Of a stretch of 64,000 nucleotides of DNA, positions 1 through 64,000 are shown piece after piece (the stretch's first letter is position 1; every line of letters begins with the position of its first letter). The stretch is from an uncultured virus (IMG/VR IMGVR_UViG_3300031712_000005) (Duplodnaviria > Heunggongvirae > Uroviricota > Caudoviricetes): the IMG/VR virus record IMGVR_UViG_3300031712_000005; one strand, written 5' to 3'. Both the position numbers and the translations under genes were made by a program. Under the pieces are notes generated by a model. The model saw only the letters and a program-made list of their open reading frames with translations. It was not told the origin of the DNA and did not search any database.

Positions 1-2
1 CC

Positions 3-1118
3 CTCACCATTAAGTCTGCTGATGTAGCAGCAGCTTTCTTCGGCAAGGGTGGTGACCTGGGTATCTTTGCTGGTAACGCCACGGGTGATGTCTCTCATCA
101 GCATCAGGGTGGTGACATTTACCTGAAGGCTGGTAAGGGTTCTTTTGCTCGCTCGGGTCAGGTGTTCTTACAGGTTGAGACTGGTACAACCATGTCTCCC
201 TCACCAGTGACAGTGGCCACTATCAATCAGGCAGCGGTTACTGTTGATGTTAGCGCTCTTAACTTTGATCCAACAGTATTTCACCCTGTTATCTCTCAGC
301 AGGATGCAGTTGCAGGTCAAGATGGTACTGTACTCAAGGTACAAGCCCAAAAAGGTGATCAAGCTGGTGGTTCATCCCATAACGGTGGGGACCTCGTTCT
401 AGTCTCAGGTGCTCATGGTCCCAGTGGAGGTAATGCTGGAGCCATCAACTTGTTCCTAGGTTCTGAGGCTTACCCGACACTAGGAGCAGATAGAACTGGT
501 TTGGCCTTCCGAGGGTCTAGCAGTGGTAATAATGGCATAGGGATTGTTGATTCTACTACAGATCCACCGACTATGCCGCTCAACTGCACTAGTGCTATTT
601 ACGCAGTTGGCAGCCCGATATCCTCTAGTACACAACTCAAGTATTCAGATGGTAGCTCTGTTACTCGATACCTTGAGGGTGTTTCAGAGAGGGTTGTTGT
701 TAACAGTGCTAGTATCGTTAACCCAATAACTTCGGCTAACCCTGTCACTTCATCCTCTCCAGTCCTGCTTAGTGCGTTCGCGCAGTCGTTCGCTGTAGAG
801 GGGGGTGACATTCTAGAGGGTTCAGTCATTGTCCACTTGGTAGCAGCGGCATCTGCTGGTAACGCAGCTAGCTTCCACTTGATAATAGTTGATGGAGTTA
901 CTCCATTGGACATCACCTCGTATCAATTCCCTATGGACAATGGTGTTGATGTGTACCTAACGGTACCCTTCTCCTTCACTATTCCGAATGTTAGCTCTGG
1001 AACTGTCGAGATTAAACCAGAGGCTTCGGTTAGTGGTGGATCTCTAGACGTGACTACCCCGCATACTGGTGGCAAGTGGTTGTTTGCCAAGCATGTCGTA
1101 GGTGCAGCAGGTACTTGA
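3..1118 (+). CDS. 5'-truncated virion structural/tail fibre-like protein
   Basis: Frame is open from base 3 (LTIKSADV...), upstream of the track start at 162. G/S/T/V-rich with repeated GGD[LI]x[LI]x[AS]G units. Confidence 0.55.
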   Translation, partial: LTIKSADVAAAFFGKGGDLGIFAGNATGDVSHQHQGGDIYLKAGKGSFARSGQVFLQVETGTTMSPSPVTVATINQAAVTVDVSALNFDPTVFHPVISQQDAVAGQDGTVLKVQAQKGDQAGGSSHNGGDLVLVSGAHGPSGGNAGAINLFLGSEAYPTLGADRTGLAFRGSSSGNNGIGIVDSTTDPPTMPLNCTSAIYAVGSPISSSTQLKYSDGSSVTRYLEGVSERVVVNSASIVNPITSANPVTSSSPVLLSAFAQSFAVEGGDILEGSVIVHLVAAASAGNAASFHLIIVDGVTPLDITSYQFPMDNGVDVYLTVPFSFTIPNVSSGTVEIKPEASVSGGSLDVTTPHTGGKWLFAKHVVGAAGT

Positions 1119-1127
1119 TAAACCAAG

Positions 1128-1160
1128 AGGGCTCACCGGCTGTGCGCCAGTGAGCCCTTT
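1128..1160. terminator. intrinsic terminator between convergent genes
   Basis: AGGGCTCAC...GTGAGCCCT stem followed by T run, between stops at 1118(+) and 1178(-). Confidence 0.7.
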
Positions 1161-1177
1161 ATGCTTCTACTTGACTA

Positions 1178-2875
1178 TCAGAATCCGTCGGGAGTTACTG
1201 GAGATGAACTCACAGGTAAGGACAAGTTGCCAGTCAGCTTGCCCCAGCACTTTATAGTTCCACTCTTGAGAACTGCGCAGGTCGATTCATTAGCCCCGAC
1301 TGCCACGCTTGTGGCGTCTAGGATCCCAGGTACAACTACGCCGATATTGTTGGTCTTCGTTGTTCCATCACCTAACTCACCACTCTCGTTAAAACCCCAG
1401 CATTCAACTTCTGAGGTTGTAGTGAGTGAGGGGCGGCTGTAAACTCCACAGGCATGGGATGAGCCTGCTGCTATCCCAGAGTTCTGTAAGCTAATCGTCT
1501 GATAGGTTATTGTGGAGGGGGCTAGGGTTGGTACTGTGCTATTGTATTGTGACCCCCAGCAAAAAGATTGGTTGGCATCAGATATGTAGCAGATATTGCT
1601 GGACCCAACAGAGAACTGAATAGCATTCGAGATGCTCTGAATTGCTATTGGGGTTGATGTTGACTTGGTGGTAGTAGTTGTTGCAAACTCTCCGTTGAGA
1701 CTTTGCCCCCAGCACTTGATGGTCTTGTCACTCAGCAAGGCGCAAGCGAAGCTTGCGTTTGCCGCTATCCCTATCGCGTTGGTGATCCCGACCACCTGAG
1801 TTAGGGTTGCAGAGTAGTAGTAGTCGCTCGAAGTGCCATCAATGCCGTTACCAAGGGTCCCATACTTGTTGTACCCTACACACCATACGGTATGGTCAGC
1901 AAGAAGGACACAGGTGTAGAAGTTCCCAACAACGACATCAATCGCATTTGACACCCCGAGGAACTGAACTGGGTTTGGGTTGGGGGTGTAAGGGTCAGCA
2001 TCATTGGGCAAAGAGCGTCCATCTCCAAGCTCACCGTCAGCATCGGAGCCCCAGCATTTGACAGTACCATCATTCAAGAGAGCGCAAGTATGGCTCGTGT
2101 ATGTCGATACTTTGACAGCATTCGAGATTCCAGTAACTTGGACAGGGGTCGCATTGTTGTTAGTTGTTCCGTTCCCAAGTTGACCAGACTTGTTTAACCC
2201 CCAACACTTGATGTTGCCGTTGCTCAATACTGTGCAGGTTTGGCTTGAACCAACTGATACCTGAGTGGGGACTGGAGGAGCTACTGCAGAGCTTCCACCC
2301 GTCGAAGGGCTTCCACCGGTGCCTGGAGTTGAGCCACCGGTGCCTGGAGTTGAACCTCCGGTGCCTGGAGCTGAACCTCCCGTGGCTTGGCTTCCACCGG
2401 TGCCTGGAGCTGAACCGCCGGTACCCTTGGTTGAACTTCCGCCGGTTGCCTTTGATCCTCCGGTACCCTGAGTAGAACTTCCGCCGGTTGCCTTTGATCC
2501 TCCAGTTGCCTTTGATCCTCCAGTTGCCTTTGATCCTCCGGTACCTTGTGGGCTCCCGCCGGTACCCTTTGGAGTCGTGGTGCCTATCGAGCTGAACCCG
2601 CCCGTAGAGGTTGTACTCTGGGGGGAGCTTCCGCCGGTGGCTTGTCCTTGGTCCCCGCCCGTCTCGCCAACTACCGCTGAGGTCCCCGCTACATTAGCCG
2701 AGGAGCCACCCGTAGACTCGGAAGAGGAGCCACCCGTAGACCCAGTCTCTGTATTCAGGGTCGCTGATCCACCAGTACTCTCTACCGTGCTCACGGAAAC
2801 TGGGGTTCCATCAGAATTACTTCCGCAAGCGGTGAGTACGAGAACTAGTGCGATTATGGTCTGGAACTTGGACAT
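1178..2875 (-). CDS. RCC1/BLIP-II repeat beta-propeller lipoprotein with Gly/Ser/Thr linker
   Basis: Lipobox LTAC. Long TGGS linker. Repeated HTCALLxDGTVKCWGxNxxGxLG units. Likely start is MSKFQ at 2875. Confidence 0.85.
   Translation of the reverse strand: MSKFQTIIALVLVLTACGSNSDGTPVSVSTVESTGGSATLNTETGSTGGSSSESTGGSSANVAGTSAVVGETGGDQGQATGGSSPQSTTSTGGFSSIGTTTPKGTGGSPQGTGGSKATGGSKATGGSKATGGSSTQGTGGSKATGGSSTKGTGGSAPGTGGSQATGGSAPGTGGSTPGTGGSTPGTGGSPSTGGSSAVAPPVPTQVSVGSSQTCTVLSNGNIKCWGLNKSGQLGNGTTNNNATPVQVTGISNAVKVSTYTSHTCALLNDGTVKCWGSDADGELGDGRSLPNDADPYTPNPNPVQFLGVSNAIDVVVGNFYTCVLLADHTVWCVGYNKYGTLGNGIDGTSSDYYYSATLTQVVGITNAIGIAANASFACALLSDKTIKCWGQSLNGEFATTTTTKSTSTPIAIQSISNAIQFSVGSSNICYISDANQSFCWGSQYNSTVPTLAPSTITYQTISLQNSGIAAGSSHACGVYSRPSLTTTSEVECWGFNESGELGDGTTKTNNIGVVVPGILDATSVAVGANESTCAVLKSGTIKCWGKLTGNLSLPVSSSPVTPDGF
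2290..2570 (-). repeat. coding tandem repeats (18- and 21-nt units; KATGGS / PGTGGS)
   Basis: ccggtgcctggag and ttgcctttgatcctcc each recur about 4 times. Confidence 0.85.
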
Positions 2876-2890
2876 TTTATGCCTCATACA

Positions 2891-2919
2891 GTATTACGTC
2901 CGAGCAGCCTGGTTCTCAA
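2891..2919 (-). promoter_or_regulatory. sigma70-like promoter for the RCC1 lipoprotein
   Basis: TTGAGA-N17-TAATAC on the minus strand. Confidence 0.5.
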
Positions 2920-2989
2920 CAAGAAACCTAAATCCCCTCATCTTTTCTGGATATCTCACCCCGTAGTACTTGTGGGTGACTTTTTCACT

Positions 2990-3018
2990 TATCTAGGGGT
3001 TTTGTATACCCCTAGATA
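2990..3018. promoter_or_regulatory. perfect 11-bp inverted repeat upstream of the holin-like gene
   Basis: TATCTAGGGGT-tttgtat-ACCCCTAGATA. Confidence 0.6.
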
Positions 3019-3032
3019 GGAACCAGAAAAAG

Positions 3033-3494
3033 ATGGACATCAATAGCCTAGCCAGCAGTATTTTCAACGTCCAAACGATCTATCTCTGTTTGGCAATCTA
3101 CGTCGTAACTTACTTGATTCGTAGGGTAATCGAGGGCACTTGGAGTATCCTCATCCAGCAGGGTGAAGCCAAGAAGGTATCCGTGTCCAGTAGAATTTGG
3201 GAGGAGGTAGTTGTACCGATACTCCCAATCATGATCGGTGGCGGATTGAGTTTTGCCGCAAAAACCTTCGTTTGGCCAGACTTTGCGATCAAGACGAAGC
3301 TTGCTAGGTTCTTGTACGGGTGTATCTGTGGTTTGTTCTCGGCTTTCATCTACAATAGAATCCGAGGTTGGCTGAAGAGCAGATCTGACTTCTCGGTAGA
3401 TGAGGCAGACGAGCCTATTGCATTGAAAGCCCCTAGGCTCGATGGTCCTATTCCCCCTGCTCCTCCAAAGTCAGAGCCCCCCAAGGCTGCCTAA
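3033..3494 (+). CDS. holin-like membrane protein (about 3 TM segments)
   Basis: Three hydrophobic segments and a charged/Pro-rich C-tail. Confidence 0.5.
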   Translation: MDINSLASSIFNVQTIYLCLAIYVVTYLIRRVIEGTWSILIQQGEAKKVSVSSRIWEEVVVPILPIMIGGGLSFAAKTFVWPDFAIKTKLARFLYGCICGLFSAFIYNRIRGWLKSRSDFSVDEADEPIALKAPRLDGPIPPAPPKSEPPKAA

Positions 3495-3506
3495 GGTTAA
3501 CCATAA

Positions 3507-4076
3507 ATGACTGAATCAAGCACAGAGTCCTTCGGAACTAGGTTCTGGAAGGCGTTTGTAGGTTTCTTTTTCGGGATTTGGGCCTTCATAAAGAAGCTCA
3601 GCCCCAAAGTTTTGGGCCCGCTCGCGGCCCTTGTCATAATAGTAATTGCTGTCGTTCTAGTCTCCATGGGGTTCAAGGAACTCCAGATTGGTGGCATCCT
3701 AGGGAAGCTGCTCGGGAAGAAGGGTGGGACTAATCCAGGTGGGCCAACAGTAGAGACAGCCAACACCATCGACCCCAAGCGTGTTGGCCCTGATGGCAAA
3801 CTCATCCCCCAGGGAGATCCAGATCCGAAGGGTGATACTCAGGCGGTAGTCGTACCGATCCAGACCCCTGGGATATTCTCAGACCCAAGTACAGTTACTT
3901 ATGTGGCTCCGGGTGACACCCAGCCGACAGTGATCCCCCTACCTACAGGTGTAACCAGCAAGCAAGTAGATCAGGTTATCATAGTTCAGCCGAACGTGGT
4001 AGCTGTCACAGTTAAAGACACCTCAGGAGTATCTGCGCAGACAGTTGAGGATCTTCTTAACAAATATCGTAAGTGA
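3507..4076 (+). CDS. membrane-anchored Pro-rich protein (possible spanin-like)
   Basis: TM segment LAALVIIVIAVVLV followed by a P/T/V-rich domain. Confidence 0.45.
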   Translation: MTESSTESFGTRFWKAFVGFFFGIWAFIKKLSPKVLGPLAALVIIVIAVVLVSMGFKELQIGGILGKLLGKKGGTNPGGPTVETANTIDPKRVGPDGKLIPQGDPDPKGDTQAVVVPIQTPGIFSDPSTVTYVAPGDTQPTVIPLPTGVTSKQVDQVIIVQPNVVAVTVKDTSGVSAQTVEDLLNKYRK

Positions 4077-4972
4077 TGGACCCCAAGCTCAACCCCCTTG
4101 ACCAACTCATCGCAGCTCGTGTAAAGTTTCGTTTCGCCTCTATTAGGAACGCAAACCCGATAGATACTAACGACTACCAACGGGCTATCCGATCATTGAA
4201 GGAAGCGGACTCCATCCTCGCTGAGGTAAAGACGTCCACCTCTAGGCATGAGTCAGCAGCAAAAAGTGCATTGAATGCATTTTCTACTGCTGTTGACGAG
4301 ATTCCTGGTAAATTGGAGAAGCTTGGGATCAACATCAAGGGGATTCAGAGGTTTCAGACTCAGCTCGTGAACCTAGTCAAGGTTGCAAAGAAGGGCTCCC
4401 CCCTACGAGCGTACAGTACATTCTCTAGTGATAGGCCTCTCAATAAGGTCGAGAGCGTCATAAACAGTCTGGGTAAGGCTGCCCTGAAGTCCGCCGGAGT
4501 TGGGACTAAGATACTGAAGCCAGCTCTAGTTGCTCATACTTTGCAAGATGTAGTGAGTGTCTTCAGTGATGTTATCTATGCTTGCGATGAGTGGTATGCT
4601 TTTGCAGGTTCTAGTGCCAGCAGTATCGACCAACTTGTCATGGATGCTTGGTGGATTCAGGAAGAGCCCTTCTCTAGCGGATTCACACTAACCAGGGAGT
4701 ACGAGGAGTACGTCAAAGCTCAGCGAGTTTTCGCTAAGCAGAATAAGGACCTTCTCGATACAGTTCGGCATAACGTTATCGGTCTTCCAATGGCTAGCAC
4801 CAAGTTCGAAGATTGCGAAGACGTTAACCTCTGCATATCTACTGCAATCAAAGCCCTCGATGAGGCTTTGAAGCTTAACTTGGACTTCGGTAAGAAGTGG
4901 GGTGACTTCAGATCCAAGAATCAGGACCAGTCAACAGGACAGAAGTCCTTATTTGCACGGGCTAGGCGGTAG
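4073..4972 (+). CDS. hypothetical protein with N-terminal RVKFRF motif
   Basis: 299-aa ORF coupled to the upstream stop. Confidence 0.75.
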   Translation: MMDPKLNPLDQLIAARVKFRFASIRNANPIDTNDYQRAIRSLKEADSILAEVKTSTSRHESAAKSALNAFSTAVDEIPGKLEKLGINIKGIQRFQTQLVNLVKVAKKGSPLRAYSTFSSDRPLNKVESVINSLGKAALKSAGVGTKILKPALVAHTLQDVVSVFSDVIYACDEWYAFAGSSASSIDQLVMDAWWIQEEPFSSGFTLTREYEEYVKAQRVFAKQNKDLLDTVRHNVIGLPMASTKFEDCEDVNLCISTAIKALDEALKLNLDFGKKWGDFRSKNQDQSTGQKSLFARARR

Positions 4973-4982
4973 GCGTCACCTC

Positions 4983-4989
4983 CGGTGTA
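4983..4989 (+). promoter_or_regulatory. YGGTGTA phage promoter-like element (forms the loop of an 8-bp hairpin)
   Basis: GTCACCTC-CGGTGTA-GAGGTGAC, 9 nt before ATG 4999. Confidence 0.7.
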
Positions 4990-4998
4990 GAGGTGACC

Positions 4999-5598
4999 AT
5001 GAAACGCCTCCTGACTGCCTTGACGTTGCTCCTATGGCCTGTGGCAGCACAAGCTCAAGGAGCGTGTGCCTCGGGTTCGACTTGTGTCTCAGACGTTGAT
5101 CTGAAGACTTTTATCACCTTGGCACAAGAGAAGCAGTGCCTGCAGAAGACTCAACCCACTTTTCAGTTGGATCCTATCGCTGTTATAGTGGATAAGGATG
5201 GTCGAGTTTACTACTCCGGTGATGAGCCCAAACCATACTCCTTGAAACTGACTTGGTGCACCTACGAGGTGACCACTACGGGTAAGGTGGCCTTGGTCGT
5301 CGCCAAGAATGAGCCACCAGTATGGGGTTTCAGATTCCGTCCTAAGTTTGCAGGGAGTTACTTGTTCGTCGATGGTTTCTCCAGTACTAAGGCGGTTGAT
5401 GGAGTTGACATCGGAATCTTGTGGGACTTCCTCTACTATAAGGCGGTCAACCTCAACGTTGCTACTGGGTTCAGATCCATTGGCGCTGGTCTAGGTGTTG
5501 ACTTGTTCAAGAACATGACCTTGTATGGTGGTTACGCTTTTTCATGGTGGACTCTGAAGCACAACCCTAGTATAGGTGTTGGTTTTGCGCTCTGGTGA
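4999..5598 (+). CDS. secreted protein with C-terminal outer-membrane beta-barrel-like region
   Basis: Signal peptide ending AQA. Amphipathic strands and C-terminal IGVGFALW. Confidence 0.55.
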   Translation: MKRLLTALTLLLWPVAAQAQGACASGSTCVSDVDLKTFITLAQEKQCLQKTQPTFQLDPIAVIVDKDGRVYYSGDEPKPYSLKLTWCTYEVTTTGKVALVVAKNEPPVWGFRFRPKFAGSYLFVDGFSSTKAVDGVDIGILWDFLYYKAVNLNVATGFRSIGAGLGVDLFKNMTLYGGYAFSWWTLKHNPSIGVGFALW

Positions 5599-6566
5599 TG
5601 ACTACGGCCTTCGTATACTCCATTACCAACAACCTCAGTAAAAAAGTGTACATTGGTAAGACCACGAACTTGAAAAGTCGATGGAAGTATCATAGAGGCG
5701 TCAAGAAACGCGGTTGGGTATCGCTCATCAGTCGTGCGATTAGAAAGTATGGTGTTGAAAACTTCACCTTTACAGTACTAGCTTCCTACTCGAGTGAGGA
5801 GGAAGCTTACTCAGGAGAAGTTGATTGGATCTCTAGGCTTCAATCCAATGACCCTGGCAAAGGTTACAACCTTGAATCTGGCGGCATGGGAGGTAAGAGA
5901 GCTTCCGAAGAGACTCGGCTCAGACAATCATTGAAACGTAAGGGTATACCAAGACCTCCAGAGGTTATAGCTAAGTTACATTCCCCTGAATCTCGAAAGA
6001 AAGTAGCTGATGCTAAGCGAGGGCAACACCTACCTGAAGTCACGAGGAAAAAGATCTCGGCTGCTCATCTAGGAAAGCCTAAAAATCCAAAAGCCGTAGA
6101 GAAGTCAGCTGCTGGGCATCGAGGGAAGCCATTGTCTCAAGAGCATAGAATTAAGTTGAGTCATGCTCTAAGGGGCCGAGTCTTCTCCACCGAACATCGA
6201 GAGAAGATAGCTGAGTCAAATAGAGTCAAAGGCCTTGCTGCACGAGGTGTACCATTATCACCAGAACGTAAGGCTAAAATAAGCTTGGCACTTAAAAGTG
6301 TAACTCATACTTGGGCAAAACCTCTAACACTAGAGCACAAAACCAAGCTTAGTTTAGCTACAAAAGGTCGTCCTCTAGCACCTGAGCACATTGCTAAGTT
6401 GACCGAAGCAAATAGAATTAACGGTGCAAAGAGGCGTGGAGTACCTCTAACCCCAGAACGTCGAGCTAACATGAGTGCTGCTCAGAAAGGTCGCCCAAAG
6501 TCACCTGAACATATAGCAAGAGTGGTTGAGGCTAAAAGGGCTGCTCGACTTGCCCGTCAAACTTAA
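5595..6566 (+). mobile_element. free-standing GIY-YIG homing endonuclease with NUMOD3 repeats
   Basis: FVYSITN...VYIGKT...RW...E...GYN, then many [ST]xE[HT][RK]xKIS repeats. Confidence 0.9.
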
Positions 6567-6573
6567 TCTTAGT

Positions 6574-6580
6574 CGGTGTA
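6574..6580 (+). promoter_or_regulatory. YGGTGTA element
   Basis: CGGTGTA 9 nt before ATG 6590. Confidence 0.7.
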
Positions 6581-6589
6581 TTAGTACCG

Positions 6590-8323
6590 ATGCCCAAAGA
6601 GTCTGCGGCTGTCAAAGAACAGTACGAGAAGGTATATGCACACCTGAAGAAGGTTAGGGCTAGTACCACTGTCGAGATCAAGCCTACCCCAATGCTCAGA
6701 ACAGAGATCCGTGGGTTCGATGGGACTCTCGAGCAGCTGAAGGTTAGATACTACCAGGTTCAAGGGATCTACCACCTTCTGATCATGAATCGGATGGTGC
6801 TCGGGGACGGGACTGGGCTAGGGAAGACCTTGCAAGCCATTGGAGCTCTTTGCTACATATGGGAGCGCGATCCTCAGGTCAAGGTCATGGTCGTCTGCCC
6901 CAAGTCCTCTATAGGTCAATGGGCGTCTGAGTTCGACAAGTTCTCGACAGGAGTCAAGACCTTCCAGGCTGTTGGGGACTTGAACCATCGCAAGGAGGCC
7001 TACAGCAACTGGTCCAAGCATGTCGGACCCGCAGTGCTCATGGTGAACTATCATGGAGTGGTCCGGGATTGGGATCAAGGGATCACTAAGGCCGAGCCAC
7101 CTCCAGGGTCGAAGAAGGGGACTGTGACTATCGCCGGTCGAGGGTATCTTGATGACTTGACGATGAAGATCCCAAAGCTAGCTCTGATCCTTGATGAGGT
7201 TCAGGCTTGCAAGAACCCGACGACGAAGACCCATCAGACTTGTAAGTTCCTAGCGGACCGCGCCAAGCGAGTTTGGGGTTTGACCGCAACCCTTCTTCAA
7301 AATCACTTGATTGAAGGGTTCGGAATCTACAAGGTCATTCGACCCCAGACATTCGGTAGCAAGTCTGGTTTCCTCAATGTGTACTGTGTGACCGAGATGC
7401 AGAGGGTCAAGGGTGGGGGGAAGATACCCATTATCGTTGGCTATAAAAACCTTGCTCACTTTCGAGAGACCATTGATCCGTTCTTCTACGGTCGTCCCAA
7501 GCACTTAGTGTCGAAGGAACTTCCAGCGCTAACAACACGAGAAGTGATCTGCGAGCTCTCGTCCGTTGAAGATCGTAAGTACCAAGAGGCATTGAGTGGG
7601 GTCTTCGAGCTTGGAACCGGAGAGGTCAAGAACTACGAAGAAACTAAGCAGATGACTAGCCTGATCTACATCCAGGAAGTCTGCAACTCCCTCAGTTTAG
7701 TGAAGTTTGGTGAGGATGAGTTTGAGAGGCCTGTCACCGCTGCAGAGGGTCGAAGCTCTAAAGAGGCGGCCCTGGTCTCACTCATGACAGAAGAGTTTGA
7801 CGACCAGAAAGTCATTGTCTACACCAGATTCAAGAGTCACGTAGCTCGACTTCAAGCGATCTTGACCAAAGAGGGAATCAAGAGTGTAGCTATCACGGGA
7901 GCAGTTACAAAGTCTAGTGATCGTAAGGCGGCCCAGGATAAGTTTCAAGATCCTGACAGCAAGATAAAGGTGATTTTTATCACTGATGCTGGTAGTGAGT
8001 CGATTAATCTGCAGGCTGCTGCAGCAATGATCTTCTTCGATACACCGTGGTCTTGGGGCAGATATGTTCAGTTGCTAGGTAGGATGATTCGAATCGGCTC
8101 CCCCCATCAAGCCGTTTTGGCCATTCATTTACTAGCAAAGCGGCCAGGCAGTGGCAAGAAGACCGAGACTATCGACCATAAGGTCATCCAAAAGCTACGC
8201 AAAAAGAAGGGCTTGATTGACCAGGTCATTGGCGAGGCAGCCGTAGGTGCTCTGAAGTTCGAGCGCCACGAGGATGACGTTCGCGACTTGATCAACTCTT
8301 TGCGGGACATTCCGAAGAAGTGA
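6590..8323 (+). CDS. SNF2-family (SF2) helicase
   Basis: DGTGLGKT, LDEVQ, LTAT, GSESINLQ, QLLGRMIRIG. Confidence 0.9.
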   Translation: MPKESAAVKEQYEKVYAHLKKVRASTTVEIKPTPMLRTEIRGFDGTLEQLKVRYYQVQGIYHLLIMNRMVLGDGTGLGKTLQAIGALCYIWERDPQVKVMVVCPKSSIGQWASEFDKFSTGVKTFQAVGDLNHRKEAYSNWSKHVGPAVLMVNYHGVVRDWDQGITKAEPPPGSKKGTVTIAGRGYLDDLTMKIPKLALILDEVQACKNPTTKTHQTCKFLADRAKRVWGLTATLLQNHLIEGFGIYKVIRPQTFGSKSGFLNVYCVTEMQRVKGGGKIPIIVGYKNLAHFRETIDPFFYGRPKHLVSKELPALTTREVICELSSVEDRKYQEALSGVFELGTGEVKNYEETKQMTSLIYIQEVCNSLSLVKFGEDEFERPVTAAEGRSSKEAALVSLMTEEFDDQKVIVYTRFKSHVARLQAILTKEGIKSVAITGAVTKSSDRKAAQDKFQDPDSKIKVIFITDAGSESINLQAAAAMIFFDTPWSWGRYVQLLGRMIRIGSPHQAVLAIHLLAKRPGSGKKTETIDHKVIQKLRKKKGLIDQVIGEAAVGALKFERHEDDVRDLINSLRDIPKK

Positions 8324-8329
8324 CCAAGT

Positions 8330-8336
8330 CGGTGTA
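8330..8336 (+). promoter_or_regulatory. YGGTGTA element
   Basis: CGGTGTA 12 nt before ATG 8349. Confidence 0.7.
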
Positions 8337-8348
8337 GTACCTCGGACG

Positions 8349-9227
8349 ATGCCCGATCCCCCTGTCTGTCCGATTTGTAAGAGTCAGGACGGTAAAATAG
8401 ATGTCGGTGACGACGCGGACAAGAAGCAATGTGTGTGTAGCTTCCGAACCAACATCAAGAAGAGACTCCCGCCGGATATAGCTGAAGCTCCGCCTATGAA
8501 CGCATCTCCGTTACTGGAGGTAGGTGGTCCAGGTGAGGTGAAGGTTGATCTTACTTCGGAGAATTTGTTCATCAAGGGTTATTGGTCAGATCTTGCTTCA
8601 CACTTGAGGTTGGTGCTCACTATCAAGATGCTGCACAACTTGTTGTATCAGTTCCAAATCATTACTGATGCTCGTTTGCGCGATGTGTACGTTGGGTCAG
8701 AGTCATACACCGCTCGAAGTCGAAAGAAGCGTGACGACATAGAGACCAACAACAAGCTCTCTGATGTCATTGGGGGTGACCGTGAGCTGGTAATCATTCG
8801 CCTTGGGTTCCTCGGGTACGCTAATAGGGCGATGCCTGGAATCCTCAAGGAGGCCATCCTTCTGCGCCATGCAGTAGGTAAGCCTACTTGGATAATTGAA
8901 GAGCCCAATAGTATTTTCGGACCAGGTCACTTCTCGTATGACGCTGAGGTAGCAGAGCTAATCTCTCAAAGGTTCTCAGTTGTCGAGATCAAAGCACGAG
9001 TTGAACGTGAGCTAGTCCCACGAGGAGTTAAAGGAGCACATCTAGCTGTCACTGAAGAAGAAGGTATGAGTCTGGACACTGAAGAAGCTCCAAAACCACG
9101 TAGGAAGTTCGTAATGCCCGAGCCTGCAATCCCAGCCCCTGCTTCATCTACAATAGACATGGGGTTGCTTACCGATGACGGTAAGAAAAAGAAGTACAAG
9201 GGAAAGCGCAACGGGGGTAACTTCTGA
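8349..9227 (+). CDS. putative degenerate DnaC/IstB-like helicase loader
   Basis: N-terminal CPIC...CVC Zn motif. Lies directly before DnaB. No Walker A. Confidence 0.45.
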   Translation: MPDPPVCPICKSQDGKIDVGDDADKKQCVCSFRTNIKKRLPPDIAEAPPMNASPLLEVGGPGEVKVDLTSENLFIKGYWSDLASHLRLVLTIKMLHNLLYQFQIITDARLRDVYVGSESYTARSRKKRDDIETNNKLSDVIGGDRELVIIRLGFLGYANRAMPGILKEAILLRHAVGKPTWIIEEPNSIFGPGHFSYDAEVAELISQRFSVVEIKARVERELVPRGVKGAHLAVTEEEGMSLDTEEAPKPRRKFVMPEPAIPAPASSTIDMGLLTDDGKKKKYKGKRNGGNF

Positions 9228-10696
9228 TGAAGGGATTACTTCGGTCAGTCATTGACTATGGTGGTATTACTCAGGAGAATCTGAAGGCTAACTTTCAGAG
9301 GCTCACTCAGTCCAAGCTTGAATGGCCACATCCTGCGGACAAGCGCATCTATGACTTCCTCAGGAAGTACTTTCATCAGCGCCTTGAGATGCCTTCGAAG
9401 CAGACGATCATCGATCACTTCGAAATCAAGAAGGACCAAGAGGCTATTGAGCGGGTTGGGGACCATGAGGTAGCCCCTCCCTATAGTCGTACTAACTTCA
9501 CCCATTTACTACATGAGACTCTTGAAGAGCAGAATAAGATTCGGGCTATCACGATTCTGAAAGAGGCCCAGGAGATCATCACCAAAGGACTCATCGTTGA
9601 AGAAGAGACCAAGCGTGGTCTTCGAGACGGGGTGATGCACTTCGCGCGCAACACTCATCGCCTGTTGGTCTACGAACACAACTCCAGGATTGATGGTAAC
9701 ATCAGGGACGACGGACAGGAAGTCTGGGATGAGTACCTAGATGCCAAGGCCAACAAGGGCAACGTCTGGGGGATGTTCTGTGGCATCAACGGAATCGACT
9801 CGTTCGTCAAGGGAATCAAGAAAGGTGAGATGTGGGTTCATGCTGCTTTCGTAGGTGAACTCAAGACAACCTTCGCCTTGAACTGGTGCTACAACCTTAT
9901 CACTCGATACAAGAAGAGTGCTCTCTACATCACTCTCGAGATGCCGTATGAGCAAGTACGGAAGATGATCTACGTTATGCACTCTTCCAATGGTATTTGG
10001 AAGGCGCAGGGGTACAAACCTCTCGACTACGATGCCGTCAAAGACGGTAAACTCACCAAGGAAGAAGAGGAGTTCTACCAGCTCGTCATCAAGGACTTCA
10101 ACGAGAATGAATCCTATGGACGATTTGATGTTTGGGGTCCAGATGACGATATCACCATCGACGAGGTTCAGCAGTACGCTGAGTTGAGGCATCAGGAGGA
10201 ACCGATTCACCTTCTGGTCATCGACCACGGTGGACTCTTAGAGCCGCGTCGGAGGAAGAGGAACAAGGATTATACCATCGAATTGAACTCGGTTTTGCGG
10301 GACACTAAGAAGCTCGCACTCCACTTCAACCACGGTGAGAAGATCCCTATCCTGGTGTTGTTCCAGATCAACCGTGACGGCAAGGACTTCGCGGACAAGA
10401 ACGAGGGTCGCTACAAGCTCAGGGCCTTGAGCTATGCCAATGAATGCGAGCGTTCCGCTGACGTGGTGAGTACCACATACTTGAATGATGACCTTCGAAA
10501 GGAAGGGACTGTACAGTTTGACTGCCTTAAGAGACGCGATGGTCCACCATTCCAGCCCTTTAAGGCCAACATCAGTTGGGGTACCAAGAGGATCACCAAC
10601 TTTGATTCGTTCCACGGAGCGGATGAGCGAGGGATCTCTGTCGACGATGTGAACCTAGTCATGGGTATTGGGGCTGACTCGATGTTCCAGGTGTAG
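9227..10696 (+). CDS. dnaB: DnaB-like replicative helicase
   Basis: AFVGELKTT, ITLEM, LLVIDH, LFQINR, ERSADVV, LKRRDG. Confidence 0.85.
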   Translation: MKGLLRSVIDYGGITQENLKANFQRLTQSKLEWPHPADKRIYDFLRKYFHQRLEMPSKQTIIDHFEIKKDQEAIERVGDHEVAPPYSRTNFTHLLHETLEEQNKIRAITILKEAQEIITKGLIVEEETKRGLRDGVMHFARNTHRLLVYEHNSRIDGNIRDDGQEVWDEYLDAKANKGNVWGMFCGINGIDSFVKGIKKGEMWVHAAFVGELKTTFALNWCYNLITRYKKSALYITLEMPYEQVRKMIYVMHSSNGIWKAQGYKPLDYDAVKDGKLTKEEEEFYQLVIKDFNENESYGRFDVWGPDDDITIDEVQQYAELRHQEEPIHLLVIDHGGLLEPRRRKRNKDYTIELNSVLRDTKKLALHFNHGEKIPILVLFQINRDGKDFADKNEGRYKLRALSYANECERSADVVSTTYLNDDLRKEGTVQFDCLKRRDGPPFQPFKANISWGTKRITNFDSFHGADERGISVDDVNLVMGIGADSMFQV

Positions 10697-10698
10697 CT

Positions 10699-11367
10699 AT
10701 GCCACGACCTTCAACAAGACCCGAAGCTCGTAAGCTTGACTCCGACAACCTAGCGGGCGCCGCATTTCGCGAGTGGACCACTATACGCAAGGAAACCTTG
10801 CGTGACAAGGTGAAAGCTCACGACGTTCTACGACACTTTGGGGTGGCGCTCAAGTTCAGTGGTTCAGACCACAGGGAGCATATCCCATGTCCGTTTCACG
10901 ATGACAGAAATCCCTCGGCTAGTGTCTTCCCTGATGAGGGGGCCAACAGCCCTTCGGCTCTCTATTGTTGGGTTTGCTTTGGAGGTCATCGTAAGGACAT
11001 CTTCGACCTGTGGAAGACCTTCAAGGGCGATGAGGGGATGAAGTGGCATCAGATCCTTCGAGGCCTAGAGGAGGCTTTCGGGATCGAAGCACCTAAAGCA
11101 CCTACCCTGAGCCATGAGAGCTACGAGACCCTCAGGGGGCCGTCTGAAGAGGAGGTTGACGTGCAGGATCTATTGAACGTCTGTGAGCGACGTCTGCGGG
11201 ATTCAAAGCCTAGTTTCAAGATGGAAGGGTTCATGGTGGTGGGCCAGTGTCTGGACCGATTGCACCATAGAATCGAGAAGGGCCTCATTAGTCTTCCAGA
11301 AGCTAAAGCAGTAATTCGAAAGATACTCGACAAAATAAGCGAGAAAGTACGTGCCGAGGGAGCTTAA
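10699..11367 (+). CDS. stand-alone CHC2 zinc-finger (primase N-terminal-like) protein
   Basis: CPFHDDRNPS...YCWVC. No TOPRIM domain follows. Confidence 0.75.
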   Translation: MPRPSTRPEARKLDSDNLAGAAFREWTTIRKETLRDKVKAHDVLRHFGVALKFSGSDHREHIPCPFHDDRNPSASVFPDEGANSPSALYCWVCFGGHRKDIFDLWKTFKGDEGMKWHQILRGLEEAFGIEAPKAPTLSHESYETLRGPSEEEVDVQDLLNVCERRLRDSKPSFKMEGFMVVGQCLDRLHHRIEKGLISLPEAKAVIRKILDKISEKVRAEGA

Positions 11368-11791
11368 TCTCAATACCCACGAGATGGGTGATCTCAACCT
11401 CTACCTGATCTACCAGTACGGTGAGGTGTGGGAAGAGGAGTGGCGACCATTGCAAGGTGAGGCTATCACCAAGCTACTAACGGTTGTTTCACAAGAGATG
11501 ATGGACCATGCGCTCAAGGGTTTCACTCGACCCTTCATTAAGGCGCTGGGTATCCCCCCTGAGGGAGCTTTACGGAAGCTCCCTAATTCATTGTGTGATC
11601 GAAGAATACACTGTCCGTTTTATCACAAGAAAGAGTGTGTTCCGTTGTATAAGAAGATGCCTTCGTGCTTTGAGCCTGCGGGGATTGAAGATCTTGAGGC
11701 AAGAAGATTAGCTGGTGACTTCGTCCGGATGTGGCGGGCGGGGGTGTATCTAGTCGTGGTCGTCCACTCTGAACTTGTGGAAGGTCAATAG
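11351..11791 (+). CDS. hypothetical Cys-containing protein
   Basis: 146 aa, C..C..C..C cluster, within the replication operon. Confidence 0.7.
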   Translation: MPRELNLNTHEMGDLNLYLIYQYGEVWEEEWRPLQGEAITKLLTVVSQEMMDHALKGFTRPFIKALGIPPEGALRKLPNSLCDRRIHCPFYHKKECVPLYKKMPSCFEPAGIEDLEARRLAGDFVRMWRAGVYLVVVVHSELVEGQ

Positions 11792-11797
11792 GGATTT

Positions 11798-14700
11798 ATG
11801 GCTGACACTGATCTCGATGATTTGGATCTTGAAGAGGTTCTAGCTAGCATCCAACCTAGCCCGAAGGCGGCCCCCAAGGAACCACCCAAGGTGTTTACTG
11901 ACGATGCAGGGGATGATACTCCGCCCGAGGTTCCGAGCACGCCCCCGCCAGCCCCCGCGCCCGTGAGGTCCTTCTTCAGTGATGATGACTCAGGGGATGA
12001 CGACATGGACCCTGAAGCGATCATGGATAGCATGGGGACTTCTGTTGAGCCCCAGCTAACGGATATCTTCAAGGCGTGGATGTACTATCACGAGTTCGTG
12101 ATTGTCGACTCCATCGAGCAACTCGAGGGGGTTATTGAACAGGCATTCAAGACTGGCAAGTGCTCCTTGGATCTTGAAACCCAGGGTTTGGACAACAGGA
12201 TCTACAATAGGAACCCTGACAGTATTCGGGGTCCGTTTGAGGAATACTGGGATGGTCCGAGACCGGCTCGTGTCTTGCAAACTGTTCACAAGATCGTAGG
12301 CTACTGCCTAAGTCCCGATGGCTACACTGGATACTATGTTCCAGTTCGCCATACTGACGAAGGATCCAAGGCTAACCTGGACCTTGTCGCAGTTGGAAAG
12401 CTCATCAAAAAGCTGTGTCTGGCATCCCAACCGGTTATCAAGCCAGAGGGTAGAGTCATCGACCCCCTGGCTAGCCCGCTAATCGAGCCCGCCAAGGTAA
12501 AGCTATTCTTTTGGCATGCAAAGTTCGACCAGGAGTTCTTGCTCCCTGTCACTGGGATCGACTTCTGGCATCCAGAGTCATTCGAGGATGGGATGTTAGT
12601 GTACTACTGCATCTACACGAACGACAAGAACCTCAGCCTCAAAGACAAGAGCAAAAAGAAGCTCAAGGTCAAGCGAGGTGCAGACTTCATCACTGCGCAT
12701 ATCAAGCCAGACCCCAAGAACGCAAAGCATGAGCTCGTGGAAGAGTCTCCAACAGGGACCTACATCAACTACGAGATGATTGAGCTGAAGGACTTGTTCC
12801 GACGAGGGAGGCCTATCGAGTTCGGGTCTCTTAGTCCGGATGAGGTACGCTACTACGCTTGTGCAGACGCTATTTGCACCTACCTCCACTGTGATCACCC
12901 AGAGATTCAGTCTGCTATCAAAGACAAGAAGTTCGCTGGGATCTATCGAATTGAGAAGCAGGTTGTCCAAGTTCTCAGATGGATGGAGCGCAACCGTATC
13001 AAGATTGACCATGAGTACGTCCGCAAGTTGTTCTCTGATGCTCGAGAGGAGGCTGACGGTTACCGCAAGCAGATCGTTGCTCTTGCTGAGCAGAAGGGCT
13101 TCTCTGGATTCGATCCTCAATCAACTCAACAACTCAGTGAGTTCCTGTTCGCAAGCCCCAACGGGCTAAACATAGAGCCCAAGCCGGAGAAGACTAAGGA
13201 CGAGATCAGGAATCAGTACAAGACTGATGCCGATACCCTTGAGAAGTTGGTTGAAAACCACCCTGACATCAACCCGATTCTAATCACTATTGTGAAGTTC
13301 CGGCAGGTAGAGAAGGTGATTGGCACCTACCTCACAGGCATGTTGAACAACTGTGACGAGAACTCCGAGTTGAGATACCAGTTCAAGCAGACCGGAGCAC
13401 CTACCGGACGCTTCACCGCCCCCTCGGGAGATCCTGCTCACGGGTATGGTGGCATCCCTATCCACGGTATCCCATCGACCTACGATGAGAAGAAGCCCAA
13501 GGTAGCAACTGCCTTGCGTAAGGCCTTCGTCGCCCGAACTGGGTACACCATGGTCAAGGTTGACTTTGCTGGTGAGGAGTTGCGTATTGTAACTAACCTC
13601 TCCGGGGAGCCAGTGTGGATCAAGGAGTTCAACGAGGGATCTGGGGACTTGCATACGATCACAGCCAAGGCCTTCTTTGGCAACGAGATCACCAAGCAAC
13701 AGCGCCAACAGGGTAAGATGGCCAACTTCTCCCTCGTGTATGGTGGCGGAACCATGGCGATCATGAGGGCCACTAAGTGCAGTCAACAGGAAGCCGCTCG
13801 AAGGAAGCAGAACTTCGATAAGGCTATGCCTGTATTCTCTGAGTGGGTCAAGAAGCAGAAAGCTCTAGTTAGAAGGGACAAGGGCGTCTACACAGCCTTC
13901 GGTCGGTGGATGGCTGTTCCTGATGTGGATTCACCTGATAAGGCCATAGTAGCCGCATGCGAACGCTACTCACTGAACTACCCGATTCAAGGTAGTGGTG
14001 CGGACATCATGAAGATGGCCATGGTGATGCTCTACAAGGAGTTCTCCAAGCAAGGGTGGATCCAAGGGGATGACCCCAAAGCCCGCTTCATGTTGACAGT
14101 ACACGATGAAATAGTGTTTGAGGTCAAGCACGAGATGCTCATGGAGATCATGCCCGTCATCGAGCGCATTATGACGGAACCGGGCAGGATGAAGAAGTGG
14201 AAGGTTCAGTTGGAGGTTGAACCCCTGATCGATGCCCACTGGGATCCGAAGTACGACTTCCACAAGATCATGAAGGGTTACATCCCCGAGTCCGGTAAGA
14301 AACCAAAGGACTCAGACATCAAGGTTGGAGACAGGTACTATCAAGCACCACCCCCTTGGCTTAAGGACATTTTGGTACCAGACTACATGAAGGCTGGGAC
14401 GAAACCGGATGAGCCGAGCGGAAGCCCACCTGCAGGTGATCCACCACCTCCGGCGGAGACCCTAAAAGTAGCGAGCCCAAAGGTAGAAGCCAAGTCAGAA
14501 CCAAAGAATGAACCCAAGCCAGTTGATACTCGCCCTAGCGCGCCCCCGACCAACGGTAACGGCAATGGCAATGGGAAGGAGAACTTCCTTGTCGGATTGA
14601 AAAGCCTGAACCTGACCAGAAGGTCGATTCGAGAAGTGGCTGGTCTTTGCATGCAATTCTATGACCCCAAGGGTAAGGTACTGGTCCTCATCGATACCGA

Positions 14701-14806
14701 GTCCAACCAAACCCTAATTGGCCCTGAGATGAAGATTACAGTGGACCCAAACCTTTTCGGGAGAGAGATAGACCGATTGAACCTCGGAGTCGCCAGTGTC
14801 CAATAG
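11798..14806 (+). CDS. polA: family A DNA polymerase with 3'-5' exonuclease
   Basis: Exo LDLET. Motif A VDFAGEELR, motif B RQQGKMANFSLVYG, motif C VHDEIVFE. Confidence 0.95.
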   Translation: MADTDLDDLDLEEVLASIQPSPKAAPKEPPKVFTDDAGDDTPPEVPSTPPPAPAPVRSFFSDDDSGDDDMDPEAIMDSMGTSVEPQLTDIFKAWMYYHEFVIVDSIEQLEGVIEQAFKTGKCSLDLETQGLDNRIYNRNPDSIRGPFEEYWDGPRPARVLQTVHKIVGYCLSPDGYTGYYVPVRHTDEGSKANLDLVAVGKLIKKLCLASQPVIKPEGRVIDPLASPLIEPAKVKLFFWHAKFDQEFLLPVTGIDFWHPESFEDGMLVYYCIYTNDKNLSLKDKSKKKLKVKRGADFITAHIKPDPKNAKHELVEESPTGTYINYEMIELKDLFRRGRPIEFGSLSPDEVRYYACADAICTYLHCDHPEIQSAIKDKKFAGIYRIEKQVVQVLRWMERNRIKIDHEYVRKLFSDAREEADGYRKQIVALAEQKGFSGFDPQSTQQLSEFLFASPNGLNIEPKPEKTKDEIRNQYKTDADTLEKLVENHPDINPILITIVKFRQVEKVIGTYLTGMLNNCDENSELRYQFKQTGAPTGRFTAPSGDPAHGYGGIPIHGIPSTYDEKKPKVATALRKAFVARTGYTMVKVDFAGEELRIVTNLSGEPVWIKEFNEGSGDLHTITAKAFFGNEITKQQRQQGKMANFSLVYGGGTMAIMRATKCSQQEAARRKQNFDKAMPVFSEWVKKQKALVRRDKGVYTAFGRWMAVPDVDSPDKAIVAACERYSLNYPIQGSGADIMKMAMVMLYKEFSKQGWIQGDDPKARFMLTVHDEIVFEVKHEMLMEIMPVIERIMTEPGRMKKWKVQLEVEPLIDAHWDPKYDFHKIMKGYIPESGKKPKDSDIKVGDRYYQAPPPWLKDILVPDYMKAGTKPDEPSGSPPAGDPPPPAETLKVASPKVEAKSEPKNEPKPVDTRPSAPPTNGNGNGNGKENFLVGLKSLNLTRRSIREVAGLCMQFYDPKGKVLVLIDTESNQTLIGPEMKITVDPNLFGREIDRLNLGVASVQ

Positions 14807-15419
14807 ACGAGACTTCCTCAAAGATTGCCACGCCCAAGTCAGCAAGCAGGTCAAGGAGCCTCTTCCCTTCGATACTTTCGGTGCTGCCTACTGCGCGCGT
14901 TGTCTTCAACCTGAGTGCACGCGGAGTACTCACGGATCGACTAAGTTTGACCAAAGGGTCGCTACTTGGCAAGACCGACTATTCTTGAATGTTCCCAGAA
15001 TGGATCAAGATGACCCGCGGTTCGAGGATATCTCACGTAAGGAGTTCACTCCGATTCAAGAGTCTCTAGTGGTCCGCGGTTGGGGAGGTGAGAGCTCCCC
15101 TGAACCCCAAAAGGAATTTGTACCAGAACTTCTAAATGAGCCAGTCATAGAAGAGGTACCCACGAACGACGAGCCGCCCCAGGTGTATTTTCAGCCAACT
15201 AACACAGCCCCTTCCATTTCCAGAGACACTTTGCTAATGAATACTCCTGTGAGTAACGAGCAGTACTTGCCTGGGGCTCCTAGACCATCCGATGCCTTGG
15301 GTAGGCCCAAGAAAACTATTGACTCTTGGGGGGCACCAGAGCAAAGTACGCCTTCTGAAGTAATTGTCAAGGCCGGGGCTACTGTCAGATTTGGATCTGG
15401 TTCCGGTGTATCAAAATAG
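14796..15419 (+). CDS. hypothetical protein with Zn-finger-like N-terminus
   Basis: C...CARC...C followed by a Pro-rich tail. Confidence 0.7.
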   Translation: MSNRRDFLKDCHAQVSKQVKEPLPFDTFGAAYCARCLQPECTRSTHGSTKFDQRVATWQDRLFLNVPRMDQDDPRFEDISRKEFTPIQESLVVRGWGGESSPEPQKEFVPELLNEPVIEEVPTNDEPPQVYFQPTNTAPSISRDTLLMNTPVSNEQYLPGAPRPSDALGRPKKTIDSWGAPEQSTPSEVIVKAGATVRFGSGSGVSK

Positions 15420-15429
15420 GAGTAATCAA

Positions 15430-15615
15430 ATGGCGCAGGCAACTTGGGAAGAAGAAGTGTTCCCGGACGGTCATGTCGAAACGGGTCACATCAAGGGTAT
15501 CACAGGTCAAAAATGTGATGGTATTGTCCAGCAGTATGCAGCAATGGGCAATATGGTGAGTGATGAGAAGGTACCTAGTGGCTTCCGAGACGAGGTCCAC
15601 GAGACTCACTCCTGA
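15430..15615 (+). CDS. DUF2997-like small protein
   Basis: PDGHV...KGITGQKC...MG pattern. AGGAG RBS. CGGTGTA at 15404. Confidence 0.7.
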   Translation: MAQATWEEEVFPDGHVETGHIKGITGQKCDGIVQQYAAMGNMVSDEKVPSGFRDEVHETHS

Positions 15616-15681
15616 TTTTTCTACCTTTGAGAACAACTAGACACTAGGATTTCATCATAACCTTCGAAAGGGTTAGTTTCT

Positions 15682-16029
15682 ATGTCACATCGAGCAAGGT
15701 TCGAAACCACAATCAAGAACATGGACATTGCCAAGAGGGCATTGACCAGAAACAACATCGCTTTCTGTGAGAGCGGGACTCGCTTGACGCTTCAGACCGG
15801 CGCCTATCGGGAAACCGAGATCGATACTCGGACGGGCGTGGTTACTGGGGCTGATACAGACCAGAACGTCTCAGCTACGAACGACAACATCGGCTCACTG
15901 CGCCAGATGTACTCCGTCGAGGAGCGTTTGGAAATGCACTTCAAGGTCGGGACGTCGGTAACCAGCCAGTTCACGCGAATGAACGACAACCAGAAGGTTG
16001 TCGTTCTCTGTTGCTCCAAGGAAGCCTGA
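15682..16029 (+). CDS. DUF1257/Ycf35-like protein
   Basis: MSH...TTIKN...KRAL...LRQMY pattern. Sits between DUF2997 and the AAA gene. Confidence 0.7.
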   Translation: MSHRARFETTIKNMDIAKRALTRNNIAFCESGTRLTLQTGAYRETEIDTRTGVVTGADTDQNVSATNDNIGSLRQMYSVEERLEMHFKVGTSVTSQFTRMNDNQKVVVLCCSKEA

Positions 16030-16055
16030 CCTACTAGACCCCCTTGGACCTTAAC

Positions 16056-16104
16056 CACGAAAGGCCCACAATACTTGAAAAAGTTGTGGGCTTTCGTGTT
16101 TCTT
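16056..16104 (+). terminator. intrinsic terminator
   Basis: CACGAAAG(G)CCCACAA...TTGTGGGCTTTCGTG followed by TTTCTT. Confidence 0.7.
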
Positions 16105-16111
16105 CGGTGTA
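16105..16111 (+). promoter_or_regulatory. YGGTGTA element
   Basis: CGGTGTAGTAT immediately after the terminator, 30 nt before ATG 16142. Confidence 0.65.
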
Positions 16112-16141
16112 GTATCCACGTCATTCATTGGGAGTATCAGA

Positions 16142-17710
16142 ATGCCTTTTAGCTCAGAGTTAGTTCATCACCTGCGGGCTCTCACCAGGGTTATTTACGT
16201 TGTAACCGATGAAGAGGACTCCTTCATTCAAGAGTTCCGTAAGCAAATGCCGAAGTATGCGGATAGGACATTCGTCTTCAACCGTGCCTTTGGTATGCTG
16301 AAGATTGATGACCTAATCACTGACTGGATTGAGAGGCGGCATGCACGTGGTGAGCAACAGGATTTTCACTCAGCTCTTCAGAAGGTCTATCAGGATGACC
16401 CTCGCGAGTTCGAGCACTTCTACTTGTTCACTGACCCGGACATCATCCTGGATGACGAACTGGCGGTTCGTCGGGTACTCAACATCATTCACCAGTTGCA
16501 CCAAGACCCTCAGATTGTCAAGTGTCTCATCTTCGTTGGTAGTTCTCGCTACATCCCTCAGAAGCTGTCTCGTTACGTCGAGGTAGTCGAGCTCCACGGG
16601 TTAGGTCAAGAGGATCTCTGCAAGGTGGTCACTGATAGTTGTGCCAACTTCAAGATTGAACCCCCTGCGGATTACGTCAGTATGTTCCGTGGGTTCACGA
16701 GCTACGAGGTGGACCAGGTAGTCACCCAAGCCATGGTATCGGCGATGGAGGACCCGCGGGGTGAGAAGGTCCTTGACCCTAATTTCGTGTCTGAGTATCG
16801 GCGCAAGCAGATCCGAAAGACCGACTTGGTTCAGATTGTCAACACCAAGCGGTTCACTTTCGCGTCCGTGGGGGGTGTTGAGCGCTTCAAGGAGTGGGCT
16901 TTGGCTACCAAGTCCTGCTGGACCCCGGAGGGTCGTAAGTTCGGGCTTAGGGTCCCTCGTGGTGTTCTGCTCATGGGTGTCTATGGGTGCGGCAAGTCTC
17001 TCAGTGCTAAGGCTCTCGCCTCCGAGTGGGAACTGCCCCTAGTTCAATTGGAGCTGGGTCGACTCCGTAACCCCGCGGTAGGGAGGTCTGAGAACAACCT
17101 GATTCAAGCACTTCGGATTATCGAGACGGTTGCCCCCTGTGCAGTCTGGGTCGATGAGGCTGAGAAGTCTCTCGCGGGTGGTGCCTCTTCGGCTCAGTCT
17201 GATGCTGGTACCACGAGCCGTATGCTAGGCATACTTTCAACCTGGGCCCAAGAAATGGAAGCCCCGGTGAGTATGATCCTGACTGCAAACTCACTCAAAA
17301 ACTTGCCCCCCGAGATCGTCAACCGTTTACCGGATCGGTTCTTCTTCGACGTACCGGATGAACAGTCAATAATTGACATTCTCACGATTCACGCAATCGA
17401 CTTCTCTCAGGACATCTCCTCGTTTCAGCTAGGGGATCTAGCGAAGGCCGCGAGTGGTTTAGTGGGTCGCGAGATCGAACAGTGTGTTGAGTCTGCTATG
17501 ACCGCTAGCTTCAATGCAAAGAAGCCTATGCTGGATGAGGGAATTCTCTGTAGTGAACTCAAGGCCAAGTCGAGGATCACTTCTACCATGAAGGATGAAA
17601 TCAACGAGTTGGTTGATTGGGTCGGATACAATCCAGAATCTGATGATGGGGTCAAGGCTAAGTTGGCGTCCCCTAAGCGTCGGAAGTCTGGTCTCAAGCT
17701 GATGGTGTAG
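16142..17710 (+). CDS. Ycf46-like AAA+ ATPase
   Basis: GVYGCGKS, WVDEAEK, TANS...LPPE...RFFFDVP. Inactive N-terminal domain. Confidence 0.85.
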   Translation: MPFSSELVHHLRALTRVIYVVTDEEDSFIQEFRKQMPKYADRTFVFNRAFGMLKIDDLITDWIERRHARGEQQDFHSALQKVYQDDPREFEHFYLFTDPDIILDDELAVRRVLNIIHQLHQDPQIVKCLIFVGSSRYIPQKLSRYVEVVELHGLGQEDLCKVVTDSCANFKIEPPADYVSMFRGFTSYEVDQVVTQAMVSAMEDPRGEKVLDPNFVSEYRRKQIRKTDLVQIVNTKRFTFASVGGVERFKEWALATKSCWTPEGRKFGLRVPRGVLLMGVYGCGKSLSAKALASEWELPLVQLELGRLRNPAVGRSENNLIQALRIIETVAPCAVWVDEAEKSLAGGASSAQSDAGTTSRMLGILSTWAQEMEAPVSMILTANSLKNLPPEIVNRLPDRFFFDVPDEQSIIDILTIHAIDFSQDISSFQLGDLAKAASGLVGREIEQCVESAMTASFNAKKPMLDEGILCSELKAKSRITSTMKDEINELVDWVGYNPESDDGVKAKLASPKRRKSGLKLMV

Positions 17711-17718
17711 TAGCGTGC

Positions 17719-18897
17719 ATGCCCAACTTGGTAGTATCGGACTCAGCAAGTCTAGACATTGAGGTTGTCAGCTCTGCCAATCCAAATTCAAACTTGCTGA
17801 GATCGATTCGTCTGATATTACCACAGAATGAATCGATTCGTCAGGTATTCCTTGATGCCCAAATGGAGCGTGATCTAGACGCTCCTGTTCGTGTTGACCG
17901 TCAACGGCTTCTCGGAGTACTGCATGAGATCTACCCGCACGATGAGATTCAGGATGTTTCTGAGTACCTAGCCGACGAGTTCGAACAGATTGGCGATGGG
18001 ATCCTTCTGGTCTCCAAGGATACCGGCAAAGCGATAGCCAAGATCTCTGAGGACAGCCTGTATGAGGCCTCCCCTGTCATGCGCGAGAGTGGTAATACAG
18101 TCGAGCGGGGAGTGATGATTAGGCCTGACGTCGAGGCTTTCCTGAGTTACTGGTCATTCGAGCATGAGCGTGAGAAGAACGTGCGAACACTTGCTCTCTC
18201 TCGATTGAACCAGACGGAGTTGCAACGAGAGGAGGGTGACCGGAGAACCTTGATCCTATCAAGGGAAGGTCGACTTAGCCTTGCTCAAGAAGTCCAGGAC
18301 TCGGTTGGCCATGCTTTCGAGAAGAAGTCTGATTCTGGGTACTCATCTCTCTTGGATTACTTTCCAGTAGGCGGTAGTCTCACTGAGCCTTGCACGCCTC
18401 TCAAGATCATTCTTTGGAGTCGGGTTCAAAGAAAGATTCAGGATCAGCTCACGTCCAACCCGAAGTTCGACCCCCTGACCGCCACGTTGGCTGCTGTGAC
18501 GTCGTCGTGGAAGCGATCGATAGTCAGCACCCTCCTGCAGGAAGCAGCCCGCGCACGAGAGGATCTATGGCCTGTAGACGGGATAGCAGGAGCTATCGAG
18601 GATCATGGGACAGGTGGTATGTGGTTCTGTGAACCTAACCTGGCTCGGGCCTTATTGGACAAGGGTTGCCGAGTATTCTCGGCCCAAGGTCCATCAAACA
18701 TAGCCCTCCATGTGTATCGACAGGCAGGGTACCTAGAGCTTGACGAGAACAAGATAGGTACCAACAATCGAGAGGTGCATGACCGCTGGACTATTGAGTC
18801 TGCTGCAGAGGTCACTCTTCATGTTCGCTGGGACTTCGTTGATATTATCATCATAAACGGGGACTTCACATCCGGAGTCAGCGTCGAGGTAGCCTGA
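17719..18897 (+). CDS. hypothetical protein
   Basis: 392-aa ORF. TGGTGTA (17703) 9 nt upstream. Confidence 0.75.
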   Translation: MPNLVVSDSASLDIEVVSSANPNSNLLRSIRLILPQNESIRQVFLDAQMERDLDAPVRVDRQRLLGVLHEIYPHDEIQDVSEYLADEFEQIGDGILLVSKDTGKAIAKISEDSLYEASPVMRESGNTVERGVMIRPDVEAFLSYWSFEHEREKNVRTLALSRLNQTELQREEGDRRTLILSREGRLSLAQEVQDSVGHAFEKKSDSGYSSLLDYFPVGGSLTEPCTPLKIILWSRVQRKIQDQLTSNPKFDPLTATLAAVTSSWKRSIVSTLLQEAARAREDLWPVDGIAGAIEDHGTGGMWFCEPNLARALLDKGCRVFSAQGPSNIALHVYRQAGYLELDENKIGTNNREVHDRWTIESAAEVTLHVRWDFVDIIIINGDFTSGVSVEVA

Positions 18898-19181
18898 TGT
18901 TCTATTCCTTCAAGGTTCAATCCAAGGACGAAGTCCTAATACCCTCGCGCGCTCTGATCATCGGTGAGGGGATCGACGTCTTCAATAGGGTTATTGATGA
19001 CCTACCAGAGTTTCTAAGGGAGCTCGGGTGCCTAGAAGTCAAAGTACTCGAGTATCATCGGTTGGACGAGATTCAACCACTACCACATCAGGATTTAACT
19101 ATGACTTTTGGGGGTAGACCGCTTTACGGACTTACGCTACCATCGGGCAGTGAGCAGCCTCCTTCGGAAACGGAAGAATAG
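18897..19181 (+). CDS. hypothetical protein
   Basis: TGATG coupling with the upstream gene. Confidence 0.65.
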   Translation: MFYSFKVQSKDEVLIPSRALIIGEGIDVFNRVIDDLPEFLRELGCLEVKVLEYHRLDEIQPLPHQDLTMTFGGRPLYGLTLPSGSEQPPSETEE

Positions 19182-19395
19182 CTACGTTATTGCAGTATCG
19201 GCCTACGAGCTTTCCGGGTTCCTCAACAAGCAAGAGGCTGATGGGTTCCGCGCTCTCTACCAGCGCGCCCGTACCCTAGAAGAACAAGATCAGGTCAAAG
19301 CCGCTCTTGATCATCGAATTGACGGATGGAAGACCGATACCGACCGTTACTCTAGAGTGCTGCAGAATATTGCTGAAGCACGTGACAAGGACTGA
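19108..19395 (+). CDS. hypothetical protein (TDRYSRVL near C-terminus)
   Basis: Helical-looking ORF filling the gap. Start uncertain. Confidence 0.6.
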   Translation: MGVDRFTDLRYHRAVSSLLRKRKNSYVIAVSAYELSGFLNKQEADGFRALYQRARTLEEQDQVKAALDHRIDGWKTDTDRYSRVLQNIAEARDKD

Positions 19396-19415
19396 TTCAT
19401 CGGTGTAAGAGGGGA

Positions 19416-19982
19416 ATGCCATTGGTACCCCTAGCTAATCGTAGATTCCTTGTTGATGTCGACGATGTCCTAGCGGACCTTCGGCCTCGAGTTCTACAGA
19501 TCATCAATAATGTCTCTGGGGGGGTGTATGCGCCCGATGACTTTACAGTTTGGGATTACTTCAGTGTGTTAGACGAAGATCAAAAGAAGCAGGCTTTTCA
19601 GATAATGGGGGCTCCTGGGTTCTGTGCGTCCCTCTCAGTTCTACCTGGGGCCAAGGAAGCAATTCGTGAGTTGCAGGGCCTAGTCAAGGTGCTTGCTGTG
19701 ACTTGGCCGTTTCATAGTGAGTGGTTCGATGAACGTTATGCCTGGCTTGAACGAGAGTTCGGAATGCCAAAAGGGGACGTCTACCTTGCCAGCTCGAAGT
19801 ATGCGGTGGCGGGTAAGTGGTTCTTGGATGACAACTTGGACAACGTTCTAAGTTGGGCTGAAGGAAATCCTTGTATGGAACCAATGCTATGGGATACCAG
19901 GGCTACTAGGGACATGGGCTACGATCATTTGAGAGTCCGTTCATGGGATGAGATCATTGCTAGAGTGAAGTCGAGCTTGTAA
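19416..19982 (+). CDS. 5'(3')-deoxyribonucleotidase (NT5C, HAD)
   Basis: DVDDVLAD, PGAKEAI, LDD. CGGTGTA (19401) 8 nt upstream. Confidence 0.85.
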   Translation: MPLVPLANRRFLVDVDDVLADLRPRVLQIINNVSGGVYAPDDFTVWDYFSVLDEDQKKQAFQIMGAPGFCASLSVLPGAKEAIRELQGLVKVLAVTWPFHSEWFDERYAWLEREFGMPKGDVYLASSKYAVAGKWFLDDNLDNVLSWAEGNPCMEPMLWDTRATRDMGYDHLRVRSWDEIIARVKSSL

Positions 19983-20639
19983 TGCCATTCGTATCTACTG
20001 GGTTCACTGCCCTCGATAGGATGATTGCCGGAGATGGCGATTGCAGGGGGTTCCCTACCGGGGGTTTGAGCTTGCTAGTTGGTGCTCCTGGTAGTGGGAA
20101 AACTACTGTTCTTAAGAAGATCTGTGAACAGGTTCATGATAGAGGCCTCTCAGTTGTGTGGATTGAACCAAACGGGGGTAGCTTGCATAGCTATTCTTCT
20201 AAGTACCCTGTAGTTTCTAACTTAAACTCGGTTGGGGACCTAGCCCACCTCACGTCTAAGCTCTTGCATCCGGGCAACCAAAAGAACAGAGCTAACCTGA
20301 TTGTGGTGGATGAGGTGAGTAAGTTCACTGTTGAGTTAGATGGCTCTATAGCGTCTGTCTCGGTATCTATCCGCTATGTTTCAGGGGGACTTAGGATCAA
20401 CTGCTGTAGTACTTTCTGTTCAACGTATGGGTAGGGTTATTAATGGACCCTCCGTCTCGTTAGGGCATCAGTCGCTACTAACTCTTGAGATATCCAAGAA
20501 TATAGAGAATTACGATTTGAAGCTAGTTAAGTCGATAATGAGTCACGCCGGTGTATCTTGCACGATAAATCCTGGTGACTTGATCGACAGATCAAAGATA
20601 CCAACCCGGTACGAAAGGATACTCCGTGGCAGAGACTAA
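19982..20639 (+). pseudogene. RecA/RadA/KaiC-like ATPase split by a +1 frameshift
   Basis: STGFTALD, GAPGSGKTT and IVVDE in 19982..20434. TAVVLSVQ...LKLVKS continues in the +1 frame (20376..20639). Confidence 0.7.
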
Positions 20640-21633
20640 ACGCCCTACTTCTGAGGCAGCTGAAGCCATACTCGGCGATTACTTCCCCGTTCTCGACCAT
20701 GGGTTCGTTGCTTTGATGGACTACATGGGTACTGATCAGGTAGTACCAACCTGCGCTCGTACGAGCTATGGGCATGGTACCAAGGCTACCAGTAACGACA
20801 CTGGCTTGGTCCGGTATCTCAGACGTCATAAGCACACGAGCCCATTCGAGTTCGTGGAGTTTCACTTCCACTGCTCAATGCCAATCTTCGTTGCTCGCCA
20901 GTGGGTCCGCCATCGAACGGCCTCTATCAATGAGGTGAGTGGACGGTACAGCATCCTCCCGATGTTATTCCACACTCCTGAGGCTGAGCATTTCGCCAAG
21001 CAGTCCCAGAGCAACAAGCAAGGGAGATCTGAAGGGGAAGAGAAAGCACTTCACAGTCAAGCGGTACATCGTTGGGGAGATGTAAGGGACCGAGTTCAAG
21101 AGACCTATGAGTGGCTCATTGCTGAGGATGTGGCGCGCGAGCTGGCTCGGATTGACTTGCCCTTGTCGACATACACTCAGTGGCGTTGGAAGATCGATGG
21201 CCACAACCTGATGCACTTCCTTTCGCTCCGGTGCGATCCTCATGCTCAGTGGGAGATTCGAGTCTTTGCTAACATCATCGCTGGGATACTCGAACGCGGG
21301 TGGCCCTCCTTGTTCTCAGCTTGGGCTGACTACAATTTCAAGGCTCACACTTTTAGTCGTCAAGAGATGCAGATCCTCAGTCTTCTATTGAATAAGACGT
21401 CCACTGGACTCAAGCCTAACATGACTCGCATCAATGGTGCAGCTGTCGGGGTTTCCATCGAGGATATGGTTGAGAGTGGTATAACTAAACGTGAGGTGGA
21501 TGAGTTTACGAGCTCATTCGATGCTACTTTGTATGATGAGCCCCACTTCGAGCTTCCGGAGCCCAAGTCATTTGAGTTCTTCCTACAAGACGCTCAAGCT
21601 GCAGTACCAAAGATTGATGTAAATCATGCCTGA
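20626..21633 (+). CDS. thyX: flavin-dependent thymidylate synthase
   Basis: HTSPFE, RQWVRHRTASINEVSGRY, HAQWEIR. Confidence 0.95.
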   Translation: MAETKRPTSEAAEAILGDYFPVLDHGFVALMDYMGTDQVVPTCARTSYGHGTKATSNDTGLVRYLRRHKHTSPFEFVEFHFHCSMPIFVARQWVRHRTASINEVSGRYSILPMLFHTPEAEHFAKQSQSNKQGRSEGEEKALHSQAVHRWGDVRDRVQETYEWLIAEDVARELARIDLPLSTYTQWRWKIDGHNLMHFLSLRCDPHAQWEIRVFANIIAGILERGWPSLFSAWADYNFKAHTFSRQEMQILSLLLNKTSTGLKPNMTRINGAAVGVSIEDMVESGITKREVDEFTSSFDATLYDEPHFELPEPKSFEFFLQDAQAAVPKIDVNHA

Positions 21634-22102
21634 GTTGACTATTGAAGAGCTGAGGACTAATGCTGAAACTCAGAAGCACGTTGACCTAGTTCGTATGCTT
21701 CTAAAGGACTTTGCAATTCAACTCTTGGATCGTGGCGTGGAGCACGACCACTCCAAGTTCTCTGAAGCAGAGTTACCAGTGTTCACTGAATATACAGGCA
21801 AACTCAAAGGTACCACCTATGGTAGTGATGAGTACAAGCAGTACTTAGCCGAGATGAAGCCGGCTCTTGATCACCACTATGCAAATAATAGGCATCATCC
21901 AGAGCATTTTGAACATGGCATCCGGGACATGACTCTGGTGGACCTGGTTGAGATGCTTCTCGACTGGTGGGCGTCTACCCAGCGTCACGAGGATGGTGAC
22001 ATCTTCCGGAGTATCACCTTGAATGAGAAGCGTTTCAACATTCCCCCAGAGCTATCGGACATTTTCCGAAACACTATCACGTCGTTTATTCTTGGAAAGT
22101 AG
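21626..22102 (+). CDS. DUF5662-like (HD-related) protein
   Basis: HDHSK, HHYANNRHHPEH, EMLLDW. Confidence 0.75.
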   Translation: MPELTIEELRTNAETQKHVDLVRMLLKDFAIQLLDRGVEHDHSKFSEAELPVFTEYTGKLKGTTYGSDEYKQYLAEMKPALDHHYANNRHHPEHFEHGIRDMTLVDLVEMLLDWWASTQRHEDGDIFRSITLNEKRFNIPPELSDIFRNTITSFILGK

Positions 22103-22104
22103 TC

Positions 22105-22536
22105 TTGTTTCTAAACTCTGCTCGAATGCTACACGAAGCGATGCAGTTGGCCCTTAAAGGGTCAAAGGTATTTGTGTCGTGTAAGGACAACACTCACGGG
22201 CACGAGCTAGCTAAGAACACCATCACCGCGACAGCTTCGATATTCCTCCTGATCGAACATCCACAGTTTTGCAACCATAGCCCATTTGGGATTGGGTGGT
22301 CGGTCAAGTATCGGAATAACAATGGTGAGATCTTCTTCTCAAACTCTGAACCAACCAAGAGTGACTACTTTGACAACTTCTTCGTCTTTGCACCTTATTG
22401 GGAGCTGGTCTGCGCGGAGTTGGAAGATAAGGGGAAGCTACAAGAACCAGAACCTAAGTGGGTGATTGATACTTCGTTAGTACGAGAGCCCGTATACGTA
22501 CCAACCCGGTACGAACGGATCATGGCTAGGTGGTAG
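22105..22536 (+). CDS. hypothetical protein ending PTRYERIMARW
   Basis: ORF in operon context. Confidence 0.65.
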   Translation: MFLNSARMLHEAMQLALKGSKVFVSCKDNTHGHELAKNTITATASIFLLIEHPQFCNHSPFGIGWSVKYRNNNGEIFFSNSEPTKSDYFDNFFVFAPYWELVCAELEDKGKLQEPEPKWVIDTSLVREPVYVPTRYERIMARW

Positions 22537-22546
22537 GGGACTCGAC

Positions 22547-22900
22547 ATGGGCTATTTTGCAGTAAGCACCCAGAATCAGTCTGATCGGTATCTGATCAAG
22601 GATATCATTGAAGTAGCTACCTCATCTGGCTATTTGTTCTCACATATTGAGGTGTTCGACAAGTTCAAGCTAGGTATCATTGAGTTCTGCCGTTTCAACA
22701 TCAACAAGGATGTGGCTCCACTACTCGACGCTTTGCTCCAGAGTGGAAGGGGCGTAATTGGGCAAGACCTGAGTGGGTTCCTGGTTAGAATGCCGAATAA
22801 AACCGCTAAGATACCCATCTCACTCATGCAATCTGCACCAAGAACACGTAGTATGTATAGGGGGAACAAAGATCCCTATTGGGCTCGACAGTTTGAGTAA
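22547..22900 (+). CDS. hypothetical protein
   Basis: GGGA RBS, 117 aa. Confidence 0.65.
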   Translation: MGYFAVSTQNQSDRYLIKDIIEVATSSGYLFSHIEVFDKFKLGIIEFCRFNINKDVAPLLDALLQSGRGVIGQDLSGFLVRMPNKTAKIPISLMQSAPRTRSMYRGNKDPYWARQFE

Positions 22901-22975
22901 CCTCTTATTGACTATCCTTGGTAGTAATCTCTGGCGCTCGACGGTCAGGGGCAACTGGTCCAAGGAGAGTTCCTC

Positions 22976-24697
22976 GTGTTTTGGATTTACGCAGTCTCCA
23001 AGAGAAGGAAGGCACCGATTGACGTCGATGACCTAGACGACCAGTCTGAGGTCATCGAAGCCATAAAGGACTTGGATTCTGGGCTGGCCATTGGGAAACG
23101 AGGGCGCAGCAGTCAGTACTGGCCGAAGATCAGAGAGCGCCTGCTCAAGTATTCTTCAACTGAGGACGTTGAAGAGGCCATGCTGGAGTGGGAGGACGAT
23201 GGTCTCCCCTACAAGAGTGAGGGTGGGTGCTGCGAGCTTTGTGACAAGACTCCTATCAAGTACCGATTCCCCATCAAGAATCGAATCACTGGTAGTCGAT
23301 TGGTAGTTGGTAGCGAGTGCATCTACAACTACTTGCAGATCGATGGCTACGAGGGGCCCGAGATTCTTCGACAGAAGCTGGTAGCTCAGCTCAACTTTCT
23401 GAAGAAACAGGAGCGTGGCGAGGTTGAAGAGGGCGCCAAGCTCGAAGATGTCTCCGGGGTATTCCTCACTGAGGGTAAGGTCAGGAGGATCATATCCAGT
23501 ATCGCCGGTGGGGAGCCTGACCTGGACCCAGGTGAGTACAAGGAGTCCCTACAAGAGGTACTCCATATCTGCAATCACCTTGGGATTAAGAACGCTACTG
23601 TTCAAGCCTCTCAGCAATCCTTGATTGCCATCTCCAAGGTCATCAAATTCATAGTCCCCATTCAGAAAAAGCAGAAAGTCACTGGTGCAGGACTGGCTGC
23701 CGTCGTTTCAGCTATTATGTCCAAGCGTAAGGCTGAGGACCGATTGAGTGTTCTTGGCGAGTACCTTGGGCTACTCAACTCGGTAGCCCAGTTCGGACCC
23801 TCCAGAGAGGTAATCACACGCTCGTGGGGCGCTGTCTCTCAAAAACGAGACAGCCTCCTAGGGCTCATTGTCAAGAAGTGTGACGCTGGCAAGGCCCAAC
23901 TCAATGCGGACTATCGTTTTGAGTTGGAGATGGCGAGCCCCTATCGACAACTGAGGGGCTTCATTGAAGCGGGTATCGAGAAGCAGAAGTCAAACTTCGA
24001 TGCCCAAGTGACTACTGTTCGTAAGGCTCTAGGGGCAGACAACTTCGTCGAGTTGATTCAAGACGGATCCTCTGCGTTGACTCAAGCTCTTAATCTAGAC
24101 TTTTTCCCAGATCTGAATAACTCAGATGACGCTACTCAACAAGCAGCGGCTCAGGTCTGTGCCTTCATCAATCGAGTAACCAATGGGGATATCCGCAAGG
24201 TAACCTCAACAATTGAGCAGCTGTACAACCTAGTGGGTGACATTAAGGATATTGCCGGCGCCAAGGTAGCATTGCTACGAGCCGCTGATGACTCCATAGT
24301 GGACGCTGATGTAGCTGGTAGTAAGGCTGTAGACGAGTTTGCAAGGCTAACATCCCTCAAGGATAGAGCAGTACTGGCACTGATCGAAGAAGAAGTCGAT
24401 GAGGTTGCGGATCTCGTAAGAGAGACCAGCGGAATGCGAGCCTTCGAGAAGATGAGTCAGGACTTGGAGTTTGACGTCCAAGCAGTATTCAAGCTTTATT
24501 CAAGCAAGATCGACCTCGAAAAGGACTTCTGCTCAGACATCTTCAATCGTTGGAAGAGTGATAGGATTCAAAGCCTAACCCCTAGCCAGATGAGCAACAT
24601 CCGAAAGAAGATGATGGGTGGGCGCAAGGAAGTTAAGGATTCGATGTGGGGTGCTTTGAAGTCAGACTTGATGTCCAAGTTCTCAGTTGTTAGGTGA
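22976..24697 (+). CDS. large hypothetical protein with Zn-ribbon
   Basis: CELC...I.N..TG...VGSECI, then helical body. AAGGAG RBS. Confidence 0.75.
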   Translation: MFWIYAVSKRRKAPIDVDDLDDQSEVIEAIKDLDSGLAIGKRGRSSQYWPKIRERLLKYSSTEDVEEAMLEWEDDGLPYKSEGGCCELCDKTPIKYRFPIKNRITGSRLVVGSECIYNYLQIDGYEGPEILRQKLVAQLNFLKKQERGEVEEGAKLEDVSGVFLTEGKVRRIISSIAGGEPDLDPGEYKESLQEVLHICNHLGIKNATVQASQQSLIAISKVIKFIVPIQKKQKVTGAGLAAVVSAIMSKRKAEDRLSVLGEYLGLLNSVAQFGPSREVITRSWGAVSQKRDSLLGLIVKKCDAGKAQLNADYRFELEMASPYRQLRGFIEAGIEKQKSNFDAQVTTVRKALGADNFVELIQDGSSALTQALNLDFFPDLNNSDDATQQAAAQVCAFINRVTNGDIRKVTSTIEQLYNLVGDIKDIAGAKVALLRAADDSIVDADVAGSKAVDEFARLTSLKDRAVLALIEEEVDEVADLVRETSGMRAFEKMSQDLEFDVQAVFKLYSSKIDLEKDFCSDIFNRWKSDRIQSLTPSQMSNIRKKMMGGRKEVKDSMWGALKSDLMSKFSVVR

Positions 24698-25290
24698 GGT
24701 ATGCTATGGATGACCTGTTGATTGGATTCGAAGACGCATTAATCACTCAGAATGTATCCTACCGGTATGCCTTTGCCAAGAAAGCTGACATCGCTGAGGT
24801 ATTTGGCGTGTTCGACAAGGAGCTGACCAAGTTCCCAAAGAAGACTGGTTGGTGGGACCCTCCAAGGAATATAGCCATCAATAGTGCACTCATGGGCATC
24901 AACTTGTGGGTTTTTTCTATTCTACCCTCACAATTTGGTAAGAGAGCCTACCGCTCCGCTACAGATCGATTACCAGAAGGTATAGTTCTTCATCCAAATT
25001 GGCACCCCTACAATAATAAGGTCTACCCAGATAGCAACATTGAGCTAGCTGAAAAGCTGGTCAAGGTGGTTAAGGGTATTGGGGTCAAGCTGCAGGATAC
25101 AGTGGTCGAGGAACTTCGATCTATCGAGACCAAGTTCTCGGTCAAGATCCCAGACTTTATCGAGTCGAAGCTGAAGCTTGAGGTCGTGAAGATTGCCACT
25201 CGCCGGTGGAGTACCAACCGACTCAAGACCAAGGACACTCTCATCCCCTTCGACGGTAGCAAGGCCATTGAGTTAGGGGCTTTTGACTGA
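24694..25290 (+). CDS. hypothetical protein
   Basis: 198 aa. NVSYRY variant motif near the N-terminus. Confidence 0.7.
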   Translation: MRYAMDDLLIGFEDALITQNVSYRYAFAKKADIAEVFGVFDKELTKFPKKTGWWDPPRNIAINSALMGINLWVFSILPSQFGKRAYRSATDRLPEGIVLHPNWHPYNNKVYPDSNIELAEKLVKVVKGIGVKLQDTVVEELRSIETKFSVKIPDFIESKLKLEVVKIATRRWSTNRLKTKDTLIPFDGSKAIELGAFD

Positions 25291-26051
25291 TGAAAGTAGC
25301 AGCCGTACAGTTCTGTCCGGTATTCAAGGACAAGAGAGCAAACCTGCTTCGGTTGGCTAAGCTTGTCATTGAAGCGGCAACCAATGGGGCCAAGCTAGTA
25401 GTCCTCCCTGAGCTGGCTTCGGTTGGTTACTCCCTCATGGATGAAGACGAGGCTCGGCCCTTTGCGGAGAGTCTTGCTTGGTTGGAGGATGCGGATGCAC
25501 TCAATCCAGAGTCAGACCTGTACGTGTACAGTATGCTGTCTCGTCAGCTTGATATCTGTATCGTTGCTGGGTTCATCGAGTTGGATCAGGGTACCCACAA
25601 GATCTACAATTCACAGTTGTACTACGAACCCAGTGGGTACTTCGATAGTTACCGCAAGATCAACTTCTTTGGCAACGACTTTCTGTGGGCATCTAAAGGG
25701 ATGTCCAACCCACCAGTAATCAAGTGCCAGTTCGAGGACAAGCGTGTTGGTCTTCTCATTTGTCGTGACGTCAGGGATAAGAAAGACGACAAGTGGAACA
25801 GTTTTTATGAGCCTGGTGACGCTGACATCGTTACCCTGAGCGCCAACTGGGGTGATGGTGGGTTCCCAGCCATCAGTTGGATGGAGTTCGCTGAGGAGAA
25901 CAAGGTAACTCTTGTAGTCTCGAATCGTCATGGGTACGAGTGCCCCAATGATTTTGGCGAGGGTGGAGTTTGCATCATCGAGAAGAATGGCAAAGTTCAT
26001 TGCAAGGGCCTCAAGTGGAATGAGGATTGCATCGTCTACGCTGAGGTGTGA
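25290..26051 (+). CDS. carbon-nitrogen hydrolase (nitrilase superfamily)
   Basis: E-K-C triad: LPEL, YRK, LICRD. Confidence 0.9.
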   Translation: MKVAAVQFCPVFKDKRANLLRLAKLVIEAATNGAKLVVLPELASVGYSLMDEDEARPFAESLAWLEDADALNPESDLYVYSMLSRQLDICIVAGFIELDQGTHKIYNSQLYYEPSGYFDSYRKINFFGNDFLWASKGMSNPPVIKCQFEDKRVGLLICRDVRDKKDDKWNSFYEPGDADIVTLSANWGDGGFPAISWMEFAEENKVTLVVSNRHGYECPNDFGEGGVCIIEKNGKVHCKGLKWNEDCIVYAEV

Positions 26052-26054
26052 CCT

Positions 26055-26189
26055 GTGCGCCTGCGCCAGGTTGAGTACTTCAAGCACAAGAGCTCGGATC
26101 AATTCATATCAGTTGGCCGGTACCTATCTTACGAGATCACCGCCAAAGTAGCTCAGAGATTTATCTGTAAATTCAGAGCTAATCCTTGA
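26055..26189 (+). CDS. 44-aa small ORF (not in track) with RLRQVEYFKHK and KVAQRF
   Basis: Hand translation: VRLRQVEYFKHKSSDQFISVGRYLSYEITAKVAQRFICKFRANP. Confidence 0.5.
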   Translation: MRLRQVEYFKHKSSDQFISVGRYLSYEITAKVAQRFICKFRANP

Positions 26190-26224
26190 TTCTAGAGCTC
26201 CTCCTGGTGTAGTATTGCCCCTCT

Positions 26225-27487
26225 ATGCCAGTTCCGTCTGAAATCAGTCGTTGTAGTTTTTGCGACCGCCCAAGCAATATTTGTGGACACTTGATAGCAG
26301 CTACTGACCAGGGTCCGTATATTTGCCAGAGTTGTTCCACCGACTGTAGCACTCAGTTCAATGAGGCCAAGGAGGCGGGTGTAATCCATGAGCCCGAGCC
26401 AGAGGTGCTACTCAAGCCTCATGAGATCAAAGCTCACCTTGACCAATACGTGATTGGGCAGGAATCCGCCAAGATAGCAATATCTACGGCAGTTTACAAC
26501 CACTATAAGCGGAGAAACCTCAAGAAAGAGGACGTTAAAGAGGGGGACGTCGAGATCGACAAGAGCAATATCCTACTCTTGGGGCCATCCGGTAGCGGAA
26601 AGACTCACATATTCAGGACGTTAGCTCGGATGCTGAACGTACCTTTCCACGTAGGTGACGCTACTACATTGACTCAAGCGGGGTACGTCGGAGATGACGT
26701 CGAGAGTCTGATTCAGGGGCTGATACTCAACTCGGGTGGGGATGTTGAGCGGTCTCAATGGGGGATCGTCCTCATTGATGAGGTCGACAAGATTGCGCGC
26801 GGTAGCGGTCGGGACCGCTCCGGGTATCGAGATGTATCCGGTGAGGGTGTTCAGCAGGCACTTCTCAAACTCCTCGAAGGGACCAAGGCGCGAGTACCGC
26901 GCGGGATCAATAAGATGGGCGGCGGGTTGATGCAGACCATTGACATTGTGGATACTACGAACATCCTGTTCGTATGTGCGGGCTCCTTTGATGGGATTCA
27001 AGAGATCATTGGAAGACGAATCAACAAGCTAGCAGCAGTTGGATTTGGTGCAGTATCTAGGGAAAAAGTTGACATTACGCGAGCTTATGAGGGCGTGACC
27101 GAGGAGGACATCCTGGAGTTCGGGATCATCCCAGAGATGGTAGGGCGTCTACCAGTCCTAACAAGCACCATCGAGTTGACTGAGGACCAGATGATTCAAG
27201 TCCTCACCGAACCCAAAAATAGTATCATACGACAGATGAAACGTCTGTTCGAGATCGATGGGATCAAGTTGGACTTCAGTGAAGGGTCTTTGAGAAAGAT
27301 CGCACAAGAGGCCAAGAAACGCAAGACTGGAGCTCGTGCGTTGAGGTCAATTGTGGAGTTGGCTCTCAAACAATTGTCATTTGACGCGCCAAGTAACCCG
27401 CTAGTTGAGGCTATCACAGTTACTGAGGATACTGTGACTAATGGAACTGGGTTGTTGACCCTACGGGAGCAAACTCTATCAGCTTGA
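26225..27487 (+). CDS. clpX: ATP-dependent Clp protease ATP-binding subunit ClpX
   Basis: C4 Zn finger, [31 protein letters not shown] loop, TGARALR. Confidence 0.95.
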
Positions 27488-27513
27488 TCCTTTGATAGCC
27501 CGCGTATGGTTGG

Positions 27514-28755
27514 ATGTCTTACAAGACCACCCGCGCGAATTCGGCCAGTGATCAGGTACTGAGCCTCCGTGTAGCTACACGGTTCCAGAAGATTGCCATA
27601 GGTGATGATTCTGAGGAAGAGTCACATTCTAGTGGACCCCCACCTCGTTGGAAGGAGTGGCTAGACGCTACTCAGGATGGCGGCAAGAAGTTAGTTTCCA
27701 ACCCGAATCCTGACCCTTTGTCGCGGCAACGACACCCACAAGTTTCATTCAGCACTGCCCTCAAGAACCCCCACTTCAGAGAGAAGGCGGTCGAGGCGTT
27801 TAAGGCTTGGATGGAGAAGTCTCAAAGTAAGGGGAAGGGTGGGACTAAACCGAGGGGTGAAGCCCCCCAAGATCGTGAAACCCCTGAGAGTCCTAAGAAG
27901 AATTGGAAGCAACGACTAGAGGGACTCGGTGATAAGGCACGAGACTTCGTTGCAAAGGCCCCAAAAGAGGTTAAGAGGTTCCTGGAGGATGATGGTTTCC
28001 GTCGCAAAACTCTGCAGGGTATCCACAAGTCCCTAGTAACTGCACCTGAGAAGTTTGCCAAGGGTGTGGTGAATACTGTCAAGCACGAGGTCCACGAGTA
28101 CAAGGAAGCCAGCCACGGTATCGCCTCAGCTCTTCGTGGTAAGAAGATGAGTGCGGGCCAGAAGAAGGCAGTCAAGACTGTGGCTACTCACCTAGCCATT
28201 GGGATTGCTGCAGCAGCTTTGACCTCTAGTGGGCCATTAGGTGCGGCTGGTGCACTCATCAAAGGGATGTCACGCCACATCGCTCTGAAGGCAGTCTCGC
28301 GCGCTATGGGGCATCTTCATGTTCTGGATGAGCTAGGTCACATAGGGCACGGAGTTGAAGGTCTGATGTCCCACTTGGCATCGACAGGCAACCCGCAGGT
28401 CATGTTGTTCCGGTACGCTGAGGAAGCTTCCAAGGGTGGCGAGCCTGACACTGATGAGGTGTTAGGTAACTTCATCACAGCATCGGTAGCCAAGGAGTTG
28501 GAGAACTTCGATGATGATGCTCTGGACTCATCCTTGGGTTACTTGGATGAGGGTGACGACGAGTCTACAGAGGAAGAGCCTGCAGAAGACGAAGAGTCCA
28601 CCACAGAAGAGCCAGTCGGTGACGACGAAGATGTTGTGAAGATTGACTTGTCTGGAGTTAGTGAGATCTGGTTCGTCAAGAATAATGATGGGGGGTCCGA
28701 GAAGGTTGCTTCCATCGATATCATCTCGAGAGTGGTTAGGCGGTACAGAGGTTAA
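27514..28755 (+). CDS. hypothetical (candidate virion-internal) protein with RVATRF and RVVRRY motifs
   Basis: 413 aa, basic middle and acidic tail. Confidence 0.75.
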   Translation: MSYKTTRANSASDQVLSLRVATRFQKIAIGDDSEEESHSSGPPPRWKEWLDATQDGGKKLVSNPNPDPLSRQRHPQVSFSTALKNPHFREKAVEAFKAWMEKSQSKGKGGTKPRGEAPQDRETPESPKKNWKQRLEGLGDKARDFVAKAPKEVKRFLEDDGFRRKTLQGIHKSLVTAPEKFAKGVVNTVKHEVHEYKEASHGIASALRGKKMSAGQKKAVKTVATHLAIGIAAAALTSSGPLGAAGALIKGMSRHIALKAVSRAMGHLHVLDELGHIGHGVEGLMSHLASTGNPQVMLFRYAEEASKGGEPDTDEVLGNFITASVAKELENFDDDALDSSLGYLDEGDDESTEEEPAEDEESTTEEPVGDDEDVVKIDLSGVSEIWFVKNNDGGSEKVASIDIISRVVRRYRG

Positions 28756-28756
28756 T

Positions 28757-29038
28757 ATGGAAAATCTTGATCCAGTCCGAGAGTTTGAAAACGCAGTACT
28801 TGCCTCAAAAGTGGCATCCCGTTTTGCAACCGCTCCCCCTAAGAGGATTACTAGACTAAACCAGCTCAATGCTCGTGGGGTGACTGATATCACGGCTGAT
28901 ACTGAGGTAGACATTCCTGGTTGCCATATCGAGTGGGACGGGAACGGTCGGGATCAGAAGGCAGTAGGAGCACGTTGGACACTCCGTGCAGATTCAAACG
29001 ATGCTCGCTTGCGAGATCTAGTTATTGTAAAGGGGTAA
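28757..29038 (+). CDS. hypothetical protein (KVASRF motif)
   Basis: ATG 28757 with GAGG RBS, inside track ORF 28643..29038. Confidence 0.65.
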   Translation: MENLDPVREFENAVLASKVASRFATAPPKRITRLNQLNARGVTDITADTEVDIPGCHIEWDGNGRDQKAVGARWTLRADSNDARLRDLVIVKG

Positions 29039-29044
29039 TAACAA

Positions 29045-29521
29045 ATGCCTAGCCCAGTAGATAAGTACTTCAAAGAAGTCAAGAAAAGCAACCCGGGGTA
29101 TAGTGATGAACAGGCTTGGGCAACCGCTTGGTCCATCTACTGCAAGCACAAGAATCCTGGCTCTCCGAGTTGTCACAAGCCGACAGAGGAATACCTGAAG
29201 AAGGAAGCTGCAGCTCAACCCCTCCTTGGATTCTACAACGCTCTGCTTGTTAAGAGAGTTGCTTCCAAGTATATGGAAGCGATGTCTCTTCCGGAAGACC
29301 TGGAATCCAAGTTAGTCGAGTGGAGGCGGGATAAGGATCGCCTATTAGATTCGGTCTCCCAGGAATTGGCTGGAGTTGATAACCTACTTGATGACTTCAA
29401 TGACATCAATCGCAAGATTCGTGACCGTGAACTCAGGCGGCTCATCACTGACGATGTACATGATGCTGACAGCCTATTGAAGGTAGTCGAGGACTTCGGT
29501 GAGCTTGGAATTGTGATCTGA
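29045..29521 (+). CDS. ChaB-like N-terminal domain protein (RVASKY motif)
   Basis: DEQAWATAWSIY resembles the ChaB AxxxAW signature. Confidence 0.6.
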   Translation: MPSPVDKYFKEVKKSNPGYSDEQAWATAWSIYCKHKNPGSPSCHKPTEEYLKKEAAAQPLLGFYNALLVKRVASKYMEAMSLPEDLESKLVEWRRDKDRLLDSVSQELAGVDNLLDDFNDINRKIRDRELRRLITDDVHDADSLLKVVEDFGELGIVI

Positions 29522-29531
29522 GTCTGGAGAA

Positions 29532-29837
29532 GTGATGTCCGACTATCTCTGCATCATCCAGCGAGTAGCTAGTAGGTACCAAGCGGCATCTACTGACCAC
29601 ACGGCCTTCAAGTACGAACCCAAAGAGACGAAACAGCACAAGGCGGAGCGCGTCGGGGATAGTATTCGAGATGCCACTGGACTACAGAAGGGGGTGTCTT
29701 TTGCTATTGCAGAGGCCTTCGTTCGTGGGCGGGACATAAGCTTGCTTGCAACCCCCAAAGATTGGCCCATTGAACGAGGGTTAATCACGGGCCCCAAGGG
29801 CAAGATGCCAGTATCCGAGCTGTCTTCTTTACTTTGA
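29532..29837 (+). CDS. hypothetical protein (RVASRY motif)
   Basis: GGAG RBS. Confidence 0.7.
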   Translation: MMSDYLCIIQRVASRYQAASTDHTAFKYEPKETKQHKAERVGDSIRDATGLQKGVSFAIAEAFVRGRDISLLATPKDWPIERGLITGPKGKMPVSELSSLL

Positions 29838-29855
29838 ATACGGTTTCTGTATAAT
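29828..29855 (+). promoter_or_regulatory. sigma70-like promoter
   Basis: TTTACT-N16-TATAAT, 9 nt before ATG 29865. Confidence 0.5.
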
Positions 29856-29864
29856 TACCTGGCA

Positions 29865-30200
29865 ATGACGATGCCAGGTAAGAAGAGCATACTCGTAGAA
29901 GGCAGAACCTACCCGTATGTCATCAAGTTCGGGTCTTCCCATCTTGACGGTGAGACCTCAAAGGTTGTTAAACTCACATTCCGAATGGATTCAAAGAAGT
30001 ACGTGAGTGCTCGATTCGAGTCCAAGTTGTGGACTCGGGATCACGAGGACAACCACGACAGTGCCCCCCTCCACAAGAACAGCTTTACTCCGAAGGACGT
30101 GGCTGCTGTTATCAAGGGTTTGGTGGGAGGAGAGCTACCGCCTGACTTCGAGTTGGACACCTGGCGGCTCACCAAAGACCCTCAGCGGGTGCGCCCATGA
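29865..30200 (+). CDS. hypothetical protein
   Basis: 111 aa. Confidence 0.65.
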   Translation: MTMPGKKSILVEGRTYPYVIKFGSSHLDGETSKVVKLTFRMDSKKYVSARFESKLWTRDHEDNHDSAPLHKNSFTPKDVAAVIKGLVGGELPPDFELDTWRLTKDPQRVRP

Positions 30201-30490
30201 GGTTCCCCGAGGTCCTTATAGTCCCAGCTTCCACAACACCAGAACAGCAAGCCGACTGCGTTTTGAACGGTGTGCTCCCTCCAGGTTCTAGAGAGATGAG
30301 CCTGGAGGACTTCAAGAAGGCCGGTAGGGTCGAGGACTGCGATTGCGGTCACCTTCAGTGCGTCTGTGAGCTGGTAAGACAACACAAGGAGGACTGCCCC
30401 TTGAGGCTAGCAATAAGCTGCGCCATCCCCATCGAGTGTGACAAGCATGGGGATGACGTCTGTCCTATCTGCAACCCTTGCACATGCTAG
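30197..30490 (+). CDS. Cys-rich small protein
   Basis: CDC..CVC..C..C..C..CPIC.PCTC. ATGA overlap. Confidence 0.65.
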   Translation: MRFPEVLIVPASTTPEQQADCVLNGVLPPGSREMSLEDFKKAGRVEDCDCGHLQCVCELVRQHKEDCPLRLAISCAIPIECDKHGDDVCPICNPCTC

Positions 30491-31164
30491 CTGAGAGAGA
30501 TCCCAACGTCATCCGCCGCCTGCATCTCTTCAATGGTCTTGAGCTTCTCTGTCTTGATGTAGGTGATACGATGGATTGGAGTGACCCCTAGGCGTTTGAT
30601 AGCTTCCTGATGCTCTTTGGTTCCGTATCCTTGATTCTCGTGGAGGTTGTATCCAGGGTACTTCTCGGCCAGCTGCCACATGTAACGGTCGTGTAGTACC
30701 TTGCCAATGATGCTGGCTGCCATCACCGCGGGGACAATGCCATCGGCTTCAGGGAAGTTCAGGTGGTTAACTCCGGGTAGTTTGACTTCACCGTCGAGTA
30801 TGATGAGCGACTCCGGGTACTGGGCGAGGATGGACTGGACCACTTCTCGGTAGCACCGGCGTAAGGACAGCATGACCCCATGACGGTCAATTTCTTCCGA
30901 TTGAGCCATGGCGATTGCATAGGGTACCCTGGACTTCAGCCATCCGAACAGCTCCTCCCTCTTCTTGGGGCGGACCTTCTTCGAGTCATTTAAGTCCTTG
31001 GGCGGTCGCCAATCGTGCTTGACCGCAACCGCGCAAACTATGAGGGGACCAGCCCAGCTACCGTACCCGCACTCGTCGGCCCCTATGATAAATGGCTTGG
31101 TGTGACGAAGTTCTTCGTATTCCGGCGGCGGGGCCTTTGGAGCCTTAGATTTTCTTGCCGCCAT
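30487..31164 (-). CDS. rnhB: ribonuclease HII
   Basis: IGADECGYG, LNDSKK, LDG, AASIIGKV, GYGT..H, PIHR. Confidence 0.92.
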   Translation of the reverse strand: MAARKSKAPKAPPPEYEELRHTKPFIIGADECGYGSWAGPLIVCAVAVKHDWRPPKDLNDSKKVRPKKREELFGWLKSRVPYAIAMAQSEEIDRHGVMLSLRRCYREVVQSILAQYPESLIILDGEVKLPGVNHLNFPEADGIVPAVMAASIIGKVLHDRYMWQLAEKYPGYNLHENQGYGTKEHQEAIKRLGVTPIHRITYIKTEKLKTIEEMQAADDVGISLS

Positions 31165-31702
31165 GACGATAGGGCCTTGTCCGGTTGAAAGCGGTCTTCT
31201 CATCAATGACTGCCCATAGATCTATACCAACGACCTCAGCCATTTGGAAGGAATAAGTCACGGCTACAGCCATCCAGAAAGCCATCCCTAGTACGTGATC
31301 TGACCAAGCTTTGGACAGAGCGTAGTTAATGCGCGCCAACCATTCTTCAAAGTCAGCCTCTGTAAGTGGTTGTGGGCCGTTCTTGACGTAAGTCTCCAGA
31401 TCTATGTTGTACTTTCCGCAGTAGTCAGCTATACGAATTACCAGGTCCGCAAGCTCAACGGGTATTCCGCAAGGCTTGTCACCGGGTGCGCCGATCGTGG
31501 TGTAGTGGCACCCATCAGCTTCGTGGTGCACTTCATACCAGACTTCAGTGAGTCCCTTGTGCTTTCGATACTCTTCTAGGATCTCGGCTACCTCACTCTG
31601 CATGAGCAAGGTGAGAGCTGCAAGAGATCTCTCCTCGTCATGCCACCCATGCTCCATAGCAATCTTGTACGATTCGGTCACTAGATCGTTTAGTCTTCCC
31701 AT
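31145..31702 (-). CDS. MazG-like NTP pyrophosphohydrolase
   Basis: SEVAEILEE, ELADLVIRIAD, EKTAFNRTRPYRHGGK. CGGTGTA on the minus strand 12 nt upstream. Confidence 0.8.
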   Translation of the reverse strand: MGRLNDLVTESYKIAMEHGWHDEERSLAALTLLMQSEVAEILEEYRKHKGLTEVWYEVHHEADGCHYTTIGAPGDKPCGIPVELADLVIRIADYCGKYNIDLETYVKNGPQPLTEADFEEWLARINYALSKAWSDHVLGMAFWMAVAVTYSFQMAEVVGIDLWAVIDEKTAFNRTRPYRHGGKKI

Positions 31703-31746
31703 TTGCCAATTGAATACACCGGCTCTAAAGGGTACTCTGATCCACG

Positions 31747-32604
31747 ATGGCTAACCCCAAAGCACTCAGTGGGAAGGAACTCAACTTCCCGTACTCGCTC
31801 TCACGCTGGACTGATGTCCCAATGGACAAGTGGGACTTTTTCAAAGCAATCATGAAGCAAAGGGAGATGCTAGGCTTTCATCCAGAGCAGATGGTACCCT
31901 ATCGGTGGTCTCTGCGCGCCGATGACACCCTTGGTCTGATCTTTTGGACGAAAGATCCAACCAATGTCATCTGGGAGAACTTGCCTGAGAAGGGGTACAA
32001 GGTCAAGCTCCACGTCACGGTGACGGGGTGGGAAGAAGTCGAGCCCAAGGCTCCTGACATCAACAATGGGGCTAACCTACTGTCGTTGGCCAATCATCTA
32101 CTAGGTCCTGATAATGTCTACTGGAGGTTCTCTCCGATCCCAATACTACCCCAAGACGAACTAATCCGGCGCTTTCAGCTCATTATGGCTCGGTCTTCGG
32201 AAGAAGGAATGAAGAGGGTCTATGCCTCGTTCCTTCAAGAGAATGATTTGATGCCTGAGACTCGCTCGGAGGGTGATCGCTTGGACATATTGGTTCAGAT
32301 GGGTGAAGTAGCCCAACAGTATGGGGTCAGGGTCCTTTTGTGCAATGAAGACAAGCTATTAATGCAGCATCCTGACCTGCACCCTAATGTTGGATCTGGG
32401 GTTTGCGCTCCACCTGAGGACTTTGCTCTCCCGAAGCGTGACAAGCCCCCGTCGGAGGGATGCGGTTGTGTCTTGATGGTGGATCCTTTTGGAATCAACG
32501 AGTCGTGCAGCGTCGGGTGTAAATACTGCTATGCGGCTGATCGCTCGAATAACCACCATCGAAGTGATTCAAGTAGAGAGCACCTGAAGATTCTGCAAGG
32601 TTAG
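31747..32604 (+). CDS. DUF1848-like Fe-S/radical-SAM-related protein
   Basis: SRWTDVP, FWTKDP, WRFSPI, CGC...C..GCKYCYA. Confidence 0.8.
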   Translation: MANPKALSGKELNFPYSLSRWTDVPMDKWDFFKAIMKQREMLGFHPEQMVPYRWSLRADDTLGLIFWTKDPTNVIWENLPEKGYKVKLHVTVTGWEEVEPKAPDINNGANLLSLANHLLGPDNVYWRFSPIPILPQDELIRRFQLIMARSSEEGMKRVYASFLQENDLMPETRSEGDRLDILVQMGEVAQQYGVRVLLCNEDKLLMQHPDLHPNVGSGVCAPPEDFALPKRDKPPSEGCGCVLMVDPFGINESCSVGCKYCYAADRSNNHHRSDSSREHLKILQG

Positions 32605-32606
32605 CC

Positions 32607-32861
32607 ATGGATCTCGAAGAATTATCACCACTGCAAGAAGCACTCAACGCTAACTCACCAGACTTCACTCTTGAAGAGGCAGAATCATCGGTTGAGACAA
32701 GTAACCCAGATGACTTCATAGCTAGGGTAGTTGAGTTTGTCAGAACTCACGATAGTCCATCGTACCAAGCATCCAGAAAAATATTCAATGGGGTCAACTA
32801 TCATGTAGTCATTTCAGGAGAGTCCAAAGGAGTCTTCAAGATGGAGTGGCTCCCCCGATGA
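32607..32861 (+). CDS. hypothetical protein
   Basis: 84 aa in operon context. Confidence 0.6.
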   Translation: MDLEELSPLQEALNANSPDFTLEEAESSVETSNPDDFIARVVEFVRTHDSPSYQASRKIFNGVNYHVVISGESKGVFKMEWLPR

Positions 32862-32891
32862 AATTCTTGTCTGTTCGGTGTCTTGAGGATC

Positions 32892-33233
32892 ATGTCAGAC
32901 ACCGAACCAAGCTGCTGGGACCGTTGCGAGGGGATGGTAGTACCCTCGTTGTGTGACGGGGATGTGAGTAACAACTACTGGTTTGAAGGCGGAGTTTGCA
33001 TGCTAGATCAGGGTGGAGTGGGTAAGGCTCAAGTAGTGGATATCATCCAGCACAACCCACAAGCCCGGCTAGATCTTGCACGCGTGACGACTTGCCTTGA
33101 GATCCTTCAACTCTTGGAGCAGGTACCCTTGCTGCCGACTACGCAAGAGGATGACCTAGCTCAGAGTGAGTTCAACAAGGCTGACTGTCTTCCATACTAC
33201 ACAATTTATCGTGGGAGCACGACGGATCGATGA
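32892..33233 (+). CDS. hypothetical protein
   Basis: GAGG RBS. Variant element CGGTGTC 9 nt upstream. Confidence 0.6.
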   Translation: MSDTEPSCWDRCEGMVVPSLCDGDVSNNYWFEGGVCMLDQGGVGKAQVVDIIQHNPQARLDLARVTTCLEILQLLEQVPLLPTTQEDDLAQSEFNKADCLPYYTIYRGSTTDR

Positions 33234-33580
33234 GTGCGTTACGTAAAATCCGGCGCCAACAAGAACGCAAAGGGATCAGCAATCCTCTAAAGGTTATTGA
33301 AGGCCTATCAAGCCTCAGTAGTCTGACTGAACTAGCTCCTAAGATCAATGAGTTCATCGTTGCTGCCAACAAGATGGAAGCGTTGGTTGGAGACTTGGAG
33401 GGTGCTGAGGGCCTGCTCGAAAGTGTCACTCACATCAAGAATACCTTTGAATCCTTAGTGATACGCCAAGGTCAATGCGAGTTAGTGGTAAAGGAGATCC
33501 TCAGGCTGCTGTATCAAGGGGATGAGGTTATTGACTCGAAACTGAAAAAACTTGAGGATTCTCTCGGGGATCATGACTAA
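33230..33580 (+). CDS. hypothetical coiled-coil protein
   Basis: ATGA overlap. Confidence 0.65.
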   Translation: MSALRKIRRQQERKGISNPLKVIEGLSSLSSLTELAPKINEFIVAANKMEALVGDLEGAEGLLESVTHIKNTFESLVIRQGQCELVVKEILRLLYQGDEVIDSKLKKLEDSLGDHD

Positions 33581-34097
33581 TGAAAACAAGATTGATGACG
33601 GAGAAGAAGTCCAATTTACCAAAGAGCCCAGCGGAATGGGACACTCTAGCTTCGAAGGCGATTCGGTTGGCGGAGAAGACAGGAGACCAGCGGACGTACT
33701 CTCTCAAGAAGGCAATTCAGGAGGGTCGGTCAGAGAAAATTCTTCGAGGCTACGGGATCATCTCGGACACAGACCTGGCACGAGAATTCCGGGTACTCGA
33801 GTAGTTGACCCGTCTGAGACCCTATTCAAGGCCTTCCTTGAAGGGGACTTCGAAAAAGCTTATCTTGCAGCTGAAGATCTAAGGGCCGCGTACCACGAAG
33901 CTTTGAACGAGGGTGCGCGTCTCCGATATCGATCAAACTTTGGTACTGATCTATGCGAACACTGCGATGGTCTTAAGGCCGGCCCTGGTGTTCTTGCCAC
34001 TTGTTTTCAAGTGCAAAAATGTAATTTTGACAGCATTCACGAAGGTTCCGAAAGCTTGTTGCATCTGAAGATCATAGACCGACTTTCCCTAAAGTGA
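33573..34097 (+). CDS. hypothetical protein with C-terminal CxxC..C..C domain
   Basis: The only in-frame canonical starts lie upstream of the nested ORF. Confidence 0.55.
   Translation: MTNENKIDDGEEVQFTKEPSGMGHSSFEGDSVGGEDRRPADVLSQEGNSGGSVRENSSRLRDHLGHRPGTRIPGTRVVDPSETLFKAFLEGDFEKAYLAAEDLRAAYHEALNEGARLRYRSNFGTDLCEHCDGLKAGPGVLATCFQVQKCNFDSIHEGSESLLHLKIIDRLSLK
33580..33804 (+). CDS. hypothetical helical protein (nested in the 33573..34097 ORF)
   Basis: TAATG coupling. Protein-like composition. Confidence 0.55.
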   Translation: MKTRLMTEKKSNLPKSPAEWDTLASKAIRLAEKTGDQRTYSLKKAIQEGRSEKILRGYGIISDTDLAREFRVLE

Positions 34098-34123
34098 AAC
34101 TAACCCGAATCTAGGATTAAGGC

Positions 34124-34152
34124 TTGCACCCTAATTGGTCCTAAAGTACTAT
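34124..34152 (+). promoter_or_regulatory. sigma70-like promoter
   Basis: TTGCAC-N17-TACTAT. Confidence 0.6.
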
Positions 34153-34212
34153 TCGCTCGCCTGTCTAATAAAGTCCCAACTCGGGTCGAGGTACATCTGA
34201 AAGGATCGGACT

Positions 34213-34992
34213 ATGCCAACTAGTATTGCAGACCTTCATAGGTCGCGATTGGAAGCTCTTCTGGCCATCGAGATTGAATTCCAAAGGAAGGTCCTGGCTC
34301 TCTCAAATCAGAGGATTTCAGAGATTAAGAAGTCGATTGCCGGGATAGATGATTTGCATATCGATGTTGATGGTGATTCAACTATCACTACGCTACTCGG
34401 TACTGAAACTCACCCCGTCAGCTCAACCAAACACCACTCCGCAACCTCTGTGAGTACTTCCTCGACTAGCAAGAAAAAGAAGAAGCATAAGAAGTCGACC
34501 CCACCGACTAAGCCAATCAAAGTAGCGAGCGGAAAGGCACCGCGGATCATTGATGCCATCCAGATTGTGATGCGCAACAAGGATATGAAGGCTCAACAGA
34601 TTCACGAATTGTTGAAAGCCAAGGGTTGGCTGCCAAACTCTAGAGATCCTATGGGGTATATTCGATTCACCTTGTCGAGTGAAGGCGACATCTTCCAACG
34701 CAAGGAGGGGGAGCGTGGGGTTTATCATCTTGATCCGACCAACCCTTACTACACGGGTAAGTTTAATTCGACCAAGGGTGGTTCGAAGCCCCCCAAGCCT
34801 GACACTGAAGAACCTGAGCCGACACCAAAGTCATCGGTTACCGCTAGTCCAACTGTAAGTCCTGTTCTAGAAGAAGTAGAAGAGCAGGTGGAACCACCAA
34901 GAGGTGAGTCTGAAGCTCCTCCTCCGATTAGTGTTGCCGAGTCATTCTCTACTGTGGATCAGATGATGAGTGGCAGTATTCCACTCGATTAG
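34213..34992 (+). CDS. winged-helix (HARE-HTH-like) DNA-binding protein
   Basis: IIDAIQIVM...M...IHELL...GW...I...LS...F.R...GVYHL, with Lys-rich and Pro/Glu-rich flanks. Confidence 0.65.
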   Translation: MPTSIADLHRSRLEALLAIEIEFQRKVLALSNQRISEIKKSIAGIDDLHIDVDGDSTITTLLGTETHPVSSTKHHSATSVSTSSTSKKKKKHKKSTPPTKPIKVASGKAPRIIDAIQIVMRNKDMKAQQIHELLKAKGWLPNSRDPMGYIRFTLSSEGDIFQRKEGERGVYHLDPTNPYYTGKFNSTKGGSKPPKPDTEEPEPTPKSSVTASPTVSPVLEEVEEQVEPPRGESEAPPPISVAESFSTVDQMMSGSIPLD

Positions 34993-35057
34993 ACTAGCCT
35001 AGCCCACGGGGCCAAGATTATCTTTTGGCCCCTCCTCCGATGGTGTATACTCCCATT

Positions 35058-35585
35058 GTGGACGTAGGTGATCTCGTAAACTACAAGGACCAGCGATGGT
35101 TCATTCTAAGCTACGACAGGGCAGCTCGCGTAGTAGCCCTGTTCAATCAGCTTGGTGAACGCGTCGAACTACCCCGTGAGTTCGAGACTACTAATCCCGA
35201 AGATCTTCAGGTCATCGTCAACCCATCAAAGAAGTGGCAGCTACTGACTGCTCCGATCAAGTCAGCTGCTGGCCCTTTCGTGAAGATGGTGATCCCTGGG
35301 CTTCCTGGGAGGGGTGAGATCGTCCTCGAACCTTGGGTTGATTGGATTCCAAGTGATCCACTACGCGAGGGTGGATCCTTCTTCGTGAACCCTGCGTGCA
35401 AGATTCGTCCTGGGGTTCTTATCCTAGCTACCCATCGGAATGGCTCTGTCATTCGAGTTACAGTCCAGCAGACGATTGGAACCGTAGCTAAGCGCAAGGC
35501 AGCAAAGGCTGCAGTAGCACCAAGTCCAGAACCCTACACGAGATACTCAAGAATCTTGAAGGGGTTCGAATCGAATGACAAGTAA
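35058..35585 (+). CDS. hypothetical protein ending YTRYSRILK
   Basis: GTG 35058 lies 10 nt after TGGTGTA (35041). Confidence 0.7.
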   Translation: MDVGDLVNYKDQRWFILSYDRAARVVALFNQLGERVELPREFETTNPEDLQVIVNPSKKWQLLTAPIKSAAGPFVKMVIPGLPGRGEIVLEPWVDWIPSDPLREGGSFFVNPACKIRPGVLILATHRNGSVIRVTVQQTIGTVAKRKAAKAAVAPSPEPYTRYSRILKGFESNDK

Positions 35586-36216
35586 ACGCCACCTTCCCAT
35601 CCTCATCGAGTCCTCGGTCAACAAGGTGAACTTGCTTCGAGTTAACCTGATGACTGAGTTCGAGCGCAAGGTTCGATTTGACTTCAAGGTCTCAAAAGGA
35701 CCTGTCACTTGTACTCCTGGTTGCGCGTGGTGTTGTCACCATCCAGTAGCTATATCGATTCTGGAGGGCATCACTATCTACCGGTGGTTGGTCAAGCAGG
35801 GTAAGTGGTCGCTGAAGCTGAAGGAAGAGCTAAAGAAGTCAGCTGAAATGCAGTTCGAGTTGACTCCTGAGGTGTGGCTTAGGGCGTTGATCCCTTGTCC
35901 ACTCCTGGGTACTGATAACAAGTGCACCGTCTACTCTACCCGCCCTCTAATCTGCAGGTCCTACTACGCTACAAGCGACCCACACTACTGCCATCCTCAT
36001 AGGATCTCCAGTACAAAAACCAAGTTACTTCCTAGGAAGAGGGTGGTTGACTCCTTTCATCGAGAGCAAGAGTTGTTGCTCCGAAAGTTCAAGCTCCAAC
36101 TTCTAACTATGCCGATTGGTGCTGCTCTGCTCATGGCCGACAAGGTCTGTACTGAACAGATCGACTTGGATACCCTGGATGGGATTATCCTAAGGGAATA
36201 CGGAGATAGGGTGTGA
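35575..36216 (+). CDS. YkgJ-family CxxxCxxCC Fe-S/Zn cluster protein
   Basis: CTPGCAWCC, CPLL, CTVYSTRPLICR. Confidence 0.85.
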   Translation: MTSKRHLPILIESSVNKVNLLRVNLMTEFERKVRFDFKVSKGPVTCTPGCAWCCHHPVAISILEGITIYRWLVKQGKWSLKLKEELKKSAEMQFELTPEVWLRALIPCPLLGTDNKCTVYSTRPLICRSYYATSDPHYCHPHRISSTKTKLLPRKRVVDSFHREQELLLRKFKLQLLTMPIGAALLMADKVCTEQIDLDTLDGIILREYGDRV

Positions 36217-36518
36217 AGCACAATTGCGCTATCTGTGGTCGTGAGCGTGAAGTCAGTGAGTTGGAAGTCTTCAAGGTCAAGGAGACTGAGACCGCGGCTA
36301 TAGCAAGGATGTCAGGCGGTAAGGTTCCCTTCGAGGTTGCCTTGTGCAAACCTTGCGCTCGTCTTATGAGCAACAAAGACACCGCACTACAACTCATTCG
36401 TGGCACACTAGTAGCTGGTTTTAGAGCCTATGGTGTATCGATCTCGAAGGCTGAGGCGGTTGCAGACGCCTTTTGCAAGAAGTTAGCAGACGCAACCCCC
36501 AACACCCCAGTATCGTGA
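36213..36518 (+). CDS. Zn-ribbon protein
   Basis: CAIC...CKPC. Confidence 0.7.
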   Translation: MKHNCAICGREREVSELEVFKVKETETAAIARMSGGKVPFEVALCKPCARLMSNKDTALQLIRGTLVAGFRAYGVSISKAEAVADAFCKKLADATPNTPVS

Positions 36519-36523
36519 AGACT

Positions 36524-37015
36524 ATGCCTACTGAACAGCTTCCCGACAACGCAATGAACATCATGGCTCAGGCTATGAAGCAATCGATGCCTGAGCTGAA
36601 AACTCAGGTTCAATTCACAGCCTTTATGGCTGGGTTCGATGCTTTCAGGTTACTGTGCAACTCTATCTTTGCTGGTGACACCGCTCTTGAAGAGCAAGCG
36701 ATTGATGCATTCGAAAAGTCATTGGAGGCTATGAGAGTTGCCACCAAGCTTTCAAAGCAGTTTGAAGAGATCCCGGAAGAGGAACGGAGCCCGAGTGCTA
36801 ACCAGTTTGTAGAAGCTCCACTTCAGTTTGGTGAGTATGATCTTCAGAAGAAGTTACTCTCTGAGTTGAGTCGACTAACTAGTACGGGGAACTTGAACGC
36901 TTGGTACTCGAGCACCAAAGAAGAGCGTGAGAAGATTGTCTCTCAGTCACTTAGAAACATACTGTTTGACGAGATTCGTACCAAGCAAGATGCACTGAGG
37001 AAGTCTGAGCGTTAG
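36524..37015 (+). CDS. hypothetical helical protein
   Basis: Start MPTEQ inside the track ORF. Confidence 0.7.
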   Translation: MPTEQLPDNAMNIMAQAMKQSMPELKTQVQFTAFMAGFDAFRLLCNSIFAGDTALEEQAIDAFEKSLEAMRVATKLSKQFEEIPEEERSPSANQFVEAPLQFGEYDLQKKLLSELSRLTSTGNLNAWYSSTKEEREKIVSQSLRNILFDEIRTKQDALRKSER

Positions 37016-37032
37016 TCGGTGTACCGAGGGGG

Positions 37033-38028
37033 ATGTCGCTCTCTCTCGAAGACCTTAACAACGTTCACACAATCCTAGTTCACAAGAACTGCCCTGACGG
37101 TACTGCTTCAGGTATGATCCTGAAGCATGCTCTCAATCGTCCTGTTGTGTTCCTCCAGTATGGAACAAACGAGTATACTAACCTCCAAGCTATCCCTGGG
37201 ATGTTGTTCTGTGACGCCACTCCTCCACATGATAGAGTTCAGGAGTTCGTCGACGCTGGAGCCATTGTTCTAGACCATCACAAGGGGGCTCAGGATGTTG
37301 TTGCTAAGTTCGGGGAGCATGGGGTGTTCGCGGACGAGAAGGTAGAACCTGGAGTCTGTGGGGCAGTCCTAGCCTATCGAGAGGTATGGGTTCCGCTACT
37401 TGGCCCAATGGGCGAAGTAGCTGACTTCGCCCTTGTGGCTGGTATCCGAGACACCTGGCAGACTAAGAGCCCGCGTTGGGCTGAATCCTGTGCCCAAGCT
37501 TCTTGGGTGATGTTCTTCGGAGAAGAGGAGTGCCTGAAGGCTCCAATCTTTGGGGACCTCGACCGATGGAAGTTCCGCCAGAGTGTCGGGGACATGCTGT
37601 TTGCTGAGCACATGCGCAAGATCACGAAAGCGGTTGGTGGTTCATTTCGAACCAGTATCAATGGTCTCAGAGTGGCTATCCTCCAGGGGGCATCCAATTC
37701 AAGTGACGCGGCCGAGATGTTCGGTGAGGCATCTGAGGTAGACGTTGTCGTCGGATTCAGTTACTACAATGAAGTAGACCCTGATCGGGAGCAATGGTCA
37801 ACAGAGTTCAGCAAAGGCCTGAAGTTGGTCTGTTCTTGTCGAAGTCGTACAGCCTTCGATGTCTCTAAATTGGCTAAGTTCTATGGGGGTGGTGGGCACA
37901 CAAAGGCTGCCGGATTTACCACTCAAGTAGAGGAGGGACACTACAACCCCTACTTGAAGATCCTAGAACTCATTGACAACTACGTGGTTGCTAATCAGCG
38001 CAATCTTCCAGCTGACCTCAGAGGTTAG
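37033..38028 (+). CDS. DHH/DHHA1 phosphoesterase
   Basis: HKNCPDG, LDHH, GGGGHTKAAGF. CGGTGTA (37017) 9 nt upstream. Confidence 0.9.
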   Translation: MSLSLEDLNNVHTILVHKNCPDGTASGMILKHALNRPVVFLQYGTNEYTNLQAIPGMLFCDATPPHDRVQEFVDAGAIVLDHHKGAQDVVAKFGEHGVFADEKVEPGVCGAVLAYREVWVPLLGPMGEVADFALVAGIRDTWQTKSPRWAESCAQASWVMFFGEEECLKAPIFGDLDRWKFRQSVGDMLFAEHMRKITKAVGGSFRTSINGLRVAILQGASNSSDAAEMFGEASEVDVVVGFSYYNEVDPDREQWSTEFSKGLKLVCSCRSRTAFDVSKLAKFYGGGGHTKAAGFTTQVEEGHYNPYLKILELIDNYVVANQRNLPADLRG

Positions 38029-38839
38029 CGCTGATGAGTAGCTCTCCGATGGGGCCGCGCTTGTCTCCATCACTGTTGATGGATCTCACGGCTTGGACTC
38101 GTGAGATCCTGAAGCCCCGATATAGTTCTCGAGCTATCTTGGTGTCAGAGTTTGATAGTAGTACCGAGACCCCAGCGTCGGCCTTCTCCTTGAAGACTCG
38201 CGCGAGTCGAGTGTGCTCTTGAATACCGAACCCCTTGTCAGTGTACGCTGTGAAGTTTGCAGTTTCACTCTTGGGAAGGTAGGGGGGATCGAAATAGATG
38301 GTGTCCCCAGGCTTGGCATCGGCTATAGCGCTCTCGTAGTCCACGCACTTGATGAGTGTACCTTGGAGAGCCCGCGCAGCTTCCCTGAACCTTTGGGCAT
38401 CACAGAAGTTTGGGTTTGCATAGTCACCAAATGGGACATTGAAGCCACCACTCCCATTGACTCGATACAACCCATTGAATGCTGTCTTGTTCAGGAATAG
38501 GAACCGCGCTACCCTGAGCACTTGAGTTAGCTCAGATGGGTTGAGTGCTCTAATCTGATTGAAAAACTCACGGTTGTTCTGATATGTCCTCAAGATAGCA
38601 ACTAACTCATCAACTCGACCATCAGCAAGTAGCAAATAGGTGTCAATGAGTTCCTGGTTCACATCGGCTATGACCGCGCGCTCGAACACCTTGCGGTTGT
38701 AGAGTGCAAAGTATACAGCCCCTCCACCGATGAAGGGTTCGTAGTAGGTAGCGATCTTCTTAGATAGTCGCCTGCGGATATGGGCAAGTATCTGTCTCTT
38801 ACCACCGGCCCACTTAACTACGGGTTCTGCTGTTGTCAT
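38018..38839 (-). CDS. dam: Dam-like (D12 class) N6-adenine DNA methyltransferase
   Basis: KWAGGK, EPFIGGGAV, FNGLYRVN..G.FNVPFG, DPPY. CGGTGTA on the minus strand 11 nt upstream. Confidence 0.92.
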   Translation of the reverse strand: MTTAEPVVKWAGGKRQILAHIRRRLSKKIATYYEPFIGGGAVYFALYNRKVFERAVIADVNQELIDTYLLLADGRVDELVAILRTYQNNREFFNQIRALNPSELTQVLRVARFLFLNKTAFNGLYRVNGSGGFNVPFGDYANPNFCDAQRFREAARALQGTLIKCVDYESAIADAKPGDTIYFDPPYLPKSETANFTAYTDKGFGIQEHTRLARVFKEKADAGVSVLLSNSDTKIARELYRGFRISRVQAVRSINSDGDKRGPIGELLISANL

Positions 38840-38864
38840 GCCCCCACTGGTACACCGAGTGCTA

Positions 38865-39107
38865 TCAATCCAAGGCCTTGAAAACCCATTTCATGACACC
38901 GCGGGTGCTCAGATACAGCATTGTCCCTCTCCACTCGTAGCAATCGATCTCGAACTGAATAGGATTCTCCGTCATCAAGTCAATGTGCGCTTCCAAGTGA
39001 CTCCCTTCCTCGGTGACATAAACACTGACAACTCCAAATGTGGTTGGGTCCCAAGGTCCTGATTGAAGTACTCGCAATGCGTCCTGATGAAATGGTGTTA
39101 TTTGCAT
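38865..39107 (-). CDS. hypothetical protein
   Basis: 80 aa, co-oriented with dam. Confidence 0.5.
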   Translation of the reverse strand: MQITPFHQDALRVLQSGPWDPTTFGVVSVYVTEEGSHLEAHIDLMTENPIQFEIDCYEWRGTMLYLSTRGVMKWVFKALD

Positions 39108-39165
39108 TAGGTCACCCTACTTACCTTGATGAGGTTGGCCAAATTTCTATCTATAAAATGTCTCT

Positions 39166-39636
39166 ATGTGCATGCCTCCTGAAGATTACGATGACAGTTG
39201 GGAAGTACGTCGGAGAGCCAACTTGAAAAGAAGGGCTCTCCGAGAGCAGGCGGTTGCCTACAAGGGTGGGAAGTTCGAGATCTGTGGGTACCAAAAGTGC
39301 TTGGGTGCACTCGAATTTCACCATCCAGATCCGCTGAATAAGGAGTTCAACATCTCCGACCGGATAATTTCATTCGAGGTCATCCAGGCTGAATTGGATA
39401 AGTGTCACCTGCTCTGCGCCAATTGCCATCGGGAAGTCCACGATGGTCTTCATCCTGGGTACTTGGTTATCGATGGCTCATCGTTCGAAGTAGATATCGT
39501 GGATCTTGATGACGGGGTCAGCTATACAGATGAGCTGGAATTAGAGGACATACTTGAACAGGTCAGCCAGAATCTTGAGCCTACCTTAAAACCACCCACG
39601 CCCAGACGCAATAAAGGGCGAATCGCCGCGGTATAA
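39166..39636 (+). CDS. HNH endonuclease-like protein
   Basis: GGKFEICGY...LEFHH...[17 protein letters not shown] (first Zn Cys replaced by Phe). Confidence 0.8.
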
Positions 39637-39693
39637 CTTTTTCTTGTACTACTGGCTACTTTGGTGTAACTATCACCCAAAAGGTAGGTCCAG

Positions 39694-40044
39694 ATGAGTA
39701 CCAAGGCGATTGTTTTCAGTATTGTAGGGATGATCATAGGCATACTGGCCCTGTCCTGGGTTATACAGGGTAACGAGTTCTTCTTGCTTCGGGCATTCGG
39801 GGCTCCGATGGAGAATGCTCGTTACATCGCCCAGAAGGAGAGTCAGCCCTACAAGGACGGTTTGGTCAAGGAGATGCGTCGTCTTCAGACCGAGTACGTT
39901 CAGGCGGATCCTCCTCATCAGAACGCCTTGGCGGGGGTCATCCTCGGTACTGTAGGCGCCGATGATGAAGCGAAGCTACCCCTCGACTTGCAACAGTTCC
40001 TTGACCAACTTCGTCAACAACAAGTAAGGATTCCAGTCAAATGA
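39694..40044 (+). CDS. membrane-anchored protein
   Basis: N-terminal TM segment. TGGTGTA at 39662. Confidence 0.7.
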   Translation: MSTKAIVFSIVGMIIGILALSWVIQGNEFFLLRAFGAPMENARYIAQKESQPYKDGLVKEMRRLQTEYVQADPPHQNALAGVILGTVGADDEAKLPLDLQQFLDQLRQQQVRIPVK

Positions 40045-40656
40045 AATTCAGTCATGTCGTAGTAGCCCTCTTGTTCTCGTTCCTTGGGGCATTATTTGTC
40101 GCGTGTGGTCCGCAGCAACAGAGCAGTGACGAAATCACAAGTAAGCGTCAAGAAACGCTTCTCATGCAGGGCGTCGAGAAGATCGGGATGCCCGGGATCA
40201 AGAACTTCCGTGAGTTGCGGATGTCGAATCGGATCCTAGAGGAACGAGATCAAACACATGACTTGGACTTACCTGTGGAGTGACTACCACCGGTGCTTCA
40301 CATTCATTGAGACTTCGGTGGCATATCCAATGCCCTATGCCACCCAACGAACAAGTCCACAGAAGATCGTTAAACGGGCTACTGATCATTGGCTTGCCAT
40401 GCCTCAAGCTGATCCCAATGGGCTCTACTCACCGGCGGACGCTGAGGGAACTTTCGTGGAGATGAACAACCCCACCAAGGTGAATCAGACTGGGTTGGTC
40501 TACAGTGAGCCTAGGATCTCAACCTTCCCTTACGAGCTTCCCCAGCGCCTTGTCTGTCCAGATCTGGTCAGACCTGAACCAATTAGTACCACGCTCAAGA
40601 CAGCCCCAAAGACCCCCGTGGTCTTGTCAGCACCCAAGAGAGAACCAGCTGATTGA
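40041..40656 (+). pseudogene. phage lipoprotein split by a +1 frameshift near 40255
   Basis: Lipobox FVAC and GMP.I.NF.E...RDQ in 40041..40283. TWTY...PYATQ..PQ...PQADPNGLYSP..AEGT in 40258..40656. Confidence 0.65.
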
Positions 40657-41747
40657 CTCCCTTCAAGTTTGAATACTCTGGTAACCTCACCTGGTTACCA
40701 GAGTCCATCATTTACTTCACCCGCCATGGGTCGCATGCTTACGGGACCGCACTCCCCGAGAGTGATATGGATATCCGAGGGGTGTGTATTGCCCCTCAGC
40801 GGTATCACTTGGGTTTTGAGCGCTTTGATGAGCTTGAGCAAAAGGTACCGGACCTGAAGATCTTCGAGTTGAGGAAGTTCTTCCTGCTGGCTATCGACAA
40901 TAACCCTAATGTGATTGAGTTGCTTTATACGGAGCCGGAGGACCACTTGCTGGTAACCCCGCTCGGTCAAAAGTTACTCGACAACAGAGACTTGTTCTTG
41001 AGCAAGCGTAGTCGATCTTCCTTCAGCGGCTACGCAATGCAGCAAATGAAGAGGATCAACACCCACTACAAGTGGTTGAGGGATCCACCAAAGGCCCCAC
41101 CCACTCGAACAGAGTTTGGACTCCCTACTCGAGATGAGGTTCCAGCCAACCAACTTCAGGCTGCCAAAGCAGCTGTCCAGAAGCAGGTTGATGAGTGGGA
41201 GTGGCGAAAGCTCGAAGGGGTGGATCCTTCGACTAGGATCGACATCAAGAACGAGTTCTTCCGTCGGCTCTTGGATATCACCCTGTGGAATTGGGATGAG
41301 GCCCACGACAAGCTCTATCCAGCGGCTGCCAACAAGTTGGGTTTTGACACCAACTTCATCCTATTGCTGGAGAAGGAGCGTCATTATACGAATGCCCTCA
41401 ACAACTGGAATGCCTACCTTGAGTGGCAGAAAACTCGTAACCCAGCTCGGGCTGAACTCGAGGCTAAATACGGGTACGACACCAAGCATTGCATGCACCT
41501 TGTTAGGTTATTCCGGATTTGTAGGGAGATCCTGACTGAAGGAGTAGTCCGTGTTCGACGTCCTGATGCGGCTGAGTTACTAGAGATCCGTCACGGTAAG
41601 TATGAGTATCCAGAGGTAGTGAAGATGTCAGTTGACATGGATCGCGAGATGCAAGAGCTAGCCAAGAAATCAACTCTTCCTCTATCAGCAGACAGGAAGA
41701 AGATCGATGCTCTATTTCAGGAGATGCTATTAACCTCTTGGGGTTGA
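40653..41747 (+). CDS. Pol-beta superfamily nucleotidyltransferase (YcgL/RlaP-like)
   Basis: GSHAYG...SDMDIRGV, NNPNVIELL, GYDTKHCMHLVRL. Confidence 0.85.
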   Translation: MTPFKFEYSGNLTWLPESIIYFTRHGSHAYGTALPESDMDIRGVCIAPQRYHLGFERFDELEQKVPDLKIFELRKFFLLAIDNNPNVIELLYTEPEDHLLVTPLGQKLLDNRDLFLSKRSRSSFSGYAMQQMKRINTHYKWLRDPPKAPPTRTEFGLPTRDEVPANQLQAAKAAVQKQVDEWEWRKLEGVDPSTRIDIKNEFFRRLLDITLWNWDEAHDKLYPAAANKLGFDTNFILLLEKERHYTNALNNWNAYLEWQKTRNPARAELEAKYGYDTKHCMHLVRLFRICREILTEGVVRVRRPDAAELLEIRHGKYEYPEVVKMSVDMDREMQELAKKSTLPLSADRKKIDALFQEMLLTSWG

Positions 41748-41790
41748 TCCATCGCGCAAATCTGTCATAATCGTCACGGGAGATTTTCCC

Positions 41791-42372
41791 GTGGGTCTTC
41801 TTGAAGAACGCCTAGCTAAACTCTGGATGACAGGGTTCCGGAAGAGTATTCCTCCTGGAGGATCCCCGAGATCTGCTTGGGCTCACCCCCAAGACTTGGT
41901 TCGAGTCATCCAAGAAGAGTTCGTGGTCTGCAAGCCTGAGGCTCAGGTTACCGACTACCTCATTCGATTTGCTTGGATTCACGACATCCTAGAAGATGGC
42001 TACCTGCGCGGGGGGACTCTTGTAACTGAAGAGGACCTCCTATTCCAGGGTGTTGATGCTCAGATCGTTATGGACGTGGTAGATATCTCTCGAAGTACGA
42101 CCGAGAGCAAGGATGCTTATCTAGCGCGCCTTATCAATTCCACTCCACGAGTCAAGTTGCTCAAGTGCATTGACAGAACCTGCAACCTACGAGAGTCCCC
42201 AAAGCATGATCATGCCTGGTGGGACCGGTACTCCGCCAGCACGCGCAAGTACATTCTGCCCTTGGCTAGCAGCCTACCCACCTCCAAAGGGTGGAACTCT
42301 TGGGCCACCGGTATCCTTGAGCATGCACTGACACTGAGACCATCTCGAAGGTTCAATCAAGTTACGCTCTAG
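41791..42372 (+). CDS. HD-domain hydrolase (Mesh1/SpoT-hydrolase-like)
   Basis: HP..., WIHDILED, KCIDRTCNL. TTGATC-N16-CATAAT upstream. Confidence 0.75.
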   Translation: MGLLEERLAKLWMTGFRKSIPPGGSPRSAWAHPQDLVRVIQEEFVVCKPEAQVTDYLIRFAWIHDILEDGYLRGGTLVTEEDLLFQGVDAQIVMDVVDISRSTTESKDAYLARLINSTPRVKLLKCIDRTCNLRESPKHDHAWWDRYSASTRKYILPLASSLPTSKGWNSWATGILEHALTLRPSRRFNQVTL

Positions 42373-42393
42373 TCCTTCTATGGTTTCTCCTAG

Positions 42394-42639
42394 GTGATGG
42401 ACCCTATCGTTCGCGCCATAGTAGCCAGAGTCATGAAGGGGGAGGTAGATTCAATAGCGGACCTAATCCCGACAGATCCCAAAGAGCACTACCTCGTCGA
42501 GTGCAGTATCTGTAACACGGTAATCAGCCAATGCAGATGTATGGGTCCAAAGACAGTGATTAAAGCCATTTGCGACCAATGCAATGGGATAGGCCCTAAG
42601 GCTGAAAACACCTTCCAGTTGACATCATATCCCGAATAA
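42394..42639 (+). CDS. small Zn-finger protein
   Basis: CSIC..CRC..CDQC. Confidence 0.65.
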   Translation: MMDPIVRAIVARVMKGEVDSIADLIPTDPKEHYLVECSICNTVISQCRCMGPKTVIKAICDQCNGIGPKAENTFQLTSYPE

Positions 42640-42704
42640 ATCCGATAGACTTGACCCATCACTCGGTGTAATGTCCTTCTCCAACCGAAAGGACTCAAGC
42701 ACCA

Positions 42705-45038
42705 ATGGCAGAAATCAAAGTATCGGACAGGATTACCCTAAAGAGTACCACAGTATCGGCAGCTCCTCAGGCCAAGTCGGTTGATGTTGCAACCAACCAC
42801 ATAGCGGTAATCGATTGCTCCGGTTCTATGTCTTGGGAACTTCCTAAGATTCGTGAGCAACTCAAGAAGAAGCTGCCAAAACTCTTGGGTCCAAAGGACA
42901 CGATCTCGATTATCTGGTTCTCGGGGCGCGGGCAGTGCGGTGTCCTCCTCAAGGCGGAGCCCGTGGCTACTTTGACCGATTTGAGCTTGGTCAATCAAGC
43001 TATCGACCGGTGGTTGAATCCCATTGGGATGACCGGGTTCAAAGAGCCTCTTATGGAGGTGTCTAAGTTAATCACCGAGATCAAGGGTAAGATACCAGGC
43101 AGTATCTTCTCTCTGTTCTTCATGTCCGATGGTTGCGACAACCAGTGGTCTCGCCAGGATATTCTCAAGACGGTCGAGGAGACTGCTGGTGGTCTAGCGG
43201 CGGCTACCTTCGTGGAGTACGGCTACTACGCTGACCGCCCATTATTGACAGCAATGGCTGAAAAGTCCGGAGGGCAGTTGCTATTCGCTGCAAACTTCGA
43301 CAGCTACCAGCCGACATTCGAAGCTTCTTTGGGAAAGAAGCTTTCTGGCGCCCCTAAGGTCGAAGTTCGAATCCCAGAGAAGCCTATCAATGGCTTCGTG
43401 TTCACCCTGAAGGATGGTGAGTTGACCACCTACGGGGTTGAAGACTTCAAGGCGAGCCTTCCGGAAGACACTCGAGAGTTTTGGTATCTCGCTGAGGATC
43501 CTCACCCATACAAGGACAAGTTGAACAACAAGTCCAGTGAGGAAGCGCTTGCAGCCTCCTATGCAGCCATCTCGCTTTACTCAGTCCGTATGAACTCGGA
43601 TGTAGTCCTGGCGCTCCTGAAGGGTGTTGGGGACGTCTACCTCATCGAACGGTTCGCCTGTTGCTTCGGGAAGCAACTCTATAGTTCGTTCATGGACTAT
43701 GCCAAGGAGGCGACTGTCAAGAAGGACCTCCGGTACACCAAGGGCTATGACCCCACCAAGGTTCCTGCAGACGACGCCTACACTATCCTCGACTTGCTAC
43801 GGCTCCTAGCCAGTGACGACGATAACCACGTCCTGTTGGATCACCCGAGCTTCAAGTACAATCAGATCGGTCGGAGTCGTATCGATGCTGACGAGGTCAT
43901 GACTCCTGAAGAGCAAGCCAAAGTAGACGAGATCAACGCGAAGATGGCCAAGCCCAAAATTAAGGCCAGTGATCTCAAGAAACTCCAAGAGGAGTTGGCT
44001 GCTATCCTTGGTTCGAAGAAAGAGGCTTTGAAGTTCGAAGCCGATAAAGCTCCTGATGGGTATTCAATCTCGAATCTTGTCTACAACGAGAACCGCCCGA
44101 ACGTCTCTATCAACCTCAAGATGCCTGGAATTGTCGACTTGAGTGCTCGTCTTCCTGAAGGTCCAGAGTACGTGAAGATCCCCAAAGTACTCTCTACATT
44201 TGTCTACAGGAATAGGACCATCATCAAGGACGGTCTGGTGAACGTTGAAGTTCTTCCGGTACGGGTTACTCAGGAGACAGCCAAGAAGTTGGCTGAGTTG
44301 CTACCAGCTGAGGCTAAGCCCTCCAACATCTCGATGGCTGGCAACTTCGTAACGGGAGTGATTGACCTGCGCGCCCTTCCGGTCATCAACCGCAAGATGG
44401 TGTCCTCAGTGAGCGCCAGGGAGTTGTTCGAGCTTCAGTACCAATTGCTCTGCACCAAGGCAGACCAGAAGGTCTACAAGGAATACCTGGACTCCAGGTT
44501 CCCCAAGAAGGCCTCAGCAAAGGATGAGGAGAAGTACGGGGTGGAGGGCGCCAAGTGGTTGCTCGAACAAGGGTTCAACTACAACGGCTATGCGCCACCC
44601 CACACGACTCAAGCTGAGGCAACGGATGAGTACATGGGCAAGCAACTTGATGTTGTCATCCCGGGCTTCAAGTCGTCGCTACCCAAGGTCTCGGATGTGC
44701 GGGACAGGTTCGCCTCCAAGAAGAAGCAAACGTCTCTTGGGGCGCTCATGGCTCCGGCGGTGGAAGAGGTAGAAAAGTACCTTGCCAGTGATGAGTACAC
44801 GAAGGCCGTCAACAAGGATGTTGCCTTCAAGGCCTGGATTGAAGCTAAGGCCAAAGCATCAATCCAGAAGGCTCGTCAGTTCATGTATCAGATGGCCTGT
44901 ATCAAGTTCAGCGTGATCGTAGGCCAAGTCTGGTTTCGTGAGTTCAGCTCCCTTGACGAAAACACTTTGACGGTGAATCTCGGTGGGCAGGACGTTGCTT
45001 GCGAAGTCAAGATGACCGAGATTGCCATCAAGATCTAA
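42705..45038 (+). CDS. large vWA-domain protein
   Basis: MIDAS DCSGSM...T...SDG. CGGTGTA at 42664. Confidence 0.85.
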   Translation: MAEIKVSDRITLKSTTVSAAPQAKSVDVATNHIAVIDCSGSMSWELPKIREQLKKKLPKLLGPKDTISIIWFSGRGQCGVLLKAEPVATLTDLSLVNQAIDRWLNPIGMTGFKEPLMEVSKLITEIKGKIPGSIFSLFFMSDGCDNQWSRQDILKTVEETAGGLAAATFVEYGYYADRPLLTAMAEKSGGQLLFAANFDSYQPTFEASLGKKLSGAPKVEVRIPEKPINGFVFTLKDGELTTYGVEDFKASLPEDTREFWYLAEDPHPYKDKLNNKSSEEALAASYAAISLYSVRMNSDVVLALLKGVGDVYLIERFACCFGKQLYSSFMDYAKEATVKKDLRYTKGYDPTKVPADDAYTILDLLRLLASDDDNHVLLDHPSFKYNQIGRSRIDADEVMTPEEQAKVDEINAKMAKPKIKASDLKKLQEELAAILGSKKEALKFEADKAPDGYSISNLVYNENRPNVSINLKMPGIVDLSARLPEGPEYVKIPKVLSTFVYRNRTIIKDGLVNVEVLPVRVTQETAKKLAELLPAEAKPSNISMAGNFVTGVIDLRALPVINRKMVSSVSARELFELQYQLLCTKADQKVYKEYLDSRFPKKASAKDEEKYGVEGAKWLLEQGFNYNGYAPPHTTQAEATDEYMGKQLDVVIPGFKSSLPKVSDVRDRFASKKKQTSLGALMAPAVEEVEKYLASDEYTKAVNKDVAFKAWIEAKAKASIQKARQFMYQMACIKFSVIVGQVWFREFSSLDENTLTVNLGGQDVACEVKMTEIAIKI

Positions 45039-45499
45039 TGCCTGACCAGAAGAAACCTGACAACTCAGTACCATTAGCCATGGAGAGAGCCTTCATTGAG
45101 GGCCTCTCCATGATGGCTGAGGGTTGGTGTGGAGCCATCAAAAAGACAGCCGAGGATGCTGGTATCCCATACTTTGTAGAGTGCGAGTGCGATGGTAAGC
45201 GGGGTCCCCGGGTCTTGCACTATCGAGAGGATGGTACTTGTTGTGGGTCTGGTCCAGGTCTCATCCTACCAGGGGAGGCTGACAACGGGCCTAGTTGTTT
45301 CCTGGATGTCCCCAAGGCTCTCGCTCGCCTTGGGGAACGACCCATCATCGGAATGTACTTTCACCTACCTAGCCTCAACTTGGTACTGGTCACTCAAGAC
45401 GATAAGATTGGGATTCGTTCAACCTGTCTTGTCAAGGGCAGAAACCAACTCATCACTGAACTTCATGCCAGGAAAACCAAAGTATCCCAATCAAGTTGA
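45038..45499 (+). CDS. hypothetical protein
   Basis: TAATG coupling. Confidence 0.6.
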   Translation: MPDQKKPDNSVPLAMERAFIEGLSMMAEGWCGAIKKTAEDAGIPYFVECECDGKRGPRVLHYREDGTCCGSGPGLILPGEADNGPSCFLDVPKALARLGERPIIGMYFHLPSLNLVLVTQDDKIGIRSTCLVKGRNQLITELHARKTKVSQSS

Positions 45500-45559
45500 G
45501 GGTTTTGCTTCGTACGAAAGCGTCTTGCTGTTATCCAGCACTTGGGTTAGGGTGCTACG

Positions 45560-47218
45560 GTGAAGACTCGATTAAACTGGATCTGCTTCTTCGTTGGCTT
45601 CGTAGTACTGTTGGTTTTAGGGGGTTGGTTAGCCAGCCCCCTACTGCTGAAGTACTACATCAACCACAAGGTCCAAGGGGTTCAGGTAGATTCAGCTAGG
45701 TTGAGAAGTTTGGATTGCATTCAGTTGAGCGGGGTCCACATCAACATTGCCAACACCTACGGCGACCTCAAACAAGTTCTTGCTTGTAACAAAGCGCGAA
45801 CGATTGATGCCGATGGCGGTACACTAGACATCACTCTCAACAAGAATGATGGACCTAAGAAGACCAGTGGTTACAAGGTCACTGCTCACCACCTCAATGT
45901 TTTCCTTCGTATGGATGGAAGGACGGTTGAGATTACTGGGGCCTCGATGGTTCCTGGTAAGGCTTGCGGGCAGATCGCCAGTGTTCAAGTAGGTCCTGCA
46001 AAGGTCATAGTGAGCGACGTTTGCGTTGATCTATCGACTCACCAGATCACTTTTGAGAACGGTAGTGCCTTTATTACCCAGCTTTTTGGACACCCGATTG
46101 GCTTGATCACTATGGGGCAAGGTAGAGTAGATCCTATTGCCAAGATAGCTGATTTTCAGTTCTTGAAGCGGGAACCATTCACAATGAGTGGGCTTCATGT
46201 CGAGCTAAAAGATAATCTCGTAACGTTTACAGCCGCCAGTGTAACAGGATCTCACAAGCGTATCTACAAGGACCCTCTGACACTCAAGGATGTAGTCATC
46301 GGTCCAGTGGATATTGGTGCTCCTCTTGATAGGGCTGTGCAAGTCAGTTCAAGGGGGGCGCTACTTACTGTTGACCTAAGAAGCTGGCATGTTGAAGGAA
46401 AAGAGCCCTGTCAAAAGTGGCTCGATGCCGTACCTGATGCACTCAAGGAGGGTCCCATCTCCGAGATGCAACTCACCGGCAACTTTGCTATCGACCTGAC
46501 TATAAAGCCGGATGTTCGCCTCAGGATCTCGAATCAGTGCCTTCTAGCCAAGGGTCCACCCCCGAAGTTCATCCAAGCCCTATCAGGTAAGTTCAAGTAT
46601 GTGGCTTACCATCCGGATGGTAAGCCGTTCGATCGTGAAGCTGGACCGGGGACGGCCGAGTGGGTTCCTCTGCAGCTGGTATCACCAAACATGGCTACGG
46701 CGCTGACAACGACGGAGGACCCGGGGTTTCAGTACCACCGGGGGATCATCCCTCAGGCTATCGAGAACTCCCTGAAGGACAACCTCAAGCTCGGGAAGTT
46801 CTTCCGTGGTGGCTCCACGTTGACCATGCAGCTCGCCAAGAACCTCTGGCTATCCAGAACCCGCACCCTCGGACGGAAGCTTCAGGAGGCCATCCTGACC
46901 GTAGCGTTGGAGAGCGCGCTCCCCAAGGACAAGATTCTAGAACTTTACCTGAATATTGTGGAGTATGGGCCTAACCTCTACGGAATAGGCCCAGCATCGA
47001 AAGAGATCCTACACAAGGACCCTCTTGAGCTGACACTTACGGACTCAATGTACTTGGTCCTGAGATTGCCCGCCCCGAACCACTCAGCTTCTTATGAGCG
47101 GATGAAGGGTATGATCAGCAAGCTTCTTGACAATGCCTTGAAGGCCGGTAAGGTCACTGAGGACATGGTAGAGGTCGAGAAGGGCCAGATCACTCCAGTG
47201 AACTTTGACGACGACTGA
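45560..47218 (+). CDS. monofunctional peptidoglycan glycosyltransferase (GT51), membrane anchored
   Basis: TED..F..H.G, GGSTLTMQLAKNL, RKLQE, KDKILELYLN. N-terminal TM segment. Confidence 0.9.
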   Translation: MKTRLNWICFFVGFVVLLVLGGWLASPLLLKYYINHKVQGVQVDSARLRSLDCIQLSGVHINIANTYGDLKQVLACNKARTIDADGGTLDITLNKNDGPKKTSGYKVTAHHLNVFLRMDGRTVEITGASMVPGKACGQIASVQVGPAKVIVSDVCVDLSTHQITFENGSAFITQLFGHPIGLITMGQGRVDPIAKIADFQFLKREPFTMSGLHVELKDNLVTFTAASVTGSHKRIYKDPLTLKDVVIGPVDIGAPLDRAVQVSSRGALLTVDLRSWHVEGKEPCQKWLDAVPDALKEGPISEMQLTGNFAIDLTIKPDVRLRISNQCLLAKGPPPKFIQALSGKFKYVAYHPDGKPFDREAGPGTAEWVPLQLVSPNMATALTTTEDPGFQYHRGIIPQAIENSLKDNLKLGKFFRGGSTLTMQLAKNLWLSRTRTLGRKLQEAILTVALESALPKDKILELYLNIVEYGPNLYGIGPASKEILHKDPLELTLTDSMYLVLRLPAPNHSASYERMKGMISKLLDNALKAGKVTEDMVEVEKGQITPVNFDDD

Positions 47219-47230
47219 AGGAAGTATCTC

Positions 47231-47470
47231 ATGCTGAAACTAAAGACTAGGGCCTATAGTTGCAATGTCAACGACGTGACCACTGGAGATTACATCGAGG
47301 TCAAGTCAGTATGGGTCAAGATTGTATCCAATACTGCTCATGGGCTACCAAAGTCCCCTATGCCATTGGGCTGGACTGTCACGGCTGAGAATGGTAAGTC
47401 CTACGGGCACAAGGACCCAGTGAGGTTTGCTAGGGCAACCGACCTCGAAGAAGTACCTGACGCTCCGTAA
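47231..47470 (+). CDS. hypothetical protein
   Basis: AAGGA RBS. Confidence 0.6.
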   Translation: MLKLKTRAYSCNVNDVTTGDYIEVKSVWVKIVSNTAHGLPKSPMPLGWTVTAENGKSYGHKDPVRFARATDLEEVPDAP

Positions 47471-47493
47471 TACGTCCGGTGTAACCGGACTCC

Positions 47494-48648
47494 ATGTCGA
47501 ACCAGGTATGGAAGTCAGGTCTCAAGGTTGTCTACGCCAAAGAGGAATTGCCCACTGAGATCGTGAAGAGCATCTTCCTAGCTGGTCCAACCCCACGGGA
47601 GTTGGTTGTACCCAGTTGGCGCCCTGAAGCTCTCGAACTCCTAGAAAAGCTTGGTTACGACGGACACGTGTTCGTCCCAGAACCCCGTGACGGTAAGTTC
47701 TCGGGGGACTACGTCGACCAGGTTGAGTGGGAAACCAGCGCACTCAATCAGGCCGACATCATCGTCTTCTGGGTCCCCAGGGACATGAAGACCTTGCCGG
47801 CCCTGACTACCAACATCGAGTGGGGTCTTTGGGCTGACACCGGGAAGTGTGTCCTTGGTACTCCCACTGGAGCGGAGCATGTCCGCTACCTTCAGTGGAT
47901 GGCTGCCAAAATGAAGGTGCCCAACTACAGTACATTGGAGGCTACACTTCAGGAAGCCATTGAGCGGATTGGTGATGGTGCTCTCCGTAAAGGGGGTGAC
48001 ACTCAAGTGCCCCTTCATGTCTGGACACACCCAACCTTCCAAGAGTGGTTGGTTGCCCAGAAGAGCGTTGGAAACCACCTTGATAGTGCCAAGGTTCTCT
48101 GGACATTTAGAGTTGGTAGACAGCTTGATAAGGTTTTCTCATGGTGTTTGCACGCCAACGTTTGGGTTGAATCAGAGAAGAGGTTCAAGTCGAACGAGTA
48201 CGTGTTGGGCAGGACCGATTTTGTCTCATGTGTCATGCATCGAGATAACCAGATTGTCCTTGTTCGTGAATTCCGGAGCCCAGTGAGGAATGAGGCTGGG
48301 TTCGTATACGAGCTTCCCGGGGGTTCGTCTCACAATGCGGGTGAGGACCAGCAATCTGTGATCGCCCATGAGATTGAGGAAGAGACTGGTCTGAAAATTG
48401 ATCCTAAGCGCTTTCAACTATGTGAGACTAGGCAACAGATGGCGACGTTCGCAGCTCAGTCTGCAACCTTGTTCTCGGTTAGGCTGAGTGAAGAGGAGCT
48501 AGGTAAATTAAAGGCAGATGCTGGGAACGTACATGGAGTCTTAGAAGATACTGAGCGAACCTTTGTCGAAGTGTGGGACATTGATGGTATCAAAGACTCT
48601 CGACTTGTGGACTGGGTTACCCTCGGGATGATCCTTACCGTGGTGTAA
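47494..48648 (+). CDS. nucleoside 2-deoxyribosyltransferase-like + NUDIX hydrolase fusion
   Basis: IFLAGPT, SWR, QVEWE, TTNIEWG. Nudix box ELPGG...HEIEEETGL. CGGTGTA (47477) 10 nt upstream. Confidence 0.85.
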   Translation: MSNQVWKSGLKVVYAKEELPTEIVKSIFLAGPTPRELVVPSWRPEALELLEKLGYDGHVFVPEPRDGKFSGDYVDQVEWETSALNQADIIVFWVPRDMKTLPALTTNIEWGLWADTGKCVLGTPTGAEHVRYLQWMAAKMKVPNYSTLEATLQEAIERIGDGALRKGGDTQVPLHVWTHPTFQEWLVAQKSVGNHLDSAKVLWTFRVGRQLDKVFSWCLHANVWVESEKRFKSNEYVLGRTDFVSCVMHRDNQIVLVREFRSPVRNEAGFVYELPGGSSHNAGEDQQSVIAHEIEEETGLKIDPKRFQLCETRQQMATFAAQSATLFSVRLSEEELGKLKADAGNVHGVLEDTERTFVEVWDIDGIKDSRLVDWVTLGMILTVV

Positions 48649-48660
48649 CTCCGAGGCGCC

Positions 48661-48694
48661 AACCCCAATATACTACTTGTGGTGTATTGGGGTT
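48661..48694 (+). promoter_or_regulatory. 15-bp RNA hairpin (CUUG loop) containing the TGGTGTA element, abutting ATG 48695
   Basis: AACCCCAATATACTA-CTTG-TGGTGTATTGGGGTT, with two G-U pairs. Confidence 0.75.
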
Positions 48695-50047
48695 ATGACC
48701 CACAGGAAGAACTCAACTCGACCGATTGAGGTGTACGGAATCTCAGGGGGAAAGGGGCACGGTAAGGATACCTTCTGTGGCCTAATTCTGAAGCATAGCG
48801 CCGATTGGTACACCCAACGCAAGTGGGAAGTCCAGAGTCAAACCTTCAAGGTTTTGCACTTTGCTGATGACCTGAAGAGGATGGCTTCCAAGATCTTCGG
48901 TATACCTCTTGAGTCATTCATTGATCCTGACAAGAAGGAAGTTCGGTTCGAAGCCCCTATCGATTTAGACCTGTTTGTTAGTGCAATGCAAAGCGAGACT
49001 GGTCTGAGTATTGAAAAACATGAATTGATGGCTTGTAGTCCACGTGAGGTGATGCAGAGATTTGGAACCGAATACGTTAGGGGGGCGCAAGATGATTACT
49101 GGGTAAGTCTTACTCTTGGTAAGATCGGTAAGTCAAAGAGAGTTCTAATCCCTGACACTCGTTTCGTGAACGAGCTTCAAGGCGTTATGAGTGTAGGTGG
49201 GCGCATAATTGAGGTAGTACGGGTTGATGTTCATAAAGAGCCTGATAATCACTCCTCAGAAACTGAACGGTCTAAGTTCAATCCAGACTTAGTCGTTGGG
49301 GTCCGCACAGGTGATCTATCACTACCAAACAGGGTAGCTAGGCTAATAGCTACTGGTAAGTTTCAATCAGCACTACGGTATGACTATCGTAGTGCTCAGA
49401 AAGCCATATCCGAGTATCAAAGTGGTAAGAGCTTAGAAGAGAGTGCTAGGCTTCTAGGTGAAAACCACAAAGACCCCTACTGCTTGCGGAATATTTTGGA
49501 GTACTACGGGGTGCCAATCAGGAAGAAAGATCCTAAGAGGATTGGTCATAAGGTGGTTGAGGGTGTGCCGCACAAGTGGTGCAGCTTCTGTACCACTTGG
49601 CTACCACTTGGTGAGTTCAACTACAACTCGAAGAGTTGGGATAGCCTAGCTGGGTTATGTCGAACTTGTGCATCAGATCTGAACAAGGGTCGTTATCTGA
49701 AGCACACCAGAAGAGACACAATAGCTAGGGTCCTACAGGCTAGTAAAAGTTCTGCAAGTTACCGAGATATACCCTTCAGCCTGAACCTAGAAGCAATTCA
49801 AGCTACTTGGGACAAGCAAGAGGGTAGATGCTTCTACAGCGGCCAAGCCCTGACTTTTGAGCCAGGGTCCCCTCACAAGGCAACCCTAGACAGGGTTGAT
49901 TCAACTCTGGGGTATACCCCAGAGAACGTGGTGTTTTGCTCATATACCGTCAACATGATGAAGAGGAGCTTAACCTTGAATGAATTTGGGGTTATTGTTC
50001 GGGAATTAGCTTCTAGGTCAGATTCATGGCCAAGTAGCCTGGGTTAG
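48695..50047 (+). CDS. deoxynucleoside monophosphate kinase fused to Zn-finger/HNH-like endonuclease
   Basis: GGKGHGKDT, FADDLK, PREVMQRFGTE, DTRFVNE. C-terminal CSFC..CRTC, CFYSG..TLDRVDS..GY...NVV.C...NMMK. Confidence 0.85.
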   Translation: MTHRKNSTRPIEVYGISGGKGHGKDTFCGLILKHSADWYTQRKWEVQSQTFKVLHFADDLKRMASKIFGIPLESFIDPDKKEVRFEAPIDLDLFVSAMQSETGLSIEKHELMACSPREVMQRFGTEYVRGAQDDYWVSLTLGKIGKSKRVLIPDTRFVNELQGVMSVGGRIIEVVRVDVHKEPDNHSSETERSKFNPDLVVGVRTGDLSLPNRVARLIATGKFQSALRYDYRSAQKAISEYQSGKSLEESARLLGENHKDPYCLRNILEYYGVPIRKKDPKRIGHKVVEGVPHKWCSFCTTWLPLGEFNYNSKSWDSLAGLCRTCASDLNKGRYLKHTRRDTIARVLQASKSSASYRDIPFSLNLEAIQATWDKQEGRCFYSGQALTFEPGSPHKATLDRVDSTLGYTPENVVFCSYTVNMMKRSLTLNEFGVIVRELASRSDSWPSSLG

Positions 50048-50050
50048 GGG

Positions 50051-50079
50051 TTGACACCCCGCATGAAACCCTACATATT
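50051..50079 (+). promoter_or_regulatory. sigma70-like promoter
   Basis: TTGACA-N17-CATATT before GGAGG-ATG 50087. Confidence 0.55.
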
Positions 50080-50086
50080 GGGGAGG

Positions 50087-50662
50087 ATGTCAAAAGGACT
50101 CATACTCTTCAGCGCCGTTTGCCTACTCGGTGGGATCTCGTACTTACAGTTTAGGACTCCAACCCCTAAGCTTGACAAAGACCGAGTGGTTCAAGAGGAT
50201 GATGTCTGGGCCATGTGCGAGCCGACATCATCCGCAGGTAGTTCTGGTTTCAAGCTATTGTGGCCAACCAAAGACTGCAAGTCCGAAGACGATCCCATTA
50301 TGCTTGGGGCTCCGAGGCACATGACCCACGCAAAGAGCATTGATGGGTCGGCGATGTACCTCTTACTCTGGTACGACCGCCCTGAAGTATCCACTGACCC
50401 TTACGGTGAGGTGCTATTACCAGGTCAGGACGGCTCTCAGAGCGGGTTGAAGGGCGCCACCGTCATTGCTACTCGCCAGTTCAAACTAGGCACCATGCCC
50501 TGTCTCGACTACACCTTGAAGATGGGTCCAAACCATATCTCACGAGACCGGGCTTGCCTATTTGAAGGGAAGGTACTCATCACGATGAGTACCTTCCAGC
50601 CTACGAATGATGCAGACAAGAGCTACGTCAATCGTTACATCGAGTCTCTCACGAAGCTTTAG
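50087..50662 (+). CDS. exported/membrane-anchored hypothetical protein
   Basis: N-terminal hydrophobic segment. Confidence 0.65.
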   Translation: MSKGLILFSAVCLLGGISYLQFRTPTPKLDKDRVVQEDDVWAMCEPTSSAGSSGFKLLWPTKDCKSEDDPIMLGAPRHMTHAKSIDGSAMYLLLWYDRPEVSTDPYGEVLLPGQDGSQSGLKGATVIATRQFKLGTMPCLDYTLKMGPNHISRDRACLFEGKVLITMSTFQPTNDADKSYVNRYIESLTKL

Positions 50663-51018
50663 CGGCGAGTCGACGACATTCCGGTCATCACCACAGAGCA
50701 GTTGACCGGGTTTGGGTTCTCAGCCATGAAGGCGTGAAGGAGACCTCGAATCCAACAGAGTACTGGCTCCGTTGTGCTCAACCCGTTGGTTAGGAGTATA
50801 ACCTTTAGGGCCTCAAACTCTCGATAAAGCTCAACGAAGTTGGGTTCTGCGATGAAGAGCTTGTTCAGCTCTCCGGGCTTGTGAGCACAGACCAGAATTC
50901 CCAGGTCCCCAAGCATCACCTGCCATCGTACGTCAGTATCCTTGGTCTCAAATGTGAAGTGCCGAGCGCCATTTGGAGTACTGGACACCAGTTCTTCAAG
51001 TAATTTGACTTCAGTCAT
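50659..51018 (-). CDS. hypothetical protein
   Basis: TGGTGTA on the minus strand (51031-51037), 12 nt upstream. Confidence 0.65.
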   Translation of the reverse strand: MTEVKLLEELVSSTPNGARHFTFETKDTDVRWQVMLGDLGILVCAHKPGELNKLFIAEPNFVELYREFEALKVILLTNGLSTTEPVLCWIRGLLHAFMAENPNPVNCSVVMTGMSSTRR

Positions 51019-51024
51019 GGTCCC

Positions 51025-51285
51025 TCACATTACACCAACACCAGAGTAGTAATTGCTCCACATCTCGTCCCAGTATTCATGATGGTCTTCGGCGCATTCA
51101 CGACAGAGGGGGATCGGAGCATTGGGGTCTGGGGGGTTAGGTTCAAGGATTCTCTCGTATCGAGTACGAACTCTTGAAGTATCGTAACTCGTTCGTGAGC
51201 ATTCCATGAGTACTTCTACAGTTGACCCGCATCGAAGGCACGGTAGATCAACGGGCACTCCGGTGTTTGTATGCACGTTACTCAT
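51025..51285 (-). CDS. small Zn-finger protein with RTRYERIL in the loop between CxxC pairs
   Basis: CLRC...LCREC...H.EYW...W..YY. Confidence 0.65.
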   Translation of the reverse strand: MSNVHTNTGVPVDLPCLRCGSTVEVLMECSRTSYDTSRVRTRYERILEPNPPDPNAPIPLCRECAEDHHEYWDEMWSNYYSGVGVM

Positions 51286-51326
51286 AGGAACTACGCGTAT
51301 TCGGTAATCAACAGTGGGTGGTTGAT

Positions 51327-51391
51327 TTAGTGTAGACTTGACACTGAGTTGGTGTATAACCGACATCGACAAGGTGTCATGCTGACACTAA
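51327..51391. promoter_or_regulatory. three tandem NrtR operators (GT-N7-AC palindromes, 22-bp period)
   Basis: TTAGTGT-agacttg-ACACTGA (51327), TTGGTGT-ataaccg-ACATCGA (51349), AAGGTGT-catgctg-ACACTAA (51371). Confidence 0.85.
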
Positions 51392-51420
51392 CGAGCCGAG
51401 TGGTTCACATACGGTTCCCC

Positions 51421-52173
51421 ATGCTAATACAGAAGAAAAAGGCAAAAGTCACTCGAAAACTTCGATACCACTACGAGTTCCCGATGGCGGCACTCACAGT
51501 AGATGGGGTTGTCTTTGGATTTGACCCAAAGGATGAGGACAACCCTCTGAAAGTCCTGATGATTCGTCGAGGGGAGGAGCCATTTACAGGTCTTTGGGCA
51601 TTCCCCGGCGGGCACGTGAACATCATCAGTGATGAGGGTTTGGAGGATGCCATTCGGCGAGAGGTTCGAGAGGAGACCAAGGCCGAGTTCGAGTACCTCG
51701 AACAGCTAGGAACCTTTGCTGACCCTCACCGAGACCCACGAGGGAGGTATGTCACTGTCGCCTACTTTGCTCTCGTTAGAAAGGATGAGCACGACACCAT
51801 CGAGGGCTGTGACGATGCTGACCGAGCCGAGTGGATTCCTATCCGGAAGCTGACCCGGATGAAGCTCGCCTTCGACCACAACAAGATTCTGGACTACGCG
51901 ATCAAGCGACTTCAAGCCAAGGTCCGGTGGGCTCCACTTGGGTTCGAGCTACTCCCGAGAGCCTTCACCATTGGGCAGCTTCAGCAGCTCTACGAGGCAA
52001 TCCTGCAAAGGCCCCTCGATAAGCGGAACTTCCGACGCAAGATCACCTCGATGGGGATTCTTACCGAAGCGGGTAAGGCCAAGTCGAGAGTTGGACCGAC
52101 CGCACGATTATACCGCTTTGACACCAAGGCATACGAGAAAGCCGTTGAAAAAGGCTTCAACTTTGAGTTATGA
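51421..52173 (+). CDS. nrtR: NrtR Nudix-related transcriptional regulator
   Basis: LTVDGV, WAFPGG, REVREET, LEQLGTF...RDPRGR, LAFDH, wHTH region FT...LQ.LYE...DKRNFRRKI. Confidence 0.92.
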   Translation: MLIQKKKAKVTRKLRYHYEFPMAALTVDGVVFGFDPKDEDNPLKVLMIRRGEEPFTGLWAFPGGHVNIISDEGLEDAIRREVREETKAEFEYLEQLGTFADPHRDPRGRYVTVAYFALVRKDEHDTIEGCDDADRAEWIPIRKLTRMKLAFDHNKILDYAIKRLQAKVRWAPLGFELLPRAFTIGQLQQLYEAILQRPLDKRNFRRKITSMGILTEAGKAKSRVGPTARLYRFDTKAYEKAVEKGFNFEL

Positions 52174-52182
52174 GAGGACACC

Positions 52183-53589
52183 ATGCGAATCAATCCAATA
52201 CTTTTAGTAGATAGCTACAAGAGCACGCACCCTCCGCAGTATCCTCCGGGGACTGCCTCGATGTTTGATCACTTGGAGTCGCGTGGTGGTCAGTTCGGCA
52301 CCACCATCTACTTTGGCCAGCAATTCATCAACAAGGAGTACTTGAGCATCCCGATCACCCACGCTCATGTTGATGAAGCCAAGGACTTCTTCATTAGCCA
52401 CTTCGGGACGGATGACCCAGACTACTTTCCCGAGATGGGTTTTCGTAAGATGGTGGATAATGGTGGGTTCTGGCCGGTACGGATCAAGACGGTAGCGGAA
52501 GGGACTGAAGTTCATACCAGGAATATGCTTCTGTCCTTGGAGAGTACCGGTGGGCCCGAGACCTTTTGGGCTGCAAGCTGGTTGGAGACTCAAATTGTCC
52601 GCAATTGGTACCCAACCACGGTAGCAACACTCAGCTACTACTGCAAGAAGATCATCCTCGAAGCCCTGATGGAGAGCGCCAACGACCCTTGGTCGGAGAT
52701 CTACTACAAGCTCCATGACTTCGGCGGCCGTGGCGCTACTTGTCACGAGGCGGCTGGTATCGGCGGCATGTCCCACCTCATCAACTTCCGTGGCTCGGAT
52801 ACCGTGGAAGGGATCATGTTTGCTCGTGACTACTACGGAGAGAAGATGGCTGCTAATTCGATTGCAGCCGCTGAGCACTCCAGTATCACCTCGTGGACTC
52901 GTGAGCGTGAGCTACTTGCCTATCGGAACATGGTCAAGAAGTTCTGCAAGCCTGGTCGAGTCGTGGCCTGCGTCTCGGACAGTTACGATATCTACAACGC
53001 TATCGAGAACATGTGGTGTGGTGAATTACTTGAAGAGGTCAAGACCTCTGGTGGTTGTATCGTTATTCGCCCTGATTCAGGTGATCCACCCTCGGTAGTG
53101 TTGAAGTGCTTGCAAACTCTCGAACGCAAGCTTGGGATGAAAAAGAACCTGCGAGGGTACAAGATCCTCCCGGACTACTTCCGGCTCATCCAAGGTGATG
53201 GCATCAATATTGACTCATTGGCTGAGATACTGAGAGTCATTCTCTTGAATGGTTACTCGGCATCGAACCTCGCCTTCGGCATGGGCGGCGGCCTTTTGCA
53301 GTTGGTGAATCGAGACACCCAGAAGTTTGCTCTCAAGTGTTCTGAGATCACCACTACGGCCGGAGAAGTCATCCCCGTATACAAGGACCCGGTCACTGAC
53401 CCTGGGAAGACCTCGAAGAAGGGTAAGTTGGACCTTATCTTTGAAGATGGTCAATTCAAGTCAGTACCCTTCGGAACTGCCAAGAATAACAGTCGAATGA
53501 TAACTGTCTACGAGGACGGTAAGATTACCAACGACTTTTCGTTCTCAGAGCTACGAACAAATTCCGAAAAGAACCTGCCAAGAGTGTAA
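52183..53589 (+). CDS. nadV: nicotinamide phosphoribosyltransferase (NAMPT/NadV)
   Basis: DSYK..H, LHDFGGRG, AAEHS, VSDSYD, IRPDSGDP, IQGDG, FGMGGGLLQ.VNRDT. Confidence 0.92.
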   Translation: MRINPILLVDSYKSTHPPQYPPGTASMFDHLESRGGQFGTTIYFGQQFINKEYLSIPITHAHVDEAKDFFISHFGTDDPDYFPEMGFRKMVDNGGFWPVRIKTVAEGTEVHTRNMLLSLESTGGPETFWAASWLETQIVRNWYPTTVATLSYYCKKIILEALMESANDPWSEIYYKLHDFGGRGATCHEAAGIGGMSHLINFRGSDTVEGIMFARDYYGEKMAANSIAAAEHSSITSWTRERELLAYRNMVKKFCKPGRVVACVSDSYDIYNAIENMWCGELLEEVKTSGGCIVIRPDSGDPPSVVLKCLQTLERKLGMKKNLRGYKILPDYFRLIQGDGINIDSLAEILRVILLNGYSASNLAFGMGGGLLQLVNRDTQKFALKCSEITTTAGEVIPVYKDPVTDPGKTSKKGKLDLIFEDGQFKSVPFGTAKNNSRMITVYEDGKITNDFSFSELRTNSEKNLPRV

Positions 53590-53592
53590 GTA

Positions 53593-53781
53593 ATGGGTTC
53601 GATGGGTTACTCTCGTGAGTATTATGAACGAGCCGCGGATCGTCTAAACCGGCGCTCTCGGCAGGAAAACCCTACATCACCAAGTAGGGGGTCAAGTACT
53701 CCGACGTCAATCCAGCCTGAAAGTCAACCAAAAAAGAAGAAATGGTGGCCCGATAGGTATCACAGGCCTTGGGTCATCTAA
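53593..53781 (+). CDS. small basic protein whose N-terminus resembles the next gene's N-terminus
   Basis: 62 aa, MGSMGYSREYY. Confidence 0.45.
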   Translation: MGSMGYSREYYERAADRLNRRSRQENPTSPSRGSSTPTSIQPESQPKKKKWWPDRYHRPWVI

Positions 53782-53799
53782 AGAAAGAAGAGGCCCGCC

Positions 53800-54765
53800 A
53801 TGGGTGGTGGAAGTTGGAGTGAAGAATACTACAACGATAAGGCGAAGGAGCGCGCTACAAGCGGTAAGTCTGCTTTTGCCCATCACGAAGCAGTCATTGC
53901 CAAGCCGAAGAGTGAGCAGAAGGTTCACCCCCGGCTTGATCCAAAAGGAGTCAAGGTTCGGGAGTCAAGAGATTCGCTAGAGCATCCTGAATCGATCCCC
54001 ATTTCCATCATGCTCGATGTCACTGGGTCGATGCAAAAAGTACCCATTGGAGTTCAAAAAAGCCTTCCGAATATGAATAAAATAGCCCTCAAGGTAGGGA
54101 TACGCGATGCTCACTTTTTGTTTGGAGCTATCGGGGACGAATTCTCCGACAAGGGATCGTTGCAAGTCGGTCAGTTCGAAGCCAGTAATCAGATGGATGA
54201 GGATCTGGAGCACTTCTGGTTGGAGGGCAATGGTGGACCTTACGGGGAAGAATCGTACCAGAACGTCTTCTATTTTTTCGCACGTCATACAGAGATTGAC
54301 TCTCTCATCAAGCGCAACAAGAAGGGTTACCTTTTTATCCTAGGAGATGAACTACCGTTCCCTGTCGTGAAGAGCTCGTCAATCGATAGTATTCTTGGGT
54401 ACAACCTGCAAGGGGTTGATATCAAGACTGAGGATATCGTTCGTGAGTGTCAGCAGAAGTACAACGTATTCTTTGTCATTCCAAGGGATACTAGCGGTGG
54501 AGATAAGTCAAGTGTAGCGCACTACTGGGAAAGGTTGCTTGGTGCCCAGAATGTCATCCACATGGCAAATGCTACTGACATCTGCGAATTGGTAGCTACT
54601 ACGGTGGGTATCTGTGAAGGATTGACCAACATTCAAGATGCCAAGATACTACTCAGAGATGCTGGGGTTAGTTCCTCAAAATCTTCGAGTATAGAGGCAT
54701 CTCTCTACAACCTGATCAAGAGTCGTGGGTTGCCAGTTGGCAGCTCACCGGTTCGAAGACTGTAA
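53800..54765 (+). CDS. vWA-domain protein
   Basis: MGGGSWS, RESRDS.EHP, DVTGSM, LQVGQFE, LEGNGG...ESY, KGYLFILGDE. Confidence 0.85.
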   Translation: MGGGSWSEEYYNDKAKERATSGKSAFAHHEAVIAKPKSEQKVHPRLDPKGVKVRESRDSLEHPESIPISIMLDVTGSMQKVPIGVQKSLPNMNKIALKVGIRDAHFLFGAIGDEFSDKGSLQVGQFEASNQMDEDLEHFWLEGNGGPYGEESYQNVFYFFARHTEIDSLIKRNKKGYLFILGDELPFPVVKSSSIDSILGYNLQGVDIKTEDIVRECQQKYNVFFVIPRDTSGGDKSSVAHYWERLLGAQNVIHMANATDICELVATTVGICEGLTNIQDAKILLRDAGVSSSKSSSIEASLYNLIKSRGLPVGSSPVRRL

Positions 54766-54777
54766 CTATCAAAGGAG

Positions 54778-56151
54778 GTGGTGGCTGATCTCAGCCACCA
54801 CCTAGAAACTATGATGAGAGCTGTATTGGTAGCTGGCCTTGGGTTCGGGGATGAGGGTAAGGGCTCGATTGTCGACTACCTGTGTCGTAAGCACAAGTCC
54901 AAGGTGGTCGTCAGGTACAATGGGGGCGCGCAAGCTGGGCATAACGTTGTCCTAGCCGACGGAAGACACCATTGCTTTTCTCAGTGGGGTTCTGGGACTT
55001 TTGCTGGTGCCAAGACTTACCTCAGCAAGTATGTGTTGGTGAACCCTACCTTCATGTTACCCGAGGGGGATCACCTGATCAGCCTTGGGGTGACTGACGC
55101 CTTCGAGCGGATGTTCGTCGACCAAAACTCTCTCCTGACCACTCCTTTTCACGTGTCTCTCAACCGCCTTCGAGAGACTCAGCGTCGAGTGAAGTCCACG
55201 TTGGAGTTTGGTACTTGCGGAATGGGTATAGGTGAGACAGTCGATTGGGCCATCCGTGATCCAGAGTTGGCTATTCGAATGCGCGACCTCAACAACTTAG
55301 ATGAGTTGGCCAGTAAACTCAGAGGTATACGGATCAGAGCTTGCTTGGAAGCTAGAACTCTAGTTAGTGATTGGCCCAAGGGTAGTGAGGTTGGGGTTGA
55401 TCTCGATATCCTAGAAGACGGTGAGGTTGTAGATCGCTTCATCCAAGATACAACCGAGCTCTTGAAACGAGGGGTGTCTATTGTTAGGCCTATTGATACT
55501 GGGGATGTCTTCAACGATGATGACACTATAATCTTTGAAGGGGCTCAGGGAGCATTGCTTGATGAAGAGTGGGGTTTTCATCCGCACACGACTTGGAGCA
55601 ATTGCACCTTTGAGAATGCCATCAAGATTCTCAAGCAGATATCAGGTACCTCAGGTGCTAAATACCTCAGACTTGGAGTGACTCGTCCGTATCATACTCG
55701 TCATGGAGCGGGACCACTACCTTCTGAGGGTCTCGAGTTGGACATCAAGGACCACAATGTCGATGGGGAGTGGCAGGGATCCTTCCGATTAGGTTACTTC
55801 GACTTCATAATGGCGAGGTACGCCAAGTTTGTTATGGATGGTGTGGATGCAATAGCAATCAATCATCTTGACCAAGTGAGCGGACCCCAACAGGTTTGTT
55901 TAGCCCATAACTTCCTAGGCAGTACTACGTACCGTATAAGGTTTGGGATTAGTCACGACTTCCATCTCGAGCTCAAGGCCATGTCAGAGAAGTATGGGGA
56001 GGAGGCAGAGCCTGTTCAATCGGCGGTATCCCCAGTCTACACAACCCTTAGTGGCACACGACGTCTAGAAGCCTGTATATCGAAGGTATTCAAATCTCGG
56101 GTACTCATCAGGGGTTTTGGTCCAACAGCAGAGGATAAGCGTGAAGTATGA
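54778..56151 (+). CDS. divergent adenylosuccinate synthetase-like protein
   Basis: GFGDEGKG, GGAQAGH, CGMGIG, FEGAQG.LLD, TRHGAGP. Likely start 54811. Confidence 0.85.
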   Translation: MVADLSHHLETMMRAVLVAGLGFGDEGKGSIVDYLCRKHKSKVVVRYNGGAQAGHNVVLADGRHHCFSQWGSGTFAGAKTYLSKYVLVNPTFMLPEGDHLISLGVTDAFERMFVDQNSLLTTPFHVSLNRLRETQRRVKSTLEFGTCGMGIGETVDWAIRDPELAIRMRDLNNLDELASKLRGIRIRACLEARTLVSDWPKGSEVGVDLDILEDGEVVDRFIQDTTELLKRGVSIVRPIDTGDVFNDDDTIIFEGAQGALLDEEWGFHPHTTWSNCTFENAIKILKQISGTSGAKYLRLGVTRPYHTRHGAGPLPSEGLELDIKDHNVDGEWQGSFRLGYFDFIMARYAKFVMDGVDAIAINHLDQVSGPQQVCLAHNFLGSTTYRIRFGISHDFHLELKAMSEKYGEEAEPVQSAVSPVYTTLSGTRRLEACISKVFKSRVLIRGFGPTAEDKREV

Positions 56152-57053
56152 CCCAGATTAACTTGAGAGACGGCCGAGAGTTGATCATCCGAGCCAAGGT
56201 CATAGAAGGAGATATCAGCGAGATCTTTGAGGGGACGTTGTCCAATCCACCCGCGGTAGTTGAACACAAGGAGATTCGAACCCGCTACGAGCGCATCATG
56301 GATCGAGAGTCTGGGCACAACTCCAAGCCTGTTTTGGTGAAGATCGCTAAGGACCGAGAATTCAATGATCTGATTGAGAGGGACGTGTCAGTACTTGGTC
56401 AGCTGCACCCTGAAAACCCCAGTGAGCCAAGCAGCTTCCACAAGTACTACCCCACGAGTTATGGTGGGATCGGAGTCCTTGTTGATGGTAAGCAAGCCCA
56501 CATCTTCGAGGAGATCAAGGGTTGTGTAACTCTTGATACTGTTCTCAAGGCCTACCCGAAGGGGATTGACTATCGGGACATGGCTTGGATGTTCAAGCGG
56601 TCCCTTGTGGGCATGTGGTATGCCCACAAGCACAAGGTTATCCACGGAGCGATCTTGCCTCCACACATCCTACTCACCCTGGAAGATCACGGGGGGCGGA
56701 TAGTCGATTGGTCCTACTCGACTCCAACAAGGATCAAAGTTCCGGCAATGGTCACCACCTACGAGGACTTCTACCCACCCGAAGTCCTTCACTCGGAGCC
56801 CGCGCGGGAGGGTACCGATCTCTATATGATGGCCAAGTGCGTTCAAGCACTACTTGGTGGAGACCTAAAAACCAAGGAGTATCCGGATTCGGTCCCAGAG
56901 CCTATAAGGGACCTACTCGGACTCTGCCTAAATGAAAATGTCAATATGAGGCCTATTGACGCGAGTGAGGTTCATGATACCTTCGATAGGTTGCTGAAGG
57001 AAGTAGTAGGGAAACCTAAATTCCGCCCTTTTACACTGCCAGAGTTTATATGA
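56148..57053 (+). CDS. protein kinase-fold protein (probable pseudokinase)
   Basis: VLVK, IHGAILPPH (HRD absent), DWS, PPE, DLYM. Confidence 0.8.
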   Translation: MTQINLRDGRELIIRAKVIEGDISEIFEGTLSNPPAVVEHKEIRTRYERIMDRESGHNSKPVLVKIAKDREFNDLIERDVSVLGQLHPENPSEPSSFHKYYPTSYGGIGVLVDGKQAHIFEEIKGCVTLDTVLKAYPKGIDYRDMAWMFKRSLVGMWYAHKHKVIHGAILPPHILLTLEDHGGRIVDWSYSTPTRIKVPAMVTTYEDFYPPEVLHSEPAREGTDLYMMAKCVQALLGGDLKTKEYPDSVPEPIRDLLGLCLNENVNMRPIDASEVHDTFDRLLKEVVGKPKFRPFTLPEFI

Positions 57054-58189
57054 TAATCCCAAGTGGTCATGCATTACGTGAAGCCCTGAAGGTACTACTA
57101 ACGAAGGATGTACGATTGGGGATCTTGGGCGCCAGCGCTGGTTCAGGAATGGTGGCAGGTCTTGCCACCATTCCTGGCCTAACTAATGTGCTTCATGAGG
57201 CACACTTCCCGCACGCCAAGGAAGCTACCAGTGACTATCTCGGGTTCGTCCCCGAGAACTTCGTCTGCATGGATACCGCGTTGGAGCAAGCCATGAGGGC
57301 CTATTACCGAGCCTACCAGCCCGATGGGAAGCGGACGATTGGGATTGGGGCTACGGCCGCGATAGCCACGAACGAGATCCACAGAGGCGAGCACAGGGTC
57401 TGGGTGGGGGTTTTCTCGGATGACCTAGTCTGTGTCTACTATGCCAGGTTCAAGAAGGGGGTGGGAGAAGAGGTTCGATTCAAAGATCTTCTAGCCTGTG
57501 ATATGCTGATTGGGAAGGCCATACTACAAGCAGTTGGGGCCACAGACATCATTACTCTTCCTGATAACGTTGAGTTTGAGGATTGTATCACTGATTGCAA
57601 CACTCAAGCGAAGATTCTACTGAGCAAGAGACCATTCTTCCGGAGTGACGGTGCGCGACTCGGCTGGGATAGCATGATGCACGACTTCGAGGCATCGGGT
57701 GTTGGCGTCTACCCCGGGTCGTTCACCGTCCCTCATTTTGGACACTTTGGGGTTGCCGATGCTTTCACCAAGCAGTACCACCAGCCGGTGGTTTTCGCTA
57801 TCGAGGTGAGCCCACCTCACAAGGATCTGTTGACCCCTTGGGATATGCTGAAGCGAGCCAAGCTGCTCAAAGGGCGACACGTGATCTTCACTTGGGGCGC
57901 CCCGTATTACTTGGACAAGGCTAGGCTATTCCCGAATACTAAGATCATTCTTGGAGCCGACGCCTTCGTTGAACTCTTGGATGCCAAGTGGGGGTTCAGT
58001 GTTGACGCCCTTCAACGAGTGTTCAAGGAGACCGGGACCAAGCTCATCGTTCCGGATCGGTTGGTGAAGGGTGTATTCACCACGCTTTGGGACTTGAGGC
58101 CTCCGAGTAACTTCCCCTGCGAGAGGCTTCCGGTCAGGTTTGACATCAGCTCGACTGAGCTGATTAGATCCGGCAATATCTGGTCCTAG
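57050..58189 (+). CDS. CinA/PncC-like + HxGH nucleotidyltransferase (NMNAT-like) fusion
   Basis: N-terminal GAS.GSG...LATIPG. C-terminal YPGSF..PHFGH, GAD, ISSTELIR. Confidence 0.8.
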   Translation: MIIPSGHALREALKVLLTKDVRLGILGASAGSGMVAGLATIPGLTNVLHEAHFPHAKEATSDYLGFVPENFVCMDTALEQAMRAYYRAYQPDGKRTIGIGATAAIATNEIHRGEHRVWVGVFSDDLVCVYYARFKKGVGEEVRFKDLLACDMLIGKAILQAVGATDIITLPDNVEFEDCITDCNTQAKILLSKRPFFRSDGARLGWDSMMHDFEASGVGVYPGSFTVPHFGHFGVADAFTKQYHQPVVFAIEVSPPHKDLLTPWDMLKRAKLLKGRHVIFTWGAPYYLDKARLFPNTKIILGADAFVELLDAKWGFSVDALQRVFKETGTKLIVPDRLVKGVFTTLWDLRPPSNFPCERLPVRFDISSTELIRSGNIWS

Positions 58190-58207
58190 CTCGATATTGC
58201 CGGTGTA
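58170..58207 (+). promoter_or_regulatory. 11-bp perfect inverted repeat overlapping a CGGTGTA element
   Basis: CCGGCAATATC-N12-GATATTGCCGG. Element at 58201-58207, 10 nt before ATG 58218. Confidence 0.65.
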
Positions 58208-58217
58208 ACTAGAAAGG

Positions 58218-60020
58218 ATGGAAAAATTCGAACCCAAAATTCTACTCGGGGATAATAAAAATAGCCTTGCTGAACTTGAGCCAAATTCGGTCGACTTGAT
58301 CTACTTGGATCCGCCTTATGGTAGCGGTAGAAAGTACAATCAGACTGTGCATAGTGGTAATGGTAGTCACGCGCAGATCTTGGCCTACCCTGATACCTGG
58401 AAACTTGATGTCGGGACTGACAATGATTTGGAGGCCCTTCTTGATAGTAGGCTAATCTCAGATTACCCACTGCTTAAGAAGTATCTTATTGGTAACCAAG
58501 AGGTAGTAAGTCAATACAACCCTAAGTTTTGGTCCTACCAAGTCTACATGGCTGTTAGGTTGGCGTTGGCGCACAGAGTTCTCAAAGAAAACGGGATGTT
58601 GTGTTACGAGTGCGACCCTAATGCATCCCCATTTGTACAATCTCTTCTAGGTCCGATTTTTCACACACCGTTGTATAAGGGATCCTGGGTATCAACGGTC
58701 ACTTGGAAACGCACTTTTGCGCATAACGACTCAAAAACCCTAGGTTCTGTTGTAGATGTATTGTTGTTCTATGCTAAAGGCCCTAACTACAAGTGGAATC
58801 GAGTACTCCAACCGCAGGCTGGCCTAGAAAAGGTCTATAAACATAGAGATCCTGACGGTAGATGGTGGCAATCAGTTACTCTAACCGGGTATGGAACCTC
58901 CGGTGGTAATAGTGGCAAACCTTGGAGAGGGATAGATCCATCATTAAGTGGGAAAGGCCGTCACTGGAACGTACCTGACCGAGCTAAGTGGTACTTCAAA
59001 GAGAAGTACCATAAGGATCTGACGGGTACCACCCAAGAGATGCTGGATATATTGGACGCTGAGGGTTTGATCTTCTGGTCACCTAAGGGTGGAGTTCCTA
59101 GATACAAACACTTCTTGACCATTAACTCCGGAGTTCCGATCAGTAACTATTGGACTGATCTTACGACACTTGAGGCTTCCAGGGACGATCTTGAGTACTA
59201 CCGAGGGGATATTCTACCCCTTAATACCCCAGCAGATGAAGCCTGGGAGGATATCAACCTAGGTAAGAGTGAGTCAATAACTTTTGATGGCCAGAAGCCG
59301 CTGAAGTTAGTCCAGCGTGTAATTTTAGGCTGTACTGACCCTGGTGACTTGGTAGTGGACCCATTTGTCGGTAGCGGTACCACTTGCATAGCGGCTTACC
59401 AGTTAGGCAGAAAGTCAATCGGGATGGAGTTGTCCCCAGAGACCTTCCGTGAAGCGCGCTTACGCTTGGAAAGGGAAAAAGTGATCATCACCCAAAGGGT
59501 GACCCATGTTACTGATGCTTCTTGCCTCTATGAGCTGGATGGTTACGGATGGTCAGAGTTCGTAGTTAAAAACGTGTTCAATGCTGAGTACACTGATGGT
59601 CCTAACGACCACGGTCAGGATGGGTACTTCACTACAATAGCCCCAAACAACAAGCACCTAACGGTAGCTATTCAGGCAAAAAGCGGTAAAAGTGCTAAGG
59701 AGGTCAAGACCGGAATCTATGACCTCGATGAGGCTTTGAAGTACTGGCATAGAGACCAAGGTATTCTAGTAGCCTATCGGAAGTTTATTCAACCTGATCA
59801 CTACAGAATGGCGAGAGATCGTGGGGACGTTCCTGGGCATCCGGGATATCCTAAAATTCAGATCATAGCTATAGAGCGCCATTGGGAAGATAATGCACCC
59901 TTGTTGGGGGCGAAGGTTTACCCACCTTCGGACCACCCGATTGAGTTCTATACTAGGTTAGAAGAACAGAATATGGAGTTCGAGAGACAAAACGCAATGT
60001 TTGCTCTAGAATCAGAGTAA
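58218..60020 (+). CDS. N6A/N4C DNA methyltransferase (beta class) with C-terminal Mrr-like PD-(D/E)XK domain
   Basis: LDPPY, QKP, DPFVGSGTT. C-terminal D.GQDG...IQAK. Confidence 0.85.
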   Translation: MEKFEPKILLGDNKNSLAELEPNSVDLIYLDPPYGSGRKYNQTVHSGNGSHAQILAYPDTWKLDVGTDNDLEALLDSRLISDYPLLKKYLIGNQEVVSQYNPKFWSYQVYMAVRLALAHRVLKENGMLCYECDPNASPFVQSLLGPIFHTPLYKGSWVSTVTWKRTFAHNDSKTLGSVVDVLLFYAKGPNYKWNRVLQPQAGLEKVYKHRDPDGRWWQSVTLTGYGTSGGNSGKPWRGIDPSLSGKGRHWNVPDRAKWYFKEKYHKDLTGTTQEMLDILDAEGLIFWSPKGGVPRYKHFLTINSGVPISNYWTDLTTLEASRDDLEYYRGDILPLNTPADEAWEDINLGKSESITFDGQKPLKLVQRVILGCTDPGDLVVDPFVGSGTTCIAAYQLGRKSIGMELSPETFREARLRLEREKVIITQRVTHVTDASCLYELDGYGWSEFVVKNVFNAEYTDGPNDHGQDGYFTTIAPNNKHLTVAIQAKSGKSAKEVKTGIYDLDEALKYWHRDQGILVAYRKFIQPDHYRMARDRGDVPGHPGYPKIQIIAIERHWEDNAPLLGAKVYPPSDHPIEFYTRLEEQNMEFERQNAMFALESE

Positions 60021-60071
60021 CTACGAGTAGTATGTTGTGGACTTATAATCAGGTTATTGGGCATCTTTTGT

Positions 60072-60791
60072 ATGCCCAATAAATTAGATGCAAACAAGAC
60101 CCCAGTAAGCAAACAAGACCTTCTTCTAGTACTCTGGCAAGCCTGGTACCAGATCTTCGGTGAGGAGCCTAAGCACGAGGCTGTTTGCGTGCTAGGTGGT
60201 CAGTGGGCCCTCGAGACCGGGTGGGGGAAGTCGATGTGGGACTTCAATCTAGGCAACGTGAAGTCCGTTGATGGGGATGGGCATGACTACCAGTTCTTTG
60301 GGTGTGGAGAAGAGCTCACCCTCAGCGTAGCTCAGCATGCGGTTCACGATAGCCCACTCGTGAAGGTGGTTAGAACCTATGCCGTTGGGAACACTCCGAT
60401 GGCTTCGGTTTGGATCACTCCTGAGCACCCCTGGTGCCGCTTCCGGGCGTTCAACAGTCTCCTGGAGGGCGCTGTTGATTACGTCAAGCTACTGAACAAG
60501 AGGTTCCAGAAGTCCTGGCCGGCGGTTATCGCCGGTGACCCCGCTCTGTTTGCGCACTACTTGAAGCAACAGCACTACTATACAGCCGATGAGACTCAGT
60601 ATACCAACAGCATCAAGTCGACGTTCCATACGATGATGGGGGTACCAGTCAACTTCACTCACCCAGACCTGACAGATGCCCAGAAGGCTTCAGTACAGAA
60701 CCTGGTAGCGATGACGATGGTCCAAAGCCTTGATGACATCCTGTCGGCGCCCTCTACGATGCCGACAGACGACGCTTCAGCGATGGCCTAA
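60072..60791 (+). CDS. glucosaminidase/FlgJ-like peptidoglycan hydrolase (candidate endolysin)
   Basis: QWALETGWG, NLGNVK, FRAF.S...DY..LL, YYTA...Y. Confidence 0.75.
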   Translation: MPNKLDANKTPVSKQDLLLVLWQAWYQIFGEEPKHEAVCVLGGQWALETGWGKSMWDFNLGNVKSVDGDGHDYQFFGCGEELTLSVAQHAVHDSPLVKVVRTYAVGNTPMASVWITPEHPWCRFRAFNSLLEGAVDYVKLLNKRFQKSWPAVIAGDPALFAHYLKQQHYYTADETQYTNSIKSTFHTMMGVPVNFTHPDLTDAQKASVQNLVAMTMVQSLDDILSAPSTMPTDDASAMA

Positions 60792-61246
60792 GGCTTCTTG
60801 ACCTTGGAGTGCTTGGAGTGCTTGGACGGCTTCTCATGAGCCTCCTTGTGCTCCACAGGCTCTACCTCGGCTTGAGCCTCTTCAGTCACCTCAATGACTG
60901 GGGGCGGTTCTTCGGCAGCGGCTTCTTGTTTCAAGTCTTCAAAGAGTTGGTCGGCTAGTTCTTCAGCGCTATTCGCCGCACTCATTACGAACTTGCCCTT
61001 TGAGACAGCTTCTTTGATGAACCTGTCTCGGTGCTTGACACGAACAGCATCGGGCTCTGAGGCTTCTGGCATGATCTCGGCCAGGAGGATCAAGCTGTAG
61101 AGGTAGTCAATCTTCGACTCACTATTGCCTCTTGTCCGTACATCACTACCAATTCTTTCCTTGATAGTTTGGATGTGACTATCCACATTTGCTATGAGCG
61201 ACCTAGTTCTAGGGGCTACGATCAGACCAACGTTGACTTCTACCAA
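60788..61246 (-). CDS. hypothetical protein (start uncertain, probably near 61187)
   Basis: Helical N-part with acidic and His/Lys tail. Confidence 0.6.
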   Translation of the reverse strand: MVEVNVGLIVAPRTRSLIANVDSHIQTIKERIGSDVRTRGNSESKIDYLYSLILLAEIMPEASEPDAVRVKHRDRFIKEAVSKGKFVMSAANSAEELADQLFEDLKQEAAAEEPPPVIEVTEEAQAEVEPVEHKEAHEKPSKHSKHSKVKKP

Positions 61247-61474
61247 GTAACTGAAGTCAAAGGGAAGATGCTTCTTCTCCGAGAGATCAGTGGTAAGGCT
61301 GTGGACGACAAGGAGGGTGTTGGCGTTGAGTATGTAGTTCCCTCAAAGGGCCACTTCATTGGAGGGGTCGTCAAGGCGATCCCCAAAGGTCCCGGAATAA
61401 AGTTAGAGGGGCATTACGGGACCCTTTGGGAAGGCAAGCCTGTGTATCAGACCGCATGGGGCTACGGACACTAG
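61169..61474 (+). pseudogene. 5'-truncated remnant of a SWGYDQTNVDFYQV-type phage protein
   Basis: SSRGYDQTNVDFYQV...WEGKP. No convincing start or RBS. Confidence 0.5.
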
Positions 61475-62241
61475 TTCCGTACGTACGTCAGCGGTGGCAG
61501 GTATGTTAGGTCTACAACGTCGTTCCGCGAGACTAAGAGCTGATTATCAGGGTTTACTGGCGGCAACACGGTTGGGTTCTGATCTTCCTCCAACCAACCC
61601 ATGACATCGGCGTCCTTGAACGTAGGTAGCTTACGTCCCATCCACAGTAGGGCTAAGCCCATACGACGGTGACTAGCTTCCTCACCTCTATCACAGTGTC
61701 CACTAGCATACTGATTCAAGCGGCTCTCGATGGGCAGGGCCGAGCAAGCAGCGAATGAGGACCTAAGTATCGCTAGAGCAGCGTGGAAGCACAACTGTCT
61801 ATTGTCAACGAGGTCTTGCCCACTCCATCCCTCAGTTTGATTGTTGGTGATCCGGTACCCGCCTCCGATGTCCACTACAATCCGGTTAGGAGTGTTCCCT
61901 ATTTTATCCTTCTTCCCTAAGTTTACTTGATTCAAGCACCAAGACGCCCCACCATCTCCTTTGGACATCGGGCCTTCCCCAGTATCTACGTCCAACCTGA
62001 AGGCGCTTTCATACGAGATCACCGCATAAAGAACCATAGCGGTTCGTATTCTACCCCTACTACCATGAAATATTGGTTTCTCTTGGGGGTCCCAAACTAC
62101 ATATGCCGTGTCCTTTGCGATGTCTCCATAACGCGACGTCGCCTCCTCCACGGTTTCCTGTGCCTCTGGGATATATGACTTCCTACCTGGAGGAGCTACC
62201 GAAACCATTAATGATATTAACCACGCAATTACCTGTTCCAA
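61471..62241 (-). CDS. lysozyme/SLT-like secreted protein
   Basis: Hydrophobic N-terminus, YESAF, GDGGASWCLNQV. AGGAG RBS. Confidence 0.6.
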   Translation of the reverse strand: MEQVIAWLISLMVSVAPPGRKSYIPEAQETVEEATSRYGDIAKDTAYVVWDPQEKPIFHGSRGRIRTAMVLYAVISYESAFRLDVDTGEGPMSKGDGGASWCLNQVNLGKKDKIGNTPNRIVVDIGGGYRITNNQTEGWSGQDLVDNRQLCFHAALAILRSSFAACSALPIESRLNQYASGHCDRGEEASHRRMGLALLWMGRKLPTFKDADVMGWLEEDQNPTVLPPVNPDNQLLVSRNDVVDLTYLPPLTYVRN

Positions 62242-62655
62242 GGCATCTCTCCTTTTTGCAGGTAGCTCTGGCTCAGCGTGCTGAGCATTTATTGAGCCAC
62301 TACAATCTAGGGTCTTTCGACTTTGATTACGTACTAGTCTTTTGTGCTACACCTCTCCATACTTGGGTCGGCTACAATAGCCGCGCCATATAGGCTGTCA
62401 ATCAAAAAGTAATTGGAACGGCTGACCTCTAGGCAGATCTAGTACCGGCCGAGTATGTGGCACTAACCAATAAATTCACTGAAGATTTGATTTACTCGGT
62501 TGTAGTCTGTGACACAATATCAAGGTATACTGCTTAATCAGATTCAATCCTCACGCTGACTTCACAGTTTTGGCTACTATTGCATTGACTAGTGGTCTGC
62601 GGCGGGCATTATCGGTACTAGGTACTTTATCCTACTATGTGGTCAGTAATGACAC

Positions 62656-63429
62656 ATGTACTCACCCATGGTTATTCAGGGGACGGCAAATACACCAAAA
62701 GATGGTTTTGCAAAAGTCCTTATCGATCCGAGTGTTATGGCTAACATGAGTTCTCAATGGAGCGTCAAGCGGGTCCCCCTAGATTTTTATTGGCCGGTGG
62801 GTTACCTATGGCATGGCTACATGAACCCGTGGCCAGGACCCATCGAGTGTGAAGACTGTGGGGGTACCGGACTCAATAGTGAGTGCCAGAAGCTATTTCG
62901 CAACTTTCGACGCTGGGCACCTAGACTAACAGAACAAGAGGTAGAACTCGCAACTCAAGCTGGTGTTAGTAGTGAGGAAATAACTCAGATTCTCAACAGA
63001 GTTTGGGGTGAGGTTGATACCCAACTGATTCGATCCTATCTGACAGAGATTAGGGCAAAAACCACTGGTATCTGGGGTTTATGCACCGTCTGCAAGGGTA
63101 AGAAAAGAGTGGTAAACCCAAACCCCGCTGTACAGCAGCTATACACAGATGTAGACTTGTTTGAGGAGTGGAGACCTATCGAACCCCCTAAGGGTGATGG
63201 TTGGCAACTCTGGCAGGTTCGAGCGGATGGGGGTTACCCTCAGTCGGCCGTGTATAAGTCTGATGAGCAGCTAGCTAAGTGGTGCTCGGTTCACTTCAAG
63301 TCTGACTATGCCGGATGGTTGAAATGGATCATACGAGAGGGTTCAAAAGTACCGCAGGATCCACCTGAATTCAGACTAAAAAGCGAAAACATCACTGTAT
63401 TCCATCAGCAGCCCGTGAGCAAGGCCTAA
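62656..63429 (+). CDS. phage protein with DnaJ-like Zn motifs
   Basis: KRVPLDF.WP, CEDCGGTG, CTVCKG, EPPKGDGWQLW. Confidence 0.75.
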   Translation: MYSPMVIQGTANTPKDGFAKVLIDPSVMANMSSQWSVKRVPLDFYWPVGYLWHGYMNPWPGPIECEDCGGTGLNSECQKLFRNFRRWAPRLTEQEVELATQAGVSSEEITQILNRVWGEVDTQLIRSYLTEIRAKTTGIWGLCTVCKGKKRVVNPNPAVQQLYTDVDLFEEWRPIEPPKGDGWQLWQVRADGGYPQSAVYKSDEQLAKWCSVHFKSDYAGWLKWIIREGSKVPQDPPEFRLKSENITVFHQQPVSKA

Positions 63430-63677
63430 TGCGTTTCACCGAATGGTTGGATCAGCAACGATATCGCAGAGATCTCATAGGGGAGCTGGCCGAACAACTT
63501 CACCATCGGGCTTGGCCGGAGACATCGAATCTGCAGGCGCTCCGAGTTAGACTCTCACTGGAGCATGCTTCGACTTTGGCCCTTGAGACACTTGAATCTG
63601 CTTTCTATGAGTGGCAAATATCCAAGGACCTTCCGATGATGACCCTTTTCGTAATTCGGCAATTGTCGCTAAATTAG
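63429..63677 (+). CDS. YozE SAM-like protein
   Basis: F.EWL..Q..R.D.IG.LA...WP...AF.EW. Confidence 0.65.
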   Translation: MRFTEWLDQQRYRRDLIGELAEQLHHRAWPETSNLQALRVRLSLEHASTLALETLESAFYEWQISKDLPMMTLFVIRQLSLN

Positions 63678-63727
63678 AGACAAATTACATGACCTAGTCA
63701 GCCGGTGGTGTATAGTCCTGGGTACGT

Positions 63728-64000
63728 ATGATGGACCCTTTGAAGATCCACCCAGTATTTTTCGCTACTGAGGCCACCAACTTCCAGAAAAAGCTCTATA
63801 CCAGGAGGCTTCGTGGGGTGTCCACGCACGAGCAAAATGCAGAGAAGGCCGATGCAACCTTGATCATGGCTGTGACTCAGGTCATCGAAGCAGGTGAGTT
63901 CAGAGAGGTACCCATCTTGATCCCTGACACTTGGAAGACCTGGGTTGGCGCTAGAATTGTCGAGATGGCACATACTTGCACTAATACTCTGAGGTCTGAT
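63728..64000 (+). CDS. hypothetical protein, 3'-truncated by the window end
   Basis: Open from ATG 63728 (MMDPLKIHPV...) to the end. TGGTGTA at 63706. Confidence 0.6.
   Translation, partial: MMDPLKIHPVFFATEATNFQKKLYTRRLRGVSTHEQNAEKADATLIMAVTQVIEAGEFREVPILIPDTWKTWVGARIVEMAHTCTNTLRSD

Follow-up and report, generated by a model that had tools for sequence, protein, structure and literature searches.

Unrelated proteins encoded on a 64,000-nucleotide stretch of phage DNA (hereafter the window) carry the same short peptide tag, TRY[ES]RI[LM], and a tag of the same kind, respelled, recurs in seven relatives from the clade of 400-530 kb pol-A phages to which the window belongs. The observations point to a previously undescribed address label that is read by one partner protein. 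In the literature accessible without subscription we found no paper on such a shared tag.

The tag in the window

A six-frame scan of the window gives exactly five matches to TRY[ES]RI[LM], four on the + strand (20604-20624, 22504-22524, 35538-35558 and 56280-56300) and one on the - strand (51145-51165), just where an earlier note on this DNA had placed them. All five are in frame inside genes. A weaker copy from the same note, TDRYSRVL (19339-19362, + strand; RYSRVL at 19345-19362 preceded by TD from 19339), makes this six out of six; it is close to the C-terminal end of the orphan protein encoded by ORF 19108-19395 and is kept in the relative G024 as TDRYSRVM. Among the 80 window proteins (20,478 residues) the strict pattern occurs five times as against zero in each of 300 shuffles, the background comparison that the note had proposed, and RYxR[IVLM][LM] occurs six times against a shuffle mean of 0.06. 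In a test that presupposes no motif the best exact 6-mer common to window proteins is TRYERI, found in four of them, whereas the shuffled maximum was two proteins in 99 of 100 trials and three in the other. Four copies lie close to the stop codon, at distances of 3, 4, 8 and 10 residues, and the remaining two are internal inserts, in a kinase and a Zn-finger protein, which agrees with the description of the tag as confined to tails or loops.

The RecA/KaiC-like P-loop ATPase (19982-20639, + strand) is frameshifted in the window sequence into ORFs 19982-20434 and 20376-20639, and for that reason the copy at 20604-20624 falls in a separate ORF. The close relative G024 encodes a single ORF of 218 amino acids with the same tail, so the earlier assignment of this copy to the ATPase holds, though not as one reading frame in the window itself. 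The tails of the G002 and G004 orthologues are spelled in the manner of their respective genomes. The orphan protein at 22105-22536 (+ strand) carries the tag at 22504-22524, with three residues left to the stop, and has no match in Pfam, PHROG, NCBIfam or the ESM Atlas. The idea, formed by eye, that its family and G002_222714 are terminase remnants was dropped as no profile supported it.

The protein at 35025-35585 (+ strand) belongs to the core set of the clade. Its model (pLDDT 89.6) comprises a Tudor/KOW-like barrel, a second beta domain, a Pro linker and a terminal helix that carries the tag (35538-35558) and begins directly after the tag Thr. In fold the model comes closest to the CarD N-domain, with a middling score (Z 7.8, rmsd 1.7, 52 aligned) from a comparison that tests only residues 1-63 well. 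Foldseek gave no PDB match at E<=0.001 and one viral match, to an uncharacterised protein; matches in the ESM Atlas were all below 0.8, and a single-sequence scan gave no match to viral contigs. The gene opens a conserved block of four genes that extends to 37015, the neighbours of its orthologues are kept in 12-14 of 14 loci and each orthologue has a tail spelled as in its own genome.

A small Zn-finger protein (51025-51372, - strand) has the tag (51145-51165) inserted between Cys pairs, at the same position in L016 and in G001, where it reads TRFERIL. In the Ser/Thr-kinase-like protein (56148-57053, + strand) the tag at 56280-56300 is part of an insert that separates the G-loop region from the strand with the catalytic Lys. 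Residues R46, Y47 and R49 are invariant in 17 of 17 close homologues and the flanks are variable. The two bacterial kinase homologues compared are without the insert, in line with a motif absent from bacterial homologues, a comparison that the note had proposed.

Distribution and spelling across the clade

A scan of related phages shows the tag to be far more widespread than the window. It occurs on 2-13% of called proteins in the seven relatives, as counted by a profile trained on the same tags and with a simple gene caller that missed two of the six tagged window ORFs. With the window included there are 224 C-terminally tagged proteins in 171 families. The general form is [TSN]-x-[FYW]-[DE]-[RH]-[IL]-[LM] behind a Pro-rich linker (Pro makes up 18% of the 12 preceding residues, 5.6% overall). 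Unbiased k-mer counts rank one tag first or nearly first among the words of each relative, for example TRFER, present in 39 G002 proteins where 0.08 were expected, and LWDHL, in 28 of G005 (0.02 expected).

Spelling is a property of the genome. TRYERI, TRFERI, SRFDLI, TAWERL and TLWDHL each characterize particular genomes, orthologues switch spelling with the genome that encodes them, and across 22 genomes the RF and xW spellings are largely mutually exclusive. The pattern tracks the phage tree, the RF/RY genomes forming one clade (98/98) in a tree of ClpX. The tag lies within 15 residues of the C-terminus in 44 of 49 tagged proteins of G002 and 34 of 39 of G005, a subtype has exactly four residues after RFER, kinases carry it at two different places, and a nucleotidyltransferase and a glucosaminidase have it appended in some lineages only.

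The tagged set includes enzymes, membrane proteins and copies of capsid fragments; in a family of capsid N-arm fragments the tag is at the end of 10 of 10 copies examined. Most of 129 tagged proteins have no Pfam family and most of 146 no PHROG match. Polymerase, ligase, exonuclease, primase and clamp loader are untagged, save for one borderline match. Bacillus phage G, which has both ClpX and ClpP, shows the tag on none of 263 proteins in a sample of 200 of its 497 kb. A second motif, RVAxR[FY], marks a disjoint set of proteins (one in 60 is also tagged) and resembles the tail of E. coli SspB, which the tag does not.

Could the tag be a signal for packaging into the virion, of the type that targets T4 internal proteins to the capsid? 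Kinase, ArdC-like, Tad2-like and glycan-hydrolase proteins are among the tagged cargoes and would be useful if injected, and the capsid protein itself contains RRFDLIE, close to one tag spelling. Yet a membrane-like segment is present in 19 of the 224 tagged proteins, the tag passes through Tyr, Phe and Trp spellings among phages with capsids 92-98% identical, the related but tag-less phage LR745208.1 has a capsid that is 84% identical, and the second motif, on its separate set of proteins, persists in that outgroup. We regard packaging as very improbable. A related capsid is found on at least 586 contigs.

Selection acts on the peptide

The tag codons vary freely and selection therefore acts on the peptide, as the earlier note had argued from codons that it quoted correctly. 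In G002 the DNA core takes 38 forms among 45 copies, with each of the six Arg codons represented, and in G006 all 23 cores differ. The alternative, a promoter, recombination site or mobile repeat read in frame by chance, can draw on a mild preference for Thr ACT in G002 (p=0.003) and for Leu CTC in G005 (p=1e-4) and on the 66 six-frame matches in G002 compared to 49 within called genes, but it is refuted in the main by this variety of codons and cores. Conservation of DNA beyond that of protein was looked for at the tags and not found, the strict window copies are all in frame, and the probability left to a DNA element is practically nil.

A modification site had also been proposed; the covalent modification or cleavage might be the work of the phage kinase, ADP-ribosylation or a protease. 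The window spelling does offer Thr, Tyr and Arg, and the phage encodes a kinase. However, every candidate acceptor changes from one spelling to another (T to S/N/D, Y to F/W, R to A/V/L/H), and what is conserved is how hydrophobic residues are spaced on a helix face. Since the Thr, the Tyr and both Arg residues are each replaced in other lineages, such a site has hardly any likelihood. A compartment-import signal, likewise suggested earlier, is without support here as no nucleus-type shell or import gene occurs among 98 core proteins scanned.

A proposed docking helix for one hub

The tag may be a portable two-turn helix with a Ser/Thr/Asn cap and with an aromatic and two aliphatic residues on one face. 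The Pro-rich linker would hold it off the carrier so that it can plug into one pocket of one hub protein. Every copy would have to fit the same pocket, and so the copies of a genome would drift together as the pocket changes. That the earlier note saw a docking motif for one hub fits the phage-wide occurrence, concerted spelling and codon freedom; the phage ClpX, which it named in connection with one possible role, is a candidate reader. A single reader for all tags is, we infer, highly probable. The likeliest hub would be a phage-encoded AAA+ unfoldase, in the first place ClpX, in the second a CDC48-like ATPase; a reader of this class has a little less than an even chance, and the explanation as a whole, a docking helix for one such hub, is the best available at close to, but under, evens.

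The phage ClpX (26225-27487, + strand) scores above the NCBIfam cut-off and has an N-terminal zinc-binding domain, to which the tag might tether its carriers in the manner of the SspB tail on host ClpX. The CDC48-like AAA ATPase (16142-17710) lies among flanking core genes at 15682-18897 (+ strand). Each is present in 16 of 18 further genomes and in all three complete ones. The tag-less outgroup LR745208.1 has neither but retains clamp, actin, chaperonin and capsid. We caution that co-absence does not single out ClpX, because the outgroup is one genome and is without 67 of 162 core profiles. Nor does agreement of spelling with the phage tree discriminate, as it is expected of any vertically inherited reader or shared host. 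Charge complementarity between the zinc domain and the tag tails fits the window lineage and fails for G005, where the domain has a net charge of -4 and the tails are acidic. A crude pattern search found no ClpP in eight proteomes. On distribution ClpX is the best single candidate, and a tentative one.

Other readers were considered. A host protein, such as a protease adaptor site, chaperone, RNA polymerase or polar scaffold, would have spellings track hosts; the phage tree that they follow may equal host range, many of the genes have free-living bacterial counterparts, Labilithrix luteola is the best of three kinase matches to named genomes, and the barrel modelled for the 35025 protein is possibly CarD-like. 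A host pocket that is conserved would not readily switch its preference among Tyr, Phe and Trp in phages with such similar capsids, though, and the outgroup is entirely tag-less. We consider a host reader unlikely.

Localisation without proteolysis, by docking on a phage scaffold (the divergent beta clamp, the actin-like protein, the chaperonin or another core protein of unassigned role, such as one from the block 35575-37015 or from 17719-18897), is somewhat less likely still. The clamp shows unusual divergence (31-52% between genomes), some lineages have added the tag to working enzymes, and the internal tag of the kinase fits recruitment better than destruction. Against this, the outgroup retains clamp, actin and chaperonin yet has no tag, and the replication enzymes are untagged, on which ground the clamp was rejected as reader.

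A Bcs1/YjoB-like AAA ATPase, encoded among tagged genes in several relatives, has that fold by comparison, occurs in two types that go with the RF and xW spellings, and has a tagged neighbour within two genes in three of five genomes (the mean for 162 core families is 6%), with tagged neighbours in G013 and G016 also. But its distribution is patchy, and it was rejected as a universal reader. It is found in only six of 18 further genomes, is missing from the complete G014 (nine xW-pattern matches, three for the control) and from G007 (17 tags, 73% complete), and none of the 120 matches listed, of 133, is on a contig as long as the window genome. As the reader it is very improbable.

If the hub is an unfoldase, tagged proteins might act as adaptors or baits and deliver to it the target they have bound, for example capsid-fragment decoys catching host capsid sensors; alternatively they may themselves be remodelled or removed on schedule. 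Baits would be a minority, since 13 of the 224 tagged proteins match another core family, one of these being a false tag, and there is no overall enrichment of such matches (five of 192 tagged, 103 of 2482 untagged). In the fullest form of this proposal the phages run their own targeted protein degradation, with a private AAA+ unfoldase and a fast-evolving library of dozens of tagged adaptors, some of them decoys copied from parts of capsid, helicase and recombinase, which would trap host immune sensors and hand them over for unfolding, each system insulated by its lineage spelling. That is speculative and, taken together, rather unlikely.

One handle groups ~1 protein in ten to fifty of a large clade, mostly of unknown function, and once the reader is identified hundreds of orphan genes would find a place in a common pathway. 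The natural spelling series is a ready specificity matrix for any candidate. Were the reader an unfoldase, this would be a phage counterpart of adaptor-directed degradation, would amount to a counter-defence strategy of a new kind and would supply orthogonal tag-unfoldase pairs for use in bacteria.

Comparison with known systems

Virion-assembly roles have been proposed for the BCS1, ClpA and ClpX chaperones that jumbo phages encode (Iyer et al. 2021, PMC7824862). Members of these ATPase families are present in the clade described here; the portions of that article available to us do not mention a shared peptide tag. The XB region of SspB, which docks on ClpX's zinc-binding domain, is described in the accessible part of PMC8138137 as a short terminal peptide joined by a flexible linker to a binding module. 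The phage proteins share this plan, in that a folded module is followed by a flexible tail bearing the peptide, and the phage ClpX has the zinc domain. The E. coli XB is an LRVVK-like, basic beta strand, whereas the phage consensus is aromatic and acidic and would be a capped helix, present on dozens of proteins, sometimes internally, in lineage spellings.

Sliding-clamp motifs (the PIP box, QL[SD]LF and the C-terminal clamp peptides of T4 and RB69) are similar in that one pocket serves many unrelated clients through a hydrophobic plug at i, i+3, i+4, and TLWDHL resembles the RB69 peptide SLFDMF. A clamp is encoded (a weak Pfam beta-clamp match, E 0.001, beside clamp-loader genes in relatives), but the tag is off the replication enzymes and mostly on small accessory proteins. 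The T4 capsid-targeting sequence is also a short peptide on unrelated phage proteins, with similar aromatic-x-x-hydrophobic spacing; it is N-terminal and cleaved, whereas the tag is mostly C-terminal and is found on membrane-like proteins too. An ssrA-type degron has fixed free C-terminal residues, and here the tag lies at varying distances from the stop and its internal copies, too, are conserved. In poxvirus ankyrin/F-box proteins and SOCS-box families, variable target-binding proteins recruit a degradation machine through one terminal motif. These are eukaryotic and use the host ubiquitin ligase, and would be a parallel to the phage tag by analogy only.

The tag in the window and in related phages

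The tag, spelled TRY[ES]RI[LM] in the window, is real, clade-wide and apparently undescribed. The five strict copies reported in the earlier note (20604-20624, 22504-22524, 35538-35558, 51145-51165 on the minus strand and 56280-56300) and the weak copy at 19339-19362 lie at those positions, each in frame within a real gene. The strict pattern occurs five times in 80 window proteins and never in 300 shuffles, and in a motif-free test TRYERI is the best exact 6-mer common to proteins (n = 4; the maximum in 100 shuffles was 3, reached once). Comparison with a shuffled background, which the note had set as a test, places the tag above expectation in the window and in the relatives, where a single fixed pattern gives 6-36 matches per genome and shuffled maxima of at most 4. 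The copy assigned to the tail of a RecA-like ATPase also holds. This gene is frameshifted in the window (19982-20639), by either a lesion or an assembly error; the orthologue in a related genome, G024, is an unbroken single ORF with an identical tail.

The relatives are phages of 400-530 kb, with capsid proteins 92-98% identical, that encode a beta clamp with its loader, a chaperonin and an actin-like protein of their own. Among cultured phages the nearest capsid matches come from Tunturi_5 (48%) and phage G (38%). Window genes include polymerase A, DnaB, ClpX, a CDC48-like ATPase, ThyX, NAMPT and a kinase, the last sitting on a 443-kb contig. The kinase, relatives of which are present in mycobacteriophage genomes, lies in a cluster (51349-58189) with NrtR-like NUDIX, NAMPT, vWA-like, adenylosuccinate-synthetase-like and nucleotidyltransferase genes. 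At 48677-50047 a dNMP kinase is fused to a Cys-rich C-terminal half, endonuclease-like by eye. A core 2H phosphoesterase (L141:9920-10474, from G004) has a weak-to-moderate Pfam match to Acb1 (anti-CBASS), and a look-alike ORF lies immediately outside the window (L015:19918-20481). The core actin-like protein (L133:9441-10598, G004; Pfam Volactin, E 6e-66) belongs to the structural module; in 6/6 genomes the core gene after it has a C-terminal [YF]E[RK]I[TLG], independent of the genome's spelling of the tag.

Genes of seven relatives were called by a simple script. An unbiased word count, covering the five relatives then in hand, ranks one word family first or nearly so in every genome: TRFER in 39/696 G002 proteins (0.08 expected) and 21/227 of G001, LWDHL in 28/572 of G005, WERL in 13/581 of G006, and RFDR and RFER each in 10/452 of G004. 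The G012 spelling is SRFDL[IM]. A profile of the last 30 residues, trained on these same tags and cut off at about one false match per genome, marks 56/696 proteins in G002, 30/227 in G001, 25/452 in G004, 45/572 in G005, 36/581 in G006, 17/430 in G007, 12/548 in G012 (400/448 kb covered) and 3/74 in the window.

In general the tag reads [TSN]-x-[FYW]-[DE]-[RH]-[IL]-[LM], preceded by a Pro-rich linker (18% Pro vs 5.6%) and usually followed by acidic residues; in one subtype the C-terminus falls exactly four residues beyond RFER. A model of protein 35025 (window 35025-35585), a core protein of the clade, predicts the tag to be a separate terminal helix starting directly after the Thr. Two proteins carry two tags (G001 11520-11804 and L110:3754-4290); the G001 protein, scarcely more than linker and tags, is possibly a competitor or cross-linker.

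Selection, portability and concerted spelling

Selection acts on the peptide and not on DNA, as the note had proposed: in G002, 38 different DNA cores encode 45 copies, each of the six Arg codons occurs, and codon biases are mild. Among 17 close kinases the R, Y and R of the tag are invariant and the flanking residues variable. The note had asked whether the motif is an insertion that bacterial relatives lack; the insert is missing from the bacterial kinases examined (two of three found), as it is from J-domain-fused kinases among the loci. The tag is also portable. Kinases of other lineages (L007 and L013) carry it elsewhere, preceding the first strand, and a nucleotidyltransferase bears it in G004 and G007 and not in G002, G005 or the window. 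Of 23 tagged families spanning lineages, nine have the tag in every lineage and 12 in two or more.

Spelling changes in concert. Orthologues of gene 35025 end in TRYSRIL (window), NRFSRIL (G002), NRFTRLF (G004), TAFDRIM (G006) and NLYDHLM (G005), and a tag-like tail was seen by eye in 14/14 further genomes with a match, including one degenerate tail (G014) and two near-identical pairs; 4/18 genomes had no match. A DNA scan of 22 genomes, in which control patterns gave 0-3, found the RF pattern 47 times in G002, 22 in G013, 18 in G004, nine in G020, six in G016 and five each in G015, G022 and G019 (the G019 matches mostly with Ser in place of Arg), with 0-2 in G005, G006, G014, G003 and G007. 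The xW pattern occurs 27 times in G006, 16 in G005, nine in G014 and eight each in G003, G007 and G008, with four in G020 and one or two in G002, G004, G012 and G013.

Proteins that carry the tag

The 224 tagged proteins fall into 171 families. Most are without a known family; those named are the kinase, the RecA-like ATPase, radical SAM, ArdC-like, glucosaminidase and nucleotidyltransferase proteins and, by a weak assignment, a Tad2-like protein. Replication enzymes are untagged, apart from one borderline match. A membrane-like segment is found in 19/224.

Tagged copies of core-protein pieces are a minority (13/224, one false) with no overall enrichment; one copies the DnaB N-terminus. Partial matches to the major capsid protein number 13 proteins; eight of them are tagged, and these eight belong to three families. 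In the capsid N-arm fragment family 10/10 copies read end in their own genome's spelling, with one further weak match. A tagged G002 protein (L110:2714-3751) holds two capsid pieces permuted (capsid 247-292, then 86-138). The G004 major capsid protein itself (L131:13118-13987; 93-100% identical over the best 80 viral contigs) contains RRFDLIE, near the G012 spelling, possibly the tag's origin or chance.

Candidate readers

A single pocket very probably reads every copy. It may lie on a phage AAA+ unfoldase, a placing to which we give slightly less than an even chance, and the carriers would then be adaptors, baits or timed substrates. ClpX is our tentative first candidate among these unfoldases. 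The tag is co-distributed with such genes: 16/18 genomes have ClpX, and 16/18 have the CDC48-like ATPase. The Bcs1/YjoB-like AAA, frequently among tagged genes, was rejected as a universal reader, being present in only 6/18 genomes and missing from the complete G014.

In a ClpX tree of 20 rows the genomes with RF and RY spellings group together in a single supported clade. Spelling thus follows descent and alone does not identify the reader. The main rival reading is recognition by a host protein, which is unlikely, at odds a little longer than those of ClpX. The window ClpX zinc domain has lost basic residues retained in most relatives, and the window tags have lost their acidic tail; across genomes, zinc-domain net charge does not track tag-tail charge.

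The outgroup LR745208.1 (485 kb, capsid 84%) shows no tag expansion (2 matches vs a shuffled maximum of 6). It is without ClpX, the CDC48-like ATPase and gene 35025, and without 67 of 162 core profiles overall, and retains clamp, loader, actin and chaperonin. Docking on a non-proteolytic phage scaffold, the other main rival, is less probable than a host reader. Phage G has ClpX and ClpP, with the tag in 0/263 sampled proteins. An unfoldase remains our preferred reader.

Two further observations concern these genes. At 14526-15137 G013 has a copy of the CDC48-like ATPase's N-terminal part, with an RF-pattern match just upstream at 14452. Behind ClpX, four adjoining window proteins (27514-29837) share [RK]VA[ST][RK][FY] (0.017 expected); a looser form, whose carriers hardly overlap with the tagged proteins, occurs in 7-12 proteins per relative and is matched 12 times in LR745208.1, a genome without ClpX.

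Comparison with known systems

A literature search, supplements and subscription papers aside, found no description of the tag. Iyer et al. 2021 (PMC7824862) name BCS1 and ClpX among the genes of jumbo phages, in passages that describe no tag. The tag would work like an SspB-type tether (PMC8138137) or a clamp-motif hub, yet it differs from every family compared in a defining feature.

Follow-up and report, generated by a model that had tools for sequence, protein, structure and literature searches.

Two bodies of work frame the locus described here. The NAD+ reconstitution pathway NARP2, of the type encoded by Vibrio phage KVP40, combines a Nampt with an Nmnat, according to the available part of its description (bioRxiv 10.1101/2024.02.11.579819). 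Regulation of NAD+ genes by NrtR has been studied in bacteria: the operator has a palindromic GT-N7-AC core and occurs as tandem sites, DNA binding is suppressed by ADP-ribose (ADPR), and nadV is among the target genes, as stated in the accessible portion of Rodionov et al. 2008 (PMC2330246). A third reference point is adenylosuccinate synthetase (PurA), in which an RRR site has a role in contacting L-aspartate (PMC8342488). Its phage paralogue PurZ retains the Asp-contacting Thr loop (PMC8342488) and carries Ser instead of Asp13 in 100% of the sequences reported in the available text of PMC12884076.

We analyzed a 64,000-nucleotide stretch of DNA from an uncultured virus (IMGVR_UViG_3300031712_000005; the whole stretch is called the window) and found elements of all three systems side by side. 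Our best explanation, to which we assign a joint probability of about 0.55, is that a giant phage carries the seven ORFs as a single operon headed by NrtR, where two predicted NAD+-rebuilding enzymes flank a conserved module of a vWA protein, a PurA-like enzyme and a pseudokinase, and that this module is likely GTP-driven and acts on substrates other than IMP and aspartate. The trio, rather than the NARP2-like NAD part, is the real finding.

Gene layout, regulator and NAD+ enzymes

The initial annotation proposed a tight same-strand run of nrtR, NAMPT, a small ORF, vWA, PurA-like, kinase and CinA+HxGH genes. This run is real. All seven co-oriented ORFs were located in the window by an ORF check (Table 1); the gaps between the first five measure 9, 3, 18 and 12 bp in order, the two remaining junctions are 4-bp overlaps, and terminator-like and promoter-like sequences inside the run are no more numerous than in shuffled sequence. 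The proposed start at 51327 needs correction, as no start codon is present there and the longest nrtR ORF begins downstream. The ATG at 51421 is the more likely true start, because of the homologues and because the Pfam and NCBIfam matches begin at residue 42. The 62-residue ORF finds no family in Pfam, PHROG or NCBIfam profile searches, and its single homologue among the loci compared occurs in the closest relative.

Table 1. Predicted operators and genes of the locus, in window coordinates.
Feature	Position	Strand	Evidence
Predicted NrtR operator 1, GTGT-N7-ACAC	51330..51344		Overlaps a TTGACA hexamer; motif search and published core
Predicted NrtR operator 2, perfect 15-bp palindrome GTGTCA-N3-TGACAC	51374..51388		Motif search
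nrtR-like gene, Nudix effector domain and NrtR winged helix	51349..52173	+	Pfam NUDIX 1.3e-18, NrtR_WHD 1.3e-23
NAMPT/NadV-type nicotinamide phosphoribosyltransferase (predicted)	52183..53589	+	Pfam, PHROG and NCBIfam matches
62-aa ORF	53593..53781	+	No family match; relative L002 only
vWA-fold protein, intact MIDAS (predicted)	53800..54765	+	AF2 model, Foldseek, family alignment
PurA-like enzyme, remodelled adenylosuccinate-synthetase fold (predicted)	54778..56151	+	PF00709, residue table (n = 125)
Kinase-fold protein, predicted pseudokinase	56148..57053	+	Pkinase match, catalytic Asp and Asn missing
CinA/PncC-like and NadD-like fusion, predicted NMN adenylyltransferase	57050..58189	+	AF2, Foldseek, motifs PHFGH, PPHK, ISST

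Both domains expected of NrtR are present in the first product, which scores 168 bits against NF050029, under the cut-off of 400. Since its Nudix box retains the REVREE glutamates in translation, this protein may additionally act as an ADPR hydrolase. The motif GTGT-N7-ACAC occurs three times in the whole window against 1.06 expected occurrences, and two of the three matches lie directly upstream of nrtR. Both palindromes fit the published GT-N7-AC core; paired sites recur upstream of nrtR in L006/L007 and L015–L017, and a single site in L011. These candidate operators strengthen the NrtR assignment made initially. The promoter search called nothing of sigma-70 type at the operators, where TTGACA and TATAAC hexamers are separated by just 11 nt.

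The second product matches the Pfam families NAPRTase (1.3e-45) and NAMPT_N (1.3e-17), passes the cut-off of NF006629 (513 versus 405 bits) and scores 428 bits against phrog_448. By these profile matches it is predicted to be the Nampt-type phosphoribosyltransferase expected of NARP2, a putative member of the Nampt rather than the Namat clade. The last product is a fusion with a confident AF2 model (pLDDT 92.9), Foldseek matches to both NadD and CinA structures, and the motifs PHFGH, PPHK and ISSTELIR. The structural matches together with PHFGH uphold the CinA+HxGH architecture that had been claimed. Pfam detects CTP_transf_like in 34 of the 38 family members and CinA in 16; the architecture appears in only one of 50,697 GenBank phage records.

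We considered the CinA-like domain as an NMN deamidase and rejected this role: the fold is present, but the Ser/Lys dyad is absent family-wide. At the position of PncC Lys61 none of the 38 members has Lys, and at that of Ser29 Thr (28/38) or Ala (7/38, including the window protein) prevails over Ser (1/38). The equivalent mutants of AtCinA, S31A and K63A (S31/K63 correspond to S29/K61 of E. coli), are inactive according to the available part of PMC5384747. The adenylyltransferase half calls for caution of another kind. NadD enzymes usually favour NaMN, so direct use of NMN by this predicted NMNAT is not assured. With enzyme activities that are predicted, the pairing of NAMPT with an HxGH adenylyltransferase is consistent with the NARP2 logic invoked in the initial annotation, as far as the available text of bioRxiv 10.1101/2024.02.11.579819 describes it.

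The vWA, PurA-like and kinase-fold proteins

The vWA protein of the window has no Pfam match, and the Pfam VWA model recognizes only one of 55 family members. Its AF2 model (pLDDT 93) retrieves the integrin beta I-like, SpaC and NorD vWA domains in Foldseek, and the sequence carries a D-V-T-G-S MIDAS with D73, T75, S77 and D183 intact. In the family alignment D73, T75, G76 and D183 are invariant, S77 is kept in at least 90% of members, and an N-terminal Met-Gly is near-invariant. Model, structural matches and motif bear out the vWA identity suggested before; the protein has a predicted Rossmann-like vWA fold with a MIDAS of the type DxSxS...T...D. Scanning 103 pairs for mutual information between the vWA and PurA-like proteins revealed no clear signal.

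The PurA-like product matches PF00709 at 5.3e-56, its homologues begin at the Met encoded at 54811, and its best sequence matches are PDB PurA chains. Residues for phosphotransfer and GTP binding are kept across the family: D13, K16 and H41 in 125/125 members, Q224 in 122 and D333 in 123. The substrate sites are rebuilt. Among N38, T129 and R143, which we take to be the IMP 5'-phosphate ligands of PurA, the first is Gln in 124/125 members, the second Cys in 114/125, and the third most commonly D, E, G or A, with Arg not among these four. At the L-Asp ligand positions T301 is Gln in 120/125, R303 is deleted in 125/125 and R305 is hydrophobic (F/L/M/W), and V273 of PurA has become a His in every one of the 125 members. 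The product falls below the thresholds of both the PurA equivalog model NF002223 (159.5 versus 402 bits) and the PurZ model NF038379 (38.7 versus 300 bits). Because the IMP-phosphate and L-Asp ligands are lost and Asp13 is kept, this residue pattern marks the enzyme as neither PurA nor PurZ; its chemistry is likely driven by GTP and directed at two substrates other than the IMP and aspartate of PurA.

The kinase-fold product exceeds the Pkinase cut-off narrowly (32.2 versus 31.7 bits) and has H-G-A in place of the catalytic H-R-D. Among 61 family members the catalytic Asp position is occupied by Ala in 45 and Asp in 5, and the catalytic Asn position by His in 40 and Asn in 9. An active protein kinase was therefore rejected, since the HRD Asp and the Asn are absent from the window protein and from most of the family. 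The missing Asp agrees with the pseudokinase that had been predicted.

Distribution and possible roles of the module

Among 83 phage loci (80 from IMG/VR plus Sebata, pv27 and TM30), the vWA gene adjoins the PurA-like gene in 81, and the other two have less than 1 kb of upstream sequence each. A kinase-like gene is present in 67. All three genes occur together in 201 Mycobacterium phage records. Ordinary bacterial chromosomes carry the trio as well, frequently with NrtR or Nudix genes next to it: 74 bacterial family loci contain vWA in 65 cases, the kinase in 49 and Nudix/NrtR in 23. Four bacterial loci with full flanks (L124, L151, L154, L158) have the PurA-like gene without vWA in the 17 kb covered. 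In one bacterial class sampled, the module is patchy (13/301 genomes), and the bacterial flanks that we looked at contain housekeeping genes, not defence islands.

The initial annotation had hinged on the trio being linked to NAD genes in other genomes, and because such links were found it survives in this respect. NAMPT lies within 8 kb of the module in 11/83 phage loci, and ORFs matching the NrtR HMM (Nudix) adjoin it in 15/83 phage and 25/80 bacterial loci; the NrtR wing domain is present in 8/13 phage and 2/3 bacterial ORFs scanned. In L006/L007, L082/L083, L108 and L153 the trio comes immediately after NrtR and NAMPT is absent, and in L075 the vWA/PurA-like pair sits between a NadM-Nudix type NMNAT and NAMPT. 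The module can do without NAD salvage by the phage, since no NAMPT lies within 8 kb of it in 72 of the 83 phage loci. When five large phage records with the vWA/PurA-like pair were searched over their whole length, four proved to lack any NAMPT-family gene. This absence, and the occurrence of the same module in ordinary chromosomal contexts, speak against the earlier suggestion that the trio is a phage-specific further counter-defence arm. We found no paper describing the trio.

Could the PurA-like gene simply encode an auxiliary adenylosuccinate synthetase that boosts AMP and ATP from IMP, Asp and GTP for NAD+ resynthesis or replication, with the vWA and kinase proteins as mere regulators? 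The PF00709 fold, the complete set of phosphotransfer and GTP residues and the PDB PurA chains as top matches would agree, as would the consumption of ATP and PRPP by the operon neighbours. We consider this unlikely in view of the vanished L-Asp ligands, the altered IMP-phosphate ligands (R143 being acidic or absent) and the low equivalog score; moreover, at least one module-bearing bacterial locus (L100) has a second PurA-type match, at 167 bits (a low family score), which we take to be its housekeeping PurA. That the enzyme is of PurZ type and makes 2-aminoadenine or a similar modified purine for phage DNA is very improbable: phrog_1211 bears a PurZ-style label, and genes for a MazG-like pyrophosphatase, an HD phosphohydrolase, a dNMP kinase and a PolA-type polymerase are also present in the window, but the universal Asp13 opposes the Ser of phage PurZ, the PurZ model scores poorly, and the module also stands beside NrtR in bacterial chromosomes.

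Two further explanations give the module a part in conflict, and we regard both as improbable. The module might counter deaminase-based immunity (Kongming, RADAR), with the PurA-like enzyme removing or re-aminating dIMP, dITP or ITP while NAMPT and NMNAT repair the depleted NAD+. In Kongming, a phage dNMP kinase and a host deaminase produce dITP, the signal that triggers NAD+ depletion (bioRxiv 10.1101/2024.12.20.629578, available part). The window phage has a gene for a dNMP kinase 1.3 kb upstream. Homologues of this kinase neighbour the module in L011, L015 and L016/L017, and in L016/L017 they immediately precede the PurA-like gene; they also adjoin it in L069/L071, there on the other strand. 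Altered 5'-phosphate and 2'-OH contacts would fit a deoxy- or polyphosphate substrate. Yet the lost Asp site speaks against simple re-amination, chromosomal copies require another rationale, and the available part of the same preprint gives the T5 Dmp phosphatase as the only inhibitor and does not contain 'adenylosuccinate', 'PurA' or 'PurZ'. Alternatively, the trio may be a module of cellular conflict or stress, such as a defence or abortive system triggered by ADP-ribose, that the phage captured, perhaps with superinfection exclusion or host takeover, not metabolism, as its purpose. Pairings of vWA and kinase occur in conflict systems, the module is patchy and shared by phages and bacteria, and a PADLOC search shows a weak resemblance of the kinase domain to the MkoA, mad6, PglW and PD-T4-6 kinases. 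This similarity is generic, however, the vWA and PurA-like proteins match no model of PADLOC-DB 2.0.0, an effector-like domain is absent, and the bacterial neighbourhoods point to housekeeping.

We therefore return to an NrtR-controlled operon with a GTP-driven module. NrtR would repress the operon until ADP-ribose builds up, for instance when NADase immunity of the host cleaves NAD+. NAMPT would then produce NMN, which the catalytically dead CinA-like domain of the fusion may capture for adenylylation to NAD+ by the NadD-like part. The PurA-like enzyme and its vWA partner would use GTP to phosphorylate an oxo group of a purine-type nucleotide and pass it to an amine other than aspartate; the vWA protein may substitute for the lost dimer-interface contact of Arg143, and the pseudokinase may be a subunit that binds nucleotide and serves in regulation or as a scaffold. 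The chemistry of the module would thus be induced by ADP-ribose. Because many bacteria also keep the module beside NrtR, a sensor of NAD breakdown, it likely acts while NAD+ is being destroyed.

Comparison with known systems

Judged by its predicted enzymes, the NAD part of the operon varies the NARP2 logic already known from phages. As in the available description of NARP2, a phage encodes a NadV-type NAMPT and a predicted NMN adenylyltransferase, expected to convert nicotinamide and PRPP via NMN to NAD+. The adenylyltransferase differs in being a CinA-like/NadD-like fusion, of another family than the KVP40 Nmnat, which is presumably of NadM-Nudix type. The operon also has its own NrtR with operator-like sites at its head, and three extra genes are embedded in it. 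With the bacterial NrtR regulons, as far as the available text of PMC2330246 describes them, it shares a Nudix and winged-helix regulator, tandem GT-N7-AC palindromes and a nadV target; unlike there, the regulator is phage-encoded and the predicted regulon takes in an uncharacterized trio.

The PurA-like enzyme has the fold of PurA (EC 6.3.4.4; PF00709; PDB 1ade, 3hid, 6bs7), its P-loop GDEGKG, Asp13, His41, Gln224 and the guanine-specifying Asp333. It departs from PurA by the family-wide replacement of N38/T129/R143 and T301/R303/R305, by the invariant His at V273, and by the near-obligate pairing of its gene with a vWA gene. Like PurZ and PurZ0 of the 2-aminoadenine pathway in Z-genome phages, it is a phage PurA paralogue of the same PHROG with predicted altered substrate use; in contrast to PurZ, it has kept Asp13 where PurZ has Ser, and its Asp-contacting loop has been rebuilt.

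The predicted seven-gene operon and its surroundings

The operon consists of seven ORFs on the plus strand (51349–58189), separated by gaps of 9, 3, 18, and 12 bp and then by two 4-bp overlaps. Terminator-like and promoter-like sites within this run do not exceed the frequency in shuffled sequence. All seven ORFs and their family or fold matches were recovered, which upholds the gene-by-gene anatomy described in the initial annotation. When compared with phages by blastn, the operon matched only short NAMPT fragments (query coverage ≤4%). The other genes in the window are those of a large phage, including DnaB-like and SNF2-type helicases, a PolA-type polymerase, a thymidylate-synthase homologue, methyltransferases, homing endonucleases, and an endolysin. 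The source record contains 71,681 bases (CheckV completeness 15), and contigs measuring 197 kb and 443 kb encode window-identical proteins. The match of the methyltransferase that follows the operon is longer than its Pfam profile, and this protein must therefore contain a large insertion. The dense set of nucleotide-metabolism genes in the window may reflect altered nucleotide pools or DNA modification.

Features of the window with their coordinates and supporting matches
Feature	Position	Strand	Match or remark
GIY-YIG homing endonuclease	5595-6566	+	phrog_314, 1.6e-45; amid replication genes
Thymidylate-synthase homologue	20626-21633		nucleotide-metabolism cluster
MazG-like pyrophosphatase	31145-31702	-	nucleotide-metabolism cluster
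DHH phosphoesterase	37033-38028		nucleotide-metabolism cluster
Nucleotidyltransferase	40653-41747		nucleotide-metabolism cluster
HD phosphohydrolase	41791-42372		nucleotide-metabolism cluster
Nucleoside 2-deoxyribosyltransferase-like/NUDIX fusion	47494-48648	+	PF15891, 6e-14
dNMP kinase	48677-50047	+	phrog_139, 3e-37; fused C-terminal HNH/endonuclease VII-like domain
22-bp palindrome	51306-51327		AATCAAC-N8-GTTGATT
Operator-like site	51330-51344		GTGT-N7-ACAC
Operator-like site	51374-51388		GTGT-N7-ACAC
NrtR-like	51349-52173	+	NUDIX 1.3e-18; NrtR_WHD 1.3e-23
NAMPT	52183-53589	+	NF006629, 513 bits (cut-off 405)
62-aa ORF	53593-53781	+	no family match
vWA-fold protein	53800-54765	+	no Pfam hit; AF2 pLDDT 93; best Foldseek matches integrin beta I-like, SpaC adhesin, NorD
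PurA-like	54778-56151	+	PF00709, 5.3e-56
Kinase-fold protein	56148-57053	+	Pkinase 32.2 bits (cut-off 31.7)
379-aa CinA-like/NadD-like fusion	57050-58189	+	model pLDDT 92.9; structure matches NadD and CinA
N6/N4 DNA methyltransferase (600 aa)	58218-60020	+	Pfam match at residues 25–413 against a 221-position profile

Predicted NAD+ synthesis pair and its putative regulator

NAD+ depletion is a major anti-phage strategy of bacteria. Nampt and Nmnat, the NARP2 pair, jointly defeat NAD-depleting defences and are found in about 1.1% of sequenced phages (bioRxiv 10.1101/2024.02.11.579819). NAMPT and the predicted adenylyltransferase of the window correspond to this published pair, as the initial annotation proposed. 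The predicted NAD pair is a variant of this already known logic.

The C-terminal half of the adenylyltransferase carries the NadD motifs PHFGH, PPHK, and ISSTELIR, and the N-terminal half is CinA/PncC-like. Among 38 family members, Pfam CinA matches 16 and CTP_transf_like matches 34. Alignment with E. coli PncC shows that no member has a lysine at the position of the catalytic Lys61 (0/38). The position of Ser29 is occupied by Thr in 28 members, by Ala in seven, including the window protein, and by Ser in one. The phosphate-binding Gly and Ser/Thr are retained, as is the Tyr in most members. The corresponding S31A and K63A mutants of AtCinA show no activity (PMC5384747). Together, these observations suggest that the CinA-like domain is likely a dead deamidase that holds NMN for the fused transferase. 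We also considered a deamidase route from NMN via NaMN to NaAD, which is unlikely because the catalytic lysine is missing throughout the family (38/38). This type of fusion is present in one of 50,697 GenBank phage records, that of an uncultured 485-kb phage.

Two GTGT-N7-ACAC sites lie just 5′ of the likely nrtR start (51421). The whole window contains three such sites against 1.06 expected, with three or more in 8 of 100 shuffles. Sites of this form also precede nrtR homologues directly in other loci that hold PurA-like relatives (denoted by L-numbers), as pairs in L006/L007, L015, and L016/L017 and singly in L011. The exact window palindrome was absent from the related loci, which have the looser GTGT-N7-ACAC form in common. 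A 21-bp palindrome with a GT-N7-AC core is common to most NrtR motifs, and ADP-ribose suppresses NrtR binding in vitro (Rodionov et al. 2008, PMC2330246). Given the predicted operator-like sites and this published effect of ADP-ribose, the idea in the initial annotation that NAD+ breakdown would de-repress the operon appears reasonable. No sigma-70-type promoter was called at these sites. Directly 5′ of the first one lies a perfect 22-bp palindrome, the sole exact copy in the window (chance expectation 0.27 with up to two mismatches).

Distribution and composition of the vWA/PurA-like/kinase-like module

The three genes embedded between NAMPT and the fusion form a conserved module rather than a local oddity. 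By tblastn, all three are present in 201 Mycobacterium phage records of the Bixzunavirus (Bxz1) type; their order in phage Sebata is kinase, vWA-like, small ORF, PurA-like. In Vibrio phage pv27 and Rhizobium phage RHph_TM30, too, the vWA and PurA-like genes are direct neighbours. A profile scan of IMG/VR reduced 166 candidate stretches to 117 relatives, of which the best 80 loci, mostly on contigs of 100–437 kb, were kept. ORFs of these loci and of the three named phages were scanned with iterated HMMs, with crude ORF calls in high-GC loci. Among the resulting 83 phage loci (best 80 of 117 plus three), the vWA gene occurs in 81, always upstream of and co-oriented with the PurA-like gene; in the remaining two (L040 and L053), the sequence ends less than 1 kb upstream. 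Of the same 83 loci, 67 contain the kinase-like gene, 11 NAMPT, 15 NrtR-HMM matches, and three the full-length CinA/NadD fusion; L061 has a lone CinA-like part. Clustering of all neighbouring ORFs identified no other recurrent neighbour of the module.

Scanning a single genome of each bacterial species yielded 80 loci, 74 of them with family members. These 74 contain the vWA gene in 65 cases, the kinase gene in 49, and Nudix/NrtR in 23. Carriers include Variovorax, Myxococcus, Nocardia, Amycolatopsis, Saccharothrix, Hymenobacter, and many MAGs, and the annotated flanks are housekeeping rather than phage genes (enolase, RNase R, SmpB, PBP, sigma-70, RecQ, tRNA synthetase). The vWA-like gene was found in 13 of 301 genomes sampled from one bacterial class, and the vWA family comprises 2,658 representative clusters at E ≤ 0.001.

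Several loci depart from the simple arrangement. Three Myxococcus loci (L094, L098, L110) encode a second vWA-like paralogue directly 3′ of the PurA-like gene, so that the genes run kinase, vWA, PurA-like, vWA. In some Bixzunavirus genomes (Rabinovish, Darko, Sauce, Quasimodo, and others) the vWA-like match falls into two pieces over ~1650 bp with an HNH endonuclease annotated beneath it; a mobile endonuclease or an intein-like insert appears to split the gene. The 581-aa family representative P0284 likewise matches in two stretches. A search for fused forms of the vWA protein yielded just one generic multi-vWA protein.

The initial annotation made its reading depend on linkage of the trio to NAD genes in other genomes, and such linkage exists. 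NrtR (Nudix plus NrtR_WHD) lies directly 5′ of the trio, without NAMPT, in phage loci L006/L007, in the distant L082/L083, and in the bacterial loci L108 and L153. At L075 (5298–10336), a NadM-Nudix type NMNAT fusion and NAMPT flank the vWA/PurA-like pair; the link to NAD salvage is thus seen again with an NMNAT of non-homologous type. The link is non-obligatory: of five large phage records that have the pair, four (Sebata, pv27, TM30, and a 224-kb terminal-repeat record) contain no NAMPT-family gene. On the PurA-like tree, the NAMPT-adjacent state requires at least 3–4 changes (quick IQ-TREE run with weak deep branches). Homologues of two further window genes also occur near the module: the 2-deoxyribosyltransferase/NUDIX fusion a few kb 5′ in five loci (L002, L005, L006, L007, L074), and the dNMP kinase adjoining the module in L011, L015, and L016/L017 and, encoded on the other strand, in L069/L071.

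Active sites of the module and possible function

We aligned 125 members of the PurA-like family with E. coli PurA and five housekeeping PurAs. Asp13, Lys16, and His41 are retained in all 125 sequences, Gln224 in 122, Thr239 in 119, and Asp333 in 123. Other positions are consistently substituted: Asn38 by Gln (124/125), Thr129 by Cys (114/125), Val273 by His (125/125), and Thr301 by Gln (120/125). Arg303 is deleted in every member, position 305 is hydrophobic, and Arg is not among the four commonest residues at position 143. From the PurA literature, we take Asn38, Thr129, and Arg143 to be ligands of the IMP 5′-phosphate. Arg303–305 form the putative L-aspartate site, and Arg303 also touches the ribose O2′ (PMC8342488). 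This pattern suggests that the GTP-dependent phosphoryl-transfer half-reaction is likely retained and that both substrate pockets are altered.

These changes, together with a score of 159.5 bits against the 402-bit equivalog cut-off, led us to reject a canonical PurA, and the loss of substrate ligands contradicts the view that the phage simply carries an ordinary auxiliary PurA gene. Phage PurZ is described as always having Ser at position 13 (PMC12884076). Retention of Asp13 in 125 of 125 members and a score of 38.7 bits against the 300-bit PurZ cut-off led us to reject this assignment as well, and a PurZ-type role in DNA modification is further contradicted by the module copies in bacterial chromosomes. 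By residues and scores, the family thus falls into a third, uncharacterised branch. Among 481 phage PF00709 homologues, 147 are PurZ, and that survey does not take up the remainder (PMC12884076).

The vWA family has invariant MIDAS residues (D73, T75, D183) and an equally invariant Gly2, and Pfam VWA matches one of 55 members. A Met-Gly start is found in 139 of the best 150 representatives (of 2,658 clusters), with matches nearly always beginning at residue 1; in most of the remaining 11, the start seems to have been mis-called. Mutual information with APC between the vWA and PurA-like proteins (103 pairs) gave a top z of 5.6; there were no outliers, and the vWA N-terminus showed no signal. 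The kinase-like family keeps the marks of an ePK C-lobe. The catalytic Asp position is occupied by Ala in 45 of 61 members and by Asp in five, and the catalytic-loop Asn position by His in 40. The protein is predicted to be a pseudokinase.

The best-supported reading is that the operon would be gated by ADP-ribose through NrtR and would join a NARP2-like NAD+ synthesis pair to a module shared by cells and phages. The PurA-like enzyme and its vWA partner would perform GTP-driven chemistry on substrates other than IMP and aspartate, with the pseudokinase as a regulatory subunit. A rival is that the module counters deaminase-based immunity: the Kongming system is triggered by a phage dNMP kinase, with whose help it makes dITP before depleting NAD+, and the window phage encodes a dNMP kinase 1.3 kb 5′ of the operon, yet the Kongming paper names no PurA-like factor (bioRxiv 10.1101/2024.12.20.629578). 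The module could also be a captured conflict module, but no PADLOC model matches it.

A far more specific proposal, which we regard as a long shot, is that the PurA-like enzyme activates a 6-oxopurine nucleotide with GTP and couples it to the α-amine of the vWA N-terminal glycine, forming an N6-linked nucleotide–protein adduct. This adduct would form on demand, when ADP-ribose signals the destruction of NAD+. The proposal is allowed because the whole family has lost the aspartate pocket but kept the catalytic residues, and because the vWA/PurA-like pairing is near-obligate and the vWA Met-Gly start near-invariant. If true, it would place a new type of nucleotide–protein conjugation at the centre of NAD-based phage–host conflict.

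In the window, a three-gene module sits inside a predicted NAD+ route under a predicted ADP-ribose-sensing repressor, and it recurs beside NrtR in many bacteria. The combination of a rebuilt PurA-type active site, a near-obligate vWA partner, and a predicted dead kinase in this setting suggests an undescribed branch of nucleotide chemistry linked to NAD and ADP-ribose, which would be common to cells and giant phages. The module is open to direct experiment, since about 200 Bxz1-type phages of Mycobacterium smegmatis carry it, as do culturable Variovorax, Myxococcus, and actinomycete strains. The literature searched contained no description of the trio, and the topic of PurA-like proteins, phages, and kinases gave just a genome announcement; the embedded module matches no described system. 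To our knowledge, the known phage answers to NAD+ depletion (NARP1, NARP2, NARP3) do no more than synthesize NAD+. In contrast to published NARP2, the adenylyltransferase of the window is of another make, a CinA-like/NadD-like fusion.
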